Assembly: GCA_019750465.1 (NCBI GenBank)
Contig: JAIEOP010000050.1
Location: 2,529 to 66,528, forward strand
DNA length: 64,000 nucleotides
Direction of reading: 5' to 3'
Origin: Acetobacteraceae bacterium
GTDB taxonomy: Bacteria > Pseudomonadota > Alphaproteobacteria > Acetobacterales > Acetobacteraceae
Shown here: piece after piece, positions 1-64,000 of the stretch
Layout: each line of letters opens with the position of its first letter
Position numbering within the stretch: position 1 is the first letter of the stretch
Position numbers and translations under genes: made by a program
Notes under the pieces: model-generated
What the model was told of the DNA's origin: nothing
Databases searched by the model: none
What the model saw: only the letters and a program-made list of their open reading frames with translations

Positions 1-46
1 CGGACCACGAGGTGCTGCGGCCGATTGACCAACAAAGCCGATAAAT

Positions 47-82
47 GCCGGCCAGGATTGTGCCGGCACATTCTTGGCCGGC
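47..82. other. 36-nt near-perfect palindrome GCCGGCCAGGATTGTGCC|GGCACATTCTTGGCCGGC
   Basis: Read directly: 16 of 18 arm positions are complementary. One of the two mismatches would be a G-U pair in RNA. It lies just after a possible stop codon (frame 3, TAA at 42-44) of a gene entering from the left. Function is unknown (terminator-like hairpin or protein-binding site). Confidence 0.6.
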
Positions 83-271
83 AGGAAAACCAGGGGTTTC
101 CGAGGATTATCGCGGAGCGCTGAGCCGCCGGGATTCTCAGTGCGATAATTTAATGACCTGCATTCTGCAGCGGCGCTGGACTCAACCCGGAGTTGGAACA
201 TAAAAGGAACAGGTGCCTTAACCGTTCACGTCATCAACCGAGGCTTGCCGCGATGCCGGTGTCCCTGACCT

Positions 272-649
272 ATGCCCACCACCCGCAGACTGGCGTCCCG
301 GATCGGCTCACGGCCGAGGCCGTCTGGGCTGGCCGGCCCGAACGGTCGGGAGAAGTCACGCGGTGCTCCGCCGAAATTCGATTGGGAAGGCTGCTGGTGC
401 GAGATCGCGAAGACCATCTACGACCCGGGCCCACCGGCGACGCAGGCTGAATGGCTGCGGATGATCCAGGACTGGTTTGCCGATCAGCTGGGACCCGACA
501 ATGTGCCCTGCGACAGCTCGATCAAGGCGCGTCTGAGCCGGATTTGGCCGACCGTGAAGCCGAATGTCGGACGACCGTCGGCACTGACGGCCGTGCATGG
601 TGCGGCGCCGAGCCGGCCGGCTGAGAAGGTGCGGGTGGCCAGGCGGTAG
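272..649 (+). CDS. hypothetical protein (125-aa ORF, true start uncertain)
   Basis: ORF track 272..649. The C-terminal two-thirds ('KFDWEGCWCEIAKTIYDPGPPATQAEWLRMIQDWFADQLG') has protein-like composition. I recognise no motif. Confidence 0.4.
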   Translation: MPTTRRLASRIGSRPRPSGLAGPNGREKSRGAPPKFDWEGCWCEIAKTIYDPGPPATQAEWLRMIQDWFADQLGPDNVPCDSSIKARLSRIWPTVKPNVGRPSALTAVHGAAPSRPAEKVRVARR

Positions 650-681
650 AGAATAGGCAGGACAATGCGTGCTGGATCCCG

Positions 682-894
682 ATGCCCCTGCCGAACCCGA
701 TCAATGGCCACCTCCCGCCGCACCTGCGTGAGGTGTGCACCATCCTTGCCGCGGGGTTGGTGCGGCTGCGCAGCCGCGCTGCCGAGGATCATGCGCGGGA
801 TGCCGAGATAGCTCGGGGGGCGGGAGACAGTCGCCTTCACTCCACTGGCAGGCAGCGCCTGCATGCGAACCCCAACAGGAAGGGACTCGCATGA
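682..894 (+). CDS. small conserved ORF (70 aa) leading the recombinase module
   Basis: Its stop overlaps the DUF2924 start (ATGA at 891-894). A homologous ORF sits in the same position in the second module (62793..63050). The two copies differ by many third-position changes that are silent in this frame (P, L, R, V, L, A, G codons). Confidence 0.45.
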   Translation: MPLPNPINGHLPPHLREVCTILAAGLVRLRSRAAEDHARDAEIARGAGDSRLHSTGRQRLHANPNRKGLA

Positions 895-1388
895 CCAGAC
901 GATCCACCGCCGCGCCCACGCCGGCGCCCACCATCCGGAGGATCCCGCCGACGCAGGTGCTGAGTCGCCTCGCCGCACTGCAGGCGGCGCCGACTACCAC
1001 GCTGAAGGACCAGTGGCGGGAGCTTTTCGGCAAGGAGCCGCCGCCCTGGAACCGGGCCTACATCCAGAGCCGGCTGGCCTATCGCATCCAGGAGCTCGCG
1101 TATGGCGGGCTGAAGCCCGAAACCGTCGACCGGCTCGTGGCGCTGGGCGAGCAATTGGATGGCGGCAACGTCGTCCTGCGCCGTATTCGCGCCGACAGCC
1201 GCCCTCTGGCCGGCACGCGCCTGATCCGCGAATGGCAGGGCGTGCAGCACGTGGTCACCGTGCGCGTCAACGACTTCGAATTCGAGGGGCGGCCCTATCA
1301 GTCGCTGTCCGCCATCGCTCGCCACATCACCGGCACGCGGTGGAACGGCTGGACGTTCTTCGGGCTGCGCGCGCGAGGTGACGCATGA
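891..1388 (+). CDS. DUF2924-family protein (recombinase accessory candidate)
   Basis: ATG at residue 53 of ORF 735..1388. The sequence 'WRELFGKEPPPWNRAYIQSRLAYRIQELAYGGL...GRPYQSLSAIARHITGTRWNGWTFFGL' is typical of DUF2924 proteins found upstream of serine recombinases. Its stop overlaps the recombinase start (ATGA). Confidence 0.85.
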   Translation: MTRRSTAAPTPAPTIRRIPPTQVLSRLAALQAAPTTTLKDQWRELFGKEPPPWNRAYIQSRLAYRIQELAYGGLKPETVDRLVALGEQLDGGNVVLRRIRADSRPLAGTRLIREWQGVQHVVTVRVNDFEFEGRPYQSLSAIARHITGTRWNGWTFFGLRARGDA

Positions 1389-2737
1389 CCCGGCGCGCAC
1401 GCATCGAGCCGGCCATGCCGGCCACCACGAAGAAGTTGCGCTGCGCCGTCTACACCCGGAAGTCCACGGACGAGGGCCTCGAGAAGGAATTCAACACCCT
1501 CGACGCACAGCGCGACGCCTGCGAAGCGTACATCACCAGCCAGCGTGCCGAAGGGTGGATGCTGGTGCGCGACCGCTACGACGATGGCGGGTTCTCCGGC
1601 GGCACGCTGGAGCGGCCGGCGTTGCAACGCCTGCTGCGTGACATCCAGGCCGACCTGGTCGACGTGATCGTGGTCTACAAGATCGATCGGCTCAGCCGCT
1701 CGCTGATGGACTTCGCCAAGCTGGTGGAGGTGATGGACGCGCACGGCGTGACGTTCGTGTCCGTGACGCAGAGCTTCAACACGACCACCAGCATGGGTCG
1801 GCTGACGCTGAACATCCTGCTCAGCTTCGCGCAGTTCGAGCGCGAGGTCATTGGGGAGCGAATCCGGGACAAATTCGCAGCCTCCCGGGCGCGGGGGATG
1901 TGGATGGGGGGCAAAGTGCCGCTCGGCTACGACGTCGTGGCCAGGAAGCTGGTGGTGAATGAGGACGAAGCACCGCGGGTGCGCCGCGTCTTCGAGATCT
2001 TCGCCGAGACTGGGTCGGGCATCGAGACGGTGGCCCGTCTCCGGGCGGAGGGCCTCACCAGCAAGGCGGGCCGGCCGCTGGATAAAGGCGATGTCTACAA
2101 GCTACTGAACAACCGCACCTATGTCGGCGAGGCCGCGCACAAAGGGCAGGTCTATCCTGGCGAGCACCAGGGCATCGTGCCGTGGGAACTGTGGGATCGG
2201 GCGCATGCCGTGCTGCAGATCAGCCCTCGGGTCCGCGCCAACCAGAATCGGGCGCAGACGCCGGCGCTGCTGAAGGGGCTGATCTTTGGGGTGGACGGCC
2301 GGGCGCTGTCGCCGACCCACGCCAGGAAGAATGGCCGCCTCTACCGATACTACGTGGCGCAGCGCGTGCTGAAGGGCGACGCCGCGGGGGACGCCAGCAT
2401 CGTGCGCCGGGTGTCGGCGGCGGAGATCGAGGCTGCGGTGGTGGATCAGGTGCGGGCGCTGCTGCGGCAGCCAGAGATCGTGGTCGGCACCTGGCGTGCG
2501 GCGCGCGTGGAGGCGCCGGACCTGACCGAGGCCGAGACCCACGACGCGCTGTATCGGCTCGACCCACTGTGGGAGCAGTTGTTCCCGGCGGAGCAGGCGC
2601 GGATTGTCCGGTCCCTGGTAGAGCGGGTGGTAGTAGGGCCTGCCGGCGCCGACATTCGGCTGCGGCTGGATGGGCTCGGCGGCCTCGTCCGCGATCTCAC
2701 CGCCATCGCGCCGTCTGCCCTGAGGGCCGCGGCATGA
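1385..2737 (+). CDS. large serine recombinase (resolvase-type catalytic domain plus recombinase domain)
   Basis: 450 aa. The N-terminus 'LRCAVYTRKSTDEGLEKEFNTLDAQRDACEAYI' carries the catalytic-serine context. 'VIVVYKIDRLSRSLMDFAKLVE' and 'GRLTLNILLSFAQFEREVIGERIRDK' are canonical resolvase-domain motifs. The alternative start 'MPATTKK' is at 1415. Confidence 0.9.
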   Translation: MTRRARIEPAMPATTKKLRCAVYTRKSTDEGLEKEFNTLDAQRDACEAYITSQRAEGWMLVRDRYDDGGFSGGTLERPALQRLLRDIQADLVDVIVVYKIDRLSRSLMDFAKLVEVMDAHGVTFVSVTQSFNTTTSMGRLTLNILLSFAQFEREVIGERIRDKFAASRARGMWMGGKVPLGYDVVARKLVVNEDEAPRVRRVFEIFAETGSGIETVARLRAEGLTSKAGRPLDKGDVYKLLNNRTYVGEAAHKGQVYPGEHQGIVPWELWDRAHAVLQISPRVRANQNRAQTPALLKGLIFGVDGRALSPTHARKNGRLYRYYVAQRVLKGDAAGDASIVRRVSAAEIEAAVVDQVRALLRQPEIVVGTWRAARVEAPDLTEAETHDALYRLDPLWEQLFPAEQARIVRSLVERVVVGPAGADIRLRLDGLGGLVRDLTAIAPSALRAAA

Positions 2738-3129
2738 CGACCGCCACCAGCATCACGGTCCGGGTGCCGTTGGCGATCCGGCACCGGCCAGGCAGGAAGA
2801 CTGTCGTGACACCGGTGGCCGATGGCGTGGCGCCGGTCACAACGCGGGCCGACCCCACGCTGGTCAAGGCGCTGGCTAGGGGGTTCCGCTACCAGCGGAT
2901 GCTGGACGAGGGGCGCTACGCCTCGATCACCGAGATGGCTGCGGCGGAGCGAATCGAGCGCGGGTACCTGGGCAGCCTGCTGCGCCTGACCCTCCTGGCG
3001 CCCGACCTCGTAACCAACGCCCTCGACGGTCGGCACAGTCGGTCGGTCACCCTGGCCGCCTTGCTGGAGCCATTCCCCCTATGCTGGCGCAGCCAGGGCG
3101 AATTGTTCGGTAGCGACGGGTCGGGATAG
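2734..3129 (+). CDS. recombinase-associated small protein (131 aa)
   Basis: ATG at 2734 overlaps the recombinase stop (ATGA). I recognise 'ALARGFRYQRMLDEGRYASITEMAAAERIERGYLGSLLRLTLLAPDLVTNALDGR' as a conserved partner often encoded next to this type of recombinase. It looks HTH-like. Confidence 0.65.
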   Translation: MTTATSITVRVPLAIRHRPGRKTVVTPVADGVAPVTTRADPTLVKALARGFRYQRMLDEGRYASITEMAAAERIERGYLGSLLRLTLLAPDLVTNALDGRHSRSVTLAALLEPFPLCWRSQGELFGSDGSG

Positions 3130-3154
3130 TAACGTCCCCGGCCAGATTGCCATT

Positions 3155-6100
3155 ATGCGAAGGCAAAGTCCGTGGCATCTTGGGAGCGTGACAGGCCCCG
3201 TAATCGACAACCCGATTCTCAACAGCCCCTTTGCCGAGCCCTCCCGCCATTGGGAGCTCGACGAGAGCGGCATCCCCACCGGCACCCCGGCCCCCGGCCG
3301 GCGGCGCAGCGAATTCATCGTCCCCGTCCCCCCGCCGAAGCACAAGGTGAAGGCCCAGGCCACCCTCGACCTGGAGGATGAGTACGGGAAGCGCCAGCCG
3401 AACGACTACATCAATGAAATCAGGACGAAAGTTGCCCAATGGCGGTCCCTTGGCGAACAGGGCCTGCGGCCCGTCACGCCCGTCACGGCCCGCCTGCTAC
3501 GCCACTGGCGGGAACAGGGCCGGGCCCGCCCGCTCTTCTTCTGCCAGGTTGAGGCGGTGGAGACCGCCATCTGGCTGACCGAAGTCGCCCCCCGCGCCGA
3601 GACGGAGCGCCTGCGGACCCTCAATTCGGAGGCCAACCCGGACCTCCTGCGCATCGCCTTCAAGCTGGCGACCGGCGCCGGCAAGACCACCGTTATGGGG
3701 ATGCTGATCGCCTGGCAGACCCTCAACGCCGCCCGAACGCGCAACTCGACCCGCTTCACCGACGCCTTCCTGATCGTGGCCCCCGGCCTGACGGTGAGGG
3801 ACCGCCTGCGCGTGCTCCACCCGTCCGACCCGTCCAACATCTACGCCGCCCTCGACATCGTGCCGCGGGAGCTGCGCGACGATCTCCAGCGCGCCCGGAT
3901 CGTCATCACCAACTTCCATGCCTTCAAGAAGCGCGAAACGCTCGAGGCGCCGAAGCTGGCGAAGGAGATCCTGGCTGGCCGCACCGGGAAGGTGGAGCGC
4001 CCCGAAACCGACGGCCAGATGGCGCAGCGCATCTGCAAGGACCTGCTCGGCCGCAAGCGCATCATCGTCATCAATGACGAAGCCCACCACTGCTATCGCC
4101 AGAAGGTCGGCGCAGCGGATGACGCGAGCGCGAAGCTCGACGCTGAAGGCAAGGCGGAGGCCAAGAAGAACAACGCCGCCGCTCGCCTCTGGATCAGCGG
4201 CATCGAGGCTCTGCAACGCGTCGTCGGCCAGCCTGTCCTGGTCTACGACCTCTCCGCCACGCCCTTCTTCCTGCGCGGCTCGGGCTACCCCGAGGGCACG
4301 CTCTTCCCCTGGGTCGTCTCCGATTTCTCCCTGATCGACGCCATCGAATGCGGCATCGTGAAGGTGCCGCGCGTCCCGGTGCAGGACCTGCCAGGCGCCG
4401 ACGAACCGGTCTACCGCCACGTCTATCGCTACATCCAGGAACATTCGGATGTGAAGCTGCCCAAGGTTGGCCGGGCCAAGCAGGGCAAGCCGCTCACGCC
4501 CGACCAGCTTCCCTCCCAGCTCACCGGCGCGCTCCAGGCGCTCTACGGCCACTACCGCCAGGTGTTCGAGAACTGGGCCAGCCGCGGCGGCAGCACGCCG
4601 CCCGTCTTTATCGTGGTCTGCAACAACACCGCCACCTCCAAGCTCGTGCATGACTGGATCGCCGGCTACGAGCGCATCGAGACTGACGCCGAGGGCGCGG
4701 AGCGCCGCGTCATCGTGCCCGGCAACCTGCCGCTCCTCTCCAACGTCACCCAGGCCGGCATCGGCCAGAGCAGTATGGTCGAGCGCCCCGTCACCATCCT
4801 GATCGACAGCGAGGAACTCGAATCCGGCGAGGCCCTGTCGGACAACTTCCGCAAGCTGGCTGGACCCGAGATCGACGCCTTCAAGCGCGAACTCCGCGCC
4901 CGCGGCCGCCATGCGGAGGCCGAGACCGTCACCGACAGCGACCTGCTGCGTGAGGTGATGAACACCGTCGGCCAGCCCGGCCGGCTGGGCGAGCCGATCC
5001 GATGTGTGGTCTCCGTCTCCATGCTGACCGAGGGGTGGGATGCGCGCACGGTCACCCATGTGCTGGGTGTGCGCGCCTTCGGCACGCAATTGCTGTGCGA
5101 GCAGGTGATCGGCCGTGCGCTGCGCCGCGTCTCCTACGACCCGGTCGGCGTGGATGACGCTGGCAACGCCATGTTCGCGCCGGAGTATGCCGAGGTGCTG
5201 GGCATCCCCTTCAGCTTCGTGCCGGCCAATTCCAAGGCCGACTACACCCCGCCGAAGAAGACCACCCAGATTCATGCTGTGCTGCCGGAGCGTGCGGCGC
5301 TGGAAATCCGCTTCCCCCGCGTCATCGGCTATCGCACCGTGCTCCCGCCCGGTCGCATCACCGCTACCTTCACCAATGAAAGCCGCCTTGAGATCGATCC
5401 GACGGATGCGCCGCCCGAAGCCGTCAGCGCTGCCATCATCGGCGCCGAGCACACGCTAACGCTGAACGACCTCCGCCACCAGCGCGACACCACCATCGCC
5501 TTTCACCTGGCGGGCCACACGCTGCGCACCTGGTTCCGCGACAGCGAGGACCACCTGAAGCCATGGCTGTTCCCGCCGCTGCTCACCATCACGCGGCGCT
5601 GGATGGCGCAATGCCTGACCTGCCTGGGTGGCACCTTCCCGGCCTACCTGCTGTGGCGCGACATCGGCGACAAGGCGGCGGAGCGCATCTTCCGCGCCTG
5701 CACGCCCGAGGTCGCTGGCCCCGGCACACTGCGGCCCATCCTGGACCCCTACAACGAGGCCGGCAGCAGCCGCCATATGAGCTTCGCCACCACCAAGACC
5801 AACTTCTGGACCCCCGACGCGCAGAAATGCCAGGTCAACCTGATCGTCTGCGACGAGAATTGGGAGGCCGCGGCGGCGCAGGCGCTGGACGGCATGCCGG
5901 AGGTGCTGCGCTACGTGAAGAACGACCGGCTGGGCTTCGAAGTGCCCTATGTCGACGGCAGCACCGAGCGGCACTACCGGCCCGACTTCATCGTGGTGGT
6001 GGAGGACGGACGCGGCCCGGATGATCCGTTGCACCTCGTGCTGGAGGTGAAGGGCCGCCAGACCGCACAGGACGACGCAAAGCACGACACCATGCGCAAA

Positions 6101-6232
6101 CTCTGGGTGCCGGCGGTGAACGCGCTGGGGCGCTTCGGCCGCTGGGATTTTTGCCGGGTGGATGGACCCTATGGCGTGGATGAGATCATCCGGCGGCGGC
6201 TGAACGCCGACGCTCTCTCACGCGCCGCCTGA
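3155..6232 (+). CDS. res: Type III restriction-modification Res-like subunit (SF2 DEAH helicase plus C-terminal PD-(D/E)xK nuclease)
   Basis: 1025 aa. Walker A 'LATGAGKTTVMGMLIA' and motif II 'VINDEAHHCY' are present. The C-terminal 'YRPDFIVVVEDG...LHLVLEVKGRQ' fits PD...(D/E)xK. The N-terminal 'VIDNPILNSPF' is typical of this family, so GTG at 3188 is an alternative start. Confidence 0.85.
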   Translation: MRRQSPWHLGSVTGPVIDNPILNSPFAEPSRHWELDESGIPTGTPAPGRRRSEFIVPVPPPKHKVKAQATLDLEDEYGKRQPNDYINEIRTKVAQWRSLGEQGLRPVTPVTARLLRHWREQGRARPLFFCQVEAVETAIWLTEVAPRAETERLRTLNSEANPDLLRIAFKLATGAGKTTVMGMLIAWQTLNAARTRNSTRFTDAFLIVAPGLTVRDRLRVLHPSDPSNIYAALDIVPRELRDDLQRARIVITNFHAFKKRETLEAPKLAKEILAGRTGKVERPETDGQMAQRICKDLLGRKRIIVINDEAHHCYRQKVGAADDASAKLDAEGKAEAKKNNAAARLWISGIEALQRVVGQPVLVYDLSATPFFLRGSGYPEGTLFPWVVSDFSLIDAIECGIVKVPRVPVQDLPGADEPVYRHVYRYIQEHSDVKLPKVGRAKQGKPLTPDQLPSQLTGALQALYGHYRQVFENWASRGGSTPPVFIVVCNNTATSKLVHDWIAGYERIETDAEGAERRVIVPGNLPLLSNVTQAGIGQSSMVERPVTILIDSEELESGEALSDNFRKLAGPEIDAFKRELRARGRHAEAETVTDSDLLREVMNTVGQPGRLGEPIRCVVSVSMLTEGWDARTVTHVLGVRAFGTQLLCEQVIGRALRRVSYDPVGVDDAGNAMFAPEYAEVLGIPFSFVPANSKADYTPPKKTTQIHAVLPERAALEIRFPRVIGYRTVLPPGRITATFTNESRLEIDPTDAPPEAVSAAIIGAEHTLTLNDLRHQRDTTIAFHLAGHTLRTWFRDSEDHLKPWLFPPLLTITRRWMAQCLTCLGGTFPAYLLWRDIGDKAAERIFRACTPEVAGPGTLRPILDPYNEAGSSRHMSFATTKTNFWTPDAQKCQVNLIVCDENWEAAAAQALDGMPEVLRYVKNDRLGFEVPYVDGSTERHYRPDFIVVVEDGRGPDDPLHLVLEVKGRQTAQDDAKHDTMRKLWVPAVNALGRFGRWDFCRVDGPYGVDEIIRRRLNADALSRAA

Positions 6233-6251
6233 ATCCGGAAGACAGCGCAGC

Positions 6252-9110
6252 ATGGCCCGCCCGAAGAAGCTCAAGCCCGACGCACCCGCCACCGAGGTGG
6301 AGACGCTCGTCCACCCCGCCGATATCGCGCGCAAGAACATCCCAACCGCGGAGACCGCGGCGCTGATGGCGGAGGAGGAAGCGCGGGCTGAACCCAAACT
6401 CTATCCCCGCAACCCGGACCTGGACCCGCAACTGGTCTGGCGTGGGAAGGACGAGCAGGACAGCGCGCCGCTGGGGGTCGAGACGGTCCCCATCTACATC
6501 CAGGAGAAGCTGTATCCGGAGGCGCTGATCCGCGATCTGCAACGCGTGTCGGCGAAGGAAGCGGCACCGCAGGCCGATCTGTTCGGCAGCTTCGACCGCA
6601 TCACGGATGAGGCGGCGCGGCTCGAGTTCTACCAGCACGCCGAGAACTGGTCGAACCGGATGATCCTGGGCGACTCCCTGCTGGTGATGAACAGCCTGGC
6701 GGAGAAGGAAGGCCTTCGAGGCCAGGTGCAGATGATTTTCCTCGATCCACCCTACGGAATCAAATTCAGCAGTAACTGGCAGCCGAGCACGCGCACGCGC
6801 GATGTGAAGGAGGGCAAGGCCGAAGGGCTGTCGCGCGAGCCAGAGCAGATCAAGGCCTTCCGGGACACCTGGAAGGATGGCATCCACAGCTATCTGGCAT
6901 ATCTCCGAGATCGGCTGGCTGTAGCGCGGGAGCTATTGGCCGAAAGCGGTAGCATCTTCGTTCAGATCGGCGACGAGAATGTCCATGTTGTGCGTAGCCT
7001 TCTCGACGAAGTTTTCGGGCCAGCCAACTTCATCGGACAGATCGCTTATCAAAAGACCACCGGTGCGACCTCTGATTTTCTCGGCGGCACGCTCGACTAC
7101 CTGCTGTGGTTTGGAAAGAACCGTCAGCAAGCGAAATTTCGCGCCATGTACAATCTGAAAACAGCCGGCGAAGAGGGTGCGACCAAGTATCGCAAGTTGA
7201 TCCATCTCGATGGAGCGCGGAGACCTGCCGCAGAGGGCGAAGTCTCGGGTGCGACGGCGCTCCCAGATGGCTGGAAGTTGTACACCGACGACAACCTCAC
7301 CAGCCAAAGCGCCGGCCGCGAAAAAGGAGAAGGCGCAGCGTCCTGGTTTGAAGTAAAACATGACGGCCGAAGCTTTCTTCCGACGATGCAATCCCGTTGG
7401 AAAACCAACGAAGCTGGGATGGGCCGTCTCCAGGCCGCTGGGAGGCTTGAGCCTGCGCGGAACATACTGCGCTACGTGCGGAAGCTGGATGATTTTGCCG
7501 CAGTCGAGATCAACGATCTCTGGCGGGATATCGGCGGCATCCAAAGCCGAAGCGATCCGAAGGTGTACGTGGTCCAGACGTCCACTACGGCAATTGAGCG
7601 CTGCATGCTCATGACCACCGATCCTGGTGACCTCGTCTTCGATCCGACCTGCGGTTCCGGCACCACCGCCTTCGTCGCCGAGCAATGGGGCCGCCGCTGG
7701 ATCACCACCGACACCTCCCGCGTCGCCCTGGCGCTGGCACGCACGCGCCTCATGGCCGGGCGCTTCCCCGCCTACCTGCTGCGCGACAGCCGTGAGGGCG
7801 CAGCGAAGGAGGGCGAGATCACAGGCCGTCCACCCGAGGAAGGCCCCTTCCGCCACGACATCCGCCAGGGCCTCGTGCTGGAGCGTGTGCCGCACGTCAC
7901 GCTGAAATCCATCGCCAACAACGCTGAGATCGATGTCATCGACGCCAATTGGGCGCCGAAGATCGAAGCCGCGCTCGCTACCCTCAACGCCGCTCTCGGG
8001 ACAAAGCATGCGGAGTGGCAGGTTCCCCGCAACCTGCCCGGAGACGCGAAACCGGTGGTGCAGGAGGCGCATGCGGCATTCTGGGCCACCCGCCGCGCTC
8101 GGCAGGCGGAGATGGACGCCTCCATCGCCCGGAACGCCGATACGGAATTCCTGCATGACCGGCCCTACACGAAGAAGAACGCGGTCCGCGTCACCGGCCC
8201 CTTCACGGTGGAGAGCCTCTCGCCCCACCGCGTCCTGCCCGCGGATGAGGAAGACCAGGCCGTGATGGAGGCGCTGGCCCAGGAAGCGGGCGAGCCCGTG
8301 CCCGAGCGCCGCCCGCTCCGCACCCGGCCGGACGCTGGCGATGACTTCGTGACCGCCGTGCTGGACAACCTGCAGAAGGCCGGCGTGCAGAACATGAAGA
8401 AGGATGAGCGCCTGACCTTCGCCACGCTGCGCCCCTGGCCTGGCGGCAGCCGCGTCTCGGCCGAGGGCGAGTACGAAGAAGCCGGCGTGAAGAAGCGTGC
8501 CGCCATCGTCATCGGTCCCGAATACGGCACGGTCGGCCCCGACCTGGTGCGCGAGGCCGCGCGCGAATGCCGCGACTGGGCTGACAGCATGGTGGTCTGC
8601 GGCTTCGCCTTCGACCCGCAGGTGGGCGACAGCACGATGAACCTCGGCCGCCTGGTGGTGCTGAAGGCGCGCATGAGCCAGGAGCTGCGCGCCGCCGAAG
8701 CCTACAAGGCCGGCGGGGGCAACCTGTTCGTGGTGTTTGGCGAGCCGGATATCGCGCTCGACCAGGCCGACGGTGAATGCGTCGTGCGCCTGAAGGGCGT
8801 GGACATCTTCGACCCCACCACGGGTGAGGTCCGTTCCTCCGGCCGCGTCGAGGATGATGTTGCCTGCTGGTTTGTCGACACCGACTATGACGGCGACAGC
8901 TTTTTCGTCCGCCATGCCTACTTCCTCGGCGGCAAGGACCCCTTCGAGAAGCTCAAGACCGCGCTGAAGGCCGAAGTGGACGAGGACGCCTGGGCGAGCC
9001 TCTACCGCACCGAAAGCCGCCCCTTCGCGAAGCCGAAATCAGGCCGGATCGCCGTGAAGGTGATCAACCACTATGGGGACGAGGCGATGCGGGTGTTTCG
9101 CGTGCCGTGA
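6252..9110 (+). CDS. mod: beta-class N6-adenine/N4-cytosine DNA methyltransferase, Type III Mod-like, 952 aa
   Basis: The catalytic motif IV 'IFLDPPYGIKF' precedes the AdoMet motif I 'VFDPTCGSGTTAFVAEQ' (beta-class order). About 450 aa lie C-terminal to motif I, a tail much longer than in textbook Mod subunits. It sits 19 nt downstream of res. Confidence 0.85.
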   Translation: MARPKKLKPDAPATEVETLVHPADIARKNIPTAETAALMAEEEARAEPKLYPRNPDLDPQLVWRGKDEQDSAPLGVETVPIYIQEKLYPEALIRDLQRVSAKEAAPQADLFGSFDRITDEAARLEFYQHAENWSNRMILGDSLLVMNSLAEKEGLRGQVQMIFLDPPYGIKFSSNWQPSTRTRDVKEGKAEGLSREPEQIKAFRDTWKDGIHSYLAYLRDRLAVARELLAESGSIFVQIGDENVHVVRSLLDEVFGPANFIGQIAYQKTTGATSDFLGGTLDYLLWFGKNRQQAKFRAMYNLKTAGEEGATKYRKLIHLDGARRPAAEGEVSGATALPDGWKLYTDDNLTSQSAGREKGEGAASWFEVKHDGRSFLPTMQSRWKTNEAGMGRLQAAGRLEPARNILRYVRKLDDFAAVEINDLWRDIGGIQSRSDPKVYVVQTSTTAIERCMLMTTDPGDLVFDPTCGSGTTAFVAEQWGRRWITTDTSRVALALARTRLMAGRFPAYLLRDSREGAAKEGEITGRPPEEGPFRHDIRQGLVLERVPHVTLKSIANNAEIDVIDANWAPKIEAALATLNAALGTKHAEWQVPRNLPGDAKPVVQEAHAAFWATRRARQAEMDASIARNADTEFLHDRPYTKKNAVRVTGPFTVESLSPHRVLPADEEDQAVMEALAQEAGEPVPERRPLRTRPDAGDDFVTAVLDNLQKAGVQNMKKDERLTFATLRPWPGGSRVSAEGEYEEAGVKKRAAIVIGPEYGTVGPDLVREAARECRDWADSMVVCGFAFDPQVGDSTMNLGRLVVLKARMSQELRAAEAYKAGGGNLFVVFGEPDIALDQADGECVVRLKGVDIFDPTTGEVRSSGRVEDDVACWFVDTDYDGDSFFVRHAYFLGGKDPFEKLKTALKAEVDEDAWASLYRTESRPFAKPKSGRIAVKVINHYGDEAMRVFRVP

Positions 9111-10790
9111 GGATCACCTATGCCCGGATCCGCGGATGGCGTTCCATAAAGGATATCCAGCTTCGACCTGGCCGGGTAACGGCCTTGGTCGGCTCGAACA
9201 ACGCTGGCAAGACGAGCATCCTGAGCGCGCTCAACTTCCTCCTTGGCGACCGCTACCCCCAGGCGCAGGCTCTGGAGGACAAAGACTTCTTTGGAAAGCG
9301 GCGGGACGAGGGCGTGGAAATCGCTGTCGAGTTCGAGCCCGGCCATGACCTCCGATCGTTAACGTTCAACTCTTCAGCGACCTACCCGGCCCGGGACCTC
9401 ACGGCGCGCTGGCGGAACGGTGGGAGTTCCGGGATCACCAACGATAGCCGACGCGCGGCGGGTCTAGTCTACCTCGACGCAGCGCGCAGTTTCGACGGCC
9501 AATTCGGCGCTTCGCGTTGGAGCCTATTCGGGCAGATCGTTCGGCAGCTTAACGAGAACTTCCGCCAGACCGTGCCCGAGCAGACACTGGTCGAGATTCA
9601 GGGTCACCTGGAGCGAGCACAGGAGCTACTCAAGACAGATCTCTACAAGGCGTTCGTTGCTGCCGTCTCGGCCGCCTTCCAGGAACAGGTTAGGCTCGCG
9701 GGACACGCGGTTGAGTTCGATTTCCGCACTTTCGACCCGCTCAACTTCTACCGGGCAATGTACCCGACGCTGGTGGAGGACGGAGAGGGCAAGAACCCCT
9801 CAGAGGCCGGCTCAGGCATGCGGAACCTGATCGTCATGGCGCTCTTCCGAGCCTACGCCAAGACGTTCAGGAGCGACTCCATCATCGCCATCGAGGAGCC
9901 CGAACTTTACCTCCACCCCCATGGCCAGCGCAGCTTGGCGGCGCTGTTCACGGAGCTCGCCGCAGCCGGTTCTCAGAATCTTCTATTCGACCCATAGCGC
10001 ATCCTTCGTGTGGGCGGAGCGCTTCGACGAGATCGTCCTCGTGGAGCGGAGGCCAGACGACGACGGCGATGTTGCGACGCAGGTGCGGTGGCTGTCCGAG
10101 GACGATATGGTCGCGCGCAGGCGATCGCTTCATCCCGGCGTAGCACTCACAGGCGCCAGCGTCCGAGACCGGCTGGCTTTCGCCTGCGGCGTCGAGCAGG
10201 CCGAGGCGTTCTTCTCCAAGGCAGTGGTGTTAGTCGAGGGCGACACCGAGGCGGCCGCCCTTCCTGTCTTCGGTGAAGCACTCGGTTTTCCCCTCGACGC
10301 GCATGGCGTGTCCGTCGTCGAGGCGTCGGGCAAGTCCGGCCTGGACACGCTGCACGATCTCTACGGGGGCTTCGGCACCCCGATCTTCATCATCTTCGAC
10401 AACGACGAGGGGACTCGCGACCGCGGTTTGCTCGACGCAAACCGCACGCTGACGCGCCTCCTTGGGCTACTCGAAACAGAGATGCCAGCGGCCGCTGTTG
10501 GCGAGCGCTACGCAATACTGGCCCCCGACTTCGAGAAGACGCTGCGGCGCGAGCTAGACGCGTTCGAAGCGGGCCTCTACGACCGGCTAGAGGCCGAAGC
10601 TCGGCGAGCCTACGGCGGTGCGCGAAAGCCATCTATCGCACGGCATCTGGCCAAGCGGCTTGTCGAAGAGGGCCGCATCGCTCCAACGATCGTGCGAATT
10701 ATTTCGGCAGTCGCGAAAATGTCGGGCGTAGAGGCGAAAGAACCTAATCGCGCCGTGGCGCCCGAAATTTCAGATGAGATACCATTCTAA
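9107..10790 (+). pseudogene. OLD-family ATP-dependent nuclease (ABC-type ATPase plus Toprim), split by a 1-nt frameshift near 9977
   Basis: ORF 9107..9997 carries Walker A 'GSNNAGKTSIL' and the Walker B/D-loop region 'IIAIEEPELYLHPHGQRSL'. ORF 9921..10790, in the +1 frame, continues with 'IFYSTHSASFV' and Toprim motifs 'VVLVEGDTEAAALP' and 'IFIIFDNDEG'. Removing base 9977 joins '...AAAGSQ' to 'IFYSTHS...' into one protein of about 560 aa. The GTG start at 9107 overlaps the mod stop (GTGA). Confidence 0.75.
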
Positions 10791-10950
10791 GCTTTGGTCT
10801 CATCGATTCCGGGGCGCCAATTCCTCGGCAATGATGATGTCGGGGGTCACAGGAGATTCTCCCTTCTCCGGTACCCTTTGCCGAGCGGTAGATTTGCTGA
10901 AAAGCCCCAAGCTTGGTGCCGACCATACGGTGGAAAAACAAAAGGATACA

Positions 10951-10981
10951 GCTTGGGGGTCAAATCACGCCACCCCCAAGC
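10951..10981. other. perfect 10-bp stem hairpin GCTTGGGGGT-(11 nt)-ACCCCCAAGC in the island junction
   Basis: Read directly. On the minus strand a TTTTGTTTTT tract lies 8 nt after the stem, which is non-canonical spacing for a terminator. A third CCCCAAGCTT copy is nearby, within the palindrome CCAAGCTTGG around 10906-10918. Confidence 0.5.
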
Positions 10982-11332
10982 TTCGGAGACTTTAGGGCGC
11001 TCGGAGAGCGATTTCCGGGCTCGTTGCGTTCTCCACCCCTCAAGCCGTGACGGAAAATCCCCAGGAAACCTGCGGTTCAGGGCTCAACCCGGGAAAGGAA
11101 GTGTGAGGTTGGAAGACCGACTGGAGCAGCGGTGGGAACCGGGGTCCAACCTTCTCTGGGCCGCAAGCCGGCGCGGCTGTTTTGGTGCTCGGCGAAGCCT
11201 CGTAGGCGAAAGCGCAGGTCTGTTCCCCGGTAGTGAAGAGCTGGTATCAATCCGGGCATCTCGACGCCTTTTCGGTACAAAGCGAAGCCGCGGGGAGATC
11301 GGTTGGAGGCGCCGTACGCCAGGGAGGGCTTC

Positions 11333-12283
11333 ATGCCGCTTCATACCGTTGTCGAGGCGATGCTGACGCAACTTCGTCAGCTCGGGCGCCCACCAATTTC
11401 GGCCGGTACGGCGGACGAAGGGCGCGCCTTGATGGCGGCCGCGCGTGCCGCTTACGGCGCGGGGCCGGAGATCGGCCGCGTGCAGCAGCTTTGCATCCCG
11501 ACCCGCGCAGGAAGCCTGCCGGTACGGCTCCTGCAGCCGACGTCGCCACCGATCGGGCTGGTCGTCTATCTCCATGGCGGTGGATGGGCGCTCGGTGCGC
11601 TCGACGATTTCGATCACGTGGCGCGTGCCTTGGTCGCGCGCAGCGGATGCGCCGTGCTGATGCCTGACTACCGGCTCGCGCCCGAGCACCCGTTTCCGGC
11701 CGGGCTCGAGGATGCGGAGGATGCGACGCGCTGGGCAGCAACCGCCACGGCGGAACTCGGCAGCGCGTCGCTGCCGCTGGTGCTGGCCGGCGACAGCGCG
11801 GGGGCGAACCTGGCGGCCGTGACGGCGCGGACGTTGCGGGGCGAGGTGCGCCCGGTGCTGCAAGCGCTCATCTATCCTGTCGCGGACTGCGACTTTGGAA
11901 GTGCGTCCTACGCCGCCTATGGCGAGGGCCTGATCCTGCTGAAGCGTGACATGCAGTGGTTCTTCGATCTTTACGCGCCGGCCGCCCTGCATGCCGATCC
12001 GCGCATCTCGCCGCTGCGCGCGGCCGACCTGTCCGGCCTGCCGCCGGCCCATGTCGTCACGGCTGAATACGACGTGCTGCGGGACGAGGGCGAAGCCTAT
12101 GCCCAGCGGCTGCGGGAGGCCGGCGTGCCGACCGAACTTCGGCGGATCGCCGGCCTGCCGCATGGCTTCGCGCGCATGATCAACCTGGTGGACACGGCGG
12201 ATGCCGCCCTGACGGAGGTCGCTGACGCCATCGCCGCGGCATGCCGGTCCGCGGCGGCTCAGCGCATGTCGAACCCCGAATAG
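11333..12283 (+). CDS. alpha/beta-hydrolase esterase/lipase, HSL-like (family IV)
   Basis: Oxyanion motif 'YLHGGGWALG' and nucleophile motif 'GDSAGANLAA'. ATG at residue 11 of ORF 11303..12283. Confidence 0.8.
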   Translation: MPLHTVVEAMLTQLRQLGRPPISAGTADEGRALMAAARAAYGAGPEIGRVQQLCIPTRAGSLPVRLLQPTSPPIGLVVYLHGGGWALGALDDFDHVARALVARSGCAVLMPDYRLAPEHPFPAGLEDAEDATRWAATATAELGSASLPLVLAGDSAGANLAAVTARTLRGEVRPVLQALIYPVADCDFGSASYAAYGEGLILLKRDMQWFFDLYAPAALHADPRISPLRAADLSGLPPAHVVTAEYDVLRDEGEAYAQRLREAGVPTELRRIAGLPHGFARMINLVDTADAALTEVADAIAAACRSAAAQRMSNPE

Positions 12284-13884
12284 CCGGCGCGGACGATCTC
12301 GTCGCAAATCCCGGTGTATTTGGCGAAGCCGCCGACATAGGGCAGGAAGACGCGCGGCTTGCCCGGGATATTGGCGCCCATGTACCAGGAATTCGCGCGC
12401 GGGAAGAGCGTGCCGGCCGCGACCTCCGCGACCTCCGCCACCCAGCCGGCCTCCGCCTCCGCCGTCGGCTCGATCCGGGACAGGCCCTTCTCCGCCATGT
12501 GAGCCAGGCAGTTGGCGATCCACTCGACGTGGTGCTCGATGGAGACGACGACATTCGTCAGGATCGAGGGGCTGCCGGGCCCCGTGATGGTGAAGAGGTT
12601 GGGGAAGCCCGCCACCATCAGACCGAGATAGCTGGTCGGCCCGTGAGCCCACTGGTCCTGGATACGGATGCTGTCGCGCCCGACGAGATCGATGCGCATC
12701 AGCGCGCCGGTCACCGCGTCGTAGCCGGTCGCAAAGACGATGCTGTCAAGCGCGTAGTCCCGCGCGCGCGTGCGGATGCCCGTGGGGGTGACCGCCTCGA
12801 TCGGCTCCTCCCGCACATCGACCAGCGACACGTTCGGACGGTTGAAGGTGACGTAGTAGTTCGTGTCGACGCAGATGCGCTTGGTGCCGATCGGGTGATC
12901 GGTCGGCATCAGCTTCGCCGCGACGGCGGGGTCGCGCACCAGGGCGCGGATCCTGTTGCGCACGAACTCCGCCGCCTGGTCGTTCGACTCGATGTTGACG
13001 AAGAGGTCGTTGAAGGCATGTGTGAAGTTGGCGCCGCCGCGTGCCCAGCGGCGCTCGAACTCCGCCTGGCGCTCGGCCTCGTCGACCTCGAGGGCGCCAC
13101 GCGTGCTGTATTCGTAGAGGATGCCAGACCGCGTGGCGCGCGCCTTTGCCCGCATCTCGGCGTAGCGCTCCTTCCAGCCGCGCTGCTGGTCGGGATCGAG
13201 CGGGCGGTTCCAGGCGGGGATCGTGAAGTTCGGCGTGCGCTGGAAGACCACCACCTCCGCCGCCTCCTCGGCCACGGCCGGGATGGTCTGGATGCCCGAT
13301 GAGCCGGTGCCGATCACGCCGACGCGCTGGCCGGTGAAGTCCACCTTCTCATGCGGCCAGGCGCCGGTGTGGTACCAGCGGCCGCGGAAGCTCTCGAGCC
13401 CCGCGATCTCCGGTTTCCGCGCGGCGGAGAGCGCACCGGTCGCCATGATGAGGAAGCGCGCCGACACGCGGTCGCCACGATCCGTCTCGACGAGCCATCG
13501 TCCGGCCGCGTCCTCCCAGCGCGCGGCGGTGACGCGCGTGTCGAGGGCGATGTCGCGCATCAGGTCGAAGCGGTGCGCGACGTGCTCGAGGTAGCGCAGG
13601 ATCTCCGCCTGGGACGGGTAGCGTTCGCTCCATTCCCATTCCTGCTGCAGCGCCTCATCGAAGGAGAAGGAGTACTGCAGGCTCTCGACGTCGCATCGCG
13701 CGCCGGGATAGCGGTTCCAGTACCATGTCCCGCCGACACCGCTGCCCGCCTCGAAGCCCTGTGCCGAGAGGCCGAGGCCACGCAGGCGATGGAGCATGTA
13801 GAGGCCGGCGAAGCCCGCCCCCACGACCACCGCATCGACATCCCGTGCGTCGCCCGTCCGCGATCGCTGCGCCATTTCGCTCAA
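12259..13884 (-). CDS. Baeyer-Villiger monooxygenase (class B flavoprotein monooxygenase)
   Basis: FAD site 'VVVGAGFAGL', then 'GGTWYWNRYPGARCD', the BVMO fingerprint 'FRGRWYHTGAWP' and the NADP site 'GVIGTGSSG'. Its 3' end overlaps the convergent esterase gene by 25 nt. Confidence 0.85.
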   Translation of the reverse strand: MSEMAQRSRTGDARDVDAVVVGAGFAGLYMLHRLRGLGLSAQGFEAGSGVGGTWYWNRYPGARCDVESLQYSFSFDEALQQEWEWSERYPSQAEILRYLEHVAHRFDLMRDIALDTRVTAARWEDAAGRWLVETDRGDRVSARFLIMATGALSAARKPEIAGLESFRGRWYHTGAWPHEKVDFTGQRVGVIGTGSSGIQTIPAVAEEAAEVVVFQRTPNFTIPAWNRPLDPDQQRGWKERYAEMRAKARATRSGILYEYSTRGALEVDEAERQAEFERRWARGGANFTHAFNDLFVNIESNDQAAEFVRNRIRALVRDPAVAAKLMPTDHPIGTKRICVDTNYYVTFNRPNVSLVDVREEPIEAVTPTGIRTRARDYALDSIVFATGYDAVTGALMRIDLVGRDSIRIQDQWAHGPTSYLGLMVAGFPNLFTITGPGSPSILTNVVVSIEHHVEWIANCLAHMAEKGLSRIEPTAEAEAGWVAEVAEVAAGTLFPRANSWYMGANIPGKPRVFLPYVGGFAKYTGICDEIVRAGYSGFDMR

Positions 13885-13942
13885 AGTTCCTCCCGAGGCC
13901 GCATCGCCTGATTGGCCGGGCTGTCGTGCAACCCGAAGCCGC

Positions 13943-13980
13943 TTGACCTGCCGAACAGGACTGCATCATACTGGTGGGTA
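13943..13980 (+). promoter_or_regulatory. candidate promoter (TTGACC -35, CATACT -10) with box TACTGGTGGGTA (13969-13980)
   Basis: Lies in the divergent BVMO / ABC-permease intergenic region. One of six copies of the TACTnnTG(G/A)GTA-type box found at promoters of the island. Confidence 0.45.
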
Positions 13981-14100
13981 TCACCGCTTGTCCATCAGCT
14001 TCTGGCTGCTGGCGGCCAACATCGCTTCAGGTCAGCGTCGCTCCAGGGAGGAACAGGACGTGTCGCAGCGGTCCGCCGGACATCGCCCGAAGGACATCCT

Positions 14101-14970
14101 GTGTTCGATCTGATCATCGCGCAGGCCGCAAACGGGCTTGTTCTCGGCTTCGTGTTCGTGTTGATCGCCGTCGGCCTGTCCGTCATCTTCGGCCTGCTCG
14201 GCATCGTCAACTTCGCGCATGGTGCCTTCTTCGCGCTCGGCGCCTACTTCGCGGTGACACTGCATGCGCAGTTCGGCTGGCCTGCCGTGGTCCTGGCGCC
14301 GATCGGCGTCGGCCTGGTAGGTGCCCTGGTCGAGGTGACGTTGATCCGCCGCCTCTATGGGCGGGAACCGCTGACGGTCATCGTCCTCACCTTCGCCCTC
14401 GCGCTGTTCATCGAGGCGGTCATACGACTGGTCTGGGGCAGCGGCAGCCATCCCTTCGCGGTGCCTCCCTTCCTGCGCGGCATCGTGGAGTTCGGCCCGG
14501 TGCTGATCACGCAGTACCGCGCCGCCGTGGTGGTGGTGACGGTCGCGCTGCTGGTGTTGCTCGGGATGTTCCTGGGCTTCACGCCCTATGGGCGCATCCT
14601 GCGCGCCGGCTCGCGTGACCCGGAGATGGTCGGGCTGCTCGGCATCAACTTCCCCCGCGTGCTGACCTGGGCGTTCGGACTAGGCTGCCTGCTGGCGGGG
14701 ACGGCGGGCGTGCTGGCGGCGCCGCTCTGGAGCGTGACGCCTTCCATGGCGGCGGGTGCGATCATGCCGGCCTTCGTCGTTGTCACCATCGGTGGCCTCG
14801 GCTCCTATCCCGGCGCGATCGTGGCGGGGCTGCTGGTCGGCGTCGTGACCGGTCTTGCCGCGCAGTTCTGGCCGGAAGCCTCCTCGGCGGCGATGTACAT
14901 GCTGATGGTGCTGGTGCTGCTGCTGCGTCCACGCGGCCTGCTCGGCGAGCGGTGGGAGCGCTTCGAGTGA
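14101..14970 (+). CDS. branched-chain amino acid (HAAT family) ABC transporter permease, LivH-like
   Basis: GTG at 14101 gives 'VFDLIIAQAANGLVLGFVFVLIAVGLSVIFG', the usual LivH-type N-terminus. The protein is polytopic and hydrophobic. Confidence 0.85.
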   Translation: MFDLIIAQAANGLVLGFVFVLIAVGLSVIFGLLGIVNFAHGAFFALGAYFAVTLHAQFGWPAVVLAPIGVGLVGALVEVTLIRRLYGREPLTVIVLTFALALFIEAVIRLVWGSGSHPFAVPPFLRGIVEFGPVLITQYRAAVVVVTVALLVLLGMFLGFTPYGRILRAGSRDPEMVGLLGINFPRVLTWAFGLGCLLAGTAGVLAAPLWSVTPSMAAGAIMPAFVVVTIGGLGSYPGAIVAGLLVGVVTGLAAQFWPEASSAAMYMLMVLVLLLRPRGLLGERWERFE

Positions 14971-17486
14971 GGCGCGCCATCCGAAGTCCCGTCCTCTGGA
15001 CCGCGATCGTGTTCGCGGCGATGACCACCGCCGCCCTTGTCCTTGGTGCGCCGGTGGGGCGCATCACGCAAATCGCCATCTACGTGCTCTACGGCGCGGG
15101 CGTGAACCTGCTGATCGCCTATACGGGCCTGGTCCCCTTCGGCGCATCGGTCTTCTTCGGCTGCGGCACCTATGCCGCCGCGTTGTTCATGCTCCATGTC
15201 GCAGGCAACGAGCTTGCGGGGCTTGTCTTCGCGCTGGTCTGGTCGGTGGTCAGCGGCGCGCTGCTCGGGCTCGTCGTGCTGCGGCGGCGTGGCCTCTACT
15301 TCTCGCTCCTCACGCTCGCCGCCTCGCAGATCGCCTTCGAGGTCGTGTTCCGCTGGACATCCTTCACCGGCGGCGAGAACGGGCTGCAGAATGTGCCCCG
15401 GCCGCTGTTCCCGACTGCGATCTCCTTCCATCTTTTCACGCTCGCCGTGCTGCTGGCGTCGCTCTGGGCGATCTGGCGGATGGTCCATTCGCCCTACGGC
15501 CGCGCGCTGCAGGCGATCCGGGACAACGAGCAGCGCATGTCGAGCCTCGGCTACGACACATGGCGCCTGAAGCTCGGCGCCTTCACGCTCTCGGGCGCCT
15601 TCGTCGGCGTGGCGGGCGGGCTGCTCGCGCAGCTTCTGCAGGGCGCCTACGCGAACAACCTGAGCTGGCAGCATGCCGGCGACGCGCTGCTGATGGTAGT
15701 CCTGGGCGGCGTGCACCATTCGCTCGGCGCGTTGTGGGGCGCATCGGTCTTCATCCTGCTCGAGGATTTCCTGAGCGCGCGACTGGAGAACTGGTGGCTG
15801 GTCTTCGCACCGGCCATCATCGTCTTCGCACTGGTCGCGCCGGAGGGGCTGCACGGCCTGTTCCGCCGCGGCTTCGGCCGCTCCGGCTGGACGCTGGTGC
15901 GCCGGGACATTCCCGCACGTCCCGCCGCGATCCGCCCCTTTGCCGCCGGCGACGGGCAGGGGCTCGGCGAGGACCCGGTGCTGACGGTGCGCGGCCTGAG
16001 CAAGGCGTTCGGATCGCTCAGCGTGGCGCAGCAGCTCGATTTCGAGGTTGCTCCGCGCCGCCTGCACAGCATCATCGGGCCGAACGGCGCGGGGAAGACG
16101 ACGCTGTTCAACATGCTGACCGGCATCCTGCAGCCGGATGCCGGCGAGATCCGCTTCTTGGGCATGGACATCACGCGGATGCCGGTGCATCGGCGCGTCC
16201 AGCTCGGCCTCGGCCGGTCCTTCCAGATCGTCAGCGTCTTCCCGAACCTCTCCGTCTTCGAGAATGTCCGCATCGCCGTCCAGGCGCGAAACCCGCAGCG
16301 CCACGCGATCTGGCGCGATGCGCACGGGATCCCGGCGGTGAATGAGCGGACCTGGTCGCTGCTGGCGGCGGTCGGCCTCGACCACCGCGCCGAAGCGGGC
16401 TGCGCGAACCTGGCGCATGGCGAGCGCCGCCTGCTCGACATCGCGGTCACGCTGGCGACCGACGCGCAGCTGCTCCTTCTTGACGAACCTCTGGCAGGCC
16501 TCGGGGAGGCCGATCGCATCACCGTCTCGCGGCTGATCCGCAAGCTGGCGGACAGCCATGCCGTGCTGCTGATCGAGCACGATCTGGACCGCGTCGTCGC
16601 GCTGTCCGACCGGATCACCGTGCTGCACCAGGGACGCCTGATCGCCGATGGCGAGCCGGCGGAGATCGTGCGGGAACCGGCCGTCGTCGCCGCTTATCTC
16701 GGCACGGCGGGCACGTCCATGCCGGCACCCGCGCCAAGGCCGCTTGCCGCGCCGGCGATCGCCGCCGCTTCCGGGCCGCTGCTGCGCGTCGAGGGGCTCG
16801 TCGCCGGGTATGGCGGCAGCAAGGTGCTCGACTCCGTGGACCTGACGGTCGAGCCGGGCGAGGCGGTCGCCGTGCTCGGGCGCAACGGCGTGGGCAAGAC
16901 GACCCTGCTGCGCTCCCTGACGGGCACGATCCCGGTCACGGCCGGCGACGTCGTCTTCGACGGCGCGTCGATCGCGGGCCAGCGGCCGTTCGTGATCAAC
17001 CGTCGCGGCGTCGCCTTGGTGCCGGAGGGACGGCGGCTGTTTCCCAACCTCACCGTCGTCGAGAACCTGCGCATCGCCGCGCGCCCGGGCGGCGCGACGC
17101 TCGACGAGGTCTACGACCTGTTTCCGCGGCTGAAGGAGCGCGCGCGCCAGCGAGCCGAGAGCCTCTCGGGCGGCGAGCGGCAGATGTGCGCGGTGGCGCG
17201 CGCCCTCATGGCGCCGAGCCGGCTCGTGCTGCTCGACGAGCCGTTCGAGGGCCTGGCCCCGGCGGTGGTCGCGGAGCTCTCGGCGGCCGTGGCGCGCCTG
17301 CGTGGGGAGCGCGCGGTTGTGCTCGTCGAGCACCAGGCGGAAAAGCTTCTGCCCCTCGTGGATCGGGCCTACGTCCTGGTCAATGGCCGCGTCGCCTTCG
17401 CCGGCAGCAGCGCATCGCTTGCGGCCGACCACGCGCTGCAGGCTCGCCTGCTCGGGATGGTGGAAGCGGACGCCGCGCCGGCCTGA
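14967..17486 (+). CDS. triple-fusion ABC protein: LivM-like permease plus LivG-like ATPase plus LivF-like ATPase
   Basis: One uninterrupted ORF. The first 330 aa or so are hydrophobic. Two full ATPase cassettes follow, with Walker A 'GPNGAGKTTLFNMLTG' and 'GRNGVGKTTLLRSLTG' and signatures 'LAHGERRLLDIA' and 'LSGGERQMCAVA'. GTG at 14967 overlaps the upstream stop. Confidence 0.8.
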   Translation: MRRAIRSPVLWTAIVFAAMTTAALVLGAPVGRITQIAIYVLYGAGVNLLIAYTGLVPFGASVFFGCGTYAAALFMLHVAGNELAGLVFALVWSVVSGALLGLVVLRRRGLYFSLLTLAASQIAFEVVFRWTSFTGGENGLQNVPRPLFPTAISFHLFTLAVLLASLWAIWRMVHSPYGRALQAIRDNEQRMSSLGYDTWRLKLGAFTLSGAFVGVAGGLLAQLLQGAYANNLSWQHAGDALLMVVLGGVHHSLGALWGASVFILLEDFLSARLENWWLVFAPAIIVFALVAPEGLHGLFRRGFGRSGWTLVRRDIPARPAAIRPFAAGDGQGLGEDPVLTVRGLSKAFGSLSVAQQLDFEVAPRRLHSIIGPNGAGKTTLFNMLTGILQPDAGEIRFLGMDITRMPVHRRVQLGLGRSFQIVSVFPNLSVFENVRIAVQARNPQRHAIWRDAHGIPAVNERTWSLLAAVGLDHRAEAGCANLAHGERRLLDIAVTLATDAQLLLLDEPLAGLGEADRITVSRLIRKLADSHAVLLIEHDLDRVVALSDRITVLHQGRLIADGEPAEIVREPAVVAAYLGTAGTSMPAPAPRPLAAPAIAAASGPLLRVEGLVAGYGGSKVLDSVDLTVEPGEAVAVLGRNGVGKTTLLRSLTGTIPVTAGDVVFDGASIAGQRPFVINRRGVALVPEGRRLFPNLTVVENLRIAARPGGATLDEVYDLFPRLKERARQRAESLSGGERQMCAVARALMAPSRLVLLDEPFEGLAPAVVAELSAAVARLRGERAVVLVEHQAEKLLPLVDRAYVLVNGRVAFAGSSASLAADHALQARLLGMVEADAAPA

Positions 17487-17518
17487 TGCAACACGCAACG
17501 AGACAAGGAGGAACCCAG

Positions 17519-18763
17519 ATGCACACCAACCACATATCGGTCAGCCACACTGCGCGCACCACGCGGCGCGGCCTGCTGCTCGCCTCGGGCTTCACGGCAG
17601 CCGGGCTCGCGCTGCCGGCGCTTGCGCAATCGGGGGAGCCGATCAAGCTCGGCATCGTCTTCCCGAAGCAGGGCACCTTCGCCCAACTCGGCGAGGGCGC
17701 GGCCAATGCGGCGGTGCTGACGCTGGAGATGGCCGGCGGCCGCATCCTCGGGCGGCCGGCGCAGACGACCTGGCTCGACGAGCCGAACCCGCAAACCGCG
17801 CAGCAGAACATGCAGAAGCTGGTGGACGAGGAGAAGGTCGCGGCCGTGCTCGGCGGGGCGAGCGGCGCCACCGCACTCGCGCTCTCGGCCCTCGCGCGCC
17901 GGACGAAGACGCCGCTAATCACGATCAGCGGTGCCGCGGTGCTGACCGGCAAGGACTGCAACCGCTACACCTTCCGCTCCAATGCGCCCGCGCCCGTGGC
18001 GGTCAGCGCGATCACGCCGGCGATGCTGGAGCGCGGCAAGCGCTGGTACTTCCTCATCACCGACTATGCGTATGGCCACGACGTCTACAATGCCTTCAAG
18101 GCGGCACTGGACGCGGCGGGCGGCACGCAGGTGGGCTACGACCGGATGCCCCTGGGCACGACCGATTTCAGCGCCTTCATCTTGAAGATCCGCCAGGCGC
18201 GTCCGGATGTGGTCGCCACCGCGCTGTCGGGCAACGAACTGCCGACCTTCCTGAAGCAGTATGCCGAGTTCGGCATGCGCAACGGCGCACCGGTCGTCAG
18301 CCCGATCATCACGGACACCGACAACGTCGCCGCCGGCCCGCAGGCGTCGGGCCTCTACGGCAAGGTCTGGCATCATTCCGATCCGAACAACTCGCCGGAG
18401 GACCGCGCCTTCACCGAGGCGTATCGCCGCAAGCACGGCGTGCCGCCGCATTCGAATGCGCTGCTCGCCGCCGTCTCCATGCGGCTGCTGCTGGCGGCGA
18501 TCCAGCAGGCGGGCTCCACCAGCCCGGAGGCTATCGTGCGCGGGCTGGAGACGGTGCGGCTGCAGGACGGCGCCTTTCCGCTCTACTTCCGCGAATGGGA
18601 CCACCAGCTCATGCGGCGGATCCTGGTCCTGCGCGTGCGCAACCAGGTCACCGATCTCTGGGATGCGCTTGAGATCGTCAAGCAGGTGCCCGAGACACCG
18701 GCGGGGCTTGATGCGCTCTATGGCACGCAGGCGCAGAGCGAGTGCCGCCTAGGCGAGGTCTGA
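17519..18763 (+). CDS. ABC transporter substrate-binding protein (LivK-like, type I periplasmic binding fold)
   Basis: ATG at 17519 is preceded by AAGGAGG. The signal region is 'RRGLLLASGFTAAGLALPALAQ', and the mature start 'PIKLGIVFPKQG' is typical. Confidence 0.85.
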   Translation: MHTNHISVSHTARTTRRGLLLASGFTAAGLALPALAQSGEPIKLGIVFPKQGTFAQLGEGAANAAVLTLEMAGGRILGRPAQTTWLDEPNPQTAQQNMQKLVDEEKVAAVLGGASGATALALSALARRTKTPLITISGAAVLTGKDCNRYTFRSNAPAPVAVSAITPAMLERGKRWYFLITDYAYGHDVYNAFKAALDAAGGTQVGYDRMPLGTTDFSAFILKIRQARPDVVATALSGNELPTFLKQYAEFGMRNGAPVVSPIITDTDNVAAGPQASGLYGKVWHHSDPNNSPEDRAFTEAYRRKHGVPPHSNALLAAVSMRLLLAAIQQAGSTSPEAIVRGLETVRLQDGAFPLYFREWDHQLMRRILVLRVRNQVTDLWDALEIVKQVPETPAGLDALYGTQAQSECRLGEV

Positions 18764-18780
18764 GCGGCAGCGCGACAGGG

Positions 18781-19560
18781 ATGATGCCGATGTACGACCT
18801 GGATGGCCGCACCGCGCTGGTCACCGGGGGCGGCGCGGGAATCGGCCGCGCGATCGCCTTGCGGCTGGCGGCGGAAGGTTGCGACATCGGCATCCTCGAC
18901 CTCGACCTTGCCGGCGCGGAGGCCACAGCGGCGGAGGCGCGGGCGCTCGGGCGGGCCGCGCATGCCGCGTCGGGCAACGTCGGAGAGCGGGCCTCGGCGG
19001 AAGCCGCCGTCGCGGCGCTCTCGGCGGCGCTCGGGCGCGTGGACATCCTGGTCAACAATGCCGGGATCCTGCGCACCTCGCCCTTCCTCGAGACGACGGA
19101 TGCGGAGTGGCGCGGCACCTTTGCCGTGAACCTCGACGGCGCCTTCCATTGCTGCCAGGCCGTGCTGCCGGGAATGGTGGCGCGGCGGGCCGGCGCGGTC
19201 GTCAACGTGGCGTCCTGGACCGGCAAGAAGGGCGTGCCGAACCACGCGGCCTACAGCGCCAGCAAGTTCGCGCTGATCGGCCTGACGCAGGCGATCGCAG
19301 GCGAGATGGCGGCACACGGCATCCGCGTGAACGCCGTCTGCCCCGGCATCATCGTCGAGACGCGGATGCGGGAGGAGGCGGAGGAGCGCAACCGCGCCCA
19401 GGGCTTGCCCGATGTCGCGACGCGCCTGGCGTCCATCCCGCTCCGGCGCGCCGGCTACCCCGAGGATGTCGCGAACCTCGTGGCCTTCCTGGCCTCGGAC
19501 CAGGCGGCTTACATGACCGGGCAAGCGGTCAACGTGACGGGTGGGCTCTGGATGGGCTGA
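18781..19560 (+). CDS. SDR-family oxidoreductase (FabG-like)
   Basis: 'ALVTGGGAGIGRA', 'NNAG' and the catalytic 'YSASKFAL' motif. Confidence 0.85.
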   Translation: MMPMYDLDGRTALVTGGGAGIGRAIALRLAAEGCDIGILDLDLAGAEATAAEARALGRAAHAASGNVGERASAEAAVAALSAALGRVDILVNNAGILRTSPFLETTDAEWRGTFAVNLDGAFHCCQAVLPGMVARRAGAVVNVASWTGKKGVPNHAAYSASKFALIGLTQAIAGEMAAHGIRVNAVCPGIIVETRMREEAEERNRAQGLPDVATRLASIPLRRAGYPEDVANLVAFLASDQAAYMTGQAVNVTGGLWMG

Positions 19561-19567
19561 CGGCGGC

Positions 19568-19604
19568 TTGCATTCTGACGGGACGTAAGTGATACTTGTG
19601 AGTA
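19568..19604 (+). promoter_or_regulatory. candidate promoter (TTGCAT, 17 nt, GATACT) with box TACTTGTGAGTA (19593-19604)
   Basis: Lies upstream of the first Bug/TctC gene. Box copy 2 of 6. Confidence 0.45.
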
Positions 19605-19643
19605 AGGCTGCGGCACGGACCCGCAGCCATCCGGAGGATCGCC

Positions 19644-20639
19644 ATGAATGCCAAGCTGAGCCGGCGCGTCGCGCTGGGCGTTGCGCTGCTCCCCCTGCTG
19701 GCGCGGCCCGGGCTTGCGCAAGGTGCCGCCTGGCGGCCCAACCGCCCGGTCCGCATGGTGGTGCCAACCGCCGCGGCCGGCGCGAACGACGTGATGGCGC
19801 GCATCGCCGCGCAGCACCTCGCATCCCGTCTCGGCCAGCCCGTCGTGGTGGACAACAAGGCTGGTGCCGGCGGCACGATCGGCACGATGGACGTGGTGCG
19901 CTCGCCGCCCGATGGCCACACGCTGCTGATGGGCAACATCGGCGCGCAGAGCATCGCCTATTCGCTGGCGCGCAACATGCCCTATGGGCCGGAAGACCTG
20001 CTGCCGGTCACCAACATGTTCACCACGCCGCATGTGCTGGTGGTGCATCCCGCGGTCCCGGCGACGACCGTGCCGGAATTCGTCGCGCTGCTGCGTGCCA
20101 ACCCCGAAAAGTACAGCAACGGCACGCCGGGGATCGGCCAGTCGCCGCATCTTGCCGCCGTGTGGTTCAACCAGATCGCGCAGACGAAGACCGTGGCGGT
20201 GCACTACCGCGGCACCGCGCCGGCGAACACGGACCTGATGGCGGGCAACGTCCAATTCGTCTTCGACCTGATCGCCAACCACGTGGAGGCCATCCGTGTC
20301 GGCCGCGTACGCGCGCTTGCGGTGACCGGCGAGGAGCGCAGCCCCCTGATGCCGGAGCTGCCGACGATGCGCGAGGCGATGCCGGAGTTCGCCAACTTCT
20401 CCACGGGCAGCTGGATCGGCCTGTTGGTACCCAAGGGCACGCCGGAGGAGGTGATCCGCACCCTGAACGCGGAGATGAAGGATCTGCTAACCTCGCCCGA
20501 GACCGCGCAGCGCTTTCTCGCCCTCGGCGGCAAGCCGGACTACGGGACGCCCGACCAGTTCGGCGCCTTCCTGCGCCGCGAGATCGCGAAATGGGCCGAG
20601 GTGATACAGCGCGAGGGGCTGCAGGTAGACCTCACCTGA
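19644..20639 (+). CDS. Bug/TctC-family tripartite tricarboxylate transporter substrate-binding protein
   Basis: Signal peptide, then 'RPVRMVVPTAAAGANDVMARI' and 'VVDNKAGAGGTIG', which are typical Bug-family motifs. Confidence 0.85.
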   Translation: MNAKLSRRVALGVALLPLLARPGLAQGAAWRPNRPVRMVVPTAAAGANDVMARIAAQHLASRLGQPVVVDNKAGAGGTIGTMDVVRSPPDGHTLLMGNIGAQSIAYSLARNMPYGPEDLLPVTNMFTTPHVLVVHPAVPATTVPEFVALLRANPEKYSNGTPGIGQSPHLAAVWFNQIAQTKTVAVHYRGTAPANTDLMAGNVQFVFDLIANHVEAIRVGRVRALAVTGEERSPLMPELPTMREAMPEFANFSTGSWIGLLVPKGTPEEVIRTLNAEMKDLLTSPETAQRFLALGGKPDYGTPDQFGAFLRREIAKWAEVIQREGLQVDLT

Positions 20640-21807
20640 TCCGCCGCAGCCATCCCGGACCGAGTTCCGCGAGGCGCTGGACGCCCAGCATCGCCATGTC
20701 GCGGTCCACCTCCTGCCGCAGCAGCAGCGCGGCATGCGCCACGCCGGCCTCGCCGCCAAGCGCCGCGGCATACAGGAAGGGGCGTCCGACGAAGACGCCG
20801 TGCGCGCCGAGGCAGAGCGCCTTCAGCACGTCGCTTCCGCGCCGGATGCCGCCATCCAGCATCAACGTCATGCCGCCTGCCTCCGCCGCCACTTCGGGCA
20901 GGGCCCGCAACGCGGACGGCACGCCGTCGAGCTGGCGGCCGCCATGGTTCGAGAGGATCACGCCATCCACCCCGTTCTCCCGCGCGATCCGCGCATCGGC
21001 GGCCTCCATCAGACCCTTCACGACCAGGCGGCCGGACCAGAGGCGCCGCACCATCGCGAGATGCTGCCAGGACAGATGATCGCGCTGCAGGAACTGCGCC
21101 GCGACGTTGCGCGCGATCAGAGGAAGGCCGCGGGCCGGGCCATAATTCTCGAAGTGCGGCATGCCGTGACGCCAGAGCGTCCGCAGCAGGGTGAAGAGGC
21201 TCCAGCGTGGCCTGGCGAGCCCGTCGAGCGCGAGACGCAGGCTCGGGCGCAGCGGAGTGACGAAGCCGGCGCGCAGATTGTTCTCGCGATTGGCGGCGAC
21301 CGGCACGTCCACGGTCACGACCAGCGTGCCGAAGCCGCAATCGGCCGCGCGGCGCACCAGCGCGGCCATCCGCTCGGGATCGCCGAGCAGGTAGGCCTGG
21401 AACCAGGCAGCGGGATTGGCCCGGATCAGCTCCTCCATGCGGATCAGCGAGGCGCCGCTCACCATCATGGGGATCCCCATCCGCGCCGCGGCGCGAGCAA
21501 GGACGAGGTCGCCGCGAAAGGCGACGAGCGAGGAGAAGCCCATCGGCGCGATGCCGAACGGCGCAGTGAAGCGCTGGCCGAACAGCGCAGTCTCCTGGCT
21601 GCGGCCCGAGACGTCCACCAGCACGCGTGGCCGGAAGCCCCACTCGGCGAAGGCGTCGCGATTGTCGCGGCGAGACCAGTCCGTCTCCGCGCCGCCGGCG
21701 ACATAGCCGAAAATGGGCCGCGGCAAGTGGCGCCGCGCGGCGGGTTCCATGTCTTCCAGCGACAGGATACGGCGCATGCGGCGCGGGACGGAAGGCTCAG
21801 TGGACAT
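20632..21807 (-). CDS. FMN-dependent alpha-hydroxy acid dehydrogenase/oxidase (LldD / glycolate oxidase family)
   Basis: 'SLEDMEPAARRHLPRPIFGYVAGGAE' and the active-site region 'GVILSNHGGRQLDG'. The start is uncertain (21846, 21807 or 21777). Confidence 0.85.
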   Translation of the reverse strand: MSTEPSVPRRMRRILSLEDMEPAARRHLPRPIFGYVAGGAETDWSRRDNRDAFAEWGFRPRVLVDVSGRSQETALFGQRFTAPFGIAPMGFSSLVAFRGDLVLARAAARMGIPMMVSGASLIRMEELIRANPAAWFQAYLLGDPERMAALVRRAADCGFGTLVVTVDVPVAANRENNLRAGFVTPLRPSLRLALDGLARPRWSLFTLLRTLWRHGMPHFENYGPARGLPLIARNVAAQFLQRDHLSWQHLAMVRRLWSGRLVVKGLMEAADARIARENGVDGVILSNHGGRQLDGVPSALRALPEVAAEAGGMTLMLDGGIRRGSDVLKALCLGAHGVFVGRPFLYAAALGGEAGVAHAALLLRQEVDRDMAMLGVQRLAELGPGWLRRIR

Positions 21808-21838
21808 GGCTGACGGCAAGGACCGGGGAGAGCGCGCG

Positions 21839-22882
21839 ATGTGCATCGCGATCGTCGGGGCCGGTGCGGTCGGCGGCTATATCGGCGCGCATCTGGCGCG
21901 CGCCGGCCGCGACGTCGTGCTGATCGATGGCTGGCCGGAGCATGTCGAGGCGATGCGCCGCGACGGGCTGCGGATCACGGCGATGGAGCCCGATGGCTGC
22001 TTCACCGTCCGCGTGCGCGCGCTGCACCTCTCCGACGTGCCGCAACTCGCCTGGGAGAGGCCGTTCGACACCGCCTTCATCGCCGTGAAGACCTACGACA
22101 CGGCCTGGGCGACGGCGCTGATCCTGCCCTACCTGGCGCCGACGGGCTTTCTCGTCTCCGCGCAGAACAGCATCAACGAGGATCGCATCGCGGCACTGGC
22201 GGGCTGGACGCGCGTGCTCGGCTGCTCGGTCGGCCTGCACTCGGCCGAGCTGGTCGGGCCGGCGCATGTCGAGCGCAACTCGCTGCGGGGCGATCCGGTG
22301 CGCATCGGCATGAAAGTCGGCGAGCCGCACGGCCGCGTCACGCGGCGGGCCGAGGCGGTGGCGGCGATGCTGTCGCTCGGCGACAGCGCGGTGGTGACCA
22401 CGAACCTCTGGGGTGACCGCTGGTCGAAGCTGGTCATCAACGCCATGCGCAACGCGACATGCGCGATGACGGGCCTCTCGAGCAAGGAACGCGACCGGGA
22501 CGAGCCGGTCCGCCGGCAGTCCATCCGGCTCGGCAGCCAGGCGGTACGGGTCGGTCGCGCCCTCGGCCTCGCACTGGAACCGATGAGCGGCCTCGACCTC
22601 GACCTGCTGGCCGGCGCCGAGCACGACGCGGCGGCGATGGCAGCGCTGGAGGCGCAGATCCTGGCGGTGAACGCGACGCGCAGCGATGCCGCGCGGCCCT
22701 CGATGGGGCAGGACATCCGCAAGGGCCGGCGCACGGAGACGGAGGCGATCAACGGTCTCGTTGCGCGGCGCGGGGAGGAGGTGGGCGTGGATGCAGGCCT
22801 GCACGCCCGGGTGGATGCGCTGATGCGCCGCATCGAGGCGGGCGAGATTCGGCCCGCGCGCGAGCACGCGCTGGGGCTGTAG
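21839..22882 (+). CDS. ketopantoate reductase (PanE/ApbA) family oxidoreductase
   Basis: The Rossmann N-terminus 'MCIAIVGAGAVGGYIGAHLARAGRDVVLI'. The alternative start is at 21806. Confidence 0.75.
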   Translation: MCIAIVGAGAVGGYIGAHLARAGRDVVLIDGWPEHVEAMRRDGLRITAMEPDGCFTVRVRALHLSDVPQLAWERPFDTAFIAVKTYDTAWATALILPYLAPTGFLVSAQNSINEDRIAALAGWTRVLGCSVGLHSAELVGPAHVERNSLRGDPVRIGMKVGEPHGRVTRRAEAVAAMLSLGDSAVVTTNLWGDRWSKLVINAMRNATCAMTGLSSKERDRDEPVRRQSIRLGSQAVRVGRALGLALEPMSGLDLDLLAGAEHDAAAMAALEAQILAVNATRSDAARPSMGQDIRKGRRTETEAINGLVARRGEEVGVDAGLHARVDALMRRIEAGEIRPAREHALGL

Positions 22883-22887
22883 CGCCC

Positions 22888-23295
22888 TCACGGCTGGCCC
22901 AGGATCTTCCAGATGCCGCTGGCGGAGAGGATGGCCTTGCCGTCCGCGGTCAGCTCGCCACGCAGGAAAACGACGGAGCGGGTCCGCCGCACCACCGCGG
23001 CGCGGGCCTCGATGAACTGGCCCGGCCGTCCGGCCGCGACGTAGTGCAGGTCGAGCTGGATCGTCGCGACCCGGCCGCCTGCGGCCAGGCGCGCGACCCG
23101 GCCGATCGTGTGGTCCATGTAGGTCGCGAGGATGCCGCCATGGACCATGCCGTGGCCGTTCGCCTGTGCCTCCGACGTCTCGAAGCCGTAGGCGAAGCCC
23201 TCGCTCTCCGGCTTGAGCCAGTGGGCCAGCATGACCTTCGGCAAGGCGGGGTCGTCGAAACGCTGCCAGCCCTGGGATTCGGGATCGAAGCTCAT
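22888..23295 (-). CDS. PaaI-family hotdog-fold thioesterase
   Basis: 135 aa with 'MVHGGILATYMDHTIG', typical of PaaI-type thioesterases. Overlaps the upstream gene by 4 nt. Confidence 0.75.
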   Translation of the reverse strand: MSFDPESQGWQRFDDPALPKVMLAHWLKPESEGFAYGFETSEAQANGHGMVHGGILATYMDHTIGRVARLAAGGRVATIQLDLHYVAAGRPGQFIEARAAVVRRTRSVVFLRGELTADGKAILSASGIWKILGQP

Positions 23296-24950
23296 GACGG
23301 GCGCGCCTTCGCGTAAGCGCCATAGGCCGGCACCGGGCCGATCGCACGCATGTCCACCTCGACCAGAGTGGGACCGGGCGTTGCGAGCGCGCGCGCGACG
23401 GTCTCGCCGAAAGCCTCGGCGCGGTCCACGCGCCAGGCGGGCATGCCGGCCAGCGCGGCGAGGCCCAACAGGTCGGGGTGGCGCAATTCGCCGAAGTAGC
23501 GACGGCCGTCCTGGAAGGCGTCCTGGATATGGCCGATGGCGGCGTAGATGCCGTCGTTCATGACAATGACGCAGATCTCGGCGCGTTCCTGCGCCGCGGT
23601 CCAGAGCTCCGTCATGTTCATGGCGAAGCCGCCATCGCCGGCGAGCATGACCGTCTTGCGGCCCTGCGGCCCGGCAGCCAGCGCGGCGCCGATGCCGAAG
23701 GGAAGCCCCGGGCCGATCGCGGCGCCGACGGGATGGATGGAGTCGCGTGGTCCGTAGACCGGCATCAGGCGATGCGCCCAGGTGGCCCCGGCCACCGTCG
23801 CGTCGCGCACCCAGAGGGCATCGCGCGGCATGGCGCGGCGGAGCTGTGCCGGAAAGTCGGCGTAGGGGCCGAGGCTGACGCGGTAGGCCTCCGCCGCCTC
23901 CGCCCGCGTGCGGGCGAGGTCCGCGCCGAAGCCGGGATCCACCGCGATGCGCCCGCGCAGCCGCTGCGCCAGTCCGCCGAGCACCACCGCGGCGTCGCCT
24001 GCGAGAAACTGCGCCGAGGGATAGGTGCGGCCGCTCGCGCGCGGATCGACGTCGACCTGCAGCAGGGTGCGCGGCAGCTTCAGCGCGCCATCCAATGTCT
24101 CGTGCCCGCGCAGGCGGGAGCCGACGATGAGCATCGCATCCACGGTCCCGTAGAACGCCTCAATTGCCGGCGAGCCATTGCCGTGCAGAGCGCCGAAGCT
24201 CCGCGGATGGTCCTCCGGCACCGTGCCGCGCCCGTTCCAGGAACTGACGGCGCCGAAGCCGAGATCGAGCAGCGTGAGCGCCTCGGCGCCCGCTGCCTTG
24301 GCGCCGTTGCCGAGCCAGAGCATCGGGCGCTTCGCGCCCGCCAGCGTCTCCGCCGCGGCGTCCAGTTCCGCCCCGGCGGGCGGGGATGCCGGGCGGATCG
24401 GCAGTACCAGCCGGTCCAGCGCGGCGGGGCGCGCCACCGCGGCGCGCTGCAGGTCGGTGGGGATCTCGATGGTGACGGGGCCGGTGGGCGCGGAGAGCGC
24501 ATCGGATGCCGCGGCGAGCAGCGCACCGAACGCCTCTTCGGCGACGCGGATGCGATGGACGGATTTGCAGACGGAAGCGAGCATCTCGCCCTGGGTCGGC
24601 ACGTCATGCACGGCACCGGTGTCGCGGCCGAGGAAGCGGGTCGCCGTCTGCCCGGTGATGTGCAGCATCGGGCTGCCGGCGAAGCGGGCTTCCAGCAGCG
24701 CGGAGACGGCGTTGGCCGCGCCCGGCCCGGTGCTGGTGACCAGCACGCCGAGCCCGCCCGAGGCGCGCGCATAGGCATCCGCCATGTGGCCGCCGCCCAT
24801 CTCGCCGCGTGCAGGGATGAAGCGGATCGCGTTGCGGCGCCCGATCGCATCCAGGATCGGGATGTTGTGGATCGAGACGATGCCGAAGGCGGTGGTGACG
24901 CCTGCGGCGTCCAGAAACTCCGCGACCAGATCGCCCACGGTGTAGGACAT
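23292..24950 (-). CDS. thiamine-diphosphate-dependent enzyme (acetolactate synthase large-subunit-like)
   Basis: ATG at 24950 ('MSYTVGDLVAEFL'). Motifs 'LVTSTGPGAANA' and the ThDP-binding 'GDGGFAMNMTEL...VIVMNDG'. Confidence 0.85.
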   Translation of the reverse strand: MSYTVGDLVAEFLDAAGVTTAFGIVSIHNIPILDAIGRRNAIRFIPARGEMGGGHMADAYARASGGLGVLVTSTGPGAANAVSALLEARFAGSPMLHITGQTATRFLGRDTGAVHDVPTQGEMLASVCKSVHRIRVAEEAFGALLAAASDALSAPTGPVTIEIPTDLQRAAVARPAALDRLVLPIRPASPPAGAELDAAAETLAGAKRPMLWLGNGAKAAGAEALTLLDLGFGAVSSWNGRGTVPEDHPRSFGALHGNGSPAIEAFYGTVDAMLIVGSRLRGHETLDGALKLPRTLLQVDVDPRASGRTYPSAQFLAGDAAVVLGGLAQRLRGRIAVDPGFGADLARTRAEAAEAYRVSLGPYADFPAQLRRAMPRDALWVRDATVAGATWAHRLMPVYGPRDSIHPVGAAIGPGLPFGIGAALAAGPQGRKTVMLAGDGGFAMNMTELWTAAQERAEICVIVMNDGIYAAIGHIQDAFQDGRRYFGELRHPDLLGLAALAGMPAWRVDRAEAFGETVARALATPGPTLVEVDMRAIGPVPAYGAYAKARPS

Positions 24951-24992
24951 GCGTTTCCTCCGTCGCGCGTCGGATTCCTGCTCGCCTAGGAA

Positions 24993-25006
24993 CCTACTAA
25001 TGGGTA
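24993..25006 (+). promoter_or_regulatory. box TACTAATGGGTA (24995-25006) with -10-like CCTACT
   Basis: Lies in the divergent ThDP-enzyme / TctC intergenic region. Box copy 3 of 6. I saw no convincing -35 element. Confidence 0.35.
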
Positions 25007-25061
25007 TGCTCCGCTCCGAAGCGGTGTGCAAGCGGCAGCTCCGCAATGGGAAGGAAACGAC

Positions 25062-26042
25062 ATGATGGACAGACGAGGTCTGCTGGCCGCCGGCCTTGCC
25101 GCGGGGCTGGCGCTTCCACGGGTGGGCGCGGCCCAGACGGCCTGGCCCGCGCGGCCGGTGCGGATCATCAACCCCTTCGCGCCCGGCGCCTCGCACGACG
25201 TCCTGGTGCGCATCCTGGGCGAGCAGATGCAGCAGCGGCTCGGCCAGCCCTTCGTGTCCGAGAACCGCACCGGCGCGGGCGGCAGCATCGGCACGGAGGT
25301 CGCGGCGCGCGCGCCGGCGGATGGCTACAGCATCTACGCCGCGACGATCGGCACGCTGACCATCAACCAGCATCTCTATGCCCGGCTGCCCTACGACCCC
25401 GAGCGCGACTTCGTTCCGGCGACGCTGATCTGGGAGGGCGCGAACTGCTTGTTCGTCTCCGCCGAGAAGAACCCGGCGCGCACGCTGCGCGAGTTCATCG
25501 ATTGGGCGAAGGCGCAGCGGCGGGAGCTGACCTTCAGCTCCGCCGGCGCAGGCACCACGCCGCATCTGGCGGGCGAGATGTTCAAGGCGCGGATCGGCGT
25601 CACGGCGCAGCACGTGCCGTACCGCGAGGGCTCGCAGCGCGTGCTGGACCTGGTGAGCGGCGCGCTGGATTTCTCCGTGGACAACGTCGCGACCTACACC
25701 GCCCTGCACCGGGAGGGAAAGCTGCGCGCGATCGCCGTCGCCTCCGCCGAGCGATGGCCGACGCTGCCGGAGGTGCCGACCATGGAGGAGGCGGGGCTCG
25801 CCGATTTCGTCGTGCCGAGCTGGGGCGCCTTCGCCTTCCCGACCGGGACGCCGGCGCCGATCGTCGCGAAGCTGGCGGAGGAGGTGCGGGACATCAACGC
25901 CGACCCGGCGGTGCAGCGGCGGTTCCTCGCGGCGGGCGGCCGGGCCGTGAGCTCCACGCCCGAGGAGACGGCGCGCTTCGTCGCGGCGGAGCGCCGGCGC
26001 TGGGGCGAGGTGGTGCGCTCCGCCGGTATCCGGATCGAGTGA
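25062..26042 (+). CDS. Bug/TctC-family substrate-binding protein
   Basis: 'RRGLLAAGLAAGLALPRVGAAQ' signal, then 'RPVRIINPFAPGASHDV' and 'ENRTGAGGSIG'. Confidence 0.85.
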   Translation: MMDRRGLLAAGLAAGLALPRVGAAQTAWPARPVRIINPFAPGASHDVLVRILGEQMQQRLGQPFVSENRTGAGGSIGTEVAARAPADGYSIYAATIGTLTINQHLYARLPYDPERDFVPATLIWEGANCLFVSAEKNPARTLREFIDWAKAQRRELTFSSAGAGTTPHLAGEMFKARIGVTAQHVPYREGSQRVLDLVSGALDFSVDNVATYTALHREGKLRAIAVASAERWPTLPEVPTMEEAGLADFVVPSWGAFAFPTGTPAPIVAKLAEEVRDINADPAVQRRFLAAGGRAVSSTPEETARFVAAERRRWGEVVRSAGIRIE

Positions 26043-26045
26043 CGG

Positions 26046-26810
26046 TCAGGCGCCCGTCCAGCGCGCCGGGCGCCGCTCGGCGAAGGCGGCCGCGCCTTCC
26101 TTCGCGTCGGCGGAGGCGAGCACCGGGCCGGTGATCGCCTGCTGGCGCGCGAACATCTCCTCGAGCGGCCAGTCCCGGCTCTCGACCATCACGCGCTTGC
26201 TGGCGGCGATGGACAGCGGCGCGTTGGCGACGATGCGGCGCGCCAGGCGGATGGCGGCGTCCAGCGCCTGGCCCGGTTCGACCAGCTCGTTCACCAGGCC
26301 GAAGCGCTCGAGGCGCCCGGCGGTGACCATGTCGCCGGTCAGCGCGAGCTCCATCGCGATGCGGGGCGGGATCAGGCGCGGCAGGCGCAGCAGGCCACCG
26401 GCGGCCGCGGCCAGGCCGCGCTTGGCTTCCGGCAGCCCGAACTTCGCGTCGCGCGCGGCGACCAGCAGATCGCAGGCCAGCACGGCCTCGAACCCGCCGG
26501 CGAGCGCATAGCCTTCGACAGCCGCGATCAGCGGCTTGCGGGGCGGGGTCATGGCGATGCCAAGGATGCCGCGGCCCTCCACCCGCGTGACCTCGCCGCG
26601 CAGGAAGGCCTTGAGGTCCATGCCCGCGCAGAAATTGCCGCCGGCACCGGTCAGGATGCCGACCTGCAGGTCGTCGCGCGCGTCCATCTCGTCCACCGCG
26701 GCGCAGACGCCGTAGGAGACAGCGCGGTTGACGGCGTTGCGCTGGTCCGGGCGGTTGATCGTGATGATCTGGATGCCGTCTTCCTGACGGACCAGCACCT
26801 CCCCGGTCAT
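26046..26810 (-). CDS. enoyl-CoA hydratase/isomerase (crotonase) family protein
   Basis: 254 aa with 'ITINRPDQRNAV' and 'GAGGNFCAGMDLK'. Overlaps the upstream gene by 4 nt. Confidence 0.85.
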   Translation of the reverse strand: MTGEVLVRQEDGIQIITINRPDQRNAVNRAVSYGVCAAVDEMDARDDLQVGILTGAGGNFCAGMDLKAFLRGEVTRVEGRGILGIAMTPPRKPLIAAVEGYALAGGFEAVLACDLLVAARDAKFGLPEAKRGLAAAAGGLLRLPRLIPPRIAMELALTGDMVTAGRLERFGLVNELVEPGQALDAAIRLARRIVANAPLSIAASKRVMVESRDWPLEEMFARQQAITGPVLASADAKEGAAAFAERRPARWTGA

Positions 26811-27928
26811 TCGGCCTCCGCGATCGTCATCATGCGTTCCATCGCGACGAGGTATTCGGTCTGCAGGCGCAGCATCACCTCGCGCACCGAGGTCTCCTCG
26901 TTGACCGAGGTGACGGACTGGCCGACCGGGAAGGAGTAGAGGTCGCGACGCTGCGCGCGTACCACGCGGGCGTGCATCTCGTTGTAGAGGATGCCCTGCA
27001 GGGGCGTGGGGAGGTAGGGCGGCGCGCCGGGCTGCTCCCACGCCTCGGAAAGCTTGCTCCGGATCATGCGGACGGTCTTGCCGGTGCGGGCCTTCCGGCG
27101 CACAGCGTCCTCCGCGCGGGCGGCGAAGACGGCATCCTTCTCGAAGGGGGTCAGCTCGCTCTCGCGCGTGCCGAGCCAGATCGTGCCGGTCCAGACGCCT
27201 TCGGCGCCGAGCGCCAGCGCGGCCGCGATCTGGCTGCCGCGGCTGATGCCGCCGGCGGCGAGGACGGGGATGTCGGGACAGGCCTCGACGACCTGGGGCA
27301 CCAGCACCAGCGTCGCGATGTCGCCGGTATGGCCGCCGGCCTCGGTGCCCTGGGCAATGATCAGCTCCACGCCGGCCGCCTTCTGCCGCAGCGCATGCGC
27401 TGCCTTGCCGCAGAGCGCGCCGATCATCACGGTGCGTGCCTTCAGGCGCTCCACCACGTCCGGCGGCGGCGCGCCGAGCGCGCTGACGACGAGCGTCACC
27501 AGCGGATGGGTCAGCGTGACGTCGAGGAGGCGCCTGGCCCCGTCGGGCGTCATCGCGCCGCGTCCCGTGACGATCTCCTTGTGGACGCGCTCCCGCTCGT
27601 CGGGCGGCAGCTCCGGCACGCCTTCCTTCGCGAGGATGCCCTGCATGAAGTCGCGGTGCTGAGCGGGGATCAGCTTCTCCGGCGCCTCCTGCGTCTCCGC
27701 CTCGCGGTCGTAGGTCGTCGGGATGATGATGTCCACGCCATAGGGCCGGCCGCCGACATGGTCGTCGATCCAGCGCAGCTCCTGTTCGAGATGTTCCGGC
27801 GGGAAGGTGGACGCGCCGAGCACGCCGAAGCCGCCGGCCTTCGTCACCTCCACCACCACGTCGCGACAGTGGGAGAAGGCGAAGATCGGCACGTCGCAGC
27901 CCAGCCGCCTTGCGATCGGTGTGCGCAT
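26807..27928 (-). CDS. nitronate monooxygenase (NMO) family flavin oxidoreductase
   Basis: 'CDVPIFAFSHCRDVVVEVTKAGGFGVLGA' and 'IIAQGTEAGGHTGDI', typical of NMO-type FMN enzymes. Confidence 0.8.
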   Translation of the reverse strand: MRTPIARRLGCDVPIFAFSHCRDVVVEVTKAGGFGVLGASTFPPEHLEQELRWIDDHVGGRPYGVDIIIPTTYDREAETQEAPEKLIPAQHRDFMQGILAKEGVPELPPDERERVHKEIVTGRGAMTPDGARRLLDVTLTHPLVTLVVSALGAPPPDVVERLKARTVMIGALCGKAAHALRQKAAGVELIIAQGTEAGGHTGDIATLVLVPQVVEACPDIPVLAAGGISRGSQIAAALALGAEGVWTGTIWLGTRESELTPFEKDAVFAARAEDAVRRKARTGKTVRMIRSKLSEAWEQPGAPPYLPTPLQGILYNEMHARVVRAQRRDLYSFPVGQSVTSVNEETSVREVMLRLQTEYLVAMERMMTIAEAE

Positions 27929-27931
27929 CGC

Positions 27932-28351
27932 TCAACCCTCTGGCGTGAATACGGGCAGGGCGAAGCCGCCGCCGCCCTGCACGAAGCCGACGCGGACGGG
28001 CAGGCCGAGCCGCAGACCATTGCCGGACGGCTCCGCGAAGCGCCCGAGCGCGCGCACGCCTTCCTCGAGGTCGACGACCACCAGGGCGTAGGGCAGTTCG
28101 CCGGCGAATCCGGGATGGAAGGCGTGATGCGCCACGGTCCAGCTGTGGACCGTGCCGCGCCCGGTGCTGTCCTTCCAGACCGTGTCGAAGGAATGGCAGG
28201 CGTCACAGATGTAGCGCGGATAATGTCTCGGCTTCCCGCAGGCGGCACAATGCTGGATGCGGAGCACGCCCTGCGCCGTGCCGTCCCAATAGGGCTGCGT
28301 CAGCGGGGAGGGATGCGGCGCCGGCTTGCTGGTCTCGGCCATGATCCTCAC
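27932..28351 (-). CDS. DUF35 zinc-ribbon/OB-fold protein (acyl-CoA-associated)
   Basis: The zinc ribbon 'CAACGKPRHYPRYICDAC' is followed by an OB-fold region. Overlaps the upstream thiolase-fold gene by 4 nt. Confidence 0.8.
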   Translation of the reverse strand: MRIMAETSKPAPHPSPLTQPYWDGTAQGVLRIQHCAACGKPRHYPRYICDACHSFDTVWKDSTGRGTVHSWTVAHHAFHPGFAGELPYALVVVDLEEGVRALGRFAEPSGNGLRLGLPVRVGFVQGGGGFALPVFTPEG

Positions 28352-29499
28352 CCCCGCCGCATGATCGCGATGGCGCCGTCGCCGAGGTCGCCGTAGCCGG
28401 TCGCGAGGCCGAGCTGCACGCCCTGTACCTGGCGCCGATCGGCCTGGTGTCGGAGCTGGCGCACCAGCTCCACGACATGGTTCAGCCCGAGCATGTGTGC
28501 CTGGGAGAGCAGGCCGCCATGCGTGTTGACCGGCAGCGCACCGCCGAGCCGCAGCCGGCCGCCCTGCACGAAGGCGCCGCCCTCACCCTTGCCGCAGAAC
28601 CCCATGTCCTCGAGCTGGCAGAGCACCACCCAGGTGAAGCAGTCGTAGATCTCCGCGACCTGGATATCGGCGGGCGTGACGCCGGCCATGGCGAAGGCGC
28701 GTGGTGCGCCCTTGGCGATGCCGAGCCGCGTCATGTCGGGCCGCTGCGTGATGGCGCTCGGGCTGTCCGGGTGCCCTTCCGCGATGCCGGAGACGAGCAC
28801 GCGCGGCTGCGGCATGTCGAGCGCCTGATCCGCTGCGCTGATCACGAAGGCGGCGCCGCCGTCGCTCTCCAGGCTGCAATCGAGCAGGCGGAAGGGATCG
28901 GCGATCATGCGGCTGCCCTGGTGGTCAGCCAGCGTAATCGGCTTTTTCATAAGCGCGTTGTCGTTCAGCAGCGCATGTCCGCGCACGGTCACGGCGATCT
29001 CGCCGAGCTGCTCCGACGTGGTGCCGAAAAGCTCCATATGTCGCCGCGCCATCGGTGCATAGAGCTGCGCAGGCGCGATGGCGCCGAGCGGCAGTTCGAA
29101 CTCGGTCACCAGGTGGAACTGCGGCATCTGGTGGATGCGCACGCCGGCCCGCGCGCCGGAGGTGACGTTGCGCCCGGCGGCGATCAGCACGTGGTTGCAG
29201 AGGCCGGCGCTGATCGCGGCCGCCGCGGTCTGGATGGCGGCGATCGAGCTCGCGCCGCCCATTGGCGTGAGTGCGGAATAGCGCAGCTCCGCGACGCCGA
29301 GATTGGTGGCGAGCTCCTCGGCCGGTGCGCCGGTGATGCCGATCGGGATGATCCCGTCGATCTCCCTTGGCGCCAGCCCGGCATCCGCGATGGCGAGCAA
29401 CGCGGCTTCCAGCTGCAACTCGGTGGAACTTCGCGTCGCGCCGCGCCGGTAGGCGGTCTCCCCGATGCCGGTGACGGCAACCTTGTCCCGCAGTGACAT
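28348..29499 (-). CDS. thiolase-fold protein, lipid-transfer (SCP-x/Ltp)-like, apparently lacking the nucleophilic Cys
   Basis: 'KVAVTGIGETAY' and the C-terminal 'VNTHGGLLSQAHMLGLNHVVELVRQLR'. The position of the usual 'C(A/G)SG' nucleophile reads 'PMGGASS'. Confidence 0.8.
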   Translation of the reverse strand: MSLRDKVAVTGIGETAYRRGATRSSTELQLEAALLAIADAGLAPREIDGIIPIGITGAPAEELATNLGVAELRYSALTPMGGASSIAAIQTAAAAISAGLCNHVLIAAGRNVTSGARAGVRIHQMPQFHLVTEFELPLGAIAPAQLYAPMARRHMELFGTTSEQLGEIAVTVRGHALLNDNALMKKPITLADHQGSRMIADPFRLLDCSLESDGGAAFVISAADQALDMPQPRVLVSGIAEGHPDSPSAITQRPDMTRLGIAKGAPRAFAMAGVTPADIQVAEIYDCFTWVVLCQLEDMGFCGKGEGGAFVQGGRLRLGGALPVNTHGGLLSQAHMLGLNHVVELVRQLRHQADRRQVQGVQLGLATGYGDLGDGAIAIMRRG

Positions 29500-29501
29500 G
29501 A

Positions 29502-31604
29502 TCAGGTTCCTTCACCGTCCCAGATGCAGAGCGCGTCCAGGGCCTCGACGCGGTTGCCGTGGACCCAGAGCGGGTTGACCTCGAGGGTTGCAAGCGTCGG
29601 GCCGAAGGCGAGCGCGGCCTGCCCGATACGCGTCACGGCCTGCGCGACCGCATCCAGGTCGGCCGCGGGGATGCCGCGGCTGCCGCGCAGCAGCGTCGCG
29701 CCGCGGAGGCCCGTCAGCGCGCGCTTCACCTCCGCCTCGTCGAGCGGCAGCAGGCGCAGCGCGACGTCGCCCATCGCCTCGACCCAGACGCCGCCGAGCC
29801 CGAGCGCCATGACCGGGCCCCATTGCGGATCGCGCGAGATGCCGACGATGAGCTCCAGGCCGCGCGGGCGCATCGGGGCGACCAGGACGCCTTCGATCGT
29901 GGCGTCCGGCGCGTGGCGTCGCGCGGCGTCGGTGACGCTGCGGACGGCTTCGCGCAAGGCGGGCTCGCCTTCCACGTTCAGCACGACGGCGCCGATGTCG
30001 GTCTTGTGGGCGATGTCGGGGGAGGCGATCTTGACCACCTGGCGGCCACCGATGCGGCGCGTGGCAGCGACCGCGGCGTCCTCGTCGGCGGCGAGCGCCA
30101 TGGGCACGACGGGGACGCCCGCTTCGGCCAGGCAGCGCAGGACGGCGTGTTCGGAGCGCGGGCGATCGGTTATCGGGGCCGGCGCGGGCGGTGGCGCGTC
30201 AGAGGCGGCGCGGAGCCGCGCCGACCAGGCCATCGTGCCGGCGATGCCGGATACGGCGCGGTCCAGGCCGCAGGCGAGATAAGGCAGGCCGGTCTCCGCC
30301 ACGATCCGGCGGGACAGCGGGGCCTGGTGGGTGGCCGTGTAGCTGACGACGAAGCCCGGCACCGGCGCCGCGTTCAGCCCGCGCGCGAGCGCCGCGTGCA
30401 GGGTGGAGAGGCGGTCGTTCACGTCCTCCGGGATGGTTGGCACCTCGTAGTATGGGCAGAGCAGGGCGGCGAGGCCGGGCTGGGCGGCGACGATGTCGAT
30501 CACGCGGCCGCATTGCTCCGGCGTGATGGCGCCGGTGAGGTCGAGCGGGTTGTGCGGCGTGGCGAAGCCCGGGATCGTCTCGCGCAGCGCCGCGGCCGCG
30601 TCCTCCGTCAGCGGAGGCAGGGCGATGCCGCGCGCCTCCGCGGTGTCCGCGGCGATCTCGCAGATGCCGCCCGAGTTGGAGACGATGCCGAGCCCGCCCT
30701 GCCGCAGCACGCCGGTGCGGCCGGCGATGTCGGCGGTGGCGAGCAGCTCCTCGATCGAGCGCGTGCGGATGACGCCGTATTGCCGGCATGCGCCGTCGAA
30801 GACGCGGTCGTCGCCGACGAGCGCGCCGGTGTGCGCGAGCGCCGCCTTCGCGGTCACCTCGCTGGCGCCGACCTTCAGGACGACGACGGGTTTGCGTGCG
30901 CGCATCGCCGCCTGCGCGAGGGCGACGAAGCCGGCCGGATCGCGCACCGTCTCCATGAACAGCGCGAGTGAGCGGACCTGCGGGTCCTCCAGCAGGGCAT
31001 GGCCGAAGGCCGCGAGGTCGAGATCGGCCTCGTTGCCGGTCGCGACGACATAGGCCAGGCCGACATCCTGCTGCGCGGCGAGGGTCGAGAGGAAATAGGC
31101 CGTCGCGCCGCTCTGCGAGACGATGGCGACGCCCTCGCGCCGGCTCGGCGTGCGGACCGGGGTGGTCCAGACATGCGCGCCGTCAACGAAGTTGATGAAG
31201 CCGAGGCTGTTCGGCCCGAGCAGGCGGACCCCGAGCTCACGCGCCAGGGCAACGAGGTCCCGCTGGGCGGCCGCGCCGGCCTCGCCCGCCTCCGCGAAGC
31301 CGGAACTCAGGATCGCGGCGTGCCGCGCGCCGGAGGCCGCGAGGTCACGCAGCGCGTCGGCGATGGCCGGGCCGGGCACGAGCAGCACGCCCAGGTCCAC
31401 GGGCGTGCCGAGCGCCGCGCAGCTCGTCGCGGCGGGCCGGCCATGCGCCTGCCCGCCGCGCGGGTTCACCGCATGCACCACGCCGGTGAAGCCGGCCGCC
31501 TCAAGGTTGGCAAAGACGGCCTGCGACCAGCGCGACCGGTCGGAGGCGCCGAGCACTGCGATGGAGCGGGGCCGCAGGAGTGCGAGGGGTGCCGCGGTGT
31601 CCAT
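29502..31604 (-). CDS. ADP-forming acyl-CoA synthetase (acetate--CoA ligase family: CoA-binding, ligase and ATP-grasp domains)
   Basis: 700 aa. 'PRSIAVLGASDRSRWSQAVFANL' marks the CoA-binding domain. 'VVVLKVG' and a C-terminal ATP-grasp-like half follow. Confidence 0.8.
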   Translation of the reverse strand: MDTAAPLALLRPRSIAVLGASDRSRWSQAVFANLEAAGFTGVVHAVNPRGGQAHGRPAATSCAALGTPVDLGVLLVPGPAIADALRDLAASGARHAAILSSGFAEAGEAGAAAQRDLVALARELGVRLLGPNSLGFINFVDGAHVWTTPVRTPSRREGVAIVSQSGATAYFLSTLAAQQDVGLAYVVATGNEADLDLAAFGHALLEDPQVRSLALFMETVRDPAGFVALAQAAMRARKPVVVLKVGASEVTAKAALAHTGALVGDDRVFDGACRQYGVIRTRSIEELLATADIAGRTGVLRQGGLGIVSNSGGICEIAADTAEARGIALPPLTEDAAAALRETIPGFATPHNPLDLTGAITPEQCGRVIDIVAAQPGLAALLCPYYEVPTIPEDVNDRLSTLHAALARGLNAAPVPGFVVSYTATHQAPLSRRIVAETGLPYLACGLDRAVSGIAGTMAWSARLRAASDAPPPAPAPITDRPRSEHAVLRCLAEAGVPVVPMALAADEDAAVAATRRIGGRQVVKIASPDIAHKTDIGAVVLNVEGEPALREAVRSVTDAARRHAPDATIEGVLVAPMRPRGLELIVGISRDPQWGPVMALGLGGVWVEAMGDVALRLLPLDEAEVKRALTGLRGATLLRGSRGIPAADLDAVAQAVTRIGQAALAFGPTLATLEVNPLWVHGNRVEALDALCIWDGEGT

Positions 31605-31607
31605 CCG

Positions 31608-32579
31608 CTACAGCGCGATGCCGAGGCGCCGGACCACCGGTGTCCAGCGCGCGACCTCGGAGTCGACGAAGGCCTTGGCCTGGTCAGGGTTCGAGGAGCT
31701 GATGCCCGCGATGCCGAGCGCGGAGAGCTGGGCCTGGAGCGCCGGCCGCGCCATCACGCGGCCTATCGCGCCGGAGACGTGGTCCATCACCTCGCGCGGC
31801 GCGCCGTTCGGCGCCGCGAGCAGGTTGTAGGTGCCGGCCGAGACGTCGTAGCCCTGCTCCTTCGCGGTCGGGATCTCCGGCGCGATCTCCGTGCGGGTCT
31901 CGGCCAGCGTCGCGACGATGCGCAGCGCGCCGCCGCGGTGATGCGGCAGCAGCGTGCCGTAGGTCTCGATGTTGTAGGCGACGGTGCCGTTGATGGCATC
32001 GGTGATGGCGGGGCCGCTGCCCTGGTAGGGCACGTGCTGCACCTCGATCCCCGCAGCGTCGTTCAGCGCCTCCGCTGCCAGGTGCACCGTCGTGCCAATG
32101 CCGGCGCTGCTGTAGGAAAGCCGGCCGCTCTGTGCCTTCGCGTAGGCGACGAACTCCTTGAGGTCCTGCGCGGGGATGCGGGGGTTGATGGCCACCGCGA
32201 AGGGCGCGATGGACAGCAGCGCGATCCAGGCAAAGTCATTCGGGGTGTAGGGCGGGTTGCGGCGGGAGATCGGCCCTGCGACGGCGGAGGACCCGGTGTG
32301 CATCATGAGCACGGAGCCGTCGGCAGGTTGGCGGAGGAAATACTCCACCGCCGTCACGCCGCCAGCGCCCGGGCGGTTCTCCACGATGACGGGGCGGCCG
32401 AGCTCCTCGCGCAGCGGATCCACGAGGAAGCGTGCGAAGAGGTCGCCGGAGCCGCCGGGCGGGAAGCCGACGACCAGGCGCACCGGCCCGCTGCGCCCCT
32501 GGGCGAGGGCTGGGCGTGCAAGCGGCGCGGCGAACAATACCGTGCCGCCGATCAGGATGCCGCGACGGGCGATGGTCAT
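31608..32579 (-). CDS. Bug/TctC-family substrate-binding protein
   Basis: ATG at 32579 ('MTIARRGILIGGTVLFAAPLARPALAQ'), then 'PVRLVVGFPPGGSGDLFAR' and 'ENRPGAGGVTA'. Confidence 0.85.
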   Translation of the reverse strand: MTIARRGILIGGTVLFAAPLARPALAQGRSGPVRLVVGFPPGGSGDLFARFLVDPLREELGRPVIVENRPGAGGVTAVEYFLRQPADGSVLMMHTGSSAVAGPISRRNPPYTPNDFAWIALLSIAPFAVAINPRIPAQDLKEFVAYAKAQSGRLSYSSAGIGTTVHLAAEALNDAAGIEVQHVPYQGSGPAITDAINGTVAYNIETYGTLLPHHRGGALRIVATLAETRTEIAPEIPTAKEQGYDVSAGTYNLLAAPNGAPREVMDHVSGAIGRVMARPALQAQLSALGIAGISSSNPDQAKAFVDSEVARWTPVVRRLGIAL

Positions 32580-32620
32580 GCTGTTTCCTCCCTCGTGATG
32601 CTGGCGTCCGGCCGCAAGGT

Positions 32621-33568
32621 TCACCAATGCCAGTGCACCGGTGCCACACCGGCCGCCGGCGCGCGGAAGGTCGCGAGGCTGTCGCCCGCCAGACTTCCGA
32701 GATAGGCCGTGCGGCGGTCGTCGCCGCCGAAGGCGATGCTGCTGAGGTTGCGCAGGATGCGGCTGCGGGCCTCGTGGATCATCGGGCGGGTCAGCCTCCG
32801 GGCGTGCAGCGCCGTCTCCAGCGCGTCCAGGTGCGCGGGGTCGCTGTCCTCGATCACCACCTGGCGGGTGCCGTCGGGCGCGATGCGGGTCAGCCGGTTG
32901 CTGGCGACGCTGACGACCCAGACGGCGCCGGCCTCGTCCAGGGCGAGGCCGTCGGGGTAGTCGCCGTGCCCGAACGTGGCGATCGTCGTGCGGTTCGAGA
33001 GACTGCCGTCTGGCGCCATGTCGAAGCGCGTCAGGCGGCGGCCGAAGGTCTCGTTGACATGCAGGTGGCCGCGCGCCTCGTCGGGCCAGCACTCGTTCGT
33101 CCAGACCAGGTCCGTGGCGACGACACGGACGCCGTGCTCATCCTTCAGCGCGACGAACCCGTCCGCGACGTCGGTGCGGTACTGGTCGTCGCCCTTGCGC
33201 ACGGTGCTCACGCAGATCCAAAGCCGCCCCCGGCTGTCGGTCCGGACGAAGTTGACGCTGCCGAGCCGGCGACCGGCGATCTCCGTCACCTCCGGTTCGA
33301 TGCGGCCGTCCGGATGCAGGCGCCACACGCCGCCATCATCCGACAGGTTCGCGATGGCGAAGCTCCCGTCCCGCAGCAGGGCGATGCCGTTCGGCACCAG
33401 GCTGCTGCCGCCCATCAGCTCCTGCGTGCCATCGGGCGCGATCCGGGTGACGCCGCCGCGTCTGTCCGAGACGTAGAGGTCGCCGCGGCGCGTCGCCAGG
33501 ACGCATTCGGGGCGGTCCAGGTCGTGGCCGACGAAGCCGATCGCGTCGAGGCCGGTCTGCGTGCCCAC
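32621..33568 (-). CDS. SMP-30/gluconolactonase/LRE-family protein (candidate lactonase)
   Basis: 315 aa with repeated beta-propeller-type segments ('PECVLATRRGDLYVSD', 'PNGIALLRDGSFAIAN', 'YPDGLALDEAGAVWV'). Confidence 0.7.
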   Translation of the reverse strand: MGTQTGLDAIGFVGHDLDRPECVLATRRGDLYVSDRRGGVTRIAPDGTQELMGGSSLVPNGIALLRDGSFAIANLSDDGGVWRLHPDGRIEPEVTEIAGRRLGSVNFVRTDSRGRLWICVSTVRKGDDQYRTDVADGFVALKDEHGVRVVATDLVWTNECWPDEARGHLHVNETFGRRLTRFDMAPDGSLSNRTTIATFGHGDYPDGLALDEAGAVWVVSVASNRLTRIAPDGTRQVVIEDSDPAHLDALETALHARRLTRPMIHEARSRILRNLSSIAFGGDDRRTAYLGSLAGDSLATFRAPAAGVAPVHWHW

Positions 33569-33571
33569 CGC

Positions 33572-34567
33572 TCAATCCAGCCTGATCTCGACGCGGTCGG
33601 TCACTGTCTTCCAGCGCGCCAGGTCCGCGGCGATGACGGCGCCGAGCGCCTCGGGCGTGCCGGGGGCCGGGATGAAGCCGCGCTGGACCATGGACGCGCG
33701 CGTGGCCGCATCGCCGATCACCCGGTTCAGGTCGGCGTTGAGACGCCGCACGATGGGATCCAGCGTGCCGGCGGGCGCGAGCAGCGCGTACCAGAGATCG
33801 ACCTCGTAGCCGGGGTAGCCGCTCTCGGCCATGGTCGGGATCTCCGGCAACCCCTCGTAGCGGGAGGCGCCGAGCACCGCCAGGACGCGGAGCTGCCCAT
33901 CGCGCACGAATCCCTCGATGGAGTTCAGCGGCCCGAAGGACACGCCCACCTCGTTGGCCACATGCGCCGTCACCGCCGGCCCGGAGCCACGATAGGGCAC
34001 GTGTTCCATGCGCGTGCCGGCGACGATGTTGAACAGCTCGCCGGCGAGGTGGGGCGCCGTCGCCGTCCCCGCGCTGCCGTGGTTGAGCTTGCCAGGAGTG
34101 GCACGGTCATAGGCGACGAGATCCGCGACGCTGTGGATCGGCAGGCTGGCGTGGACCGAGAGCACGAGCGGGGAGGTGGCGATCATGCCGACGGGCGCGA
34201 GGTCGCGCTGCACGTCGAAGCCGCTGTTCCGCTGCACGTGCTGCGTGATGGTCTGGGAATTCGGCATCAGTAGAATTGTGTAACCATCGGCGGGGGAGCG
34301 GGCGACATGCGTGGCGCCGAGGACGCCGGAGCCGCCGCTGCGGTTCTCCACCACCATTCCCGCACGCCAGCTCTCGCCGAATTTCTGTGCGATGAGTCGG
34401 CCCAGGATATCGGTGCCGCCGCCGGGCGCGAAGCCGGAGACGAGCCGGACCGGCCGCGCCGGGAAGTCCTGCTGCGCCGCCGCCGGCAGGCCACCCGAGG
34501 CCGCGCCGAGCGCGCCGAGCGCGGCCCTAATGAACTCCGATCGCTTCACCTTGTCCTCCCCCTGCAT
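33572..34567 (-). CDS. Bug/TctC-family substrate-binding protein
   Basis: 'RPVRLVSGFAPGGGTDILGR' and 'ENRSGGSGVLG'. Confidence 0.85.
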   Translation of the reverse strand: MQGEDKVKRSEFIRAALGALGAASGGLPAAAQQDFPARPVRLVSGFAPGGGTDILGRLIAQKFGESWRAGMVVENRSGGSGVLGATHVARSPADGYTILLMPNSQTITQHVQRNSGFDVQRDLAPVGMIATSPLVLSVHASLPIHSVADLVAYDRATPGKLNHGSAGTATAPHLAGELFNIVAGTRMEHVPYRGSGPAVTAHVANEVGVSFGPLNSIEGFVRDGQLRVLAVLGASRYEGLPEIPTMAESGYPGYEVDLWYALLAPAGTLDPIVRRLNADLNRVIGDAATRASMVQRGFIPAPGTPEALGAVIAADLARWKTVTDRVEIRLD

Positions 34568-34606
34568 CGTTGGAGCGGGCGGCCCCGCGGGGCCGCCCGT
34601 GTGGCG

Positions 34607-35080
34607 TCAGGACGCCGCCGGCTCGAACCAGAAGTCGAGCACGTCGCCGGTGCGCTTCTCGGCGAAGCGCGTCACCACGCGCGTGCCGATGGCCAGGCGC
34701 TTCGACGCTTCCTCGCCGTTGGCCAGCTCCACACCCTTGAAGAAGCCGCCGAGCGCAGTGTCGGCGCCGTCCAGCATGACGTAGCCGAAGGCGTAGGGCG
34801 GGTCGGGCAGGTTGTTGAACTTGTCATAGACGATGGTGAAGGCCTCGATCACGCCGCCGGGGCCGACCTCCACCCAATCCGTCGTCGGCTCCAGCGTCTG
34901 GTCGGAGAACGCGCGTGGCGGAACGAGGACGCGGCCGGATCTGGCGTCGCGCTTGCCATAGATCTTCGCGTGGTCGCGGATCTGCACGTAGAACCAGCTC
35001 GCGGTCTCACCCAGCGCATGGGTGTAGGTGATCTTCCAGTCTTCCTGGCGCTTCAGAAGTTCCATGTCCGTCATCCTCAT
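34607..35080 (-). CDS. DUF35-like OB-fold protein (no obvious zinc ribbon)
   Basis: 157 aa. 'GRVLVPPRAFSDQTLEPTTDWVEVGPGGVIEAFTIV' and 'YAFGYVMLDGADTALGGFFKG' resemble DUF35 OB-fold partners of thiolase-fold proteins. Abuts the upstream gene. Confidence 0.65.
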   Translation of the reverse strand: MRMTDMELLKRQEDWKITYTHALGETASWFYVQIRDHAKIYGKRDARSGRVLVPPRAFSDQTLEPTTDWVEVGPGGVIEAFTIVYDKFNNLPDPPYAFGYVMLDGADTALGGFFKGVELANGEEASKRLAIGTRVVTRFAEKRTGDVLDFWFEPAAS

Positions 35081-36261
35081 CAGGCTTCCACGACCATCGT
35101 TCCGAAGAACTGATGGTCACCACCGTTGCCGCTCGCGATGCCGACGCGTGCGCCCTTCACCTGCCGCTCGCCCGCGCGCCCCCAGACCTGCAGCGCCGCT
35201 TCCGCGATGCGCACCATCGCCGTGACGGCGATGGCATTCGTGCAGAGCACGCCGCCCGAGGGATTCACCACCGCGCCGGCATTGGTGCCGAGTGCGAAGG
35301 CGCCCTCTCGCAGCATCGCCGGCGAGGTTCCGATGTCGGCCAGCCCCGCCGCCTCGATCGAGTGGAACTCGGTGTTGCTGAAGGGCGCGTAGAGCTCCGC
35401 CACATGCACCTCCTTCCGCGCATCCTTGATTCCCGACATCCGGAATGACTTGCGGAAGGACGCGCCGAGTGCATGCGCGTCCGCATGATCGGCCGTGAAG
35501 CCGCGGCCCATGCGGTCGCCGAGGTAGTAGGTCTCGGAGGAGTGGGCGAGCCCGGTGATCCAGACCGCCTCCAGCCCGCGCTGCTTGATGTAGCGCTCCG
35601 AGGCCAGCACCATGGCGCAGCCGCCGGAGGATTGCGGGCAGCAGTCGAACAGCTTGACCGGCCATGACACCATGCGGGAGGCCATCACCTCCTCGATGGT
35701 CGTCTCCTTGCGCAGATGCGCATGCGGGTTCTTCGAGGCGTGGCGGCGGTTCTTCGCCACGACCCGCGCCATGTCCTCCTGCGTCATGCCGTATTTGTGG
35801 GCGTAGCGCACGGCGGACATCGCCAGCATGTTGATAGTGCCGAGCGGCAGGCTGCGCTCGTAGATCGGATCCCAGATCTTGTTCAGGACGGTCTGGCTGT
35901 CGCCGCACTCGCCCACCTTGTCGGCGCCTGCCGTCAGCACGACGTCGCAGGCGCCGGAGGCGACGTGGGTCCAGGCCGTGATGACGGAGGAGATGCCCGT
36001 GGCACCGCCCGTGTTGATGCGGAGGAAGCGCTTGTTCCTGCCGCCCACCGCATCCACGCCCAGCCGCTCGGCATTGCCGATGCCCACCATGGCGTCGGGC
36101 GAGAGTGAGTAGACCACCGCCTGGATGTCGTCGAAGTCGAGCCCGGCGTCGCGCATGGCGATCACGACCGCCTCGCGCACCAGGTCCGGATAGCTGGCGT
36201 CGTTGCGCCGCGGCTGGAAGTTGGACTGGCCGATGCCGATGATGCCGACGCGCCCGGTCAT
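35080..36261 (-). CDS. thiolase-fold protein (SCP-x-like), apparently Cys-less
   Basis: ATG at 36261 ('MTGRVGIIGIGQSNF'). The nucleophile position reads 'NTGGATGISS'. The C-terminal region is 'NPSGGVLCTNAIAVTAM'. Confidence 0.8.
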   Translation of the reverse strand: MTGRVGIIGIGQSNFQPRRNDASYPDLVREAVVIAMRDAGLDFDDIQAVVYSLSPDAMVGIGNAERLGVDAVGGRNKRFLRINTGGATGISSVITAWTHVASGACDVVLTAGADKVGECGDSQTVLNKIWDPIYERSLPLGTINMLAMSAVRYAHKYGMTQEDMARVVAKNRRHASKNPHAHLRKETTIEEVMASRMVSWPVKLFDCCPQSSGGCAMVLASERYIKQRGLEAVWITGLAHSSETYYLGDRMGRGFTADHADAHALGASFRKSFRMSGIKDARKEVHVAELYAPFSNTEFHSIEAAGLADIGTSPAMLREGAFALGTNAGAVVNPSGGVLCTNAIAVTAMVRIAEAALQVWGRAGERQVKGARVGIASGNGGDHQFFGTMVVEA

Positions 36262-37409
36262 GCTGCTGCCCTCCTCTCGCCGGCCTCGAGCACGATGACC
36301 GTCTGGTACTGCATGGCGGGCCCGCTGGCGGCATGCGCCAGGCCGCGCCGCGCGCCCTGCTTCTGGTGCCCCTCGGCGCGGCCGCGCAGCTGGTTCGCCA
36401 CCTCGGCGATGCGGATCAGCCCGGTGCAGTAGACCGGGTTGAGCGAGGCAACGCCGCCCGACAGGTTCACCGGCATCCGACCCTCCGGTCCGAACTCGCC
36501 GAGCCGCGCAGGCCAGTCGGCACGCGCCGCCAGGCCCAGGCCTTCGAGCGCGAGCAGGGCCTGGTACGGGGTGACGTCGGTGATCTCGGCGACGTCGAAG
36601 GCCGTGCCGGCATCGATCACGCCCGCTTCGCCATAGGCCTGGCTGGCGGCGGCGGCGAGCGCGGGTGCGGTGGCGAGGTCGCGGTCGCCGAGGAAGGCCG
36701 GCTCCGTCGCCCACCCCATGCCGGAGATCCAGGCGACCGGACTAATCCCGCGTTCCGCAATGAACTCCTCCGAGGCGAGCATCAGCGCCACGACGCCGGT
36801 GACCGGCGGCGGGACCATGTCGGCGCGCAGGGGCCAGCGCGTGGGCCTGCCGCGCGCGACGTCCGCCTGGACAAGACTGGGGAAGGCGCGCGCACCGTTC
36901 CCGCGCATCGTCGCCAGCACCCGCTCGGCGAGCGCGGCGCAGCCTGGCGCCGCATGCTCCATCGCATTGGCCTGCAGCGCCGCCGCCGCGAGCTCGTCGA
37001 GCGGCAGACGGCGATGGAACAGAGGGTCGTTCGCCAGGCGCTGCGCTTCGGGGATCGACGATGCCTCGGTCGGGCTCCAGGCCGCGACGAGCTGCGTCCT
37101 GAACTGGCCCGATGCGATGCGCAGCGCGCCGAGGACGAAGGCATGCTCGCCGGCCGAAGGCGTGGAGAGGATGTCGCGGTCCACGCCGCCGAGTGGGCCG
37201 GAGGCCATCATGACGGTGATGGCGCGGCCGTCATACTGGTCGTTCGCGCCGACGACGATGCCTTCGAGGTCGTCGGTAGCGAGCCCGGCATCGGCGAGCG
37301 TCGCATGCATGACGAGGTGCAGATGCTCCTCGAGCGAATGGCGCCCGTCATCGGGGATGCAGGGCCGGATGGCCACTCCCACGATGCCGACCTTTGGTCT
37401 GTCTGCCAT
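36258..37409 (-). CDS. second thiolase-fold protein of the trio
   Basis: ATG at 37409 ('MADRPKVGIVGVAI'). The C-terminal 'NLSGGVASLNPVYCTGLIRIAEVANQLRG' is thiolase-like. Overlaps the downstream gene by 4 nt. Confidence 0.7.
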   Translation of the reverse strand: MADRPKVGIVGVAIRPCIPDDGRHSLEEHLHLVMHATLADAGLATDDLEGIVVGANDQYDGRAITVMMASGPLGGVDRDILSTPSAGEHAFVLGALRIASGQFRTQLVAAWSPTEASSIPEAQRLANDPLFHRRLPLDELAAAALQANAMEHAAPGCAALAERVLATMRGNGARAFPSLVQADVARGRPTRWPLRADMVPPPVTGVVALMLASEEFIAERGISPVAWISGMGWATEPAFLGDRDLATAPALAAAASQAYGEAGVIDAGTAFDVAEITDVTPYQALLALEGLGLAARADWPARLGEFGPEGRMPVNLSGGVASLNPVYCTGLIRIAEVANQLRGRAEGHQKQGARRGLAHAASGPAMQYQTVIVLEAGERRAAA

Positions 37410-37428
37410 GTCTTCCTCTCGTCCTCGT

Positions 37429-38571
37429 TCAACCCGGGCCGCCGAGGGGCGGCACGCTCGTCTCCGCCGTCGCCTCGCGCATCGGTGCGCGCGGCGCCGG
37501 CGGCACGCCGTCCACCCAGGCCGGGAACAGCGTCTGCAGTGCGCCATCCGCGGCGCGCCGAACCAGCCGCCGCGCCTCATGATGCCGCGAGGCCACGGCC
37601 TCGCCGAGATCGAGCACGGCGCTGAAGCAGCAATCCGCGGTACCGAAGCGCGCGATGGCCTCGTCGCGCGTAAGGCGGGCGAGCAGGTCCCGCACCTCGG
37701 CCATCAGCGCGGTCTGCGGCAGGGGATCGGATTGGCGGGAGATCCAGTCCGGGCGCGCTGCCGCGGTGCAGAAGGCACGCCAGAATTTCGGCTCGATCGC
37801 GCCGAGCGTGACGTGCCGGCCGTCGGCACATCGGTAGGTGTGGTAGAAGGCGGCACCGCCGTTCAGGTAGGTTTCGCCGGGCTGCGGCACATGGCCTGTC
37901 GCCCCGTGGCCCGCCACCTGGAACAGCTGCAGCGGCATCGGCGCATCGGCCAGCCCGAGATCGATGTGGCAGCCAGCGCCGTCCCGGTCACGCGCGTGCA
38001 ACGCGCCAAGGATGGCCAGCGCGGCGAAAAGCGCGCCCGTACCGTCAGCGACGGGGGGATCCAGGAAAGCCGGCATGCCATCCCCGTTGCGGTGCATGAC
38101 GCCGGCCGTGGCCAGGTAGTTGTTGTCGTGACCCGCTGCCTGCGACAGCGGCCCGGCGGCGCCATAGCCGCTGATCGAGCAGTAGACCAGGCGCGGATTG
38201 ACCGCCTGCAGCGTCGGCCAGTCGGCGCCGAGCCGCGCCATCACGCCGGGCCGGAAACCCTCGATCAGCACGTCGGCCCCGCGCACGAGATCGAGGAAGG
38301 CGGCGTGGTCCTCGGGCCGCTTGAGGTCCAGGCGCAGCACGGTCTTCCCGGCATTCACCGCGGCGTGGAAGACCGCATGGCCCGCCGCGTCGCGCGGCCC
38401 GAGTTCGCGCATCGGGTCGCCCGAGGGCGGCTCGATCTTCAGCACCTCCGCGCCCATGTCGGCCAGCAGCAGGCTCGCCAACGGACCGGGCAGGAACCAG
38501 GACAGGTCGAGCACCCGCACGCCGTGCACGAACCGGCCGAGACGCGACGTGGAGTGCCCGCTGTCCGGCAT
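37429..38571 (-). CDS. family III CoA-transferase (CaiB/BaiF family)
   Basis: ATG at 38571. 'GVRVLDLSWFLPGPLASLLLADMGAEVLKIEPP' is the hallmark N-terminus, and 'VLIEGFRPGVMARLG' follows. Confidence 0.8.
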   Translation of the reverse strand: MPDSGHSTSRLGRFVHGVRVLDLSWFLPGPLASLLLADMGAEVLKIEPPSGDPMRELGPRDAAGHAVFHAAVNAGKTVLRLDLKRPEDHAAFLDLVRGADVLIEGFRPGVMARLGADWPTLQAVNPRLVYCSISGYGAAGPLSQAAGHDNNYLATAGVMHRNGDGMPAFLDPPVADGTGALFAALAILGALHARDRDGAGCHIDLGLADAPMPLQLFQVAGHGATGHVPQPGETYLNGGAAFYHTYRCADGRHVTLGAIEPKFWRAFCTAAARPDWISRQSDPLPQTALMAEVRDLLARLTRDEAIARFGTADCCFSAVLDLGEAVASRHHEARRLVRRAADGALQTLFPAWVDGVPPAPRAPMREATAETSVPPLGGPG

Positions 38572-38573
38572 GC

Positions 38574-39833
38574 CTACCGCCTCGGCCAGTTCGGCTGCGC
38601 CATGGCGGATTCGGTCGGGAAGATCGTGACCGGCACGCCGTTCTGCCACTGCGCGATGACCAGCGGCGCACCCACCCGGCGGCCGCGCTCGTCGAACTTC
38701 ACGCGGCGGCCGGGATAGGCATTGGCGGCCGGGCCCTCGGTGAGGTCGAGCGCACGGATCGTGTCGTTGACCTTCTCGCGGTCGGTCGTGCCGGCGCGTT
38801 CCACCGCCTCGCGCAGGATCATCATGTGGCCGTAGTTCGAGATGCTGTCCTGTGTCATCCACGGCTCGCCGGTCTTCTCGCGGAAACGGGCGATCAGCTC
38901 CTCCTGGCCCTTCAGGCCCCAGGTCGCGGTGATGAACATCGCGCCTTCCAGCAGGTTGGGGCCGAGGAGGCGCAGCAGGTCCGGCGATCCCATCGGGCCG
39001 CCATTGTTGATGATCGGCAGGCGCCCGCGGCCGAGCCCGATCTCATTGATCTTCTCGAGCGTCAGCTTGATGTCCGGGATGGCGGTGGGCAGCAGGAGCA
39101 GGATGTCGGGTCGCGCCGCGCGGACGCGCTGCATCACGGGGCCGGCGTCGGAGAGCGGCGGGGTGAAGGTCTCGTCCACCACGATGCGGATGCCAAGCCG
39201 CTCGGCGCCGCCGGCGCGCAGGCCGCGGGTGAAGGACACCGGCGAGGCGGTGTTGTCCATCACGATGCCCATGGTCTGCGGCGCACGGCCTGTCGCCGCC
39301 CTCGCCAGTTCGATGATGGTGGGCAGCGCGCCCGCCGCCTGCTCGTCGGCCGTCGGCGAGGTCTGGTAGACGTAGCGGAAGCCACGGTTGGTGATGAGGT
39401 CGGAGTAGGAGAGCGTCAGCCAGGGCACGCGCGCGCGCTCCGTCACCTCGGTCACGGCAAGCGTGAAGGAGGAGACATAGGCGCCGGCGCCGCCGACGAG
39501 CTGGGGTTCCTGCGAGAGCAATCGCTCCGCCGCGGTCTTCGCCTTCTCCGGGCTGTCGCCGACGTCCACCGTGGCCAGCCGCACCTGCGCGCCGCCAAGC
39601 GTGCGGATGCCGCCGGTGTTGTTGATCTCGTCGACGGCGAAGCGCGCGCCGAGCACAGAGAGCTCACCGAGCCGCGCCCAGGGTCCGCTCAGCGGCGAGG
39701 CCATGGCGAAGACGACCTCACGCGTCTGCGCGCGCAGCGCCGGCGCCGCGAGGCCTAGTCCCGCCGCGGCGGTGAGAGTGCCGAGGTGCCTGCGTGAGAT
39801 GGTCATTGCCGTCTTCCTCCTGTTGTCGTTCAC
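38574..39833 (-). CDS. ABC transporter substrate-binding protein (LivK-like)
   Basis: The Tat-like signal 'SRRHLGTLTAAAGLGLAAPALRAQ', then 'GARFAVDEINNTGGI'. Confidence 0.85.
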   Translation of the reverse strand: MNDNRRKTAMTISRRHLGTLTAAAGLGLAAPALRAQTREVVFAMASPLSGPWARLGELSVLGARFAVDEINNTGGIRTLGGAQVRLATVDVGDSPEKAKTAAERLLSQEPQLVGGAGAYVSSFTLAVTEVTERARVPWLTLSYSDLITNRGFRYVYQTSPTADEQAAGALPTIIELARAATGRAPQTMGIVMDNTASPVSFTRGLRAGGAERLGIRIVVDETFTPPLSDAGPVMQRVRAARPDILLLLPTAIPDIKLTLEKINEIGLGRGRLPIINNGGPMGSPDLLRLLGPNLLEGAMFITATWGLKGQEELIARFREKTGEPWMTQDSISNYGHMMILREAVERAGTTDREKVNDTIRALDLTEGPAANAYPGRRVKFDERGRRVGAPLVIAQWQNGVPVTIFPTESAMAQPNWPRR

Positions 39834-40534
39834 ATGCCGAGATAGGCTTGGCGCAGACGGTCCGTGGACAGCTCGCTCACGGGGCCGTCGAGTACGATGC
39901 GGCCGGTTTCGAGCACGTAGCCGCGGCTGCAGGCATCGAGCGCCTCCGCGACCCGCTGCTCAACCAGAAGGATGGTCAGCCCGTCCGCGTGGTGCAGCTC
40001 ACGGATCGCGTCGAAGATCGTGTCCGCCATCACGGGCGACAGGCCCATCGAGGGCTCGTCGAGCATGAGGAGCCGAGGGCGGGAGGCCAGGGCGCGCCCG
40101 ATCGCCAGCATTTGCTGTTGCCCGCCGGAAAGCGTGCCGGCGAACTGCGCCCGCCGCTCCGACAGAATGGGGAACAGGGCGTAGATCCGGTCCAGCGTCT
40201 CGGCGAAGACCTTGCGGCCGGCTTCCGGCCACGCGCCCATCTCGAGGTTCTCCAGCACGCTCAGCGAGGCGAAGACGCGCCGGCCCTCGGGCACATGCGC
40301 GATGCCGAGATGTGCGCGATTGGCCGCCGGGCGCGTAAGCAGGTCCTGGCCTTCGAACAGGATGCGGCCGCCGCGGACCGGGACAGTGCCGGAGATCGCC
40401 TTGAACAGCGTCGTCTTGCCGGCGCCGTTCGGGCCGACGACGGCGATGAACTCACCCTGGCGCACCGCGAGCGAGACCTCGCGCAGCGCGGCGAGGCCGC
40501 CATAGGCGACGGAGAGGTTCTCAACCTCCAGCAT
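39830..40534 (-). CDS. ABC transporter ATP-binding protein, LivF-like
   Basis: Walker A 'GPNGAGKTTLFKAISG', signature 'LSGGQQQMLAIG' and Walker B 'LLMLDEPS'. Confidence 0.85.
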   Translation of the reverse strand: MLEVENLSVAYGGLAALREVSLAVRQGEFIAVVGPNGAGKTTLFKAISGTVPVRGGRILFEGQDLLTRPAANRAHLGIAHVPEGRRVFASLSVLENLEMGAWPEAGRKVFAETLDRIYALFPILSERRAQFAGTLSGGQQQMLAIGRALASRPRLLMLDEPSMGLSPVMADTIFDAIRELHHADGLTILLVEQRVAEALDACSRGYVLETGRIVLDGPVSELSTDRLRQAYLGM

Positions 40535-42284
40535 GCGACAACGCCCATTTGCGGCCGAGATAGGCCTCGATGACCTCCGGCTTGCGGGTGACCTCGGCCG
40601 GCGTGCCTTCGGCCAGCAGCCTGCCCTGGTCGAGCACGACGAAGCGGTCCACCAAACCGACCATCGCCTGCATCGTGTGCTCGATGATCACCACCGTGAT
40701 CCCCGCTTCCGGCAGGCGGCGGACGACCGCGATCAGCTCATCGGTCTCGCCGGCGCCGAGGCCCGCCAGCGGCTCGTCCAGCAGCACGAGGCGCGGGCCG
40801 CCGGCGAGGGCGCGGGCGAGCTCCATCAGGCGGAGATCGCGCATGGTGAGGTCACCGGAGATGGCCGTGGCCCTGTCCACGAGCCCGACCTGCGCCAGGG
40901 CGCGGCGCGCGGCCCCGCGCGCATCGGCGTCGGTGCGGTGCGAGACGAAGGCGCCGACGAGGACGTTCTCCAGGATGGTCATGCGCTCGAACGCGCGGGC
41001 CACCTGGAAGGTGCGGCCGATGCCCAGGCGGCAGATCGCGTTCGGACGAAGCCCGGCGAGGCTGCGACCTTCGAAGCGCAACTCGCCGGCGCTGGGCGGC
41101 ACGATGCCGTTCAGCATGTTGAACAGCGTCGTCTTCCCGGCGCCGTTCGGCCCGATGATGCCGAGAATCTCGCCATGCGGCACGGTGAAGGAGACGTCCT
41201 GCACGGCGGCGACGCCACCGAAGTTCTTGCCGAGGCCGCTCACCTCCAGCAGGGCGCCGTGGGGCGCGGGCTGCCGAGACGCGGCTGCGGGCATCAGTGC
41301 GGTCACGGTCGGCGTTGCTGCCGGCGCCGCCTTGCGGGGCGTGCGCATGTCCCGGATCTTCCAGTAGAGCCCCTCCGGCGCCAGCAGGATCACCAGGATG
41401 ATCGCGAGGCCGTAGAGGACGCCGTGGATGCCGGGTAGGAACTGGCCGAACTCGGCGCGCAATGTCTCCGCAAGCGGGACGAGGATCACCGCGCCGATCA
41501 CCGGGCCCCAGAGCGTCCCGGCGCCGCCGAACATCGGCAGGATGACCGCCTCCGCAGACACCACCAGGCCGAAGACGGAGCCGGGTGTCACGACCAGAAG
41601 CACCATGGCGTAGAGACCGCCGGCCGCGGCCGCTATGGCGCCGCTCAGCGCGATGGCGCGCAGCTTCCAGGCGCGCGTGTCCACGCCCGCCGCCTCGGCC
41701 GCCAATTCGTTCTGCTTGATGGCCAGCAGCGACATGCCGAAGCGGGAGTTCTCGACGGCTGCGCAGACCACGAGCGAAAGGGCGAGCAGGCCGAGCGCGA
41801 TGGCGAGGTAGGCGCGCGGATCCTGGAACTGCATGAACCAGGCGGCATGCTCGCGCTGCAGCGGGATGGAGACCTCCTGCAGTCCCATCCAGTCGAAGAG
41901 GTAGGTGAGCATCAGCGGGTAGGCGAGCATGGCAAGCGCGAAGTAGATGCCGCGCAGCCGAAAGGTCGGCCCGCCGATCGCAAGGCCTGCGACGGCGCCG
42001 AGCAGCGCGGCGAGCGGGATGCCGAACCAGGGCGTCAGGCCGAACTTCACCAGCATCAGCGTGACGGCGTAGGCGCCGAGGCCGAAGAAGGCGGCGTGCC
42101 CGAAGGAGACCAGCCCGCTGTAGCCGCTGAACAGGTTCCACGAGACACCGAGCACCGCCCAGATCGGCACCAAGGTCAGCAGCAGCTGGTAGTAGCGGTT
42201 CGGCACGATGAAGCCGAGCGCGAGCCAGGCTAGGCAGAAGCCGAGGATCAGCGCGAGGGTGCGGGGCGGCAGCAGGCGCGCCAT
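40521..42284 (-). CDS. fused LivM-like permease / LivG-like ATPase
   Basis: 587 aa. The N-terminal half is hydrophobic. The ATPase half carries 'GPNGAGKTTLFNMLNG' and 'LVLLDEPLAGL'. Confidence 0.85.
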   Translation of the reverse strand: MARLLPPRTLALILGFCLAWLALGFIVPNRYYQLLLTLVPIWAVLGVSWNLFSGYSGLVSFGHAAFFGLGAYAVTLMLVKFGLTPWFGIPLAALLGAVAGLAIGGPTFRLRGIYFALAMLAYPLMLTYLFDWMGLQEVSIPLQREHAAWFMQFQDPRAYLAIALGLLALSLVVCAAVENSRFGMSLLAIKQNELAAEAAGVDTRAWKLRAIALSGAIAAAAGGLYAMVLLVVTPGSVFGLVVSAEAVILPMFGGAGTLWGPVIGAVILVPLAETLRAEFGQFLPGIHGVLYGLAIILVILLAPEGLYWKIRDMRTPRKAAPAATPTVTALMPAAASRQPAPHGALLEVSGLGKNFGGVAAVQDVSFTVPHGEILGIIGPNGAGKTTLFNMLNGIVPPSAGELRFEGRSLAGLRPNAICRLGIGRTFQVARAFERMTILENVLVGAFVSHRTDADARGAARRALAQVGLVDRATAISGDLTMRDLRLMELARALAGGPRLVLLDEPLAGLGAGETDELIAVVRRLPEAGITVVIIEHTMQAMVGLVDRFVVLDQGRLLAEGTPAEVTRKPEVIEAYLGRKWALSHAGG

Positions 42285-42285
42285 C

Positions 42286-43242
42286 TCACGCGCGCTCCAC
42301 GTTGCGGCCGAACAGGCCCTGTGGCCGGAACAGCAGGATCAGCACGAAGGCGGCGAAGATGGCGGCGTTCTGCAGCTGCAGCGGCATGACAAGGGTGGAG
42401 AGCTGCTGCACCAGCCCGATCACCATCCCGCCCCAGAAGGCACCGCTGATGCTGCCCATGCCGCCCAGCACTACGCCGGCATACATGATGATGATGAAAT
42501 CCACGCCGACGAAGGGCTGCACCGGGTAGTAGGCGACAATGATCCCGCCTGCGAGCCCCGCCACCGCCGTGCCGATCGCGAACGCGATGCGGTGCGCGCG
42601 GTCCACGTCTATGCCCATGTAGGTCGCGGCTTCCGGATTATCGGCGGCGGCACGCAGCGATTTGCCGAGGCGCGTGCGGGCGACGAGGAGGAACAAGCCG
42701 AAGGCGACGCCGACCGACAGCACCGCTGCGATGGCACGCGCCTGGTTGATGAAGACCGCGCTGAAATCGTCGTAGAGAAGCGGAAGCTCCCAGGCGGAGG
42801 AGGAGAGCGTCGTCAGCACCGTATGGGGCGAGGTGCCGAGCAGGATCAGCGCGCCGTTCTGCAGCACGAGCGCGATGCCGAGCGTCAGGATCAGCTGTGC
42901 CTGGTGCCCCTCGGCCGAAAGGCCGACGCCGCGCAGCCCGGTGGTGCGCGCGATCAGCAGCCGATGGAGCCCGCCGCCGACGATGAACAGAACCGGGACG
43001 GTCAGCGCCGCCGCGACGAAGGGCGTTGCGTCGCCGAGCAGCGTGGTGCCGAGCACATGCGTTGCCAGATAGAAGGCCAGGTACATCCCGACCATCATGA
43101 AGTCGCCCTGCGCGAAGTTGATGACGCGCATGATCCCAAAGATGAAGGCGAGCCCGACGCAGAGCAGGCCGTAGACGCAGCCCACCATGATGCCGGCGGT
43201 CAGCGCCTGTGCCGCCTGCTCAACGAATGCGGCCGCGTTCAT
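42286..43242 (-). CDS. ABC transporter permease, LivH-like
   Basis: 'GIMVGCVYGLLCVGLAFIFGIMRVINFAQGDFMMVG' is the canonical LivH-type N-terminal region. Confidence 0.85.
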   Translation of the reverse strand: MNAAAFVEQAAQALTAGIMVGCVYGLLCVGLAFIFGIMRVINFAQGDFMMVGMYLAFYLATHVLGTTLLGDATPFVAAALTVPVLFIVGGGLHRLLIARTTGLRGVGLSAEGHQAQLILTLGIALVLQNGALILLGTSPHTVLTTLSSSAWELPLLYDDFSAVFINQARAIAAVLSVGVAFGLFLLVARTRLGKSLRAAADNPEAATYMGIDVDRAHRIAFAIGTAVAGLAGGIIVAYYPVQPFVGVDFIIIMYAGVVLGGMGSISGAFWGGMVIGLVQQLSTLVMPLQLQNAAIFAAFVLILLFRPQGLFGRNVERA

Positions 43243-44285
43243 GCGGCGGGCCTCAGCGTCACGCGGCCGAGCGCGCGGCCGGCCTCGACCAGCCCATGCG
43301 CTTCCGCCGCGGCGGAGAGCGGGAGCGCGCGGTCCAGCACCGCGCGGATCGCGCCGCGCGCCAGCAGCGCCAGCACCTGGCGGAGCTCGGCCCGTGTGGT
43401 GCTCGTCGCGCTCAGCAGCGAGACGCCGCGGAGGAAGATCTGGGCCGGGTTGAAGGGGACGAAGTCGCCGGTGAGCTGGCCGACCAGCACCCAGCGGCCG
43501 GCCTTCGCGACGCTGCGGCGCGTGGGCTGGAACAGCGGCGTCCCGACATTGTCGATCACCACGTCGACACCGTCCCCGCCGGTGAGGTCCTTCACCGCAC
43601 CGGAGAAGTCCTCGCCGCGGGCATGCAGCACGACATCATGGGCGCCGGCGGCGTGCAGTGCCCCGACCTTGGAGAGGGAGGTGGTCTGGGCGAGCACGCG
43701 CCCCCCGGCGAGGCGTGCGAGCTGCACGCCATGCATGCCGAGTCCGCCGCCCGCGCCTGTGACGAGCACGGTGTCGCCGGGCGCGACGCGGCCAACCTCC
43801 CGCACCGCATGGAACATGGTGCCGATGGCGCAGGCGGCGATCGCGGCGGCATCCGGGCCGACGCCGTCCGGCACCGGCACGACCATGCCGGCGTCGAGGG
43901 TCACATACTCCGCATAGCCGCCATTGAGGCCGGCATCGCCGAGGAAGACGGCTTCGGCGCAGAGCGGTTCGCGCCCACCCGTGCAGTGGCGACAGGTGCC
44001 GCAGACATGGGCGCGCTGCGTCGTTGCGACGCGCTGCCCGACAACCACGCCCCCCGTGTCGCGCCCCAGCGCGACGACGGTGCCGCAGATCTCGTGCCCG
44101 GGGATGAAGGGTGGCACGATGCCGGCCTTCAGCGTGCCGTTGCGGGTCACGACGTCGTGGAAACAGACGCCGCAGGCCTCGACCTCCAGCACCAGCTGGC
44201 CGGGCCCGGGGGAGGGATCTGGCAGCGTCTCCAGCTGCAGCGCCGTCGTTGCGGCGCCTGGCGTGCGGACCACGACCGCCTTCAC
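43239..44285 (-). CDS. zinc-dependent alcohol dehydrogenase / MDR-family oxidoreductase
   Basis: GTG at 44285 ('VKAVVVRTPG'). Motifs 'CGVCFHD', 'GHEICGTVVALG' and 'VLVTGAGGGLG'. GTGA overlap with the upstream gene. Confidence 0.8.
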   Translation of the reverse strand: MKAVVVRTPGAATTALQLETLPDPSPGPGQLVLEVEACGVCFHDVVTRNGTLKAGIVPPFIPGHEICGTVVALGRDTGGVVVGQRVATTQRAHVCGTCRHCTGGREPLCAEAVFLGDAGLNGGYAEYVTLDAGMVVPVPDGVGPDAAAIAACAIGTMFHAVREVGRVAPGDTVLVTGAGGGLGMHGVQLARLAGGRVLAQTTSLSKVGALHAAGAHDVVLHARGEDFSGAVKDLTGGDGVDVVIDNVGTPLFQPTRRSVAKAGRWVLVGQLTGDFVPFNPAQIFLRGVSLLSATSTTRAELRQVLALLARGAIRAVLDRALPLSAAAEAHGLVEAGRALGRVTLRPAA

Positions 44286-45157
44286 AGCACGGCCACCGGG
44301 GTGAGCGGACTGCCGGTCGCGCCCGTCAGCGGCAGCGCCGCGGCCATGAAGAGGAACGCTGTCGCTCCGGCCTCGGCCAGCGGCTTGAGCTGCATGCCTT
44401 CGAGCAGGGGCATGCCATGGTCGCGCAGCAGGCGCTGGTGCACCGGAAAGACCTGGCCGGCCGGGAAGGGGAGGACCTCGATGGCGAAGTTGTCTGCGCC
44501 CACGAGAGCGACGTCGGCCTCGGCCAGCCACAGCGCGCCGTCCTCGTCGAGGCCGGGCTCCGTGTCGAAGGAGATCAGGCGGTTCGGCTTCCCCTGCTGC
44601 GCCTCCAGCCAGCCCGTGCGCAGCAGCACCGCGTCGCCGCTCTCCGGCGTGACACCCGCGCGGGCAGCGGCCGATTGGAGTGCCGCGCGGCCGATCGGCG
44701 TGCCGTCCGGCAGCGGCCCGTCCACCGCAAGGTCGAGCAGGATGCCGCGGGTGACCAGTGGGGGCAGCTTCTCCACGCCAAGCCGCTGCGCGCCTGTGGT
44801 GCTGCGCAGCGTGCTGCCGGGAAAGCCGTTGTAGAGCTGGTCGTCGCACCAGGCGTGGCAGAGCGCGTCCACATGCGTGCCGAGATGCAGCGGCAGCACG
44901 ACCGTGTCCTCGGCGAACTGGAAGCCGCCGGGCCGCTTCGCCCCAGCCGCGTAGTCGCCGCCATCGCGGCCCATGAAGTGCATCATCGGTGCGCGGTGAT
45001 GCGGGATCGGTGTCGTCGCGTGCAGAGGCTGGGCGAGCGGGATCACGCGGCCGCTGCGCACCAGCCCGGCCGCGCGCCGCACCTGCTCGGGACCGGCGAG
45101 GTTCGGCGCGCCGACCTCGTCCTGCTCGCCCCAGCGTCCCCAGCCCTCGCGCGCCAT
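44282..45157 (-). CDS. cyclase-family protein (kynurenine formamidase-like metal hydrolase)
   Basis: ATG at 45157. The 'LHLGTHVDALCHAW' motif (HxGTHxDxxxH) is present. Confidence 0.75.
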   Translation of the reverse strand: MAREGWGRWGEQDEVGAPNLAGPEQVRRAAGLVRSGRVIPLAQPLHATTPIPHHRAPMMHFMGRDGGDYAAGAKRPGGFQFAEDTVVLPLHLGTHVDALCHAWCDDQLYNGFPGSTLRSTTGAQRLGVEKLPPLVTRGILLDLAVDGPLPDGTPIGRAALQSAAARAGVTPESGDAVLLRTGWLEAQQGKPNRLISFDTEPGLDEDGALWLAEADVALVGADNFAIEVLPFPAGQVFPVHQRLLRDHGMPLLEGMQLKPLAEAGATAFLFMAAALPLTGATGSPLTPVAVL

Positions 45158-45161
45158 CCGC

Positions 45162-46880
45162 TCAGCCCTTCGCGGACGGCAACGCGGCCGCCTCGTCCTT
45201 GAGCGAGCGACGCAGCAGCTTGCCGGTGACGGTGGTTGGAAGCGCCTCCCGGATTTCGATCCGGTCCGGCACCTTGTAGGCCGAGGCGATGCTGCGGCAA
45301 TGCGCAACCAGGTCCTGCGCCACGAGCTTCGCATCCGGCTTCGGCACGACGAAGGCGACGATGAGTTCGCCCTTCTCCCTGTCGGGCACGCCGACGACGG
45401 CGACCTGGGACACGGCGGGGTGCTGCAGCAGCGCATCCTCCACCTCGGCGGGCGAGACGTTGATGCCCGAACGCTTGATCATCTCGCCGCTGCGCCCGAG
45501 GAACTGCACGTAGCCTTCCGCGTCGAGCTGGCCGATGTCGCCGGTGCGGAACCAGCCATCCGGCGTGAAGACCGCCGCGTTGTGCTCGGCGCTCGCGCCG
45601 CCGTAGCCGCGCATGAGGTAGCCGGTCACCTCGATCAGCCCGGGCTGGCCGTGCCCGAGCTGCTGCCCGCTCTCCGGGTCGATGATCCGCAGCTGCACGC
45701 CGGGCAGCGGCGGACCCTGGCAGGTGCTGCGCAGCTCGAGCGGCCAATCATGCGGTGTGACGCAGCAATTCCCGTAGGTCTCGCTCGACCCGTAGATGTT
45801 GCTGATCTGCGCGGCCCCGAGCCCTTCCGCCGCGCTTGCCACGTCCTGCGGCGAGCCAATGGTCAGCCCCTTCCTCAGGCTCCGCGTGCGCTCGGGCCGG
45901 AACTCCGGGTGGCGGATCAGCGCGGCCGTCATCGCCGGCAGCGTGTAGATCGCGGTGCAGCGGTGGCGCTCGATCAGGTCGAGCGCTTCGCCCGCTTCGA
46001 ACCGGGACTGCAGCACCAGCGCCGCGCCATGGCCGAAGGTGGCCGGCAGCGCATTGACGGCGCCATAGGCCCAGAAGAGCGGGATGGCGGCGAGCACGCG
46101 ATCATCCGGCAGCAGTCCCTGGCGCTCGCCGATGTTGAAGCCGTTCTCGACGATGCCGTGCTGTACGAGCCGCACGGCCTTGGGCTTGCTGGTGGAGCCC
46201 GAGGTGTAGAGCACGATCCCGTCGTCGCCCGCGCCCGCGGCCTCGCCGGGCGGCAGTGCCGGCATGTCCGGCTCATCGGCGAGCAGCGCTTCGTAGTCGC
46301 GCCAGCCGGCCGGAGCGGGGCCGCCGACCATGACCAACTCCCGCAACGCGGGAAAGCGGGTGGACTGCCAGGTCCCGTCGTGCGTTGCTTCCGGCACCAG
46401 CGCGGCGAGGCTGGCGCAAAAATCCTCCTTCCCGAAGGCGGGCACGGCGAACAGGGTACGGACGCCAGAATCGGCCAGCAGGAAGTCCAGCTCCTGGCGC
46501 GTCGACCAGGTGCTGAAGGGGATGACGGTCGCGCCCGCAGCCGAGGCGCCGAACAGCGCTTCGAGGAACTCCGTCCGGTTGCCCATCAGGATGCCGACGC
46601 GCTCGCCGTGCCGCAGGCCGCCGGCGCGCAACGCCGCGGCGACCGCGCGGGCGCGGCGTGCGAGCCCCGCGTAGGTCACCGACCGGCCGGCGCATAGGAC
46701 AGCGAGCGCATCCGGGCGGAGGGCCGCCTGCTCCTCCAGCAGGTCGTGCAGCGTGCGGGCGAAGGGCGCGCGCATGGATCTCAGCCTGTCCTGCCGGACT
46801 GCCGCGATGCGCCGTTCCAAGTCGTGCTTCGCATCGTTTCCTTCCCTCACCGCCGTTCCGCGAGATCGGCGGAAGCTCAT
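45162..46880 (-). CDS. AMP-forming acyl-CoA synthetase / class I adenylate-forming enzyme
   Basis: 'LYTSGSTSKPKAV', 'YGSSETYG' and 'FRTGDIG'. The likely real start is ATG at 46775 ('MRAPFARTLHDLLEEQAA'). Confidence 0.85.
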   Translation of the reverse strand: MSFRRSRGTAVREGNDAKHDLERRIAAVRQDRLRSMRAPFARTLHDLLEEQAALRPDALAVLCAGRSVTYAGLARRARAVAAALRAGGLRHGERVGILMGNRTEFLEALFGASAAGATVIPFSTWSTRQELDFLLADSGVRTLFAVPAFGKEDFCASLAALVPEATHDGTWQSTRFPALRELVMVGGPAPAGWRDYEALLADEPDMPALPPGEAAGAGDDGIVLYTSGSTSKPKAVRLVQHGIVENGFNIGERQGLLPDDRVLAAIPLFWAYGAVNALPATFGHGAALVLQSRFEAGEALDLIERHRCTAIYTLPAMTAALIRHPEFRPERTRSLRKGLTIGSPQDVASAAEGLGAAQISNIYGSSETYGNCCVTPHDWPLELRSTCQGPPLPGVQLRIIDPESGQQLGHGQPGLIEVTGYLMRGYGGASAEHNAAVFTPDGWFRTGDIGQLDAEGYVQFLGRSGEMIKRSGINVSPAEVEDALLQHPAVSQVAVVGVPDREKGELIVAFVVPKPDAKLVAQDLVAHCRSIASAYKVPDRIEIREALPTTVTGKLLRRSLKDEAAALPSAKG

Positions 46881-46893
46881 GCGTTCTTGAACC

Positions 46894-46929
46894 TACTGAA
46901 CAGTAGCTTCCATTCCCCACCGGTGGCAA
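46894..46929 (-). promoter_or_regulatory. candidate promoter (minus strand TTGCCA, 16 nt, GCTACT) with palindromic box variant CTACTG-TT-CAGTAG (46893-46906)
   Basis: Lies upstream of the 19-gene minus-strand run. Box copy 4 of 6 (a TAC-N6-GTA core variant). Confidence 0.4.
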
Positions 46930-46965
46930 GCGCTAAAACGCCACATCCCGATGGCGTGTGCGGCG

Positions 46966-48129
46966 CTAGCTGCGCTCGCCCGCAGCGCCGACGCCGAATT
47001 CCCGCAGCACCTCCTCCGTGTGCTCGCCGAGGCGCGGGGGCAGGCGGCGGATGGAGGGGGGCGTCGAACGCAGACCGAGTGGGCTCGCCGGCAGCCGGAG
47101 CATCCCTTCCGTCGCGTGGCGGTGCATCTCCCAGAACCCGGTCGCGACCAGATGCGGGTCATCGAGCAGATCCTCGAGATCCTGCACGGCGGCAACGGGG
47201 ATGTCGGCGGCAAGCAGGATTGCGCTCCAATCCGCCGTGGCGCGGACCAGCAGCAGCGACGCGACCGTCGCCCAGACCTCGTCGAGATGCGACTGCCGCC
47301 CGGCGAGCGTCGCCCAGGCAGGATCCGCGGCGAGGTCGCCGCGCCCGGCGATCTCGAGGAAGCGCTTCCAGTGCGCATCGGTGTAGGGCAGCAGGCAGAT
47401 CCAGCCATCTGCCGTGCGGAAGGGCCGCCGCAGGCCCTTGCGGATCGGCGTGTACCCCATTTCGCCGGCGGGCGGCTCGAAGATGCAGCCGCCCAGGTGC
47501 TCGGCCGCGGTGAAGGCGACCAGCGTCTCCAGCATCGGGACCTTCACGAGCTGGCCGAGGCCGCTCCGCTCGCGGTGGAACAGGGCGACGGTGATGGCCA
47601 GCGCGGCATGCACTGCGGCGACCTTGTCGCCGATGATGGACGGGACGTACCGCGGCTCGCCGGCGGCCACCTTCTGCAGCATCGCCAGGCCAGAGAGCGC
47701 CTGTACAATGTCGTCATAGGCCGGCCGGCCGCCATAGGGGCCTTCCTCGGCGAAGCCTGTCGCGTGGCATAGCACAAGCCGCGGGTTCACCGCCGAAAGC
47801 CGGTCCCAGGAAAGCCCCAGCCGGTCGGCGGCCGGCGTGCGGATCGAGTGCAGCAGCACGTCGCTGAGCGCCGCCATCCCGAGCAGCGTCGCCCGGCTGT
47901 CGGCGTCCTTCAGGTCGAGGACGACGCTGCGCTTGTTCCGGTTGTTGGCCATGAACAGCGCGCCCATGCCCTCGTGCCGGCGCGGCCCGATGGAGCGCGT
48001 GATGTCGCCTTCCGGCGCCTCGACCTTGATGACGTCGGCACCCAGATCCCCGAGGTACTGTGCCGTCATCGGCCCGAGGATGACGGAGGAGAGGTCGAGG
48101 ACGCGGATGCCGTCCAGGGCGCCGGTCAT
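46966..48129 (-). CDS. family III CoA-transferase (CaiB/BaiF family)
   Basis: 'GIRVLDLSSVILGPMTAQYLGDLGADVIKVEAPEGD'. Confidence 0.85.
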   Translation of the reverse strand: MTGALDGIRVLDLSSVILGPMTAQYLGDLGADVIKVEAPEGDITRSIGPRRHEGMGALFMANNRNKRSVVLDLKDADSRATLLGMAALSDVLLHSIRTPAADRLGLSWDRLSAVNPRLVLCHATGFAEEGPYGGRPAYDDIVQALSGLAMLQKVAAGEPRYVPSIIGDKVAAVHAALAITVALFHRERSGLGQLVKVPMLETLVAFTAAEHLGGCIFEPPAGEMGYTPIRKGLRRPFRTADGWICLLPYTDAHWKRFLEIAGRGDLAADPAWATLAGRQSHLDEVWATVASLLLVRATADWSAILLAADIPVAAVQDLEDLLDDPHLVATGFWEMHRHATEGMLRLPASPLGLRSTPPSIRRLPPRLGEHTEEVLREFGVGAAGERS

Positions 48130-48289
48130 GGTGCCCGCCCCAGGACGGGGGCGGGTGCCCGGGTTGCGAAGCCTAGCCAGCGATCGTCCTGAGCGTGCTC
48201 GCCGCAGGCGGGCATATGAAGGACGTGAATCGCCGGGCCAAGGATGGCTGCACGCGGATGGGCCTGACGACCGTCAGGGCAATCCGGGT

Positions 48290-48979
48290 TTAGCTGCGCC
48301 GGGCCGGCCGCTTCGCGGCGACCGCCCGGGTCCGCGCGGGACGCGGCGCCGGCACGGCGGCTGCCTGCGCCTGCACCATCGTCAGCAACAGGCGCGACAT
48401 CTCCTCGGCGAGATCCGGGAGAGCGAGGCGTCCGTTCGGGCGGTACCAGACATAGGCCCAGCTCACCATGCCGCCGATCGCCAGCGCCGCCAGGCGCGCA
48501 TCGGCGATCCGGAACTCGCCGGATCTCACGCCCTCCTCGAGCAGGGCGGACAGCTTGTGGTCGAAGTCCCGTCGCATGTCGCTGATTCGCTTGAAGTCCT
48601 GCGGCAGTAGGTTCTTCTCCTCGCGTGCAAAGATCGCAATGTGCTTCTGGCTCTCCAGCACCGCGGTGACGAACCGGCGGCCGAGCTCGGCCAGCTTGCC
48701 CGTCGGCGGGCGATCGAGCGCCAGCACGCCGTTCATCGCCTGCAGCGCCGAGGCTATGCCGCGTGAGCAGATCTCGGCCAGCAGCTCGCTCTTGGAGGTG
48801 AAATGGGCGTAGATGAAGGGCTTGGTGACGCCGAGCCGCTCCGCGACCGAATCGAGCGTCGTGTTCTCGTAGCCGCGATCGTAGAAGAGCTCGACCGCTG
48901 CGGCGATCGTCCGCTCGCGTTTCAGGGTCGCAACTTCGTCCCGGATACCCAGCATGGGGGCGCTCATGATCGTCGCCAT
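48290..48979 (-). CDS. TetR/AcrR-family transcriptional regulator
   Basis: The N-terminal HTH region 'ERTIAAAVELFYDRGYENTTLDSVAERLGVTKPFIYAHFTSKSELL'. Confidence 0.85.
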   Translation of the reverse strand: MATIMSAPMLGIRDEVATLKRERTIAAAVELFYDRGYENTTLDSVAERLGVTKPFIYAHFTSKSELLAEICSRGIASALQAMNGVLALDRPPTGKLAELGRRFVTAVLESQKHIAIFAREEKNLLPQDFKRISDMRRDFDHKLSALLEEGVRSGEFRIADARLAALAIGGMVSWAYVWYRPNGRLALPDLAEEMSRLLLTMVQAQAAAVPAPRPARTRAVAAKRPARRS

Positions 48980-49084
48980 CTTCGGTTGTCTTGGCCTTTA
49001 TGCTGCGAGGTAGAATCGCATACCGAGTAGCACGGTCTGCGACCGGACTCCACCCAGAAGCGTCAAGAGGTCTGTCCCTTCCCG

Positions 49085-50251
49085 TCACGGCGCTGGTCGC
49101 CGTGCATTACCGGGCAGCATGTCGCGCGAGATGATCTCCTTCATCACCTCCACGCTGCCGCCACCGATCCGGCCGAGCCTGGCGTCCACGAAGGCCCGGG
49201 CGATCGGGAACTCCCACATGTAGCCCCAGCCGCCGAAGAGCTGCAGGCACTGGTCCATGACGCGCCCCTGCAGCTCCGTCGTCGTGAGCTTCAGCATCGC
49301 CGCGTCCACGGCAGTGAGCTGCCGTTCGAGGTGAAGCTCGATGCAGCGGTCTAGGAAGACGCGCTGCGCCAGCGTGTCGGCCCGCATCTCCGCCAGCTTG
49401 AAACGGGTGTTCTGGAAATCGGCGAGCGTCTGACCGAACATCTTCCGCTGCACGGCGTAGTCCAGCGTCCACTCCAGCGCCGCTTCCGCCGAGGCGACCG
49501 CGCGGATCCCCTGCACCAGCCGTTCCTGCGGCAATTCCTGCATGAGCTGGTAGAAGCCGCGCCCCTCCTGCCCGAGCAGGTTCGAGACAGGGACACGCAT
49601 GTCCTGGAAGAACAGCTCGGACGTGTCCTGCGCCTTGCAGCCGATCTTCTCGAGCTTGCGGCCGCGCGTGAAGCCGGGCCGGTCGGTCTCGACCAGCAGC
49701 AGGCTGACGCCCTTCGCGCCCGCCTTCGGGTCGGTCTTGCAGGCCAGCACTAGCAGATCGGCGTTGTGGCCGGAGGTGATGAAGACCTTCTGGCCGTTCA
49801 CCACATACTCGTCCCCGTCACGGATCGCGGTGGTCTTGATCGCGGCCAGGTCGCTGCCGCCGGACGGCTCGCTCATGCCGAGCGCTGTGATGACCTCGCC
49901 GCGTGCCATCGCCGGCAGCCAGCGCTGCTTCTGCGCCTCCGTCCCGTAATGGACGAGATAGGGCGAGATGATCTCGGAATGCAGATAGAAGGTCGGGCCC
50001 GTGGCGCCGGCGCGCGCCATCTCCTCGACCATGATCGCGCCGAACAGGAAGTCGCCGCCGGCGCCGCCATACTCCTCCGGCACGCCCGTGCAGAGAAAGC
50101 CGGCGGCTCCGGCCTTGAGCCAGAGATCCCGCGGGACGATGCCGGCCTTCTCCCATTCGCCGTGGAGCGGCGTGATCTCCTCCGCGATGAAGCGCCGGAT
50201 GGAGTCGCGGAAGATCTCGTGCTCGGGGTGGAAGAGCGTGCGGGGGATCAC
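49085..50251 (-). CDS. acyl-CoA dehydrogenase
   Basis: GTG at 50251. Motifs 'GVPEEYGGAG', 'LGMSEPSGGSDLA' and the C-terminal 'FGGWGYMWEFPIARAFVDAR'. Confidence 0.85.
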   Translation of the reverse strand: MIPRTLFHPEHEIFRDSIRRFIAEEITPLHGEWEKAGIVPRDLWLKAGAAGFLCTGVPEEYGGAGGDFLFGAIMVEEMARAGATGPTFYLHSEIISPYLVHYGTEAQKQRWLPAMARGEVITALGMSEPSGGSDLAAIKTTAIRDGDEYVVNGQKVFITSGHNADLLVLACKTDPKAGAKGVSLLLVETDRPGFTRGRKLEKIGCKAQDTSELFFQDMRVPVSNLLGQEGRGFYQLMQELPQERLVQGIRAVASAEAALEWTLDYAVQRKMFGQTLADFQNTRFKLAEMRADTLAQRVFLDRCIELHLERQLTAVDAAMLKLTTTELQGRVMDQCLQLFGGWGYMWEFPIARAFVDARLGRIGGGSVEVMKEIISRDMLPGNARRPAP

Positions 50252-50295
50252 GGGGCCTGGCGTTCCTCGTCTGGCTGCCAAATGGCATCGCAAGT

Positions 50296-50332
50296 TACCC
50301 ACAAGTAAACATTCAGTCGCGCGGGAATGCAA
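50296..50332 (-). promoter_or_regulatory. candidate promoter (minus strand TTGCAT, 17 nt, TTTACT) with box TACTTGTGGGTA (50296-50307)
   Basis: Lies 45 nt upstream of the acyl-CoA dehydrogenase start. Box copy 5 of 6. Confidence 0.45.
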
Positions 50333-50368
50333 GTCCGCTGAGCGCCCCTTCGCGGACAGTTGGCGGGA

Positions 50369-51154
50369 CTAGGCGAATCCGGGCCTCCGCCGTGCGCGGA
50401 AGGCGGCCAGCCCTTCCGTCGCATCGGGGCCGAGCAGAAGCGGCAGCGCCTCGGCCGCCTCCTGCCGCAGCCCTTCGTCGAGCGGCATGGCAAGGCTGAC
50501 TCGTGCCAGGCGTTTCATCGCGGCGAGCCCCGCGGCACTGCGCGTGGCGAGGTCAGCGCAGCACGCCGCCGCCACCGCGTCCAATGCGTCCGGCTCGACC
50601 ACGCGGGATACGAGGCCCCAGGAGGCCGCCTCCTCCGCCCCGATCCAGCGGCCGGTCAGCATCAGGTCGAGGGCGCGGCGCAGTCCGGCCAGCCGCGGCA
50701 GGCGTTGGCTGCCACCCCAGGCCGGCACTAGGCCGAAGCGGGCGTGCTGGTCGCCAAAGCGCGCCTCGCGCGACGCGATCACGATGTCGCAGCCCATTAC
50801 GAGTTCGAGCCCGCCGGCCAGGCAGAGGCCGCGCACCGCGGCGACGACCGGCAGCGCGCTCGCTTCCAGCGCGGCAAGCAGCTCGTGTCCTTCCGCCAGG
50901 AACGCGGCGAGAGCCTTCGGGTCCTGCCGCAGCGCCGCAAAGGCGTCGAGGTCGACGCCGGTGCAGAATGCGTCGCCCTGCGCGCGGATGAGCACCGAGC
51001 GCAGCGCAGGGTCGGCTTCGAAGCGACGGAGCCCGGCGCGCAGCGCGGCGCGATCGGCCGGCCGCAGCGCGTTCTGGCGGGACGGCCGGGCGAGCTCCAT
51101 CACGCCCGTCGCACCTTCGGTCCGAACGACAATGCCGGGATCGTCCGATGTCAT
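50369..51154 (-). CDS. enoyl-CoA hydratase/isomerase family protein
   Basis: ATG at 51154 ('MTSDDPGIVVRTEG'), then 'GDAFCTGVDLD' and 'GLCLAGGLELVMGCD'. Confidence 0.8.
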   Translation of the reverse strand: MTSDDPGIVVRTEGATGVMELARPSRQNALRPADRAALRAGLRRFEADPALRSVLIRAQGDAFCTGVDLDAFAALRQDPKALAAFLAEGHELLAALEASALPVVAAVRGLCLAGGLELVMGCDIVIASREARFGDQHARFGLVPAWGGSQRLPRLAGLRRALDLMLTGRWIGAEEAASWGLVSRVVEPDALDAVAAACCADLATRSAAGLAAMKRLARVSLAMPLDEGLRQEAAEALPLLLGPDATEGLAAFRARRRPGFA

Positions 51155-51275
51155 TGCATTTTGGCTCCATCGAGGCTCGTGCCACCCATGGCTGCGGACC
51201 GCGTCGCTTGCGGCCTTTCGGAGGCTTCGCGTAGGTTGCGCTCGGCACGGCAACAAGCGGGAGTGACGGCAACGC

Positions 51276-52451
51276 ATGCCGGGGCCCATCAGCGGCAAGG
51301 TTTCGATCGTCGGCATCGGCCAGAGCGAGTTCGGCCGCTTTCTGCCAGACAGCCAGCTCGGCCTCGGCGCGAAGGCGCTGCGGGCAGCGCTTGCCGATGC
51401 GGGGCTCGAGCGGTCGGATATCGACGGGTTGTCGCTCCACATGGGCTGGCCGCTCGGCGCGGATTACGACCGCATCGCGGAGGTCTATGGGCTCGAGGTG
51501 GATTACGTCCACCAGGCCTGGACACATGGCCGCTTCGTGACCAGCACCCTGCAGCACGCCGCCATGGCGATTGCCACTGGCATGGCGCAGGTCGTGGCCT
51601 GCATCACCGCGATCTGCTTCACGCGCGAACGCCAGATCCTCGGCGGTCCCGGCGACCACGAGGGCATGCGCGAGCAAGGCGCCACGCATGGCGAGAACCC
51701 GGTCTTCGGACTGACCTCTCCGGCGGCCGGCGCGGCCTTCGCGATGCAGCGCTACATGGCGGATTACGGTGTCACCAGCGCCGAGCTCGCCGCGGTGCCG
51801 GTCGCGCTGCGGCGGCACGCGCTGCTGAACCCGCATGCCCTGATGAAGACGCCGCTGACGCTCGAGGCCCACCAGGCCTCCCGGATGATCGTCGATCCGC
51901 TGCGGTTGTTCGACTGCTCGCTCGTGACCGATGGCGCGGTGGTCGTGCTGCTGGCCAGCGCGGACCGCGCCCGCGACCTGCGCCAGCGCCCGGTGCAGAT
52001 CGCAGGCATGCAGGGCATCCGTTCCGGGCGAAGCGAGTTCATCTTCGCGCCGCCCAACCTCGGCATCAACCAGCAGCCCGTGGCGCGGGTGACCCCGCGG
52101 GAGCGGGACATGGCAGTCTACCGCATGGCAGGGATCGACCGCGCCGCGATCCAGGGCTTCTACACCTACGACGCCTTCTCCCCGCTGGTGCTGTTCGCGC
52201 TGGAACGCTTCGGCTTCTGCGGCCCCGGCGAGGCCGCGCGGTGGGTGCAGGACGGCCGCATCGGCCCCGGCGGCGACCTGCCGGTAAACACCTCGGGCGG
52301 GCTGCTGTCGGAAGCGCATGTCTGCGGATGGAACTCGATCGCCGAGATGGTCCGGCAGCTTCGCGGCGAGGCCGGGTCCCGGCAGATACCCAGCGCGTCC
52401 TGCCTGCAATGGGGGACGTGCTGGGGCGATTCGGTCATCCTTCGATGCTGA
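51276..52451 (+). CDS. thiolase-fold protein, lipid-transfer (Ltp)-like, apparently Cys-less
   Basis: 'KVSIVGIGQSEFGR' and the C-terminal 'NTSGGLLSEAHVCGWNSIAEMVRQLRGEAG'. I see no C(A/G)SG nucleophile motif. Confidence 0.8.
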   Translation: MPGPISGKVSIVGIGQSEFGRFLPDSQLGLGAKALRAALADAGLERSDIDGLSLHMGWPLGADYDRIAEVYGLEVDYVHQAWTHGRFVTSTLQHAAMAIATGMAQVVACITAICFTRERQILGGPGDHEGMREQGATHGENPVFGLTSPAAGAAFAMQRYMADYGVTSAELAAVPVALRRHALLNPHALMKTPLTLEAHQASRMIVDPLRLFDCSLVTDGAVVVLLASADRARDLRQRPVQIAGMQGIRSGRSEFIFAPPNLGINQQPVARVTPRERDMAVYRMAGIDRAAIQGFYTYDAFSPLVLFALERFGFCGPGEAARWVQDGRIGPGGDLPVNTSGGLLSEAHVCGWNSIAEMVRQLRGEAGSRQIPSASCLQWGTCWGDSVILRC

Positions 52452-52461
52452 GCACGCCGCA

Positions 52462-52893
52462 ATGATGGACCCGAGCCACCCGACCGCGAAGCCGCTGCCA
52501 CGGATCACGTCCGACAACGGCCCCTTCTGGGAGGCCTGTCGCCGGCACGAGTTGCTGCTTCCCTGGTGCGATGCCTGCGAGCGTTCGCATTGGCCACCGG
52601 GCCCGGTCTGCCCCTTCTGCTTCGGCGTGCGCACCGCATGGCGAAGTGCGTCCGGGCGGGGGCGGATCTCGTCCTGGGTGGTCGTCCACAAGGAGTGGCT
52701 TCCCGCCTTCCGAGACGACCTGCCCTACAACGCGGTCCAGGTCGAGTTGGAGGAGGGCGTGCGGCTGACCGGCAACGTCGTCGGCGTTCCGAACGAGGCG
52801 CTGCGCGTCGGCCTCCCGGTCGAAGTGGTGTTCGACGACGTGACCGAGACCGCGACACTTCCTCGCTTCCGACCGACCGACGCAGCCGTCTAA
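52462..52893 (+). CDS. DUF35 zinc-ribbon/OB-fold protein
   Basis: ATG at 52462. The zinc ribbon 'CDACERSHWPPGPVCPFC' is followed by an OB-fold region. Confidence 0.8.
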   Translation: MMDPSHPTAKPLPRITSDNGPFWEACRRHELLLPWCDACERSHWPPGPVCPFCFGVRTAWRSASGRGRISSWVVVHKEWLPAFRDDLPYNAVQVELEEGVRLTGNVVGVPNEALRVGLPVEVVFDDVTETATLPRFRPTDAAV

Positions 52894-53001
52894 TCCCGGC
52901 GCCGCAGGCCAGAGGTTCCTCGCCTCGGCCTTTGCTGCCTGCCCGGTCCGATCGGTTCCGTCCCGTCAGCTGCACGGCATTGTCACGCTCTCGGGAGAGC
53001 C

Positions 53002-53036
53002 TTGACGAGCTGTCTGCCGATATATACTGATGGGTA
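53002..53036 (+). promoter_or_regulatory. candidate promoter (TTGACG, 15 nt, TATACT) with box TACTGATGGGTA (53025-53036)
   Basis: An AT-rich patch stands out in GC-rich DNA, 116 nt upstream of the FMO start. Box copy 6 of 6. Confidence 0.45.
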
Positions 53037-53151
53037 AAGTTACATGCCGATGAGTTGCGCCTCTGCCATGCATGGCGCTTCGGCACGCCGGCCCTGTCGT
53101 GGGCGAGACCCGGCGGCGGCTCAGGCGGTTGGGGAGGGAGCGAGGCGACCG

Positions 53152-54489
53152 ATGACGAGGAAGCATTTCGCCGTGATCGGCGCCGGCGCGGGCGGGCTCT
53201 GCGCTGCCAAGAACCTGCTCGCCCGCAATGTCGAGGTCACGATCTTCGAAGTTGGCTCGCACATCGGCGGGCTCTGGGTCTACCGCAACGACAGCGGGCT
53301 GAGCCCCGCCTATCGTTCGCTGCACATCAATTCTGAAGCGCGGGTCAGTTCCTTCATCGATTTCCCTTTCGAGGCCGGCACACCGCTCTATCCAAACGCG
53401 GCGCGCATGGAGCGCTACTTCCGCGACTATGCCGAGCATTTCCGGCTGACCTCGCGCATCCGGTTCAACATGCGCGTCAAGGCCGTGGTGCCCGAGGGCG
53501 AAGGGTATCGCATCGAGACGGAGGCGGGGGCGACGGAGCACTTCGACGGCGTGGTGGTGGCGACCGGACATCAGAGCGTTCCGCGCCATCCGCCGCAGGT
53601 GGAGGGATTCGGCGGCCGTTACCTGCACGCACATGCCTATCGTGAGCCCGAGCCTTTCGCGGGCGAGCGCGTCCTGGTCATCGGTCCCGGCAACAGCGGC
53701 GTGGACATCGCGGCCGATGTCTGTTCGGTGACGAGCATGACCTACCTGTCGGCCCGGTCGCCCGTGCTGATCATGCCGCGCCTGATGTTCGGGGTGCCGC
53801 AGTCGCGGATCCTGGGCAAGCTCGAGCGGCCCTTCCTGCCCTGGAGCATCCGCGTGTGGATCCGCACGAAGCTGACGCGGATGTTCCACGGCCCGATGGA
53901 GCAGTGGGGCTTCCGCACGCCGAAGGGCCGCACGCATCCGATCAGCCATCCGACGCTGATCTCGATGCTCGCCTGGGACCGTGTCAGGGCAAAGCCGGGC
54001 ATTACGCGCGTGGAGGGCAAGACCGTGCATTTCGCAGACGGCACGGCGGAGGAGATCGACACGATCATCGCCGCCACCGGCTACGTCACGGCCCTGCCGT
54101 TCCTGCCCGAGGGGACCTCGCCGGTGCGGGACAGCTATCTCGATGTCTACAACAGGGTCTACAGCCCGAAGCTGCCGAACCTCTACTTCATCGGCTTCTT
54201 CGACGTTACCGGCGGCAGTAACATCCGCATGATGGACGACCAGGCAGAGTACATCGCGGCGATCGCCGCCGGCGAGATCAAGCTGCCCAGCCCGCCGGAG
54301 ATCGCACAGGCCATCCGCGCCGACAAGGCGTTCCAGGAGAGCATGTTCCCAGGCACGCCGCGTTATGCGCTGGAACTCGATCCCGTGCGCTACCGCAAGC
54401 TGCTTGCGAAGGATTATGCCCGCAGCGGCGTGCGGCACAGGCGGCCCGAACCGGTCGAGCGTGCGCTGCTCACGGAGTCTGCTGCGTGA
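53152..54489 (+). CDS. class B flavin-containing monooxygenase (FMO-type)
   Basis: 'FAVIGAGAGGLCAA', 'GGLWVY', the FMO-identifying motif 'FGGRYLHAHAYR' and the NADP site 'VIGPGNSGVDIA'. Confidence 0.85.
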   Translation: MTRKHFAVIGAGAGGLCAAKNLLARNVEVTIFEVGSHIGGLWVYRNDSGLSPAYRSLHINSEARVSSFIDFPFEAGTPLYPNAARMERYFRDYAEHFRLTSRIRFNMRVKAVVPEGEGYRIETEAGATEHFDGVVVATGHQSVPRHPPQVEGFGGRYLHAHAYREPEPFAGERVLVIGPGNSGVDIAADVCSVTSMTYLSARSPVLIMPRLMFGVPQSRILGKLERPFLPWSIRVWIRTKLTRMFHGPMEQWGFRTPKGRTHPISHPTLISMLAWDRVRAKPGITRVEGKTVHFADGTAEEIDTIIAATGYVTALPFLPEGTSPVRDSYLDVYNRVYSPKLPNLYFIGFFDVTGGSNIRMMDDQAEYIAAIAAGEIKLPSPPEIAQAIRADKAFQESMFPGTPRYALELDPVRYRKLLAKDYARSGVRHRRPEPVERALLTESAA

Positions 54490-54704
54490 CGACATGACCA
54501 GCGTCCGCGGCCGCTCGGCTCGGGGTCACCGACACAGCGGCCTGACATGCCGCTGACCGAAGATGGTGAGGACGAGGTATATGTCCGTCACGGTGATCAT
54601 GACGCGCGCAGGGCCGAACCGCAGCGCGGGGATGACCTCTGCGCCAGGCGTCACGCGAGCAGCGCTGCCGAGGCCTGGCTCGGCCCACGGCAGTGCGCGT
54701 TGCC

Positions 54705-54908
54705 TCAACCCTCAAGAACGAAGGTGACCTCCAGCGTCACGCGAAACTCCGAGATCCTGCCCTGGCTCACACTTGCTTTCTGCTCGAGCACATGGAGCCC
54801 GGTGATCCCGCGCAACGTCTTGCTGGCGCGCTCAAGGCCCTCGCGAACCGCGGCGTCGAAGCTTTCTGACGAGGCCGCGGTGATCTTCGACACGCTGGCG
54901 ACTGCCAT
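54705..54908 (-). CDS. dodecin-family (small flavin-binding) protein
   Basis: 67 aa. 'MAVASVSKITAASSESFDAAVREGLERASKTLRGITGLHVLEQKASV..GRISEFRVTLEVTFVL' matches the dodecin pattern as I remember it. Confidence 0.7.
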   Translation of the reverse strand: MAVASVSKITAASSESFDAAVREGLERASKTLRGITGLHVLEQKASVSQGRISEFRVTLEVTFVLEG

Positions 54909-55471
54909 CCTTGCCTCCCTCGTAAACGCCGGCGCGGAATGGCCCGGCCGGCATTGCAACCATAGCCGCCGATGGGCTGAAATGGTGAGCCGTGGCGCTG
55001 GGCTGCACGAACCCGTGTCCGCTTCGTTGTGCCTCAGTGCATCTGCGGCGGCCCCCGAGCGTCGAGCTGCGCGGATGGCAGGAGGAAGAATGCGGCCTAC
55101 GTCGCCGCCGAGCTGCCGCTTCGTAATCCGGTGCCTCTCCTCCTCCCGCTTCGACTTGGTGGGAAGCCGCGGCCACCGGCGGCGGGCCTGCCCGTTCGGC
55201 GCGGCTTCGATACGCGGGTCCTGGACGCCGCGGTGCGCTGGCAGCTCAGCGGCGAGATGCCCCTTGCCTGCGAGGCGACCGGGCCGAGTGCCAGGACCGG
55301 CGCGCAGATGAGGATCTCGTCCTTACCGTGCTTGGCGTTGCCGTCATCTGCATGCGCCAGGTCAGCCGCCATGGCGGACTTGGTGGAGAATGTTGGAACG
55401 TACTGCGCCGACACTCCCTCCAGGATTCGGGTTTGGGAACTCGTTCGAGCGACGCGCGGATGCGCGCGCAA

Positions 55472-56311
55472 TCAGGTCACGCGGTAGATCGTGAAGGAGC
55501 CGCGGGCGCCCTCGCGGTTGGGTCCGACCTGGCGGATCCGCTCCAGCACCTTCACCTCGATGCCCTGGCGCTTTTTCAGGCCCGCGAAGAAGCCGCGGAC
55601 CGTGTGCTGCTGCCAGCCTGTCGCCTCGCAGATCTGGGCGATGGTGGCGCCCTCCTCGCGGCGGAGCAGGGCGAGCACCTGCTCCTGCTTCGTGCCCTCG
55701 CGCGGCTTGCGCGGCGCGCCCGGCTCCCGCGTCGCGCGCGCCGGCTTCGCCAGCATCTGGCGCAGGGCGTCCATTGCGTCCGTCAGGTCGTAGCGCTGGT
55801 TCGCCTCGTCGTCCCAGGCGTCGAGCACCCGCTGCGCGGTATCGCGTAGGGTGGCGTGCAGCGCGGGCGTGGGCGCGGTCTGGGCCGCTTCCGGCGCCGG
55901 GACGTCCTCACCCTGCGGCGTCGGCTCCTCCGCGCCCGTGCGCGCCGTGTCGGCCACCGTCGCGGCGGTCTCCGCGGCGGCGCGGCGGTCGGCGTTGCGG
56001 CGGGCGATGGCCTCGGCGCTCTGTTCGTCTTCCTCACGCGCGTCGCCCGCGTTCGGGTCGATGCCGATGGCGCGGAGCCCCTCGTCGGTGATGCGCGCCA
56101 CGATCCAGGTCCCGTCCTCGTCCTGGCGCCAGCCGAGCCCGACATGCTCATGCGGCGCGTTGATCTCGGTGAGCAAGTTGTTCTTGATCAGGCTGCGAAA
56201 CACCGCGTTACGGGCCGCGGCGGGCAGGGTCTTCGGCGCACGGGCGAGGCCCATCTCGTGCTGCGCGGCCGCGCTCAGGATCGCGCGCTGGGTGTCGGAA
56301 AGCTTGGTCAT
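55472..56311 (-). CDS. DUF3489-domain protein
   Basis: The C-terminal 'TKQEQVLALLRREEGATIAQICEATGWQQHTVRGFFAGLKKRQGIEV' is the DUF3489 signature as I know it. The middle of the protein is low-complexity and acidic, rich in Ala and Pro. Confidence 0.75.
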   Translation of the reverse strand: MTKLSDTQRAILSAAAQHEMGLARAPKTLPAAARNAVFRSLIKNNLLTEINAPHEHVGLGWRQDEDGTWIVARITDEGLRAIGIDPNAGDAREEDEQSAEAIARRNADRRAAAETAATVADTARTGAEEPTPQGEDVPAPEAAQTAPTPALHATLRDTAQRVLDAWDDEANQRYDLTDAMDALRQMLAKPARATREPGAPRKPREGTKQEQVLALLRREEGATIAQICEATGWQQHTVRGFFAGLKKRQGIEVKVLERIRQVGPNREGARGSFTIYRVT

Positions 56312-56408
56312 TGCAGCAGTCTCCGGTGTCGGGCGCCGACCATCGGCCCCTACTGCCGGGAGCCCCGCCGGCTGTGCCGGTCGGGGCCGCGGCGGGGTGT
56401 GCCGCGCG

Positions 56409-56645
56409 CTACTCCGCGAATTCGCCGCGCTTGAAGTAGGAATCCGTCACGCTCGCGAGCCGGCTGTTCCAGTGTTCGAGCGTCGCGGCGTTGCCCCAGA
56501 GGACGTCCTCGGGATCCGCCTCGAAATGGTCCGCGCTCATCTGCTGCAGTTCGGCGACCATCGCGTCGAAGCGGGCCTTCTGCTTCAGGAAGGCTTCGAG
56601 GCTCTTCTGCTGGTTGCGCGAGGCGCGGGTGTCGAAATCGGTCAT
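56409..56645 (-). CDS. hypothetical protein (78 aa)
   Basis: ATG at 56645 ('MTDFDTRASRNQQKSLEAFLKQKARFDAMVAELQQM'). The composition is helical and the codon GC3 is good. I recognise no motif. Confidence 0.45.
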   Translation of the reverse strand: MTDFDTRASRNQQKSLEAFLKQKARFDAMVAELQQMSADHFEADPEDVLWGNAATLEHWNSRLASVTDSYFKRGEFAE

Positions 56646-56827
56646 TGTCGTGTCCGTCGTGGTGCAGGGCATCCCCTGCGTGTGACGGACCATTCGCGCT
56701 GTGCCGCGCACGAGCCAAGCAAGATGGAGCGTCACGGGATTGCTATTATTCGGCGGTCTGGATCACAAGACGATCGACGACGCCGCGCGCAGCGGCGAGG
56801 CTCAGCGGCATCGTGCATGTTCCGGTA

Positions 56828-56866
56828 GACTTCCCACGGCTGGGAAGTCGATGCGGCCCCCGCATC
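56828..56866 (-). terminator. two tandem GC hairpins at the 3' end of the HTH gene (no U-tract)
   Basis: GACTTCCCA-cggc-TGGGAAGTC (56828-56849) and GATGCGG-ccc-CCGCATC (56850-56866). The second overlaps the stop codon. Confidence 0.3.
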
Positions 56867-57431
56867 ACGCGCGCGCGTCTGGCCCGATCGAAGCATGCGG
56901 ATCCAGCCGATCAGCGACGTCCAGCAGTAGCGCGTTCATCTGCTCCTGCAGGATGGTCTGCACGAGATGCGGATCGCGGCCGATCTCGGCGGCGATCAGC
57001 CCCGACACGCGCGCCGGCCAGTTCAGCACCGCATCGCGCATGCCGGCGGCGCATTCATCGATACGATGGTTGGCGGCGGCGACGTCCATCAGGCGGCCCT
57101 TCGTTTCATCGATCGCCAGGCGTTGCGCCTCGACGCCGAGGGCAAGTCGCGCCAGCGTCAGCCGGCCCAGCGGCGTGTCATCACCTGGCATCGCCAGGGG
57201 CGACCGGCCCGGCACGGCCGATGCGGTCAGATCGCGGCGAACACGCTCAACATCCCAGGACCCATCCGTCTCGCGGCGGATGCGCCCAACCCGCTCGGCC
57301 TTCTGGATCGCGGTGTGGGACACCCCTAGCCGGCGGGCGAGGTCGCGGGCGGAAGTAATGCGTTCTGGCAACGGCACCTCCCGCCACGGGCGGTCGTGGC
57401 AACGTGCTGGCAACTGGTTCGCACCTGGCAA
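56865..57431 (-). CDS. HTH DNA-binding protein, possibly Nu1-type small-terminase-like
   Basis: The N-terminal HTH is 'ITSARDLARRLGVSHTAIQKAERVGRI'. The helical C-terminal half ('EAQRLAIDETKGRLMDVAAANHRIDECAAGMRDAVLNWPARV') resembles the layout of Nu1-like terminase small subunits. A more likely start is TTG at 57371, preceded by GGGAGG. Confidence 0.55.
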   Translation of the reverse strand: MPGANQLPARCHDRPWREVPLPERITSARDLARRLGVSHTAIQKAERVGRIRRETDGSWDVERVRRDLTASAVPGRSPLAMPGDDTPLGRLTLARLALGVEAQRLAIDETKGRLMDVAAANHRIDECAAGMRDAVLNWPARVSGLIAAEIGRDPHLVQTILQEQMNALLLDVADRLDPHASIGPDARA

Positions 57432-57488
57432 CCCATCAGATCCGAATCATCTGACTGGCTTGCCCGACGATCTTGGCAACCTGGCAAC
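57366..57488 (-). repeat. six copies of GTTGCCA (TGGCAAC on the plus strand)
   Basis: Copies at 57366, 57397, 57408, 57426, 57474 and 57482 (7 nt each). They span the 5' end and upstream region of the HTH gene. Confidence 0.7.
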
Positions 57489-57633
57489 CTCGATTTTTAC
57501 CAGACGCTAGCGATGTTGCGCGCTTCCGCCCCCCGCATACGATATCGCCCGGGAGGAACCATGGCCTCGACTTCGAGAGAGGCGCGACCTCTCGACGCGC
57601 CACGAATCTACACGCCGCAGATTCCGCGGCGCA

Positions 57634-57675
57634 ATGCACTCATGCGCAGGATCGCTGCCTTTCGCACGAGTGCAT
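57634..57675 (-). terminator. 13-bp inverted repeat (12/13 match) downstream of the 184-aa gene, no U-tract
   Basis: ATGCACTCATGCG (57634-57646) pairs with CGCACGAGTGCAT (57663-57675). It lies 15 nt past the stop at 57690. Confidence 0.3.
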
Positions 57676-57689
57676 CGCGCCGTTCTTCC

Positions 57690-58244
57690 TCAGGCCGCTA
57701 TGCGAGGCCGCGGCACCAGCCCGTAGTGCGTCGCCAGCACGGCAAGCCCAGCGGTGAACATGCCCTGCGCCTGGGCCGGCGCGATCGGGCGTCCCTGCCA
57801 GCCCTGCGCCATGGCCCACTCCCGGAGCGAGCACTCGAGCCCGAGCACGTGCCACACCGCCGAACCGCCCGGACTTCCTGGCCCGCCCAGCGCCTCAAGA
57901 GCGGCTGCGACCCTATCCCGTGCCGCAACCTGGCGCTCGGTCATTGTGTCGCCGCCGCCCTTCGGCATGCGGAGCAGTTGCGTCGTCCGCATGCCATCAA
58001 GCGCCGCGGATCGAAACTGCGTCCGGAACATGCAGCCGGCCTCGTGCATCTGCGAGGTGATGGTGCCGTTGGTCAGCATGGCGCCGAGCGTGTCGACCGC
58101 GCGGCGATGCTGAACGGGCGTTCCCGTCTCCGGGTCGGTCTCGCGCACTGCCTCGCCAACACCACCGTGCTGCAGACGCCAGGGCGAGGGCTTCGACAGG
58201 TCCTCGCGCTGAGTCGTTCTCGTGCGCTTGCGCTTACCGGCCAT
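57690..58244 (-). CDS. hypothetical protein (184 aa)
   Basis: ATG at 58244 ('MAGKRKRTRTTQRED'). The layout resembles small phage or mobile-element regulatory proteins, but I recognise no firm motif. Confidence 0.5.
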   Translation of the reverse strand: MAGKRKRTRTTQREDLSKPSPWRLQHGGVGEAVRETDPETGTPVQHRRAVDTLGAMLTNGTITSQMHEAGCMFRTQFRSAALDGMRTTQLLRMPKGGGDTMTERQVAARDRVAAALEALGGPGSPGGSAVWHVLGLECSLREWAMAQGWQGRPIAPAQAQGMFTAGLAVLATHYGLVPRPRIAA

Positions 58245-58497
58245 TGCTGGGCCCTCCCTGTCGTCGCCCCCACCGGCGTACCGCCTCGTTGATGACGGCC
58301 TGGCGCAGTACCGCGTCCCCGATCTCATCAAGGACGAGCGTCGCCACGCCCTGCTCGTGCCAAGCACGACGCCGCATCGCATCCAGCTCCGGGCCTGTGG
58401 TGGGGCTCGGTCCGCGATCGAGGCAACCGCGCGGCGGTCTGGGACCGCCGGGCAGCGCCATGCGCGACGCGGAGCTGCAGTCGCGCACCACCATCAC
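58234..58497 (-). CDS. hypothetical small protein (start uncertain)
   Basis: The ORF overlaps the stop and start of its neighbours (4 nt and 11 nt). Only the C-terminal half ('ELDAMRRRAWHEQGVATLVLDEIGDAVLRQAVINEAVRRWG') looks protein-like. Confidence 0.35.
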   Translation of the reverse strand: MMVVRDCSSASRMALPGGPRPPRGCLDRGPSPTTGPELDAMRRRAWHEQGVATLVLDEIGDAVLRQAVINEAVRRWGRRQGGPSNGR

Positions 58498-58994
58498 GAC
58501 GCCATCCTGCGTGCGGCGGCGGCCTTAAGCAGGCTCTCCGGCAAGGCCGGAGCGCCACCCGACGGCCAACGTGACTGCCGCTGCGGCTGCCACGGCCCGG
58601 GCGTGATGCCGAAGTGCTGCAGCACCAGCTCCAGGCGATTGGTCAGTGCGACAGCGGCATGCGCCCGCAGGAAGGGCATGACGTGCTGTGTGCGGAAGGG
58701 CAGCCAGTCCGCCGCCTCCGGGATCCAGACACCTTCGACGATGTCGCCTCCGGTGCAGAACTCAGCGTAGTGCCCGCCTTCGTCACGGATGACCCAGTAG
58801 AAGACCTCTGCGCCGTCGCACAGCGCGCGCTCCATACCTTCGCTGCCGCGGCTAGAGCGCAGGACCTTCGAGAGCGATTCGTGCCAGTCCAGCCCATCGG
58901 CAAGCCCGAGCTGATTGGCGCGGACGTACCAGTCGGGTTCCGGCAGTTCCACGATTTCGCCGTGCCGGTAGGTGGTGAGGGTGTCGGTGCTCAT
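58494..58994 (-). CDS. hypothetical protein (166 aa)
   Basis: ATG at 58994. The composition is balanced ('FYWVIRDEGGHYAEFCTGGDIVEGVWIPEAADWLPF'). No recognised motif. Confidence 0.5.
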   Translation of the reverse strand: MSTDTLTTYRHGEIVELPEPDWYVRANQLGLADGLDWHESLSKVLRSSRGSEGMERALCDGAEVFYWVIRDEGGHYAEFCTGGDIVEGVWIPEAADWLPFRTQHVMPFLRAHAAVALTNRLELVLQHFGITPGPWQPQRQSRWPSGGAPALPESLLKAAAARRMAS

Positions 58995-59092
58995 GATGCG
59001 CGTCCCTGATCGTGTTCTGGAGAAAGCCGGCGGTCACAGCAGCATGGTGGCGCACGGGCGCGATGCGGCACCTCGGGCGCATGCGAGCCAGC

Positions 59093-59404
59093 GGGTCCGG
59101 GTGGGTCCAGGTCTGGGTCCGGGTTGGGTCCGGGTCCGCGGCGCCGAAAAACGGCGGAAATCCGCCATGGGTCCGGGTGGTCCGGGTGGGGCCGGGTTTC
59201 CCCCCTACTCTTCCGTACACCCCGTATGCGCGTGTCATGCGCGATGTGCGTGACATGCGTGATGCACAAACCGGCTGCTACGAAAGAGAACACAACAGAC
59301 CCGGACCACCCGGACCCACCCGGACCCACCAAGGAATTCCGCGGCTTTCCGGCGACTGGCATACCCGGACCCTTACCCGGACCCACCGTCGCAGACCCGG
59401 ACCC
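59093..59404. repeat. iteron field: 7x GGGTCCGGGT-type repeats facing 6x ACCCGGACCC-type repeats around a central region of about 100 bp
   Basis: Left-arm copies start at 59093, 59103 (GGGTCCAGGT), 59115, 59126, 59169, 59179 (9 nt) and 59188 (GGGGCCGGGT). Right-arm copies start at 59299 (9 nt), 59308, 59318, 59363, 59375 and 59395. The centre holds CATGCGCGATG (59236) and CATGCGTGATG (59254). Confidence 0.85.
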
Positions 59405-59421
59405 ACTGGCCATGGCCGCGC

Positions 59422-61833
59422 TCATCGCGATGCCTCCTGGCTCGGCTGCCGGCGATATCGGCGTTCGCGTTTGGCGCCAGTGCCATGGCCGCCCTTGCGT
59501 GCGCGCGTTTGCTTGAAGCCCATGCTGATCAGGCTGCGGACGACGCGATTCTGATCGGCCTGCGTCCAGCGCCCCTTTTCGATGGCGAGCGCGTGCTGCA
59601 GCACCTCGGCCACCGAGACGTCCTGCAATGGCGAGGGCCGCGGGCGTCGGTAGGCGTGGCTCTCGCCGAGCCCGTTCTGCATCCACTCGGTGTCGTTCTC
59701 GAGATAGCTCTCGATCAGATCGTCCCAGGCATCGCCCTGATAGCGCTCGGCCTGCTCCTCCGCGGCCAGGCCATCGAGCGCCTGCGTCTCCAGCCACCAG
59801 GGCTCGTTGCCGCGAAACCGATCCCGTGCCTCGGCCCAGAGCTGATCCCGATCCTGCTCCAGCGCCGGCAAATCAATGCTGCCGCACACCACCGGCCAGA
59901 ACCGCCGACCGCCAGTCGGGTCTTTGAGATACCCGCCCTCCGGATTCACGCTCCCGGCAAAGATGCATTGCCGCGGCAGATCCACCAGCCGCTTGCCATA
60001 GGGCGGCCGAAAGCGATCCTGCGTGCGCGACATGAATGCCTTGATGGTGCTGACCTCGGCACGGCCCATCGTGTCGAGCTCGGCGATCTCGATGATCCAG
60101 ACGCCGCGTGTTTCCATCGCCGCGTCCTTGCTGCTGAGGTCAGAGAGGCGGTCGGCAAACCAGGGCTTGGCGATCGCCATCAGGGCGGAGGATTTCCGGA
60201 TGCCCTGCGGTCCTTCGAGGATCAGCGCACAATCCGCCTTGCAGCCGGGGATGTAGATCCGCGCGACGGCCGACATCATCCAGCGCGGCCCGATGGCGCG
60301 GTGATAGGGCGTGTCCTCCGCGCCGAGGTAGCGCACCAACCAGGCATCGAGGCGCGGCGTGCCGTCCCAGGCCAGTGCGTCCAAGTGGTCGCGCACCGGA
60401 TGAAACAGCCGGTCACGCGCCACGACCTCCACCGCCTGGCCGGCGATGGACATCGGCACCATGATCTCCTGGTGCTGCAGCCAATTCGCCACCAGCGCGT
60501 CATCGCGGTCGGCCCATGGCGTGTCAGCCCAACTGGCTGAACCGCTGATCCAGGGCGGTGGCTTGCGGGCGACCGTCGTGGTGGCGAAGGCATCGTGCCA
60601 GAGGACGCCGTCCCATTCCGGCGCGCCGCGCAGGGCGGTGATAGCGTTCGCCAGCACGGGCCGGGGCTCGCCGTCCTCGTTGAGCAGCAGATCCTTGCGC
60701 CATTCGTTGGAGAAGGCAGCTGCGGGTCGCGTTGCTGCGATCAGCATCCGCACCGCGTCCGCGCCGTCCGATTGCAGGACGTCGTTGAAGTCCATCGCCG
60801 GTGGCGGCTCGGCAACGCTCACGTCGTGCCCACGGGCTCGCAGCACGGTGACAGCCTGGCGAAGCTGCTGGTCGGCCTTGCTGTTCGGCTCGTCGCCGTC
60901 GCGCGCGATGATGACCGGCGCGCCGTCGGGCAGGGGCACACGGGCGATGTTGCTGATGCCGAGGCAGGCCCAGCATTCCTGGCCGGTGGCCTGCCAGACG
61001 GAGAGCGCTGTCTCGACGCCTTCGCAGAGCACCACCGGCGCGATGCCGGGAAAGCGCACGGCGGCGACATCGGCCCAGCCGTCGTGCGCCTTGTTGGTGC
61101 GCTTCTGGACCTTGAGCGGTGCCTTGCGCCCGTCCTCGGTGAGATAGATCAGTTGCAGGCCGTGAACCTGCCCCTCGGCGTCCATCGCCAGCGCGACCAG
61201 CGCGCCATAGTGGTTGAACGCGTTCGGCAAGAAGCGGATGGATGGCGGGAGCGGCGTGGCCGTGATGCCGCGACGGTGCAGGTAGGTCTCGACACGCGTG
61301 CCGGCCGCGTCCTCGCAGCCGGCGACGATCTCGGCGACCTTCGCGGCTCGCTTCGCGTCCTCCGCCGCTTTCTTCGTGGCGGACGATGAGGGGCGGTCCT
61401 GCCATGGTGGTGGTCCGGGCGCGTCGTCCGCGGTGGCGGCTGGCTCCGGCGAGGCCGGGTCGATCGATGGCAGCGTCACGTCGCCAATGTCAGATGGCGA
61501 CACCGGTGGTGGCGGTGATGGCTCAGCCGTCTTACGGCGTGGTCCCGCCGGCATCCCGAGCCATTGGCGGGACCAGTCAAGTGCTGCGCCGTTGGTGAGC
61601 CCGCGCCGATGCCGCAGCAGCTCCAGGCCGGCGCCGCCACTGCCATGCTCGTGGTCGAACCAGCGCCCGGCGTCGTCGCCCTCGAGCTCGACTGCGATGC
61701 TGCCATGCGTGCCGAAGCGCAGCTGCGTCGGCGTGGACAGCTCGCGGTTCGGCTCGCCCAGCAACTCGCGCGCGAGATCGCCGATGCGTGCGTTGAGTGC
61801 CTGCACCACGTCCTTTGCGCTCGCGCCGCTCAT
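59422..61833 (-). CDS. primase-helicase (N-terminal primase-like region, Toprim, VirE/D5-type P-loop NTPase)
   Basis: The Toprim region is 'VVLCEGVETALSVWQATG...VIIARDGDEPNSKADQ'. The VirE-type Walker A is 'LILEGPQGIRKSSA', followed by 'WIIEIAELD' and 'FRPPYGKRLVDLPRQCIFAGSVN'. The likely start is ATG at 61833 ('MSGASAKDVVQAL'). Confidence 0.85.
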   Translation of the reverse strand: MSGASAKDVVQALNARIGDLARELLGEPNRELSTPTQLRFGTHGSIAVELEGDDAGRWFDHEHGSGGAGLELLRHRRGLTNGAALDWSRQWLGMPAGPRRKTAEPSPPPPVSPSDIGDVTLPSIDPASPEPAATADDAPGPPPWQDRPSSSATKKAAEDAKRAAKVAEIVAGCEDAAGTRVETYLHRRGITATPLPPSIRFLPNAFNHYGALVALAMDAEGQVHGLQLIYLTEDGRKAPLKVQKRTNKAHDGWADVAAVRFPGIAPVVLCEGVETALSVWQATGQECWACLGISNIARVPLPDGAPVIIARDGDEPNSKADQQLRQAVTVLRARGHDVSVAEPPPAMDFNDVLQSDGADAVRMLIAATRPAAAFSNEWRKDLLLNEDGEPRPVLANAITALRGAPEWDGVLWHDAFATTTVARKPPPWISGSASWADTPWADRDDALVANWLQHQEIMVPMSIAGQAVEVVARDRLFHPVRDHLDALAWDGTPRLDAWLVRYLGAEDTPYHRAIGPRWMMSAVARIYIPGCKADCALILEGPQGIRKSSALMAIAKPWFADRLSDLSSKDAAMETRGVWIIEIAELDTMGRAEVSTIKAFMSRTQDRFRPPYGKRLVDLPRQCIFAGSVNPEGGYLKDPTGGRRFWPVVCGSIDLPALEQDRDQLWAEARDRFRGNEPWWLETQALDGLAAEEQAERYQGDAWDDLIESYLENDTEWMQNGLGESHAYRRPRPSPLQDVSVAEVLQHALAIEKGRWTQADQNRVVRSLISMGFKQTRARKGGHGTGAKRERRYRRQPSQEASR

Positions 61834-61992
61834 CGGGCGCCTCGAGCGAGTGGTGGGACTGGGTCGAGAATCGGCATCGGGCCTCCGCGGCGAAGACCCG
61901 AAAGAAGCCACACGACATGTGCCTGGTCCGCGTTGGAGCCGGTCCGGCCCCTAGCCGGGCGGAGGGTTCAACCCTTCAGCCGCGCTGCGACG

Positions 61993-62682
61993 CTATCCCC
62001 AACCGCGCTTCGCACCGCCGCGCTGCGAGGCGGGCAGTCGGATCAGCGTCGCCATCGCGTCGGCAAGGTTCTGCGAGACCGGCTCGCCGTCCACCGTCTG
62101 CTCGCGGAACCAGTCAGCCAGCAGCTCCTTCTTGCCTTGGCCGCGCGCGCTGATCCGGTTCTCTGCGATCGCCCGATCCAGGAGGTCCATGTACGGCGTG
62201 CGATACGGCTCCCCCGTTTCCGGATCCGCCGCGGGAGCTGGCTGCAGCGCCTCGACGACCGGCCAGATCGCCAGCACCATGAAGCGCGGCACGCGGATGT
62301 CGATGAACTGGCCGTCGGCCATGGTCAGCACGCCGCCCTGCACATCAGCGCGGCCGGCACGCCAGTGTTCGGGGGTGATGGTACTGTGGTGACCGGAGTG
62401 CAGGTCCCAGCCGTCCAGGGCATGCGTCCATGGGCGGGACTGCGTCGAGGACAGCCGTCCCTGCGCATGCAGATCTCCGTCCCGCAGCGCCACCTGGACC
62501 TCGCGGGCTGCCTGGCTGGGCGCGCCGCCCCGCGGGTTCTCGGTTTGCCGCCAAGGCGGGAGGGCGGGATCCGGCTGCGACGCGATGTCGCCGCGGGCGA
62601 CAGCCCGTTCGATCTGGGTTGCAACATGATCAATGGCTTGGCTGAGGCGCCACTGCGCCCGATCCAACTTTTCGATCAGCAT
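61993..62682 (-). CDS. hypothetical protein (229 aa)
   Basis: ORF track 61993..62682. The composition is protein-like in the C-terminal half ('PYRTPYMDLLDRAIAENRISARGQGKKELLADWFREQ'). No recognised motif. Confidence 0.45.
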   Translation of the reverse strand: MLIEKLDRAQWRLSQAIDHVATQIERAVARGDIASQPDPALPPWRQTENPRGGAPSQAAREVQVALRDGDLHAQGRLSSTQSRPWTHALDGWDLHSGHHSTITPEHWRAGRADVQGGVLTMADGQFIDIRVPRFMVLAIWPVVEALQPAPAADPETGEPYRTPYMDLLDRAIAENRISARGQGKKELLADWFREQTVDGEPVSQNLADAMATLIRLPASQRGGAKRGWG

Positions 62683-62792
62683 TCCAGCCCTCCGTCGCCT
62701 CGCAGAGGCAGGAACATATACCGAACATCAGCGGGGTTGAAGGGTTCACCCCCTCGCTCGCCGGCTGGCCAGACCGGCTCGCAGGTGGCGAC

Positions 62793-63050
62793 ATGGCGCC
62801 TTCGTGGGCTCGAGTGCCGCCCATGCCAGCCACCGCCGCCGCCCCAGGCCGTCCCCCGCCGAACCACCTCCCACCGCACCTCCGCGAGGTCTGCGCCATC
62901 CTGGCCGCCGGCCTGGTGCGGCTGCGCAGCCGGGTTGCCGAGGATGAAGCGCGCGATGCCGAGCTAGCTCGGGGGGCGGGAGAGGTTCGCCTACACTCCA
63001 CCGCCCACCAGCGCCTGCATGCGAACCCCAACAGGAAGGGACTCGCATGA
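62793..63050 (+). CDS. small conserved ORF, paralogue of 682..894
   Basis: 'LPPHLREVCAILAAGLVRLRSR...RLHANPNRKGLA' aligns with the copy at 682..894. ATGA overlap with the DUF2924 start. The true start is uncertain. Confidence 0.4.
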   Translation: MAPSWARVPPMPATAAAPGRPPPNHLPPHLREVCAILAAGLVRLRSRVAEDEARDAELARGAGEVRLHSTAHQRLHANPNRKGLA

Positions 63051-63544
63051 CCAGACGATCCACCGCCGCGCCCGCGCCGGCACCAACCATCCCGAAGATC
63101 CCGCCCACTCAGGTGCTGCCGCGGCTCGCCGCGCTGCAGACCGCGCCCACCGCCGACCTGAAGGAGCAATGGCGGGAGCTGTTCGGTAAGGAGCCTCCGC
63201 CCTGGAACCGCGCCTACATCCAGAGCCGACTGGCGTACCGGATCCAGGAACTCGCCTATGGCGGGCTGAAGCCCGAGACCGTCGATCGGCTGGTGGCGCT
63301 GGGCGAGCAGTTGGACGGCGGCAACGTGGTGCTGCGTCGCATCCGCGCCGATAGCCGGCCGCTCGCCGGCACGCGACTGATCCGGGAATGGCAGGGCGTG
63401 CAGCACGTGGTCACGGTGCGGGTCAATGACTTCGAATTCGAGGGGCGGCCCTACCAGTCCCTGTCCGCCATCGCTCGCCACATCACCGGCACCCGCTGGA
63501 ATGGCTGGACGTTCTTCGGACTGCGCGCGCGAGGTGACGCATGA
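63047..63544 (+). CDS. DUF2924-family protein (second copy)
   Basis: 165 aa. The C-terminal 124 aa are identical to the copy at 891..1388, despite about 35 silent nucleotide differences by hand count. Confidence 0.85.
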   Translation: MTRRSTAAPAPAPTIPKIPPTQVLPRLAALQTAPTADLKEQWRELFGKEPPPWNRAYIQSRLAYRIQELAYGGLKPETVDRLVALGEQLDGGNVVLRRIRADSRPLAGTRLIREWQGVQHVVTVRVNDFEFEGRPYQSLSAIARHITGTRWNGWTFFGLRARGDA

Positions 63545-64000
63545 CCCGCCGCGCTCGCATCGAGCCGGCCATGCCGGCGACCACGAAGAAGCTCCGCTGC
63601 GCCGTCTACACGCGGAAGTCGACGGATGAGGGGCTGGAGAAGGAATTCAACACCCTCGACGCGCAGCGCGATGCTTGTGAGGCGTATATTACGAGCCAGC
63701 GCGCCGAGGGATGGATGCTGGTGCGCGACCGCTACGACGATGGCGGCTTCTCGGGCGGCACGCTGGAGCGGCCGGCGCTGCAACGCCTGCTGCGCGACAT
63801 CCAGGCCGACCTGATTGACGTGATTGTGGTCTACAAGATCGACAGGCTCAGCCGCTCGCTGATGGATTTCGCCAAGCTGGTGGAGACGTTCGAGGCGCAC
63901 CGGGTGACTTTCGTCTCGGTGACGCAGAGCTTCAATACCACGACCAGCATGGGGCGGCTGACGCTGAACATCCTGCTGAGCTTCGCGCAGTTCGAGCGAG
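63541..64000 (+). CDS. large serine recombinase (second copy), 5' part only, continues beyond the window
   Basis: My own translation from ATG 63541 gives 'MTRRARIEPAMPATTKKLRCAVYTRKSTDEGLEKEF...VIVVYKIDRLSRSLMDFAKLVETFEAHRVTFVSVTQ'. It is nearly identical to 1385..2737, with a few substitutions. Confidence 0.85.
   Translation, partial: MTRRARIEPAMPATTKKLRCAVYTRKSTDEGLEKEFNTLDAQRDACEAYITSQRAEGWMLVRDRYDDGGFSGGTLERPALQRLLRDIQADLIDVIVVYKIDRLSRSLMDFAKLVETFEAHRVTFVSVTQSFNTTTSMGRLTLNILLSFAQFER

Follow-up and report, generated by a model that had tools for sequence, protein, structure and literature searches.

The stretch analysed here (the window, 64,000 nt of a contig from an Acetobacteraceae bacterium) carries two copies of a recombinase operon, one near each end. 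The operon comprises a small ORF, a DUF2924 gene, a large serine recombinase (LSR) gene, and orf4, in this order and translationally coupled via overlapping stops and starts; it is kept in more than 80 Acetobacteraceae loci and marks a large element family that is widespread in Acetobacteraceae and apparently undescribed so far. In module 1, encoded on the plus strand, the small ORF (682–894, homologous to copy 2 from position 706) has a stop that overlaps the DUF2924 start (ATGA). DUF2924 (891–1388; Pfam PF11149, E = 5e-48; phrog_11806) is followed by the recombinase gene (1385–2737), whose 450-aa product carries the catalytic motif YTRKSTDEG, belongs to phrog_95 (integrase), and matches the Pfam families Resolvase (1.5e-39), Recombinase (3e-13), and, weakly, Zn ribbon (8e-5). 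The best NCBIfam match of the recombinase is CcrB, and membership of the Ccr family was rejected because its score lies far below the cut-off (134 vs 900 bits). The start of orf4 (2734–3129; phrog_14161, E = 3e-35) overlaps the recombinase stop. Module 2, also on the plus strand, consists of the small ORF (62,793–63,050, homologous to copy 1 from 62,862), DUF2924 (63,047–63,544; PF11149, E = 2e-48; 157 of 165 residues identical to copy 1), and the first 153 codons of the recombinase (63,541–64,000, cut by the window end), with 148 of 153 residues and the catalytic motif identical to those of copy 1. In nearly all loci the small ORF is present and orf4 follows the recombinase; the window breaks off within recombinase 2 and therefore shows orf4 for module 1 only.

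The surroundings of the two modules are of different kinds. Directly upstream of module 1 lies the phage-family gene up125 (272–649, plus strand; phrog_13283, E = 4e-14), which represents a "type A" backbone and has tblastn homologues (34–80% amino acid identity) at the equivalent position in about 20 loci. The module is followed by defence cargo (3155–10,790, plus strand), as previously noted, which Pfam resolves into a type III-like restriction-modification pair, namely a ResIII helicase-nuclease (3155–6232) and an N6/N4 DNA methylase (6252–9110), and an OLD-family nuclease split into two ORFs (9107–9997 and 9921–10,790). The same cargo follows the modules of L020, L063, and L068, and in other loci this slot has different content of 0–9 kb. 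From 11,303 to 55,311 extends a block of metabolic genes, with Pfam assignments to an esterase, flavin monooxygenases, two ABC transporters, four TctC receptors, a TetR regulator, CoA ligases, CoA transferases, thiolase-like enzymes, and an acyl-CoA dehydrogenase; no integrase, transposase, or other mobile-element gene occurs in this 44-kb interior, and the block was not found beside any other module. By content, the interior could be chromosome. The replication block reported before module 2 is confirmed as part of a "type B" backbone on the minus strand (55,472–62,682), which contains a DUF3489/HTH protein (55,472–56,311), an ORF at 56,409–56,735, a DUF6456 GafA-like protein (57,690–58,382), an ORF at 58,494–58,994, a DUF7146-Toprim-VapE primase/helicase (59,422–61,911), and g229 (61,993–62,682), the named domains being from Pfam. 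The same backbone stands directly upstream of the module in L033, L041, L046, and L080, and in these four loci and the window its left edge is the stop codon at 55,472 (window numbering). Virion genes are absent from the 64 kb of the window.

The two modules were returned by a repeat finder as a direct repeat at a spacing of 62,156, and positions 706–1844 align without gaps to 62,862–64,000 at this offset (1139 nt, no indel, 88.6% identity). Identity at that offset, taken in 50-nt bins, is 16–40% up to position 700 and 74–96% from 701 to the window end; 130 of the 1139 positions differ, the longest identical run is 65 nt, and no gene-conversion tract was found between the two copies. Differences at codon positions 1, 2, and 3 number 5, 4, and 48 in DUF2924 (eight amino acid changes, all in the first 40 residues), 7, 1, and 39 in the LSR N-terminus (five changes), and 7, 5, and 14 in the small ORF (nine changes). 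Nei-Gojobori estimates are dS 0.473 and dN 0.030 for DUF2924, dS 0.456 and dN 0.024 for 152 LSR codons, dS 0.47 and dN/dS 0.057 for the 318 codons of both combined, and dN/dS 0.36 for the small ORF. The sequence-only reading had described colinear, non-identical copies under strong purifying selection, and both points are upheld by the alignment and the dN/dS analysis that it had proposed (dN/dS about 0.06, the right-hand copy being limited by the window). Its counts of about 35 nucleotide and no amino acid differences in DUF2924 and about five LSR replacements were exact; its phrase "purely synonymous" drift holds for the final 123 codons of DUF2924, where all 35 differences are synonymous, but slightly overstates the case elsewhere, where replacements occur in all three genes.

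That reading had also taken the copies to be old and derived from two related elements, not from an assembly duplication or a recent IS-like copying event, and the comparison with other loci agrees. Copy 1 is 91.3–92.6% identical to modules of Falsiroseomonas, Humitalea, Roseococcus, and other genera vs 89.1% to copy 2, which argues against in-situ duplication, and the flanks upstream of modules 1 and 2 are unrelated and belong to two different backbone types. Judging from these identities, the two copies are separate lineages that did not arise by duplication in situ. The shared orientation of the copies and the abrupt onset of homology at 706 and 62,862 would also suit a segmental duplication followed by divergence into true paralogues, or a composite transposon-like island bounded by the modules; however, this onset is common to all of the approximately 80 module loci and is therefore simply the edge of the conserved operon, and a unit recombining through its ends sits poorly with a dS of 0.47, the 65-nt maximum of identity, and the lack of a conversion tract. 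Both forms of this explanation are thus considered very improbable. The same values and the 11% divergence speak against the earlier suggestion that the interior could be deleted or mobilised through the modules, where recombination is disfavoured since the substrates of a serine recombinase are att sites and not the gene that encodes it; none of the contigs joined 0.7 kb to 62.8 kb.

An assembly artefact, whether through collapse or chimerism of a repeat or through mis-joining at a 45-nt att core repeated in the community, is likewise highly unlikely. It draws on the observations that 31-mer contigs break at 11,116–11,145 in all four metagenome runs and that the core reaches approximately 7x the flanking depth with several alternative neighbours. 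Nevertheless, the repeated core is shorter than the reads, the copies differ at 130 of 1139 positions, and the unique junctions of modules 1 and 2 recur without a single mismatch in independent contigs from the four runs (intervals 339–762, 2678–8132, and 61,106–63,038). Depths to the left and right of the core co-vary across the four samples (68/61, 15.7/12, 10.2/9.1, and 10.5/9.7). Since the junctions are reproduced and depth is flat across the interval, the assembly is not collapsed or chimeric.

An attachment site composed of a P arm, a core, and a P' arm lies at 11,099–11,159, 8.4 kb downstream of module 1. A non-coding conserved end block of approximately 290 nt (10,835–11,121, no strand assigned), which includes the P arm at about 11,099–11,121, was aligned in 15 loci and yielded no Rfam match and no covariation. 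The core TGGAGC (11,122–11,127, plus strand) corresponds to the last six bases (GCTCCA) of tRNA-Gly(GCC) and is the switch point between partners, and the P' arm (11,128–11,159, plus strand) reads on the minus strand as a degenerate tRNA 3' half. The P and P' arms form a 47-bp site bounded by 8-bp inverted repeats (AGGTTGGA / TCCAACCT) that are centred 1–2 nt off the shared core. The P' arm occurs in 22 genome or viral loci and at least 120 metagenome loci, and that of the window agrees with the consensus at 30 of 32 positions. The end block has two kinds of neighbour: in 13 related loci it directly adjoins an intact tRNA-Gly(GCC) at the 3' end of that gene, defining attR, and in the window and 21 other loci it adjoins P', the attP configuration; it also stands to the left of 74 of 106 metagenomic P' sites. 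Because the end block meets either tRNA-Gly or P' at the core, the element boundary lies at about 11.13 kb, at a site that escaped the earlier reader, and not at the modules. The end block and core are always 0.8–10 kb downstream of a same-strand recombinase gene (in L015 and L127 the core follows its stop by 797 nt). Recombinase clades co-vary with P-arm type, with P1-linked recombinases 87–99.8% identical to one another and 78–91% identical to P2-linked ones, and both clades occur in both junction types. We infer that the enzyme acting here is the serine recombinase. The window itself contains no tRNA-Gly and no attL or attR of the pair, as the right end of the second element and the left end of the first lie outside.

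Comparisons among loci revealed exchange of partners with breakpoints that coincide exactly with the core. The left flanks of L138 and L188 are 99.4% identical and their right sides differ, L188 and L171 differ on the left and are 99.2% identical on the right, and L206, L095, and L127 have a 100% identical right side joined to three different left sides. The L138/L188 flank is host chromosome, as indicated by UbiX-UbiD-UbiTUV-P450 synteny, and these loci therefore represent host-core-P' junctions with different occupants; a single host flank carrying two different P' sides implies that P' must travel with the inserted DNA. The comparison with relatives proposed earlier thus succeeded in defining attR and attP junctions, but not in finding an empty site: genomes with the P450 flank and no element have no tRNA-Gly there, and an empty attB for that candidate attL was not found. 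Beyond P', every locus carries its own, unrelated accessory cargo (multicopper oxidase, chromate transporter, sulfatase, efflux adaptor, SQR/SulP, or T6SS genes).

These junctions bear on the possibility, which we regard as unlikely though the least so of the alternatives, that the modules reflect two separate chromosomal insertions, with the first element at a chromosomal tRNA-like pseudo-site or relic (core plus P'), the catabolic block as ordinary chromosome, and module 2 with its primase backbone as a second, unrelated insertion or a decayed remnant that has lost its left att site. In L211, P' lies approximately 190 nt or less from a housekeeping cluster, so a long element arm does not begin at every P'; the identical core and P' are also used or abutted by a tyrosine-integrase element; the interior is purely metabolic and unique to the source genome; P' sites outnumber recombinase modules in the metagenome (about 7x vs 4x flanking depth); and the attP configuration accounts for 70% of P' sites, a share more readily explained if P' is a common landing pad. 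Conversely, no second att-like sequence exists in the window, including 50–57 kb and the left edge of the type B backbone; post-P' DNA shows no synteny among more than 100 loci; the 99.4% identical host flank bears two different P' sides; and in three genera the next module follows P' after 52–58 kb in the same orientation.

We therefore favour, at somewhat better than even confidence, the explanation that each copy is the recombinase operon of a distinct integrative element, the two elements being related and arranged head-to-tail, with the catabolic block in the second. It corresponds to the better of the two earlier proposals, that of tandemly inserted related elements. Element A would extend from the left edge to 11,127 and comprise up125, module 1, the restriction-modification genes, OLD, and the end block, and element B would run from P' (11,128) rightwards through about 44 kb of catabolic cargo, the primase/regulator backbone, and module 2 to beyond the window, so that the 62,156-bp offset would approximate one element length. 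The metabolic genes previously described as a catabolic island do lie between the modules, but most likely as the variable arm of element B and not as a separate island; we infer that they belong to this element, which most likely unites them with the primase backbone and module 2. Each operon would read toward the right end of its element, through a variable defence-cargo slot and the end block to the att site, where the recombinase would exchange strands at the core between attP and the tRNA-Gly(GCC) 3' end. Since each operon works for its own element, purifying selection would maintain both, and their 11% divergence would keep homologous recombination from collapsing the pair.

The arrangement is recurrent and is neither a duplication nor an assembly error. 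The only two other same-contig pairs, in Roseococcus and Rubritepida, have diverged modules (88.7% and 77.9% identical) in the same orientation, 66–68 kb apart in the layout of the window. In both, the left module is followed by a junction of attP type, P' and the next recombinase are separated by 58.4 and 57.6 kb (52.4 kb in the window), and the right-hand Roseococcus element ends at tRNA-Gly. Such a pair could have arisen either when a second element entered attL or attR of an element already in place, which the tRNA-like character of the P' arm and the evident lack of constraint on the B arm might enable, or through fusion of two circles. Recombination of attP with attL, attR, or another attP is not known for canonical large serine integrases, so a site-specific origin would need relaxed rules. 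It appears improbable that the stretch belongs to a plasmid or megaplasmid that arose when two related replicons, each bearing attP, fused through homologous recombination in the shared module or site-specific exchange, with nothing in the window integrated at tRNA-Gly. The intact attP at the junction, the primase/helicase in the backbone, the metal-resistance cargo beside the module on Ralstonia megaplasmids, and four isolate contigs of 54–76 kb with one module and attP, the size class of the 62–68 kb spacings, are compatible with it; yet the attP configuration also occurs in a finished 4.2-Mb chromosome and in 0.26–1.6-Mb contigs, the analogous Roseococcus SDR pair is anchored at tRNA-Gly, the window has no partition, relaxase, or conjugation genes, and depth equals that of the rest of the stretch, which is itself no chromosomal reference.

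Several known systems share parts of this organization. SCC/SCCmec elements of staphylococci are non-conjugative islands moved by the large serine recombinases CcrAB or CcrC into the 3' end of a conserved gene; their recombinase genes adjoin a primase/helicase-type replication block, and composites consist of related elements placed head-to-tail with att-type repeats between them and their own diverged ccr genes. The present elements resemble them as serine-recombinase islands with an adjacent primase/helicase block and head-to-tail accumulation of diverged recombinase genes, but target tRNA-Gly instead of rlmH, have DUF2924 and orf4 as partners, and reside in another host phylum. Genomic islands and ICEs that target tRNA genes integrate at the 3' end, leave the gene intact, usually share 15–50 bp with it, and accrete in tandem arrays via tyrosine integrases. 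Common to both are an att arm resembling a tRNA 3' half, related elements arrayed at one landing site, and even a tyrosine-integrase element at the same core, whereas the window family has a serine recombinase, 6 bp of shared sequence, and no conjugation genes. Adjacency of DUF2924 and a large serine recombinase also characterizes Ralstonia phages and megaplasmids, including a megaplasmid where a DUF2924-recombinase-orf4-like trio precedes chromate and nickel resistance cargo, and Wolbachia phage WO, in which the two genes are direct neighbours (PMC11376236); identity ranges from 37% (WO) to 57% (Ralstonia), the comparison covers the genes, and WO is a prophage with structural genes. AcaML1, a 59.4-kb temperate phage of Acidithiobacillus caldus, bears a homologous module, Gp5-Gp4-Gp3-Gp2, at its genome end, annotated as "site specific recombinase large/small subunit". 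This phage is a complete myovirus, in contrast to the elements in the window, which have metabolic and defence cargo in place of virion genes and a tRNA-Gly(GCC) target with a shared core of only 6 bp, and the proteins are only 35–52% identical. Nonetheless, gene order and overlapping stops and starts are the same, all four proteins are homologous (small ORF 35% to Gp5, DUF2924 43% to Gp4, recombinase 52% to Gp3, and orf4 41% to the "recombinase small subunit" Gp2 and 37% to Gp1), and in both systems the module reads toward an att site at the end of a tRNA-like gene, which for AcaML1 is the tmRNA gene, entered with 10-bp repeats (PMC3826726, Table 2).

Within the window, the repeat finder returned a single long direct repeat, whose copies start 62,156 nt apart. 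Through position 700, ungapped identity at this offset stays at background, with 16-40% in each 50 nt, and it climbs abruptly to 74-96% from 701 to the window end. Positions 706-1844 align with 62862-64000 over 1139 nt at 88.6% identity with zero indels, in agreement with the colinear copies that the sequence-only reading had described, and the aligned stretch takes in a small ORF, a DUF2924 gene and 153 codons from the start of a large serine recombinase (LSR) gene. Third codon positions carry 48 of the 57 differences in DUF2924 and 39 of the 47 in the LSR. Comparison of copy 1 with copy 2 by the Nei-Gojobori method gives a dS of 0.47, a dN of 0.027 and a dN/dS of 0.057 over 318 codons, consistent with the purifying selection previously proposed for both copies, with weaker constraint on the small ORF (dN/dS 0.36). 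DUF2924 is extremely conserved, its last 123 codons containing 35 synonymous and 0 non-synonymous differences, exactly as had been counted. The window sequence is present in four drinking-water metagenome runs (98-99% of sampled words), where the unique junctions of both modules were recovered with 0 mismatches in independently built contigs; depth along these contigs is flat (about 55-68x in one run) across the defence genes, the interior and the primase block. The repeat is therefore real and, as already suspected, not an assembly duplication. The idea that recombination between the modules could delete or mobilise the interior was not supported: the copies are 11% divergent, their longest identical run is 65 nt, no conversion tract was found between them, and no joint linking them occurs in the assembled contigs of the four runs holding the sequence. 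The candidate excision or deletion joints listed from these contigs have sides of 20-34 nt and are read as chance joins between paralogous metabolic genes. A composite transposon or recombination-bounded island was rejected on the same low identity and short identical run.

Module 1 comprises four plus-strand genes, namely the small ORF (682-894), DUF2924 (891-1388), the LSR (1385-2737) and a fourth gene, orf4 (2734-3129), and is translationally coupled through ATGA overlaps that join the small ORF to the start of DUF2924 (891-894), DUF2924 to the start of the LSR (1385-1388) and the LSR stop to the start of orf4 (2734-2737). The LSR possesses a resolvase catalytic domain with the serine nucleophile (PF00239, E 1.5e-39, residues 21-173), a catalytic motif, YTRKSTDEG, identical in both copies, a C-terminal recombinase domain (PF07508, E 3e-13, above the cut-off) and a weak zinc ribbon (PF13408, 23.4 bits, just under the 25.3-bit cut-off); it also matches phrog_95, an 'integrase' family (E 1.5e-105). 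By domain content it is a large serine recombinase with a weak zinc-ribbon part. More than 443 LSR relatives were found when one genome per species was scanned; Acetobacteraceae of Roseomonas-group genera supply nearly all of the best 80, often several per genome, and the order of all four module genes is kept in essentially all of these 80 loci. Each of the four genes has PHROG (phage-family) relatives, which elsewhere in the window are found for only a few backbone genes. An exact-protein look-up yielded no database record for either DUF2924 copy, no solved structure is related in sequence to DUF2924 or orf4, and an AlphaFold model for DUF2924 (pLDDT 69) found no structural neighbour in the PDB (best Foldseek E 0.25). 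Seven related loci (L016, L018, L022, L024, L025, L030 and L036) hold extra orf4 copies 1-6 kb downstream of intact modules, together with stubs consisting of a recombinase C-terminus and orf4; these copies and stubs may derive from decayed arrays.

Over 953 nt of DUF2924 and LSR sequence, copy 1 is 91.3-92.6% identical to modules of other genera compared with 89.1% to copy 2, and copy 2 is about equally distant from all of these modules. Two distinct backbone types, each recurring elsewhere, stand upstream of the copies: up125 (272-649), seen in about 20 loci, precedes module 1, and backbone B (55472-62682), encoding g229, a DUF7146-Toprim-VapE primase, a 166-aa protein, a DUF6456 protein, a 108-aa protein and a DUF3489/HTH protein, precedes module 2 and also occurs in four other loci (L033, L041, L046 and L080). 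Because copy 1 is nearer to modules of other genera and the upstream backbones differ, the copies are two lineages of one horizontally moving operon rather than the products of duplication in place. Of the two origins offered earlier, old paralogues or related elements, only the latter is thus retained, with the elements standing in tandem. For g229 and the gene of the 166-aa backbone protein, exact-protein look-ups gave matches solely on Logan contigs of less than 2 kb, all from these drinking-water runs. Upstream of up125, 88 nt (107-194) are skipped in a form seen at roughly full depth in all four runs, which is a length variant in the population. The backbone gene at 57690-58382 carries DUF6456, the domain of the protein GafA, which in Rhodobacter activates gene transfer agents (PMC9638019), and its neighbour at 55472-56311 combines DUF3489 with an HTH; both are possible element regulators.

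The two elements meet at an attachment site at 11.13 kb, which the sequence-only reading had missed, and the modules lie inside the elements; the tandem arrangement proposed from the sequence is kept, the modules as its boundaries are not. The core of this site, TGGAGC (11122-11127), terminates a conserved end block and, in 13 loci of the family, forms the last six bases of an intact opposite-strand tRNA-Gly(GCC) gene. A conserved 32-nt arm, P', takes the place of the tRNA gene after the core in the window and in 21 further genome or viral loci. The P' of the window is AGCGGTGGGAACCGGGGTCCAACCTTCTCTGG, and a terminator-like hairpin comes after it. The minus strand of P' is laid out like a degenerate tRNA 3' half, with a T arm, a 7-nt acceptor strand, U73 and CCA. 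P' and the last part of the end block make up a 47-bp site with perfect 8-bp inverted repeats at its limits and a centre of symmetry 1-2 nt off the core; sites of the serine-integrase class are defined by an attP and attB of about 40-50 bp, dyad symmetry, a 2-bp crossover and directional attP x attB recombination. From this layout, P-core-tRNA is read as a putative attR and P-core-P' as a putative attP. Integration at the end of a tRNA-like gene is represented by the 13 loci at tRNA-Gly(GCC), and the window itself shows an attP-type junction only. The possibility that the small ORF and the P arm delimit a mobile unit of 10.4 kb was rejected because neither small ORF is preceded by P'-like sequence. 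Four isolate contigs of 54.1, 64.1, 76.5 and 59.7 kb (L001, L008, L017 and L021, respectively) each contain one module and an intact attP; their sizes are in the same class as the module spacings of 62-68 kb, and they could be complete circular forms.

Downstream of orf4, element A, which fills the window from its left edge to the core at 11,127, carries the defence genes that had been noted after module 1 (3155-10790), encoding a ResIII enzyme, an N6/N4 methylase and a split OLD nuclease. The OLD-family nuclease (AAA_15 ATPase plus OLD TOPRIM) is divided by a frameshift into overlapping ORFs at 9107-9997 and 9921-10790; since none of the four metagenome runs holds an indel variant there, the break is real in the population. 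ResIII (cargo 3155-9110) is 98% identical in two related loci, L020 and L068, although the recombinase of L068 is only 73% identical to recombinase 1; defence cargo is swapped between diverged backbones at the boundary between orf4 and the cargo. The type III-like restriction-modification system and the OLD nuclease are probably mobile cargo. The non-coding end block (10835-11121, about 290 nt) lies left of the core, is common to dozens of loci across genera and, where it recurs, stands 0.8-10 kb past the LSR. It may supply accessory binding sites or a promoter. Rfam gave no match to it, even at E <= 1. The presence of a structured RNA was rejected, as the RNAalifold consensus is weak (-11.8 kcal/mol), and so was a hairpin spotted by eye, which lacks covariation support and was equalled by 213 of 500 shuffles.

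LSR clades and P-arm sequence types vary together: 19 LSRs linked to type P1 are 87-99.8% identical to one another and 78-91% identical to 10 linked to type P2, and both clades are found in both attR and attP configurations. In two cargo-free loci (L015 and L127), the core lies 797 nt past the LSR stop, and a Pfam scan of the window genes revealed no tyrosine integrase or transposase. From this, and from the integration of phage AcaML1 with its homologous module (below), we infer that the LSR is the enzyme of this att site, an assignment kept at that strength since arms and enzymes that are physically linked could co-vary simply through common descent.

With both modules on the plus strand, 62,156 bp apart, and a P-core-P' junction (11,099-11,159) between them, the window has the layout of a tandem array; the two elements are related, and both are functional by the selection test. 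Element B would then extend from P' (11,128) rightwards past the window end, and the interior block would be its variable arm; the outer ends of the array, on either side, fall beyond the window. Every GC3-supported gene between 11.3 and 55.3 kb is metabolic by Pfam, and none of these genes was found beside any other module. Elsewhere, the DNA after P' is unrelated accessory cargo without synteny, such as multicopper oxidase, chromate transporter, sulfatase, efflux adaptor, sulfide:quinone oxidoreductase and T6SS genes; tblastx of this DNA gave hundreds of spurious off-frame matches at 70% GC and was replaced by protein queries. No second att-like site exists in the window, including near the left edge of backbone B, which in every genome compared is the stop codon at 55472. 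Only two other same-contig module pairs were found, in Roseococcus sp. SDR and Rubritepida flocculans, and both are in the same orientation, with modules 88.7% and 77.9% identical, respectively, and an attP-type junction after the left module. P' and the next LSR are 58.4 kb apart in the former, 57.6 kb in the latter and 52.4 kb in the window, and the right-hand Roseococcus element terminates at tRNA-Gly. The accessory cargo after P', the lone att site and the recurrent architecture of the pairs argue that the interior is the arm of the right-hand element, and its approximately 44 kb of catabolic genes, which encode monooxygenases, CoA-dependent degradation enzymes and transporters, are probably mobile cargo. 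The same three observations weigh against a substantial rival, in which P' is a chromosomal landing pad or relic, the interior is chromosome and the modules are two separate insertions. This rival gains from the attP configuration found inside a finished 4.2-Mb chromosome and from depth in the four runs, where core plus P' stands at about 7x its flanks compared with about 4x for the modules. Two minor features of the interior are a minus-strand ORF of about 68 aa (54700-54910), dodecin-like by eye and passed over by the GC3 filter, in the lower-GC gap between the FMO gene and backbone B, and a 93-nt ARAGORN tRNA-Arg(GCG) call (32733-32825) inside an opposite-strand TctC receptor gene, which is almost certainly a false positive.

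Metagenome loci bear further on this choice. P' was found in at least 120 of them, and among the matches listed the end block lies left of P' in 74 of the 106 with enough left flank. Two loci, L138 and L188, are 99.4% identical on the left up to the core and different beyond it, and L188 and L171 are 99.2% identical on the right and different across the core. Partners are thus exchanged at the 6-bp core. The left side shared by L138 and L188 is host chromosome with a conserved UbiX-UbiD-UbiTUV-P450 cluster; host-core-P' junctions with different occupants therefore exist. Comparison with empty sites did not confirm that these junctions are attL and strengthened the rival, as relatives that have the P450 flank but lack the element show no tRNA-Gly there; no tRNA genes stand beside the candidate attL sites. 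In another locus, L211, 160 nt separate this host P450 gene from an att site in opposite orientation, with P', core, P arm and end block following UbiTUV-P450 in that order (L211:7188-7660) before a type I HsdR gene; in L188 this host cluster flanks the core on its opposite side. The L211 arrangement may be an inversion or a relic site, and P' there either adjoins the chromosome or is a short relic. Two contigs from the metagenome and IMG/VR sets, L206 and L085, have a tyrosine integrase gene that stops right at the TGGAGC core, and P' follows; the P' side of L206 is 100% identical to that of two serine-recombinase elements on metagenome contigs (L095 and L127), with the three differing across the core. 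The rules of model integrases also count in favour of the rival: phiC31- and Bxb1-type integrases are not known to recombine attP with attL, attR or attP. Owing to the reversed site, the tyrosine element, the missing tRNA-Gly, the attP configuration inside a chromosome, the depth and these rules, the rival is kept beside the preferred reading of two elements in tandem.

A more speculative extension of the tandem reading, which we consider rather unlikely, is that the family forms a self-propagating hotspot. Every member would carry the tRNA 3'-half mimic P' at one end, and each integration would leave a new host-core-P' site as a fully competent landing pad. Residents might thereby draw in more serine-recombinase elements, and tyrosine-integrase phages too, so that head-to-tail arrays would grow, and the system of small ORF, DUF2924, recombinase and orf4 would follow rules unlike the strict attP x attB recombination of model serine integrases. 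A possibility that would unify the two readings is that P', as a tRNA mimic, may allow a resident's attL to act as the target of the next element; this would explain the many attP-type junctions, their changing partners and the pairs. If these recombinases do accept attL- or attR-like partners, this would bear on island accretion and matter for the use of such enzymes in genome engineering.

No description of this abundant family was found in the literature searched. Its members tie a four-gene operon for a serine recombinase, of phage type, to tRNA-Gly at its 3' end, reserve a defined place for defence genes ahead of the att site and after the operon, and often occur in head-to-tail pairs. 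The genome map is redrawn, with the element boundary at the 11.13-kb att site. Among known systems, the best LSR score against the CcrA/CcrB/CcrC families is 133.8 bits against a cut-off of 900, no ICE hallmarks (type IV secretion genes, coupling protein or relaxase) were detected by Pfam among about 55 GC3-supported window genes, and no prophage hallmarks (terminase, portal, capsid or tail genes) occur in the 64-kb window. The organisation resembles SCC composite islands and tRNA-linked island arrays. In Wolbachia phage WO and Ralstonia megaplasmids, DUF2924 is likewise paired with an LSR of the same type; in the plasmid collection, this type occurs at 57-66% identity on Ralstonia, Shinella and Paracoccus megaplasmids, with no close relative among the matches listed. 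The recombinase operon is of the type found in the temperate phage AcaML1, whose Gp5, Gp4, Gp3 and Gp2 are homologous to the small ORF, DUF2924, the LSR and orf4 (blastp E 1e-3, 1e-33, 3e-151 and 7e-19, respectively), with the same order and coupling. In this phage, Gp3 and Gp2 are annotated as the large and small subunits of a 'site specific recombinase', the module lies at the genome end, and integration takes place in the tmRNA gene with 10-bp repeats (PMC3826726, Table 2).

Follow-up and report, generated by a model that had tools for sequence, protein, structure and literature searches.

A conserved 12-bp palindromic box at the promoters of a catabolic island is a predicted operator of the island's own TetR-family regulator

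Several TetR-family regulators are encoded within the CoA-dependent catabolic cluster that they control, and act through palindromic operators on several promoters with a CoA thioester as effector. KstR2, Bacillus FadR and MbdR follow this logic and are all among the PDB matches of the TetR-family protein considered here, but their operator sequences and spacings are unlike the box described below, the KstR2 operator being AnCAAGnnCTTGnT and that of MbdR ATAC-N10-GTAT. Our literature search, on motif strings and on TetR proteins with BVMO regulons, returned only AibR, DarR and PfmR together with an unrelated LysX motif. DarR, a repressor of Mycobacterium smegmatis and Rhodococcus (PDB 8SUK, 8SVA and 8SVD), binds ATACT-N4-AGTAT as a dimer of dimers and has this operator both in its own promoter and in that of a gene for an acyl-CoA ligase; its conserved Lys44 reads the G opposite the C of TAC, Gly45 is reported to be essential, and both cAMP and c-di-AMP enhance its binding to DNA (PMC10636190). 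AibR of Myxococcus xanthus (PDB 5K7F, 5K7H and 5K7Z) binds DNA only with isovaleryl-CoA present, and its operator ACCTACCGGTCGGTAGGT contains TAC-N6-GTA, with Lys47 contacting G12 and G13 and Tyr51 contacting T14 (PMC5389471). PfmR (TTHB023) of Thermus thermophilus is an autoregulated TetR protein that represses an operon with genes for acyl-CoA dehydrogenases, an acyl-CoA ligase and reductases, and it has the consensus TACCGACCGNTNGGTN (PMC7022988). The FadP and LiuQ TetR regulons of RegPrecise are described as confined to Betaproteobacteria (PMC5343134), whereas the group to which our TetR protein belongs spans Alpha- and Betaproteobacteria.

The locus we compare with these systems is a catabolic island in the window, by which we mean the whole 64-kb stretch of DNA that was analysed. 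Pfam places in the island an esterase, a BVMO, two Liv-type ABC systems, four TctC receptors, an SDR, an FMN-dependent dehydrogenase, a TPP enzyme, an NMO, three thiolase-like/DUF35 pairs, an NDP-forming acyl-CoA synthetase, an SMP-30 lactonase-like protein, two family III CoA-transferases, a Zn-ADH, a cyclase, an AMP-ligase, an ACAD, an ECH and an FMO, the last of which starts at ATG 53152 and not at 53044. No NCBIfam model reaches its curated cut-off for the island and the pathway is left without a name. Ketones and acids of an alicyclic or methyl-branched kind may be the substrates of its enzymes. The original prediction named the TetR gene as the only regulator in the window, and the TetR protein is the sole regulator that Pfam recognises in the island. 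A DUF3489/HTH protein is encoded outside the island, at 55472-56311.

The starting point was the claim that a 12-nt box stands in six intergenic regions that head transcription units. Five exact copies of TACTNNTGRGTA are present in the window against 0.00 expected from 100 dinucleotide-preserving shuffles, the sixth site carries a palindromic variant, and 6/6 lie in gaps between genes in an island (11303-54489) whose non-coding share is 7.3% by the gene list of this analysis. The core of the box is a 12-bp imperfect palindrome, TACY-N4-RGTA. The TAC-N6-GTA dyad, said to be common to the six sites, is indeed shared by all of them and occurs seven times in the window, compared to 0.52 expected and a shuffle maximum of 3. 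The seventh dyad, at 59206, is probably a chance occurrence and was dropped from the set, as it has neither a match to the Y/R flanks nor a partner box and lies in a mobile-element flank. A weight matrix built from the exact dyads proved circular, its sole addition being a weak site at 49001, and it was replaced by an offset analysis and a half-site score over 8 positions, for which the background chance of at least 6/8 is 0.0034 per position. Rfam found no RNA family anywhere in the window, and for this reason a reading of the box as an RNA element was given up; most of the box would lie outside the transcript anyway. The coordinates of all features are collected in Table 1.

Table 1. Boxes, partner boxes, predicted promoters and related features of the window
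Feature	Sequence	Coordinates	Strand	Remarks
Catabolic island		11303..54489		43 kb; boxes at its operon heads
Exact box, all copies	TACTNNTGRGTA	13969(+), 19593(+), 24995(+), 53025(+), 50296-50307(-)		
Box 1	TACTGGTGGGTA	13969..13980	+	predicted operator, promoter of ABC-transporter/SDR operon; region divergent from BVMO gene
Box 1 promoter	-35 TTGACC; -10 CATACT	13943-13948; 13967-13972	+	spacer to nnTACT 18 nt
Box 1 partner	TGCCGAACAGGA	13949..13960	+	6/8; 20 bp upstream, between -35 and -10
Box 2	TACTTGTGAGTA	19593..19604	+	predicted operator, promoter of TctC1 (19644-20639)
Box 2 promoter	-35 TTGCAT; -10 GATACT	19568-19573; 19591-19596	+	spacer 17 nt
Box 2 partner	TTCTGACGGGAC	19573-19584		weak, 5/8
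Box 3	TACCCATTAGTA (minus-strand reading)	24995..25006	-	predicted operator, promoter of TPP-enzyme gene (23292-24950, -)
Box 3 promoter	CTTGCAC, N19, TACC	25026-25031 (CTTGCAC)	-	canonical; faces TPP-enzyme gene
Box 3 partner		25015-25026		weak, 5/8
Box 4	TACTGATGGGTA	53025..53036	+	predicted operator, promoter of FMO gene
Box 4 promoter	-35 TTGACG; -10 TATACT	53002-53007; 53023-53028	+	spacer 15 nt
Box 4 partner	TGCCGATGAGTT	53045-53056		6/8
Box 5	TACTTGTGGGTA	50296..50307	-	predicted operator, promoter of ACAD (GTG 50251) - TetR - CoA-transferase III operon
Box 5 promoter	-35 TTGCAT; -10 TTTACT	50327-50332 (-35)	-	spacer 17 nt
Box 5 partner	TGCCATTTGGCA	50276-50287		6/8; downstream of box 5
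Box 6	TACTGTTCAGTA (palindromic variant)	46894..46905	-	predicted operator, promoter of long minus-strand operon
Box 6 promoter	-35 TTGCCA; -10 GCTACT	46924-46929 (-35)	-	spacer 16 nt
Box 6 partner	CACCGGTGGGGA	46914-46925		6/8
TetR-proximal seventh site	TGCTACTCGGTA - N8 - TACCTCGCAGCA	49001..49032	-	7/8 each, 20 bp apart; 22-53 nt upstream of TetR ATG (48979)
TetR-family regulator gene		48290..48979	-	229 aa; TetR_N + TetR_C_24; proposed binder of the boxes
Seventh dyad	TACTCTTCCGTA	59206		mobile-element flank; outside the island set

The comparison set comprised 80 loci with a TetR orthologue (1.24 Mb) from Alpha- and Betaproteobacteria, at 52-87% identity, and given that they were picked by the presence of the TetR gene, the co-occurrence of box and TetR gene in them is no independent test. 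Conservation in orthologous clusters had been set beforehand as a check on the prediction. TAC-N6-GTA occurs 152 times in the 80 loci against about 25-30 expected and 22-41 for other spacings, many of these sites being orthologous so that the counts are of non-independent events, and 138/152 fall outside mapped coding HSPs. An excess of TAC-N5-GTA (67 copies) was rejected as an artefact, as it codes for a conserved YVW within TetR itself. The genes downstream of the dyads are AMP-ligases (46), BVMOs (32), CoA-transferases (22) and TetR genes (13), with FMO and ACAD genes also represented. The exact box stands upstream of 26 of the 31 AMP-ligase orthologues, and the remaining five genes directly follow an upstream TctC-type CDS with no intergenic region. 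At orthologous sites TAC and GTA are retained while the spacers diverge, as in locus L001, where the counterpart of box 1 keeps TAC/GTA around a different spacer and that of box 5 reads TACTGGCCAGTA; the FMO orthologues in L012, L014 and L017 likewise have boxes upstream. A collection of plasmids gave only distant matches, at 70-77% identity and without synteny. The enrichment of the dyad, the shared downstream families and the homologues with the same core support the proposal of a single regulon with the TetR protein as its candidate regulator.

The box had also been proposed to overlap the -10 and start region of sigma70-type promoters, and the spacing at the predicted promoters agrees with this. 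The first four bases of the box form the end of the -10 hexamer (nATACT), and because the box begins 17-20 nt past a (C)TTGNNN -35 hexamer at 6/6 sites (19 nt at three of them) it spans about -10 to +2 relative to the predicted starts. The finer claims stood, with minor corrections. A TTGNCN hexamer 15-17 nt upstream had been reported for five of the six sites; the five -35 hexamers were found, but the spacers are 15-18 nt and some hexamers read TTGCAT. The box had been described as always oriented with its downstream gene, but at site 3, which had been left without a -35, the canonical promoter, CTTGCAC-N19-TACC, is on the opposite strand; box 3 is also 56 nt upstream of TctC2 (ATG 25062, +). 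The operon behind box 6 begins with the AMP-ligase gene, for which ATG 46775 is the likely start, and extends to about 26807.

The same arrangement is seen in the orthologue loci, where TTG is most frequent at 25 nt before the box (33 cases against a background of about 5, and 62 within 24-26 nt) and the base preceding the box is A in 76% of cases with TTG at 24-26 nt. Position 4 of the box is T in 71% of promoter-proximal halves and the equivalent A is found in 52% of distal halves, so the orientation of the box is mostly a product of its promoter-proximal half serving also as the end of the -10. The -10 hexamers of sites 5 and 6 are weak at position -11, and the spacer of site 4 is only 15 nt. 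A consensus promoter scan of 46500-53300 detected none of the box promoters, their -10 hexamers being too weak for its rule, and a terminator scan of the same region found no terminator between the ACAD and TetR genes.

All six boxes, as well as a pair of sites next to the TetR gene, are 20-bp tandem pairs in which the partner scores 5-7 of 8. Four of the partners of the six boxes reach 6/8 and two score just 5/8. This second, degenerate box lies exactly 20 bp off, or about two helical turns, and falls either between -35 and -10 or at about +10 to +22. In the TetR-orthologue loci about 40 cases per side have a degenerate partner (at least 6/8) at +/-20 bp, compared to 0-4 at other offsets. Upstream of the TetR gene itself the original prediction had found no box and only GGTA-N8-TACC. 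That element is present (49009-49024), but two 7/8 boxes stand there in tandem and the element is their conserved inner portion, and the TetR gene sits in the operon headed by box 5. By position, then, both box 5 at the head of the TetR operon and the 49001-49032 tandem before the TetR ATG are consistent with autoregulation. In an alignment with four orthologous loci GGTA and TACC are invariant and the spacers unconserved. Across the loci GGTA-N8-TACC occurs 18 times, compared to 1-9 for other spacings, and 12/18 are immediately upstream of the TetR gene, in loci that are alphaproteobacterial. A single dimer on GGTA-N8-TACC was considered and rejected, as the half-sites point the wrong way relative to its dyad and a tandem would appear to fit better. 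We also scanned metagenomes with the tandem pattern alone; the hits were mostly 10-bp tandem repeats, and the informative ones were the 7/120 contigs with a TetR homologue, which lies at most 150 nt from the site in 5/7 and in every case carries a [ST]KPxxY helix.

The source annotation calls the regulator a 'TetR/AcrR family transcriptional regulator' and nothing more specific. Its domains by Pfam are PF00440 (E 5.8e-17) and PF17932, TetR_C_24 (E 2.8e-31), and its PDB relatives by phmmer are 3dcf, 3vpr, 2iai, AibR 5k7f and DarR 8suk, with the Thermus TetR structure 3vpr second best at 6.9e-21, AibR at 1.7e-15 and DarR at 4.2e-13. The recognition helix VTKPFIYAHF is exact in 63 of the 80 orthologues and has 1-3 changes in the others, with Lys and Tyr kept in all. 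The window TetR (TKPFIY) thus keeps the Lys and Tyr that contact bases in AibR, but in helix alpha3 both residues are common throughout the TetR family and their conservation is therefore weakly specific. The position of the DarR Gly45 is occupied by Pro in the window TetR and by Ala in AibR. AibR shares with the window TetR a TetR_C_24-type ligand domain, Lys47/Tyr51 and most CoA-contacting residues, with 5/6 conserved or similar when the two proteins are aligned (Lys131/132 to Arg-Arg, Trp169, Tyr171, Lys175 to Arg), and its operator core TACCGGTCGGTA is TAC-N6-GTA as in the window; it differs in controlling a biosynthetic operon, in an operator that extends to 18 bp and in its His114 switch, which the window TetR does not keep. 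The DarR operator is the very consensus found here, (A)TACY-N4-RGTA(T). DarR is actinobacterial, however, with a small regulon and a separate c-di-AMP/cAMP site to which nothing points in the window TetR, and it places two touching dimers on overlapping palindromes of one 20-bp site, whereas the window has two separate boxes 20 bp apart, a phasing that is compatible with two dimers in a geometry unlike that of DarR. The consensus of PfmR is similar to the box but pseudopalindromic, with no GTA in its right half, and its regulon is small.

Taking the site anatomy, its conservation and the regulator homology together, we consider it probable that the TetR-family repressor encoded in the island has the box as its operator. 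Two TetR dimers would bind the same face of the DNA along about 32 bp and would block binding of RNA polymerase or open-complex formation at seven sites. The units so regulated would be the ABC operon, TctC1, the TPP enzyme (perhaps with TctC2), FMO, the ACAD-TetR-CoA-transferase operon and the long AMP-ligase operon. TetR would regulate itself through box 5 and through the TetR-proximal tandem, which keeps only the inner half-sites (GGTA-N8-TACC). The repressor would be released by an effector, most likely an acyl-CoA intermediate of the pathway, but the direction of the response could not be read from homology, because AibR binds DNA only when ligand-loaded.

An alternative, which we regard as unlikely, is that a regulator encoded elsewhere binds the box, either a paralogous TetR with the same helix or an unrelated dimeric factor, and that the neighbouring TetR has another or an additional target. 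Loci L004-L008 illustrate the first case: their TetR, at 69-75% identity, has an identical helix, no box is found within 10 kb, and the palindrome conserved upstream of the gene is another one. VTKPFIYAHF is thus common to TetR copies whose genes have other neighbours and no nearby box, so that the same sites could be contested by several paralogues, and our view of this genome is 64 kb, which leaves room for a regulator elsewhere. Against this, Rhodoferax-type loci (e.g. L047, L049, L051, L052 and L059) have exact boxes about 75-120 nt before the start codon of TetR, twelve alphaproteobacterial loci have GGTA-N8-TACC upstream of the TetR gene, the motif-only metagenome scan retrieved adjacent TetR homologues, and the characterised homologues bind the same core.

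If the island's TetR is the binder, its mode of action could still be AibR-like, with TetR on the operator only when loaded with acyl-CoA as a co-repressor, or acting as an activator, and not released by an inducer. We think this quite improbable. The boxes stand at -10 to +2 of catabolic operons, and substrate-dependent release is the usual logic for operators over catabolic promoters; the AibR switch residue His114 aligns with Arg in the window TetR, which would also speak against such a mode. Its precedents are AibR, a homologue of known structure and identical operator core that needs isovaleryl-CoA for DNA binding (PMC5389471), and DarR, whose binding to DNA is strengthened by cAMP and c-di-AMP. 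Very improbable is a box that is no more than a core-promoter signature shared by these operons (-10, discriminator and start region), lacking a regulator of its own. In favour of this reading, the first four bases of the box are the -10 end, the -35 is at a fixed distance and the proximal half is biased to T. Against it, the distal half RGTA has no promoter role and yet mirrors the proximal half and is as conserved. In addition, partners lie at +/-20 bp to both sides of the boxes, neither a -35 nor a -10 can be recognised at the TetR-proximal tandem, the promoter of the thiolase gene (about 51190-51230, CTTGCG-N19-TAGGTT) has no dyad, and exact boxes stand in tandem in the BVMO/ligase intergenic regions of Betaproteobacteria.

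A TetR operator on a promoter is a textbook principle, and in this respect the window is a clean but ordinary example. New here are the 20-bp tandems, the seventh tandem at TetR, the position of TetR within the box 5 operon and the reversed canonical promoter at site 3. Our broader suggestion, which we offer tentatively, is of a conserved regulon, undescribed in the literature searched, across Alpha- and Betaproteobacteria, for an unnamed catabolic route of BVMO/FMO, family III CoA-transferases or racemases and SCP-x thiolase/DUF35 pairs, with 32-bp operators of two boxes phased 20 bp and a regulator whose own site has inner half-sites only. If this is true, GGTA-N8-TACC would make autoregulation depend on the cooperative binding of two dimers, which is not reported for DarR, AibR or PfmR. 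For the 43-kb island the analysis provides a testable regulon map of seven predicted operator sites, a candidate repressor and acyl-CoA as the probable class of effector. The same box and TetR accompany the same enzyme set in many soil and freshwater Alpha- and Betaproteobacteria, and because they travel together the repressor/operator pair could serve as a biosensor part and as a handle on the substrate of the pathway, the latter because the proposed effector would be a pathway intermediate.

A 12-nt box at six intergenic sites had been reported, and this observation is confirmed, now with seven sites (see the table). Exact matches to TACTNNTGRGTA occur five times in the window and in none of 100 dinucleotide-preserving shuffles of it. 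The dyad TAC-N6-GTA, the core of the putative operator TACY-N4-RGTA, was found seven times against 0.52 expected (window G+C, 69%), which adds to the exact boxes a palindromic copy (box 6) and one at 59206. All six boxes lie in the 7.3% of the catabolic island (11303-54489) that is non-coding by our gene list. The longest open reading frames overrun the likely starts at 53044-53152, 46775-46880 and 13912-14101, so that boxes seem to fall inside them. The true start of the FMO gene is ATG 53152, not 53044, with a Shine-Dalgarno sequence and an N-terminal GxGxxG motif there (445 aa, against 438 aa in the NCBI model). The AMP-ligase probably starts at ATG 46775, orthologue alignments beginning at ORF residue 29-36, and the ABC permease at GTG 14101.

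Putative operator sites of the island and genes of its flanks
Feature	Position	Strand	Context
DUF2924	735-1388		left flank
Large serine recombinase	1385-2737		left flank
ResIII helicase-like protein, 1025 aa	3155-6232		left flank
N6/N4 DNA methylase, 952 aa	6252-9110		left flank
OLD-family pair, AAA_15 ATPase + TOPRIM nuclease	9107-10790		left flank
Box 1, exact	13969	+	divergent region: BVMO gene 12259-13884 (-) / Liv-type ABC operon with terminal SDR gene, about 14101-19560 (+)
Box 2, exact	19593	+	upstream of TctC1, 19644-20639
Box 3, exact	24995	+	divergent region: TPP enzyme gene 23292-24950 (-) / TctC2 25062-26042 (+)
Box 6, palindromic	46894-46905		upstream of AMP-ligase gene, first of long minus-strand run to about 26807
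New tandem site, TGCTACTCGGTA - N8 - TACCTCGCAGCA	49001-49032		22-53 nt upstream of TetR start codon
Box 5, exact	50296-50307	-	upstream of ACAD (GTG 50251); then, same strand, TetR 48290-48979 and family III CoA-transferase 46966-48129
Box 4, exact	53025	+	upstream of FMO gene
DUF3489/HTH protein	55472-56311		right flank
DUF6456	57690-58382		right flank
Toprim/VapE-like primase-helicase, 829 aa	59422-61911		right flank

The copy at 59206 is regarded as chance: it lies in a mobile-element flank, breaks the Y/R rule beside the core and is without a partner box. Upstream of the primase gene, 59125-59300 holds short direct repeats with several GGTCCGGGT-like units, and CATGCGCGATG / CATGCGTGATG units come after the chance dyad; these repeats may be iterons or an origin region. 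The left flank (735-10790) carries mobile-element and defence genes and the right flank (55472-61911) has a mobile-element look, and the 43-kb island may lie within or between integrative elements.

Gene units were assigned by Pfam. The TetR-family gene had been called the sole regulator, and no second one was recognised within the island. No copy of the box had been noted upstream of it, which overlooked that it belongs to the operon headed by box 5, since this box precedes the acyl-CoA dehydrogenase gene (ACAD) and TetR follows on the same strand. In the source genome, an Acetobacteraceae metagenome assembly, the regulator carries only a generic name, and the key island enzymes matched no NCBIfam model at the curated cut-off.

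Scanning the TetR protein against one genome per species gave 80 related loci (1.24 Mb), at identities from 86-87% in Falsiroseomonas to 52% in Rhodoferax, Polaromonas, Limnohabitans and others. The dyad is enriched in these loci, with 152 copies against 22-41 at other spacings and 138 of the 152 outside tblastn-mapped coding regions; the loci were chosen by TetR presence and many sites are orthologous, so these counts are not independent events. An excess at spacing 5 is TetR coding sequence. The genes downstream of the dyads include AMP-ligase (46), BVMO (32), CoA-transferases (22) and TetR (13), as well as thiolase-like, FMO and ACAD genes. An exact box precedes 26 of 31 AMP-ligase orthologues; the other five directly follow a TctC-type coding sequence, so that no intergenic DNA lies between. 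Among orthologous sites TAC and GTA persist but the bases between them vary, as at site 1, which reads TACTGGTGGGTA in the window and TACTCTTCGGTA in L001, the close relative Falsiroseomonas sp. HW251; such a pattern is the mark of a protein-binding site.

Many boxes have a partner, a second and degenerate box with matches at 6 or more of 8 defined positions (such a score has a background probability of 0.0034 per position). In the related loci about 40 partners per side lie at exactly +/-20 bp of an exact box, against 0-4 at each other offset from 12 to 40, save a shoulder at 21, and exact boxes stand 20-21 bp apart in seven cases. The partners of the six window boxes score 6, 5, 5, 6, 6 and 6, and a 20-bp tandem search of the window returned the six box sites, one new site next to TetR and nothing else. 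The original prediction saw only GGTA-N8-TACC upstream of TetR; this element is present, but it is the inner part of the new tandem pair. Aligned with four orthologous ACAD-TetR gaps, the 16-mer is invariant and the spacers are unconserved. The loci hold 18 copies of it, against 1-9 at other spacings; 12 of these lie immediately upstream of a TetR gene, and in 10-11 of the 12 the right-hand box retains R-G at positions 9-10. We infer that two low-affinity boxes lie side by side here and that selection acts on their inner half-sites.

In eight betaproteobacterial loci (L063, L064, L066, L069, L071, L072, L074, L080) each intergenic region of about 200 bp, between divergent BVMO and ligase-like genes, holds 2-3 exact boxes, typically two that are spaced by 20 bp plus another about 97-109 bp off, an arrangement suggestive of looping or of larger repressor assemblies.

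The distance from (C)TTGNNN to TACY is 19 nt at three sites, 20 nt at site 1, 18 nt at site 6 and 17 nt at site 4. For spacers of 15-18 nt (17 nt at three of the sites) the predicted -10 hexamer is nATACT, and the box would extend from about -10 to +2. The claim of a -35 element at five of six sites holds for those five; the exception, site 3, has a canonical one (CTTGCAC, 25026-25031) on the minus strand, and its predicted promoter therefore drives the TPP-enzyme gene. With this the rule that the box is always oriented with its downstream gene falls. No separate -35 element could be recognised for TctC2. Across the related loci TTG is commonest at a distance of 25 nt upstream from the box (33 cases, with a background of about 5; 62 within 24-26 nt), and the base preceding the box, which would be the -11 A, is A in 76% of TTG-linked cases. 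T stands at box position 4 in 71% of these cases, against 52% of distal halves with the equivalent A, and so the asymmetry TACT...GGTA is largely a -10 requirement superimposed on a palindrome. The thiolase promoter next door, CTTGCG-N19-TAGGTT, is without a dyad; the distal half of the box is therefore not shared by promoters at large. This promoter-like sequence precedes the thiolase-like gene (51276-52451) in the divergent ECH/thiolase-like region at 51151-51275. In L001 this thiolase gene and ACAD are divergent and have the ACAD box in common; in the window, insertion of an ECH gene appears to have parted thiolase from operator.

The regulator combines a TetR_N with a TetR_C_24 domain, and its best matches among solved structures are 3dcf, 3vpr, 2iai, AibR and DarR. 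The AibR operator, ACCTACCGGTCGGTAGGT, has the core TAC-N6-GTA; in the complex Lys47 contacts G12 and G13, with Tyr51 stacking on T14 (PMC5389471), and the bases so contacted are the GGTA half-site. DarR binds ATACT-N4-AGTAT as a dimer of dimers, a conserved Lys reading the G opposite the C of TAC (PMC10636190), and the PfmR consensus is TACCGACCGNTNGGTN (PMC7022988). TKPFIY of the window protein aligns with TKAGLY of AibR and retains Lys and Tyr, as do all 80 orthologues; the helix VTKPFIYAHF is exact in 63 of the 80 and has 1-3 differences in the rest. This agrees with TetR binding the boxes but is no proof, because Lys and Tyr are common throughout the family. Loci L004-L008 stand apart: their TetR, at 69-75% identity, has the same helix and TctC and SDR genes for neighbours, but no box lies within 10 kb, and what they share is the palindrome CTGTAT-GGGCT-ATACAG about 50 nt upstream of TetR (locus position about 9940-9960). 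In the reverse direction, metagenome contigs were scanned for the tandem pattern alone. Of 120 contigs with a hit, seven carried a TetR homologue, within 150 nt of the site in five, and all seven had a [ST]KPxxY helix. Most matches were 10-bp tandem repeats; these arrays, such as repeated TACTGTACGG or TACTAGAAGG, stand on low-GC contigs (among L085-L199) and have nothing to do with the operator.

Six side chains of AibR hold the CoA moiety, and five of them are conserved or similar in the aligned window protein (Lys131 and Lys132 become Arg-Arg, Trp169 and Tyr171 are kept, Lys175 becomes Arg). Given these residues and the neighbouring genes for CoA ligases, CoA-transferases and acyl-CoA dehydrogenases, the predicted ligand is most likely an acyl-CoA intermediate. 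It would free the repressor if the island follows the logic expected of catabolic genes, or promote binding if it acts as in AibR, whose switch residue His114 aligns with Arg in the window protein.

In the literature searched we found no description of this regulon, its tandem phasing or its inner-half-site autoregulatory site. The dyads at orthologous loci and the operators of the solved homologues support, with the corrections made here, one regulon with TetR as the candidate regulator. In mechanism and membership it is a predicted TetR operator system of the DarR/AibR kind.

Follow-up and report, generated by a model that had tools for sequence, protein, structure and literature searches.

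About 8.5 kb at one end of a 64,000-nt stretch of DNA from an Acetobacteraceae bacterium (GCA_019750465.1, contig JAIEOP010000050.1, positions 2,529-66,528 of the forward strand; the whole stretch is here called the window) is best read as the visible part of an integrative element of 10-11 kb or larger, with its apparent ancestry among temperate cos siphophages of the Acetobacteraceae group. Judged from its sequence, the element is best described as mobile and phage-derived, with its own integration and replication functions, packaging site and small terminase but no particle genes, and it probably represents a family of cos-type phage satellites of the Acetobacteraceae that integrate by means of a large serine recombinase. 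Since it has no virus-particle genes, it would most likely spread in the capsids of a related helper phage. Its relatives occur in Roseomonas, Falsiroseomonas, Roseococcus and Elioraea. Packaging, excision and dependence on a helper are properties that we infer, as are the roles given to individual genes that match no family.

The gene content of the element, which is established directly, comprises eight genes on the minus strand, an iteron origin and a divergent DUF2924/serine-recombinase module (Table 1). The phage parts that it keeps are an integration module (DUF2924 gene, large serine recombinase and a small HTH gene), a primase-helicase with its adjacent iteron origin, a GafA-like late activator, a cos site with a Nu1-type small terminase (TerS) beside it, and two small conserved genes. 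Gone are the large terminase (TerL), portal, capsid, tail and lysis genes. Profile searches of 55-64 kb of the window found no TerL, portal, capsid, tail, relaxase or type IV secretion (T4SS) genes, and the same part of the window holds no lysis genes. The element runs on past the right edge of the window, so that the lack of virion genes at its right end rests on the relatives, in which this end carries a small ParB/SopB-HTH-like gene, often with defence cargo, and no virion genes. All ten element genes have dN/dS values of 0.13-0.49 against the related loci L055 and L008 and are free of stop codons, and five fall in PHROG phage families. The initial annotation is borne out in its description of the minus-strand genes (eight tabulated here, 55472-62682), of the iteron field and of the divergent serine-recombinase module, and in the absence of capsid, tail, portal, large-terminase, relaxase and T4SS genes from 55-64 kb; it had missed the cos site with its repeats (57366-57561), the GafA-like character of one small gene and the duplicate of the recombinase module at 708-3114 of the window.

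Table 1. Features of the element and its left junction, in window coordinates
Feature	Position	Strand	Evidence and remarks
Non-coding junction, DUF3489 gene to host dodecin gene	54960-55471		no ORF with coding GC3 signature
DUF3489 protein, 279 aa	55472-56311	-	PF11994 E 5.6e-24; phrog_10315 E 3.7e-37
78-aa protein (p78)	56409-56645	-	phrog_14596 E 1.3e-23
TerS-A, small terminase homologue	56865-57371	-	168 aa; N-terminal winged-HTH, helical C-terminal region
cosB-like array	57366-57488	-	six GTTGCCA repeats, from cos core through TerS-A start codon (included)
cos core (cosN-like)	57501-57561	-	GGTTCCTCCCGGGCGATATCGTATGCG^GGGGGCGGAAG^CGCGCAACATCGCTAGCG; conserved motif
GafA-like DUF6456 protein	57690-58247	-	PF20057 29.3 bits (cut-off 26.3)
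p87, 87-aa conserved protein	58234-58497	-	overlaps both neighbours; no Pfam match
p166, 166-aa protein	58494-58994	-	first gene after origin; conserved in relatives
Replication origin candidate	59093-59404		two opposed GGGTCCGGGT iteron arrays
Primase-helicase	59422-61911	-	Pfam: VapE 1.3e-77, DUF7146 6.3e-16, Toprim_3 9.7e-15
p229, 229-aa protein	61993-62682	-	first gene of leftward operon
DUF2924 protein, RAMA-like DNA-binding	63047-63544	+	PF11149 E 1.9e-48; first integration-module gene
Large serine recombinase	63541-64000	+	N-terminal 153 aa, cut by window end; Resolvase domain, PF00239 E 9.5e-35

The cos core, GTATGCG^GGGGGCGGAAG, coincides with the deposited ends of the Rhodobacter phage RcKemmy, a cos phage with defined genome ends and an 11-base 5' overhang (PMC8601537). 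The RcKemmy record ends ...GGTTCTTCC...CGCTATGCG, that is, ...CTATGCG, and starts GGGGGCGGAAGCGCG...CTAGCG; the same end/start sequence is present uninterrupted in RcOceanus. For the element, an 11-nt cohesive end is predicted at 57523-57533. Alignment of cos loci shows conserved flanks at the predicted nick sites and an 11-nt centre that varies among elements, and one 38-bp stretch of the cos region is 100% identical between the window and L010, compared with about 79% identity in the adjacent coding DNA. The non-coding motif is kept in about 30 related loci, among them L021 and L028, where it immediately precedes the only TerS, and one exact variant of the core is found in 84 IMG/VR contigs. 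The homology to the deposited ends of a cos phage is a direct observation; the core is also homologous to the cos of complete phages in the family, which suggests a helper-compatible packaging signal. An RNA reading of the motif was dropped, as the motif is explained by its split at phage genome ends; there was no relevant Rfam match, and the variable positions, inspected by eye, lack helix-like co-variation. Another possible reading is as a late promoter; a sigma-70 scan of the whole region detected no promoter.

Six of the eight GTTGCCA copies in the whole 64-kb window fall in the cosB-like array, and similar repeats follow the cos of phages of the RcC cluster. Across loci the repeat type co-varies with the recognition helix of TerS-A, SHTAIQKAE being paired with GTTGCCA and NHTSILKAE with GGCACC(A). 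The TerS-A open reading frame spans 56865-57431, with a likely true start at TTG 57371 behind the ribosome-binding site GGGAGG, and its dN/dS is 0.13-0.24. The initial annotation had suggested, with reserve, a Nu1-type small terminase and had proposed that profiles and structure be compared. The profile comparison supports it: the protein matches PHROG 57 (phrog_57, terminase small subunit; E 2.3e-17), and its profile aligns with the annotated TerS of RcKemmy, gp5, with 98.9% probability in hhalign (E 1.3e-17). It is 61% identical over its full length to the TerL-abutting TerS of L037, and homologues stand directly before a GpA-family TerL in L020, L021, L022, L026, L028, L034 and L037; this TerL is absent from the window and found in full-length relatives only. 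The structural comparison gave no significant Foldseek match for the AF2 model (pLDDT 76.5; best E 0.43 against PDB, 0.054 against BFVD), the matches being pieces of MerR/excisionase-like HTH proteins and one weak full-length match to the TerS of a Loktanella phage. An HMM search of the PDB found no relevant match, and Pfam small-terminase families gave none. We conclude from this homology, which is established directly, that the HTH protein truly belongs with the small terminases. Its gene is not, however, specific to satellites, for the full phages L034 and L037 carry the same paralogue together with a second TerS next to TerL; since they do so, and since cos, TerS-A and the GafA-like gene are ancestral phage features, simple inheritance could account for all three here. 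An origin of these two-TerS phages as a tandem of satellite and helper was rejected, because different replication modules precede the same DUF6456-cos-...-DUF3489-TerS-TerL block.

What distinguishes the element from the full phages is where it stops. Beyond the DUF3489 gene, which in full phages stands just before TerS-TerL, these phages continue with TerS-TerL(GpA)-portal-capsid. In the compact element the same gene is the last. Six compact relatives with defined bounds (L008, L039, L049, L055, L056 and L057) join the window in this respect. TerL and portal are absent from all seven copies, which lie in different genomes, and five of the seven lack every structural gene, the exceptions being L039 and L055, in which a single capsid gene (Phage_capsid_4) comes first after DUF3489. 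Next after DUF3489 come host genes in four of the seven (window, L008, L049, L057), whereas L056 has a toxin-complex cluster there, putatively non-phage. All seven have TerS at cos; among 30 loci with TerL, this was scored only in L034, L037 and the Rhodobacterales-type L026. The recurrence of this compact architecture under purifying selection is directly established and, on these comparisons, it is not random decay.

One compact unit is present in two genomic contexts, again as a direct observation. L049 and L051 have 10,680 bp in common, 99.8% identical, between unrelated flanks, one end of the unit abutting tRNA-Gly in L051; by this comparison it is demonstrably a discrete mobile unit. A copy so nearly identical in two contexts shows recent spread, and an element without conjugation genes needs some vehicle for it. 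With the bounds taken from L049/L051, the element has its own integrase at the end of a discrete unit, as is expected of a satellite. Taken together, TerS at cos, the seven compact copies and this mobile unit strengthen the satellite logic put forward in the initial annotation, in which packaging, helper and excision stay at the level of prediction.

The left junction of the element lies against host metabolic genes (dodecin, flavin monooxygenase, thiolase, acyl-CoA dehydrogenase), which begin about 510 bp past DUF3489, at the position where full relatives carry TerS-TerL-portal. The intervening non-coding segment must hold the attachment junction on the DUF3489 side. Homology of the window DNA to relatives ends at 55476-55485, and 55394-55431 is a 38-bp remnant of the leader that precedes the capsid gene in L039 and L055. 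The junction itself was not located within 54960-55471, a segment that has no tRNA, does not match the end of L049, shares no repeat with the second recombinase module and, by tblastn, retains no piece of a capsid gene. To the right of the window, exact-protein look-ups for the DUF2924 and DUF3489 proteins gave no match, p229 was found only on Logan contigs below 2 kb, and four metagenomes were too fragmented to give an extension. These four drinking-water metagenomes hold the element in assembled contigs, integrated and close to host depth: in metagenome X1 the host stands at 53-58x and unique segments of the element at 54-65x, with ~88x over parts of the primase gene. One metagenome contig passes without a break from host sequence into the DUF3489 gene. 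The contigs of the four metagenomes show no circular junction, empty site or pile-up of molecule ends at cos, and none of the fetched contigs has a terminal overlap.

The primase-helicase is of the VapE/VirE type, with a probable start M at 61833 and a dN/dS of 0.17, and it matches PHROG DNA primase/helicase families down to E 2.8e-102. Immediately downstream lies the candidate origin, in which 13 copies of the iteron GGGTCCGGGT (with at most one mismatch) are arranged as seven on one strand and then six on the other, about a ~100-bp spacer. These repeats are a direct observation; the 64-kb window holds 18 matches where 6.7 are expected, and none of 100 shuffles reached 18. This palindromic region, between the primase and p166, is conserved in all relatives. 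For p166 there is no family match in Pfam, PHROG or PADLOC, and p229, with a dN/dS of 0.18-0.33, has 416 homologues, none of them named, no match in these three resources, and an AF2 model (pLDDT 77) without a Foldseek match. Small ORFs homologous to p87 (dN/dS 0.25-0.28) occur in L033, L041 and L055. The 78-aa gene, whose ORF runs on to 56735, is called at 75-86 aa in L049 and L055-L057, and the DUF3489 protein has a C-terminal HTH-like domain and a dN/dS of 0.39-0.49. PADLOC has no defence model for p229, p166 or the DUF3489 protein. The GafA-like protein, whose DUF6456 match covers 111 of 136 profile positions, is by analogy a probable activator of late-gene transcription; in nearly all relatives its gene immediately precedes cos.

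On the divergent strand, the RAMA-like DNA-binding assignment of the DUF2924 protein follows published work (PMC11342252), and its homologue in L143 has a weak RAMA match. Full-length relatives of the truncated recombinase are 442-467 aa, with Resolvase and Recombinase domains and a weak Zn_ribbon_recom match, and are followed by a ParB/SopB-HTH-like gene of 125-139 aa. The slot beside the recombinase, in relatives and in the second module copy, holds restriction-modification, OLD/Gabija-like and candidate defence genes.

Is the element a satellite, or a remnant of the phages that it so resembles? A cryptic lineage of defective prophages, its late genes deleted, would still move by its serine recombinase but would no longer be packaged; replication may persist in it, and cos and TerS could be simply inherited or retained for a different function, for example regulation. 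Every element gene indeed recurs, in unchanged order, in full phages of the family, TerS-A included (L034, L037), and the element is integrated at host depth in the metagenomes. It also has no recognisable genes for capsid redirection, and Pfam, PHROG, PADLOC and structure searches recognised none for capsid size or helper interference. Deletion alone does not, however, readily account for seven diverged copies that end at almost the same point, all with TerS directly at cos where most full phages lack it. Nor would it preserve the flanks of the cos nick sites, with 38 bp identical to L010 beside far more diverged coding DNA, the co-variation of repeats with the recognition helix, or the low dN/dS of TerS-A, and the recent spread of a unit without conjugation genes also speaks against it. 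We regard a defective-prophage lineage as unlikely.

The window stops inside the recombinase gene, so that 0 bp can be read beyond it, and the region might instead be no more than the early (integration/replication) arm of a complete prophage, with the structural genes further to the right; rearranged relatives do exist, an inversion having affected the recombinase module in L009, L014 and L028 and, in L041, L131 and L143, the DUF3489 block. This would be very surprising, given that packaging and head genes follow DUF3489 in every full relative, where the window has host metabolism, that beyond the recombinase in L049, L051, L055-L057 and L008 there is a small HTH gene, then host or defence genes and no virion genes, and that L049/L051 bound the unit at 10.68 kb. 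We give slighter weight still to an integrative plasmid-like or mobilisable element spread by conjugation or transformation and unrelated to phage particles. In favour of such an element are the site-specific recombinase and the iteron origin next to the primase-helicase, VapE/Toprim proteins being common on small plasmids, but there is no relaxase, oriT-type protein or T4SS gene, and the sole TraI (TraI_TIGR) match, to primase residues 32-121, lies outside a relaxase domain and scores 79.7 bits against a cut-off of 929.85. The five genes in PHROG phage families, the presence of cos and TerS, and synteny of the whole block with phages point the same way.

The satellite reading suggests a life cycle in which the integrated element would wait for a related helper phage to infect the cell or to be induced. 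It would then be excised by the serine recombinase and replicated from the iteron origin by the primase-helicase, and the GafA-like protein would switch on the cos-proximal operon. TerS-A, bound to its private GTTGCCA repeats (cosB) beside the family-wide cosN, would recruit the helper's GpA-type large terminase, which would nick at GTATCGTATGCG^ (after GTATGCG) with an 11-nt stagger and load helper capsids with DNA of the element; a 40-45-kb head would be filled by about four units of 10.7 kb. Possible helpers are the full phages of the family, which have the same cos core, a lambda-family portal and a GpA TerL. Within the 64-kb window no helper prophage can be seen; in a Roseococcus MAG a full-type and a related second copy occur together (L017, L020). 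That this is a previously undescribed satellite family marked jointly by four features we put at an even chance: integration by DUF2924 and a large serine recombinase, at tRNA or tRNA-like sites in some relatives; an own Nu1-like TerS fitted to private cosB repeats beside the shared cosN, which could capture the GpA large terminase of helper phages; a GafA-like activator that turns on the cos-proximal operon; and a defence cargo slot adjoining the recombinase.

How does such an element compare with known satellites? The cos-type PICIs (SaPIbov5-type cos SaPIs and E. coli EcCICFT073) are islands of ~10-15 kb packaged by the helper terminase. The cos islands described so far have, to our knowledge, either no TerS or a TerS-binding redirector (Rpp); the element alone has its own Nu1-like TerS, private repeats at cos and a GafA-like activator. 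An integrase, a primase/replicase followed by an iteron origin, a helper-like cos and the lack of virion genes are common to both (see also PMC5052747 and PMC6092414). Their integrases are tyrosine recombinases under Stl/AlpA-type control, in contrast to the serine recombinase with DUF2924, and no protein family is in common beyond generic primase/Toprim domains. The PICI/SaPI-like order of pri-rep, iteron origin and a terS packaging module is found here by analogy of layout; Pfam and PHROG searches recognised no AlpA or CI-like repressor in the element. The capsid, portal, protease and head-tail connector genes that cfPICIs carry are absent from the window. Satellite P4 of phage P2 is alike in its ~11-kb integrative size, its primase-helicase and a cos cut by the helper terminase, and in P4 relatives defence systems occupy a cargo hotspot. 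P4, as far as we know, encodes no terminase subunit, integrates by a tyrosine integrase and is restricted to Enterobacterales; its core genes Psu, Sid, Delta, Ash/Epsilon and AlpA have no match in the element (Pfam, PHROG, NCBIfam).

The PLE of Vibrio cholerae depends on the lytic phage ICP1. PLEs and the marine VEIMEs (virion-encapsidated integrative mobile elements) resemble the element in the class of their recombinase, a large serine recombinase. The PLE core genes comprise a RepA_N-type initiator and ICP1-directed effectors; for the element, Pfam gave a Toprim/VapE primase-helicase and no RepA_N match. The initial annotation had regarded tyrosine integrases as typical of P4-like and PICI-like satellites and knew of no such satellites in this kind of GC-rich host; serine recombinases are, however, already known in PLEs and VEIMEs, and satellites in Alphaproteobacteria (PMC9618062). 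In some VEIMEs there are small-terminase homologues whose nearest counterparts are in co-occurring phages; some VEIMEs carry restriction-modification genes, and some are from Alphaproteobacteria (PMC9618062). Hosts and gene sets differ, and the arrangement of cos, TerS and a GafA-like gene is not in the descriptions of PLEs or VEIMEs.

The DUF6456 domain links the element to GafA, the activator of the Rhodobacter capsulatus gene transfer agent (GTA), whose gene is annotated as DUF6456 (PMC9638019, PMC9765227). GafA binds the promoter at 75-125 bp before the TerS gene of the GTA (PMC9638019), and the element's gene lies directly upstream of the cos/TerS region, where no promoter or binding site was identified. 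The element protein is about 185 aa, compared with 382 aa for GafA, and is encoded by a mobile element, GafA being a host regulator. The closest complete phages are those of the RcC cluster (RcKemmy, RcOceanus) and IMG/VR L034, L037, L042, L129 and L140, which have the same cos core, similar repeats, a TerS homologous to the element's, a GpA-family TerL and a lambda-family portal. DUF6456, p78 and DUF3489 are common to the element and the Acetobacteraceae phages, and the serine-recombinase module is also in L020 and L037. These phages are complete at 33-49 kb, with TerL, portal, protease/capsid and tails, whereas the element stops after DUF3489. Compared with lambda-like packaging, it has the Nu1-type winged-HTH TerS and cos but not the GpA TerL; compared with a complete temperate prophage, it lacks the head, tail and lysis modules, and host genes occupy their place. 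The relaxase, oriT and type IV secretion/coupling protein of an ICE or integrative mobilisable element are likewise missing.

Most of the well-studied phage satellites are those of Firmicutes, Enterobacterales and Vibrio, and a well-populated family among Alphaproteobacteria of soil and freshwater would bring the phenomenon to a group in which GTAs and their regulator GafA are the known route of particle-mediated transfer. The pairing of a shared cosN with a private TerS/cosB offers a testable packaging model, in which the cleavage point and the repeats are predicted to the nucleotide; if it is true, co-variation of the TerS helix with the repeats would define packaging-specificity groups that set satellites apart from helpers. 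Because defence genes occupy the slot beside the recombinase, the family may be a vehicle of defence-gene exchange. Finally, dozens of ordinary phages have a GafA-like gene just before cos, which hints at the origin of the GTA regulator.

The element, whose genes extend from 55472 past the right edge of the window, has the predicted anatomy of a cos-type phage satellite, with an integrase, its own replicon, a cos site and its own small terminase, but without a large terminase (TerL) or virion genes. This anatomy fits the satellite-like logic that the initial annotation had proposed, and from it we infer packaging and helper use. The genes listed there at 55472-62682 were all matched by our ORF map and by Pfam, PHROG and NCBIfam scans (table below), and the iteron field resolves into 13 copies of GGGTCCGGGT in two opposed arrays at 59093-59404, compared with 6.7 matches expected over the whole window. 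To the left lie host metabolic genes (dodecin, flavin monooxygenase, thiolase, acyl-CoA dehydrogenase). Functions sought for p229, p166, p87, p78 and the DUF3489 protein through Pfam, PADLOC (p229, p166, DUF3489) and Foldseek (p229) gave no assignment. DUF2924 in part matches the RAMA DNA-binding domain, and in Wolbachia phage WO it is likewise placed before a recombinase.

Predicted genes of the element
Feature	Position	Strand	Basis or remark
DUF3489 protein	55472-56311	minus	ORF map; Pfam/PHROG/NCBIfam scans
78-aa phrog_14596 protein (p78)	56409-56645	minus	ORF map; family scans
HTH protein (TerS-A)	56865-57431	minus	PHROG 57; probable start TTG 57371, preceded by GGGAGG
DUF6456 protein	57690-58247	minus	overlaps p87
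p87	58234-58497	minus	overlaps DUF6456 gene and p166
p166	58494-58994	minus	overlaps p87
Primase-helicase, DUF7146 + Toprim + VapE	59422-61911	minus	family scans
229-aa protein (p229)	61993-62682	minus	ORF map
DUF2924 protein	63047-63544	plus	followed by recombinase
Resolvase-domain recombinase	after DUF2924, past window edge	plus	family scans

The conserved motif GG.TCCT.CC.GG...GTATGCGGGG.GC....GCGCG...CGCTAGCG, at 57501-57561 on the minus strand, is the predicted cos site. It is kept in ~30 loci although their proteins diverge to ~30% identity, one exact variant is found in 84 IMG/VR contigs, and in the related loci L021 and L028 it stands just upstream of the sole TerS gene. The record of RcKemmy, a Rhodobacter capsulatus cos phage of the RcC cluster, was examined after a weak tblastn match of the TerS-like protein to its annotated TerS; it begins GGGGGCGGAAGCGCGTTAAGTCCCTAGCG... 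and terminates ...GGTTCTTCCGCGCCCCCACGCTATGCG, the motif being divided there into a part ending in GTATGCG and a part starting with GGGGGCGGAAG. The 11 nt of its predicted cohesive end are found identical in the window, at 57523-57533. [quoted passage not shown] The record of a second RcC phage, RcOceanus, begins at the first gene and contains the motif intact. When the loci are aligned, both predicted nick sites (..TGCG^, and GCGCG^ on the opposite strand) have conserved flanks, and the centre varies between elements, the pattern expected of the nicking core, cosN.

Sequence profiles identify TerS-A, the HTH protein beside this site, as a small terminase, and it has a predicted binding array of its own. 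The assignment, weak in the initial annotation, gains from a nearly full-length match to PHROG 57 (terminase small subunit; E 2.3e-17), a profile alignment with RcKemmy TerS at 98.9% probability, and 61% identity to that TerS of L037 which abuts TerL. The structural comparison suggested at that stage did not contribute, since all Foldseek matches of the AF2 model (pLDDT 76.5) were non-significant. Six of the eight GTTGCCA repeats in the entire window lie between cos and the TerS-A start. From locus to locus the type of repeat changes with the predicted recognition helix: SHTAIQKAE occurs with GTTGCCA, and NHTSILKAE with GGGCACCA/GGCACC. The RcC phages have comparable repeats past their cos. 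In phage lambda the order is cosN-cosB-Nu1, to which the cos, repeat array and TerS-A layout of the element is similar.

More than 100 related loci, most of them from the Roseomonas, Falsiroseomonas, Roseococcus and Elioraea group, were gathered by scanning genomes with the primase, by scanning IMG/VR and by looking up homologues of the TerS-like protein and of p229. Full phages have the order (recombinase/replication), DUF6456, conserved cos motif, ~3.3 kb of ParB-N methyltransferases, p78, DUF3489, TerS, TerL (GpA ATPase and nuclease), lambda-family portal and protease/capsid. In compact elements a small HTH gene and the serine recombinase come first, then DUF2924, p229 or p126, primase/helicase, small genes, DUF6456, cos motif, TerS, p78 and DUF3489, followed by non-phage genes that are clearly of the host in most cases and, in L056, form a toxin-complex cluster of ambiguous status. 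Compact loci are those of the window, L008 (Roseomonas alba HJA6), L049/L051, L056 (Falsiroseomonas sp. E2-1-a4) and L057 (Falsiroseomonas bella); L039 and L055 share this form but have one capsid gene in addition. In the classification of distinct loci TerS directly follows the motif in all seven compact copies (7/7), and among 30 loci with TerL it was scored there only in L034, L037 and the Rhodobacterales-type L026. The capsid homologue, a Phage_capsid_4 protein of 440-448 aa directly after DUF3489 (L039, 11817-13163; L055, 11928-13250), has neither portal nor TerL beside it, and a 38-bp piece of the leader of this gene, at 55394-55431, is its sole remnant in the window.

The following comparisons indicate that the compact form is a mobile unit under selection. 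A 191-kb metagenome contig (L049) and Rhodospirillales bacterium SCN 65-16 (L051) have 10,680 bp in common at 99.8% identity, with unrelated flanks; L051 is a 13-kb MAG contig, and its junctions might have been created in assembly at a repeat, in which case they would still mark the ends of the repeat. The recombinase-side end adjoins tRNA-Gly(GCC) in L051 and carries a tRNA-3'-like sequence in L049, and L009 adjoins tRNA-Arg. For all ten element genes, compared between the window and L055 and L008, dN/dS is 0.13-0.49 (dS 0.35-1.4), and none is interrupted by a stop codon.

Rearrangement is also seen among the relatives. In L009 (6553-9867), L014 and L028 the block of p229, DUF2924, recombinase and small gene is inverted with respect to the primase, which puts p229 beside host DNA (the tRNA-Arg in L009); an inversion from the end junction to a site separating p229 from the primase would fit, and the break points showed no inverted repeats. 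L049 (10662-18029) and L008 (15086-22475) occupy the same chromosomal site, where their neighbours are an Mrp antiporter and a truncated SulP gene. Their identity is 96% over p78, DUF3489 and the host flank but just 71-76% over the remainder, which suggests mosaic exchange among elements at one site. The SulP gene (L008, 16816-17658; L049, 12370-13212) is a C-terminal fragment comprising the transporter-domain end and STAS; its truncation faces away from the element and was thus not caused by the insertion.

The cargo of the relatives, and the cargo and end junction of a second recombinase module in the window, imply that the element extends past the window edge, probably by a few kb and possibly by up to ~10 kb. 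After the recombinase comes, in relatives, a 125-139-aa gene that weakly matches SopB-HTH; beyond it L049 returns to host DNA. Others carry type I R-M genes (L008, L020, L055, L143), a methyltransferase (L057), an ImmA-like peptidase with an HTH protein (L056), the candidate defence gene PDC-M54A (L010) or DUF499/DUF3780/DUF1156 (L141); virion genes lie on the far side of the recombinase in no relative. The second module (DUF2924, a 450-aa serine recombinase and a small gene; 708-3114) is 88.8% identical in DNA to 62864-63998. Past it stand a type III R-M pair (ResIII, 3155-6232; MTase_III, 6252-9110, 1061 bits) and an OLD/GajA/AriA-like ATPase split into overlapping ORFs, 9107-9997 (ATPase part) and 9921-10790 (Toprim part), probably a frameshifted gene or pseudogene of the OLD family or Gabija GajA type. 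This island ends at ~11104-11161, with a junction of sequence type TGGAGCAGCGGTGG that matches the end junction of L049 at 88% identity, and its left part falls outside the window. A 125-aa ORF upstream of the second module (272-649) has no homologue in the fetched loci. Far from the element, at 32733-32825, ARAGORN predicts a tRNA-Arg(GCG) of 93 nt, unusually long for tRNA-Arg.

Four drinking-water metagenomes (X1-X4) contain the element at 82-95% of sampled words, and one contig links host DNA to DUF3489. In X1 the depth of its unique parts is close to that of the host (53-58x), at 54-65x and reaching ~88x over parts of the primase gene. The DUF3489-p78 region (55609-56811) and the recombinase module (62827-64000) are covered ~3-4 times as deeply as the host and the remainder of the element, with contig breaks at these places, implying that several closely related elements or phages co-occur in this community. 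No excised form was seen in the contigs of the four metagenomes.

The main rival to a satellite is a defective prophage lineage that is still mobile but unpackaged. Four findings from sequence argue against this: TerS is strictly retained at cos, the flanks of the predicted nick sites are conserved, the repeats co-vary with the TerS helix, and an element devoid of conjugation genes has recently spread. The element probably arose by reduction of the very temperate phages that could now act as its helpers. Multimers might be packaged into normal heads, which is plausible since ~4 units of 10.7 kb match the 40-45-kb size of those phages, and the capsid gene of L039 and L055 hints at another packaging route in some members. 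Satellites with serine recombinases (PLE, VEIME module 3) and satellites of Alphaproteobacteria have already been described (PMC9618062). Our literature search turned up no account of the present family, nor of comparable DUF3489/DUF2924 elements.

Finally, the DUF6456 gene of the element belongs to the same family as GafA, which directly activates the gene transfer agent (GTA) of R. capsulatus and binds upstream of the GTA TerS gene (PMC9638019, PMC9765227). It lies directly upstream of cos in almost every relative, and a role as late activator would follow naturally from family and position. The same adjacency is seen in ordinary temperate phages (~100 related loci, for example L065, L129 and L140), and suggests that the GTA regulator originated in phages.
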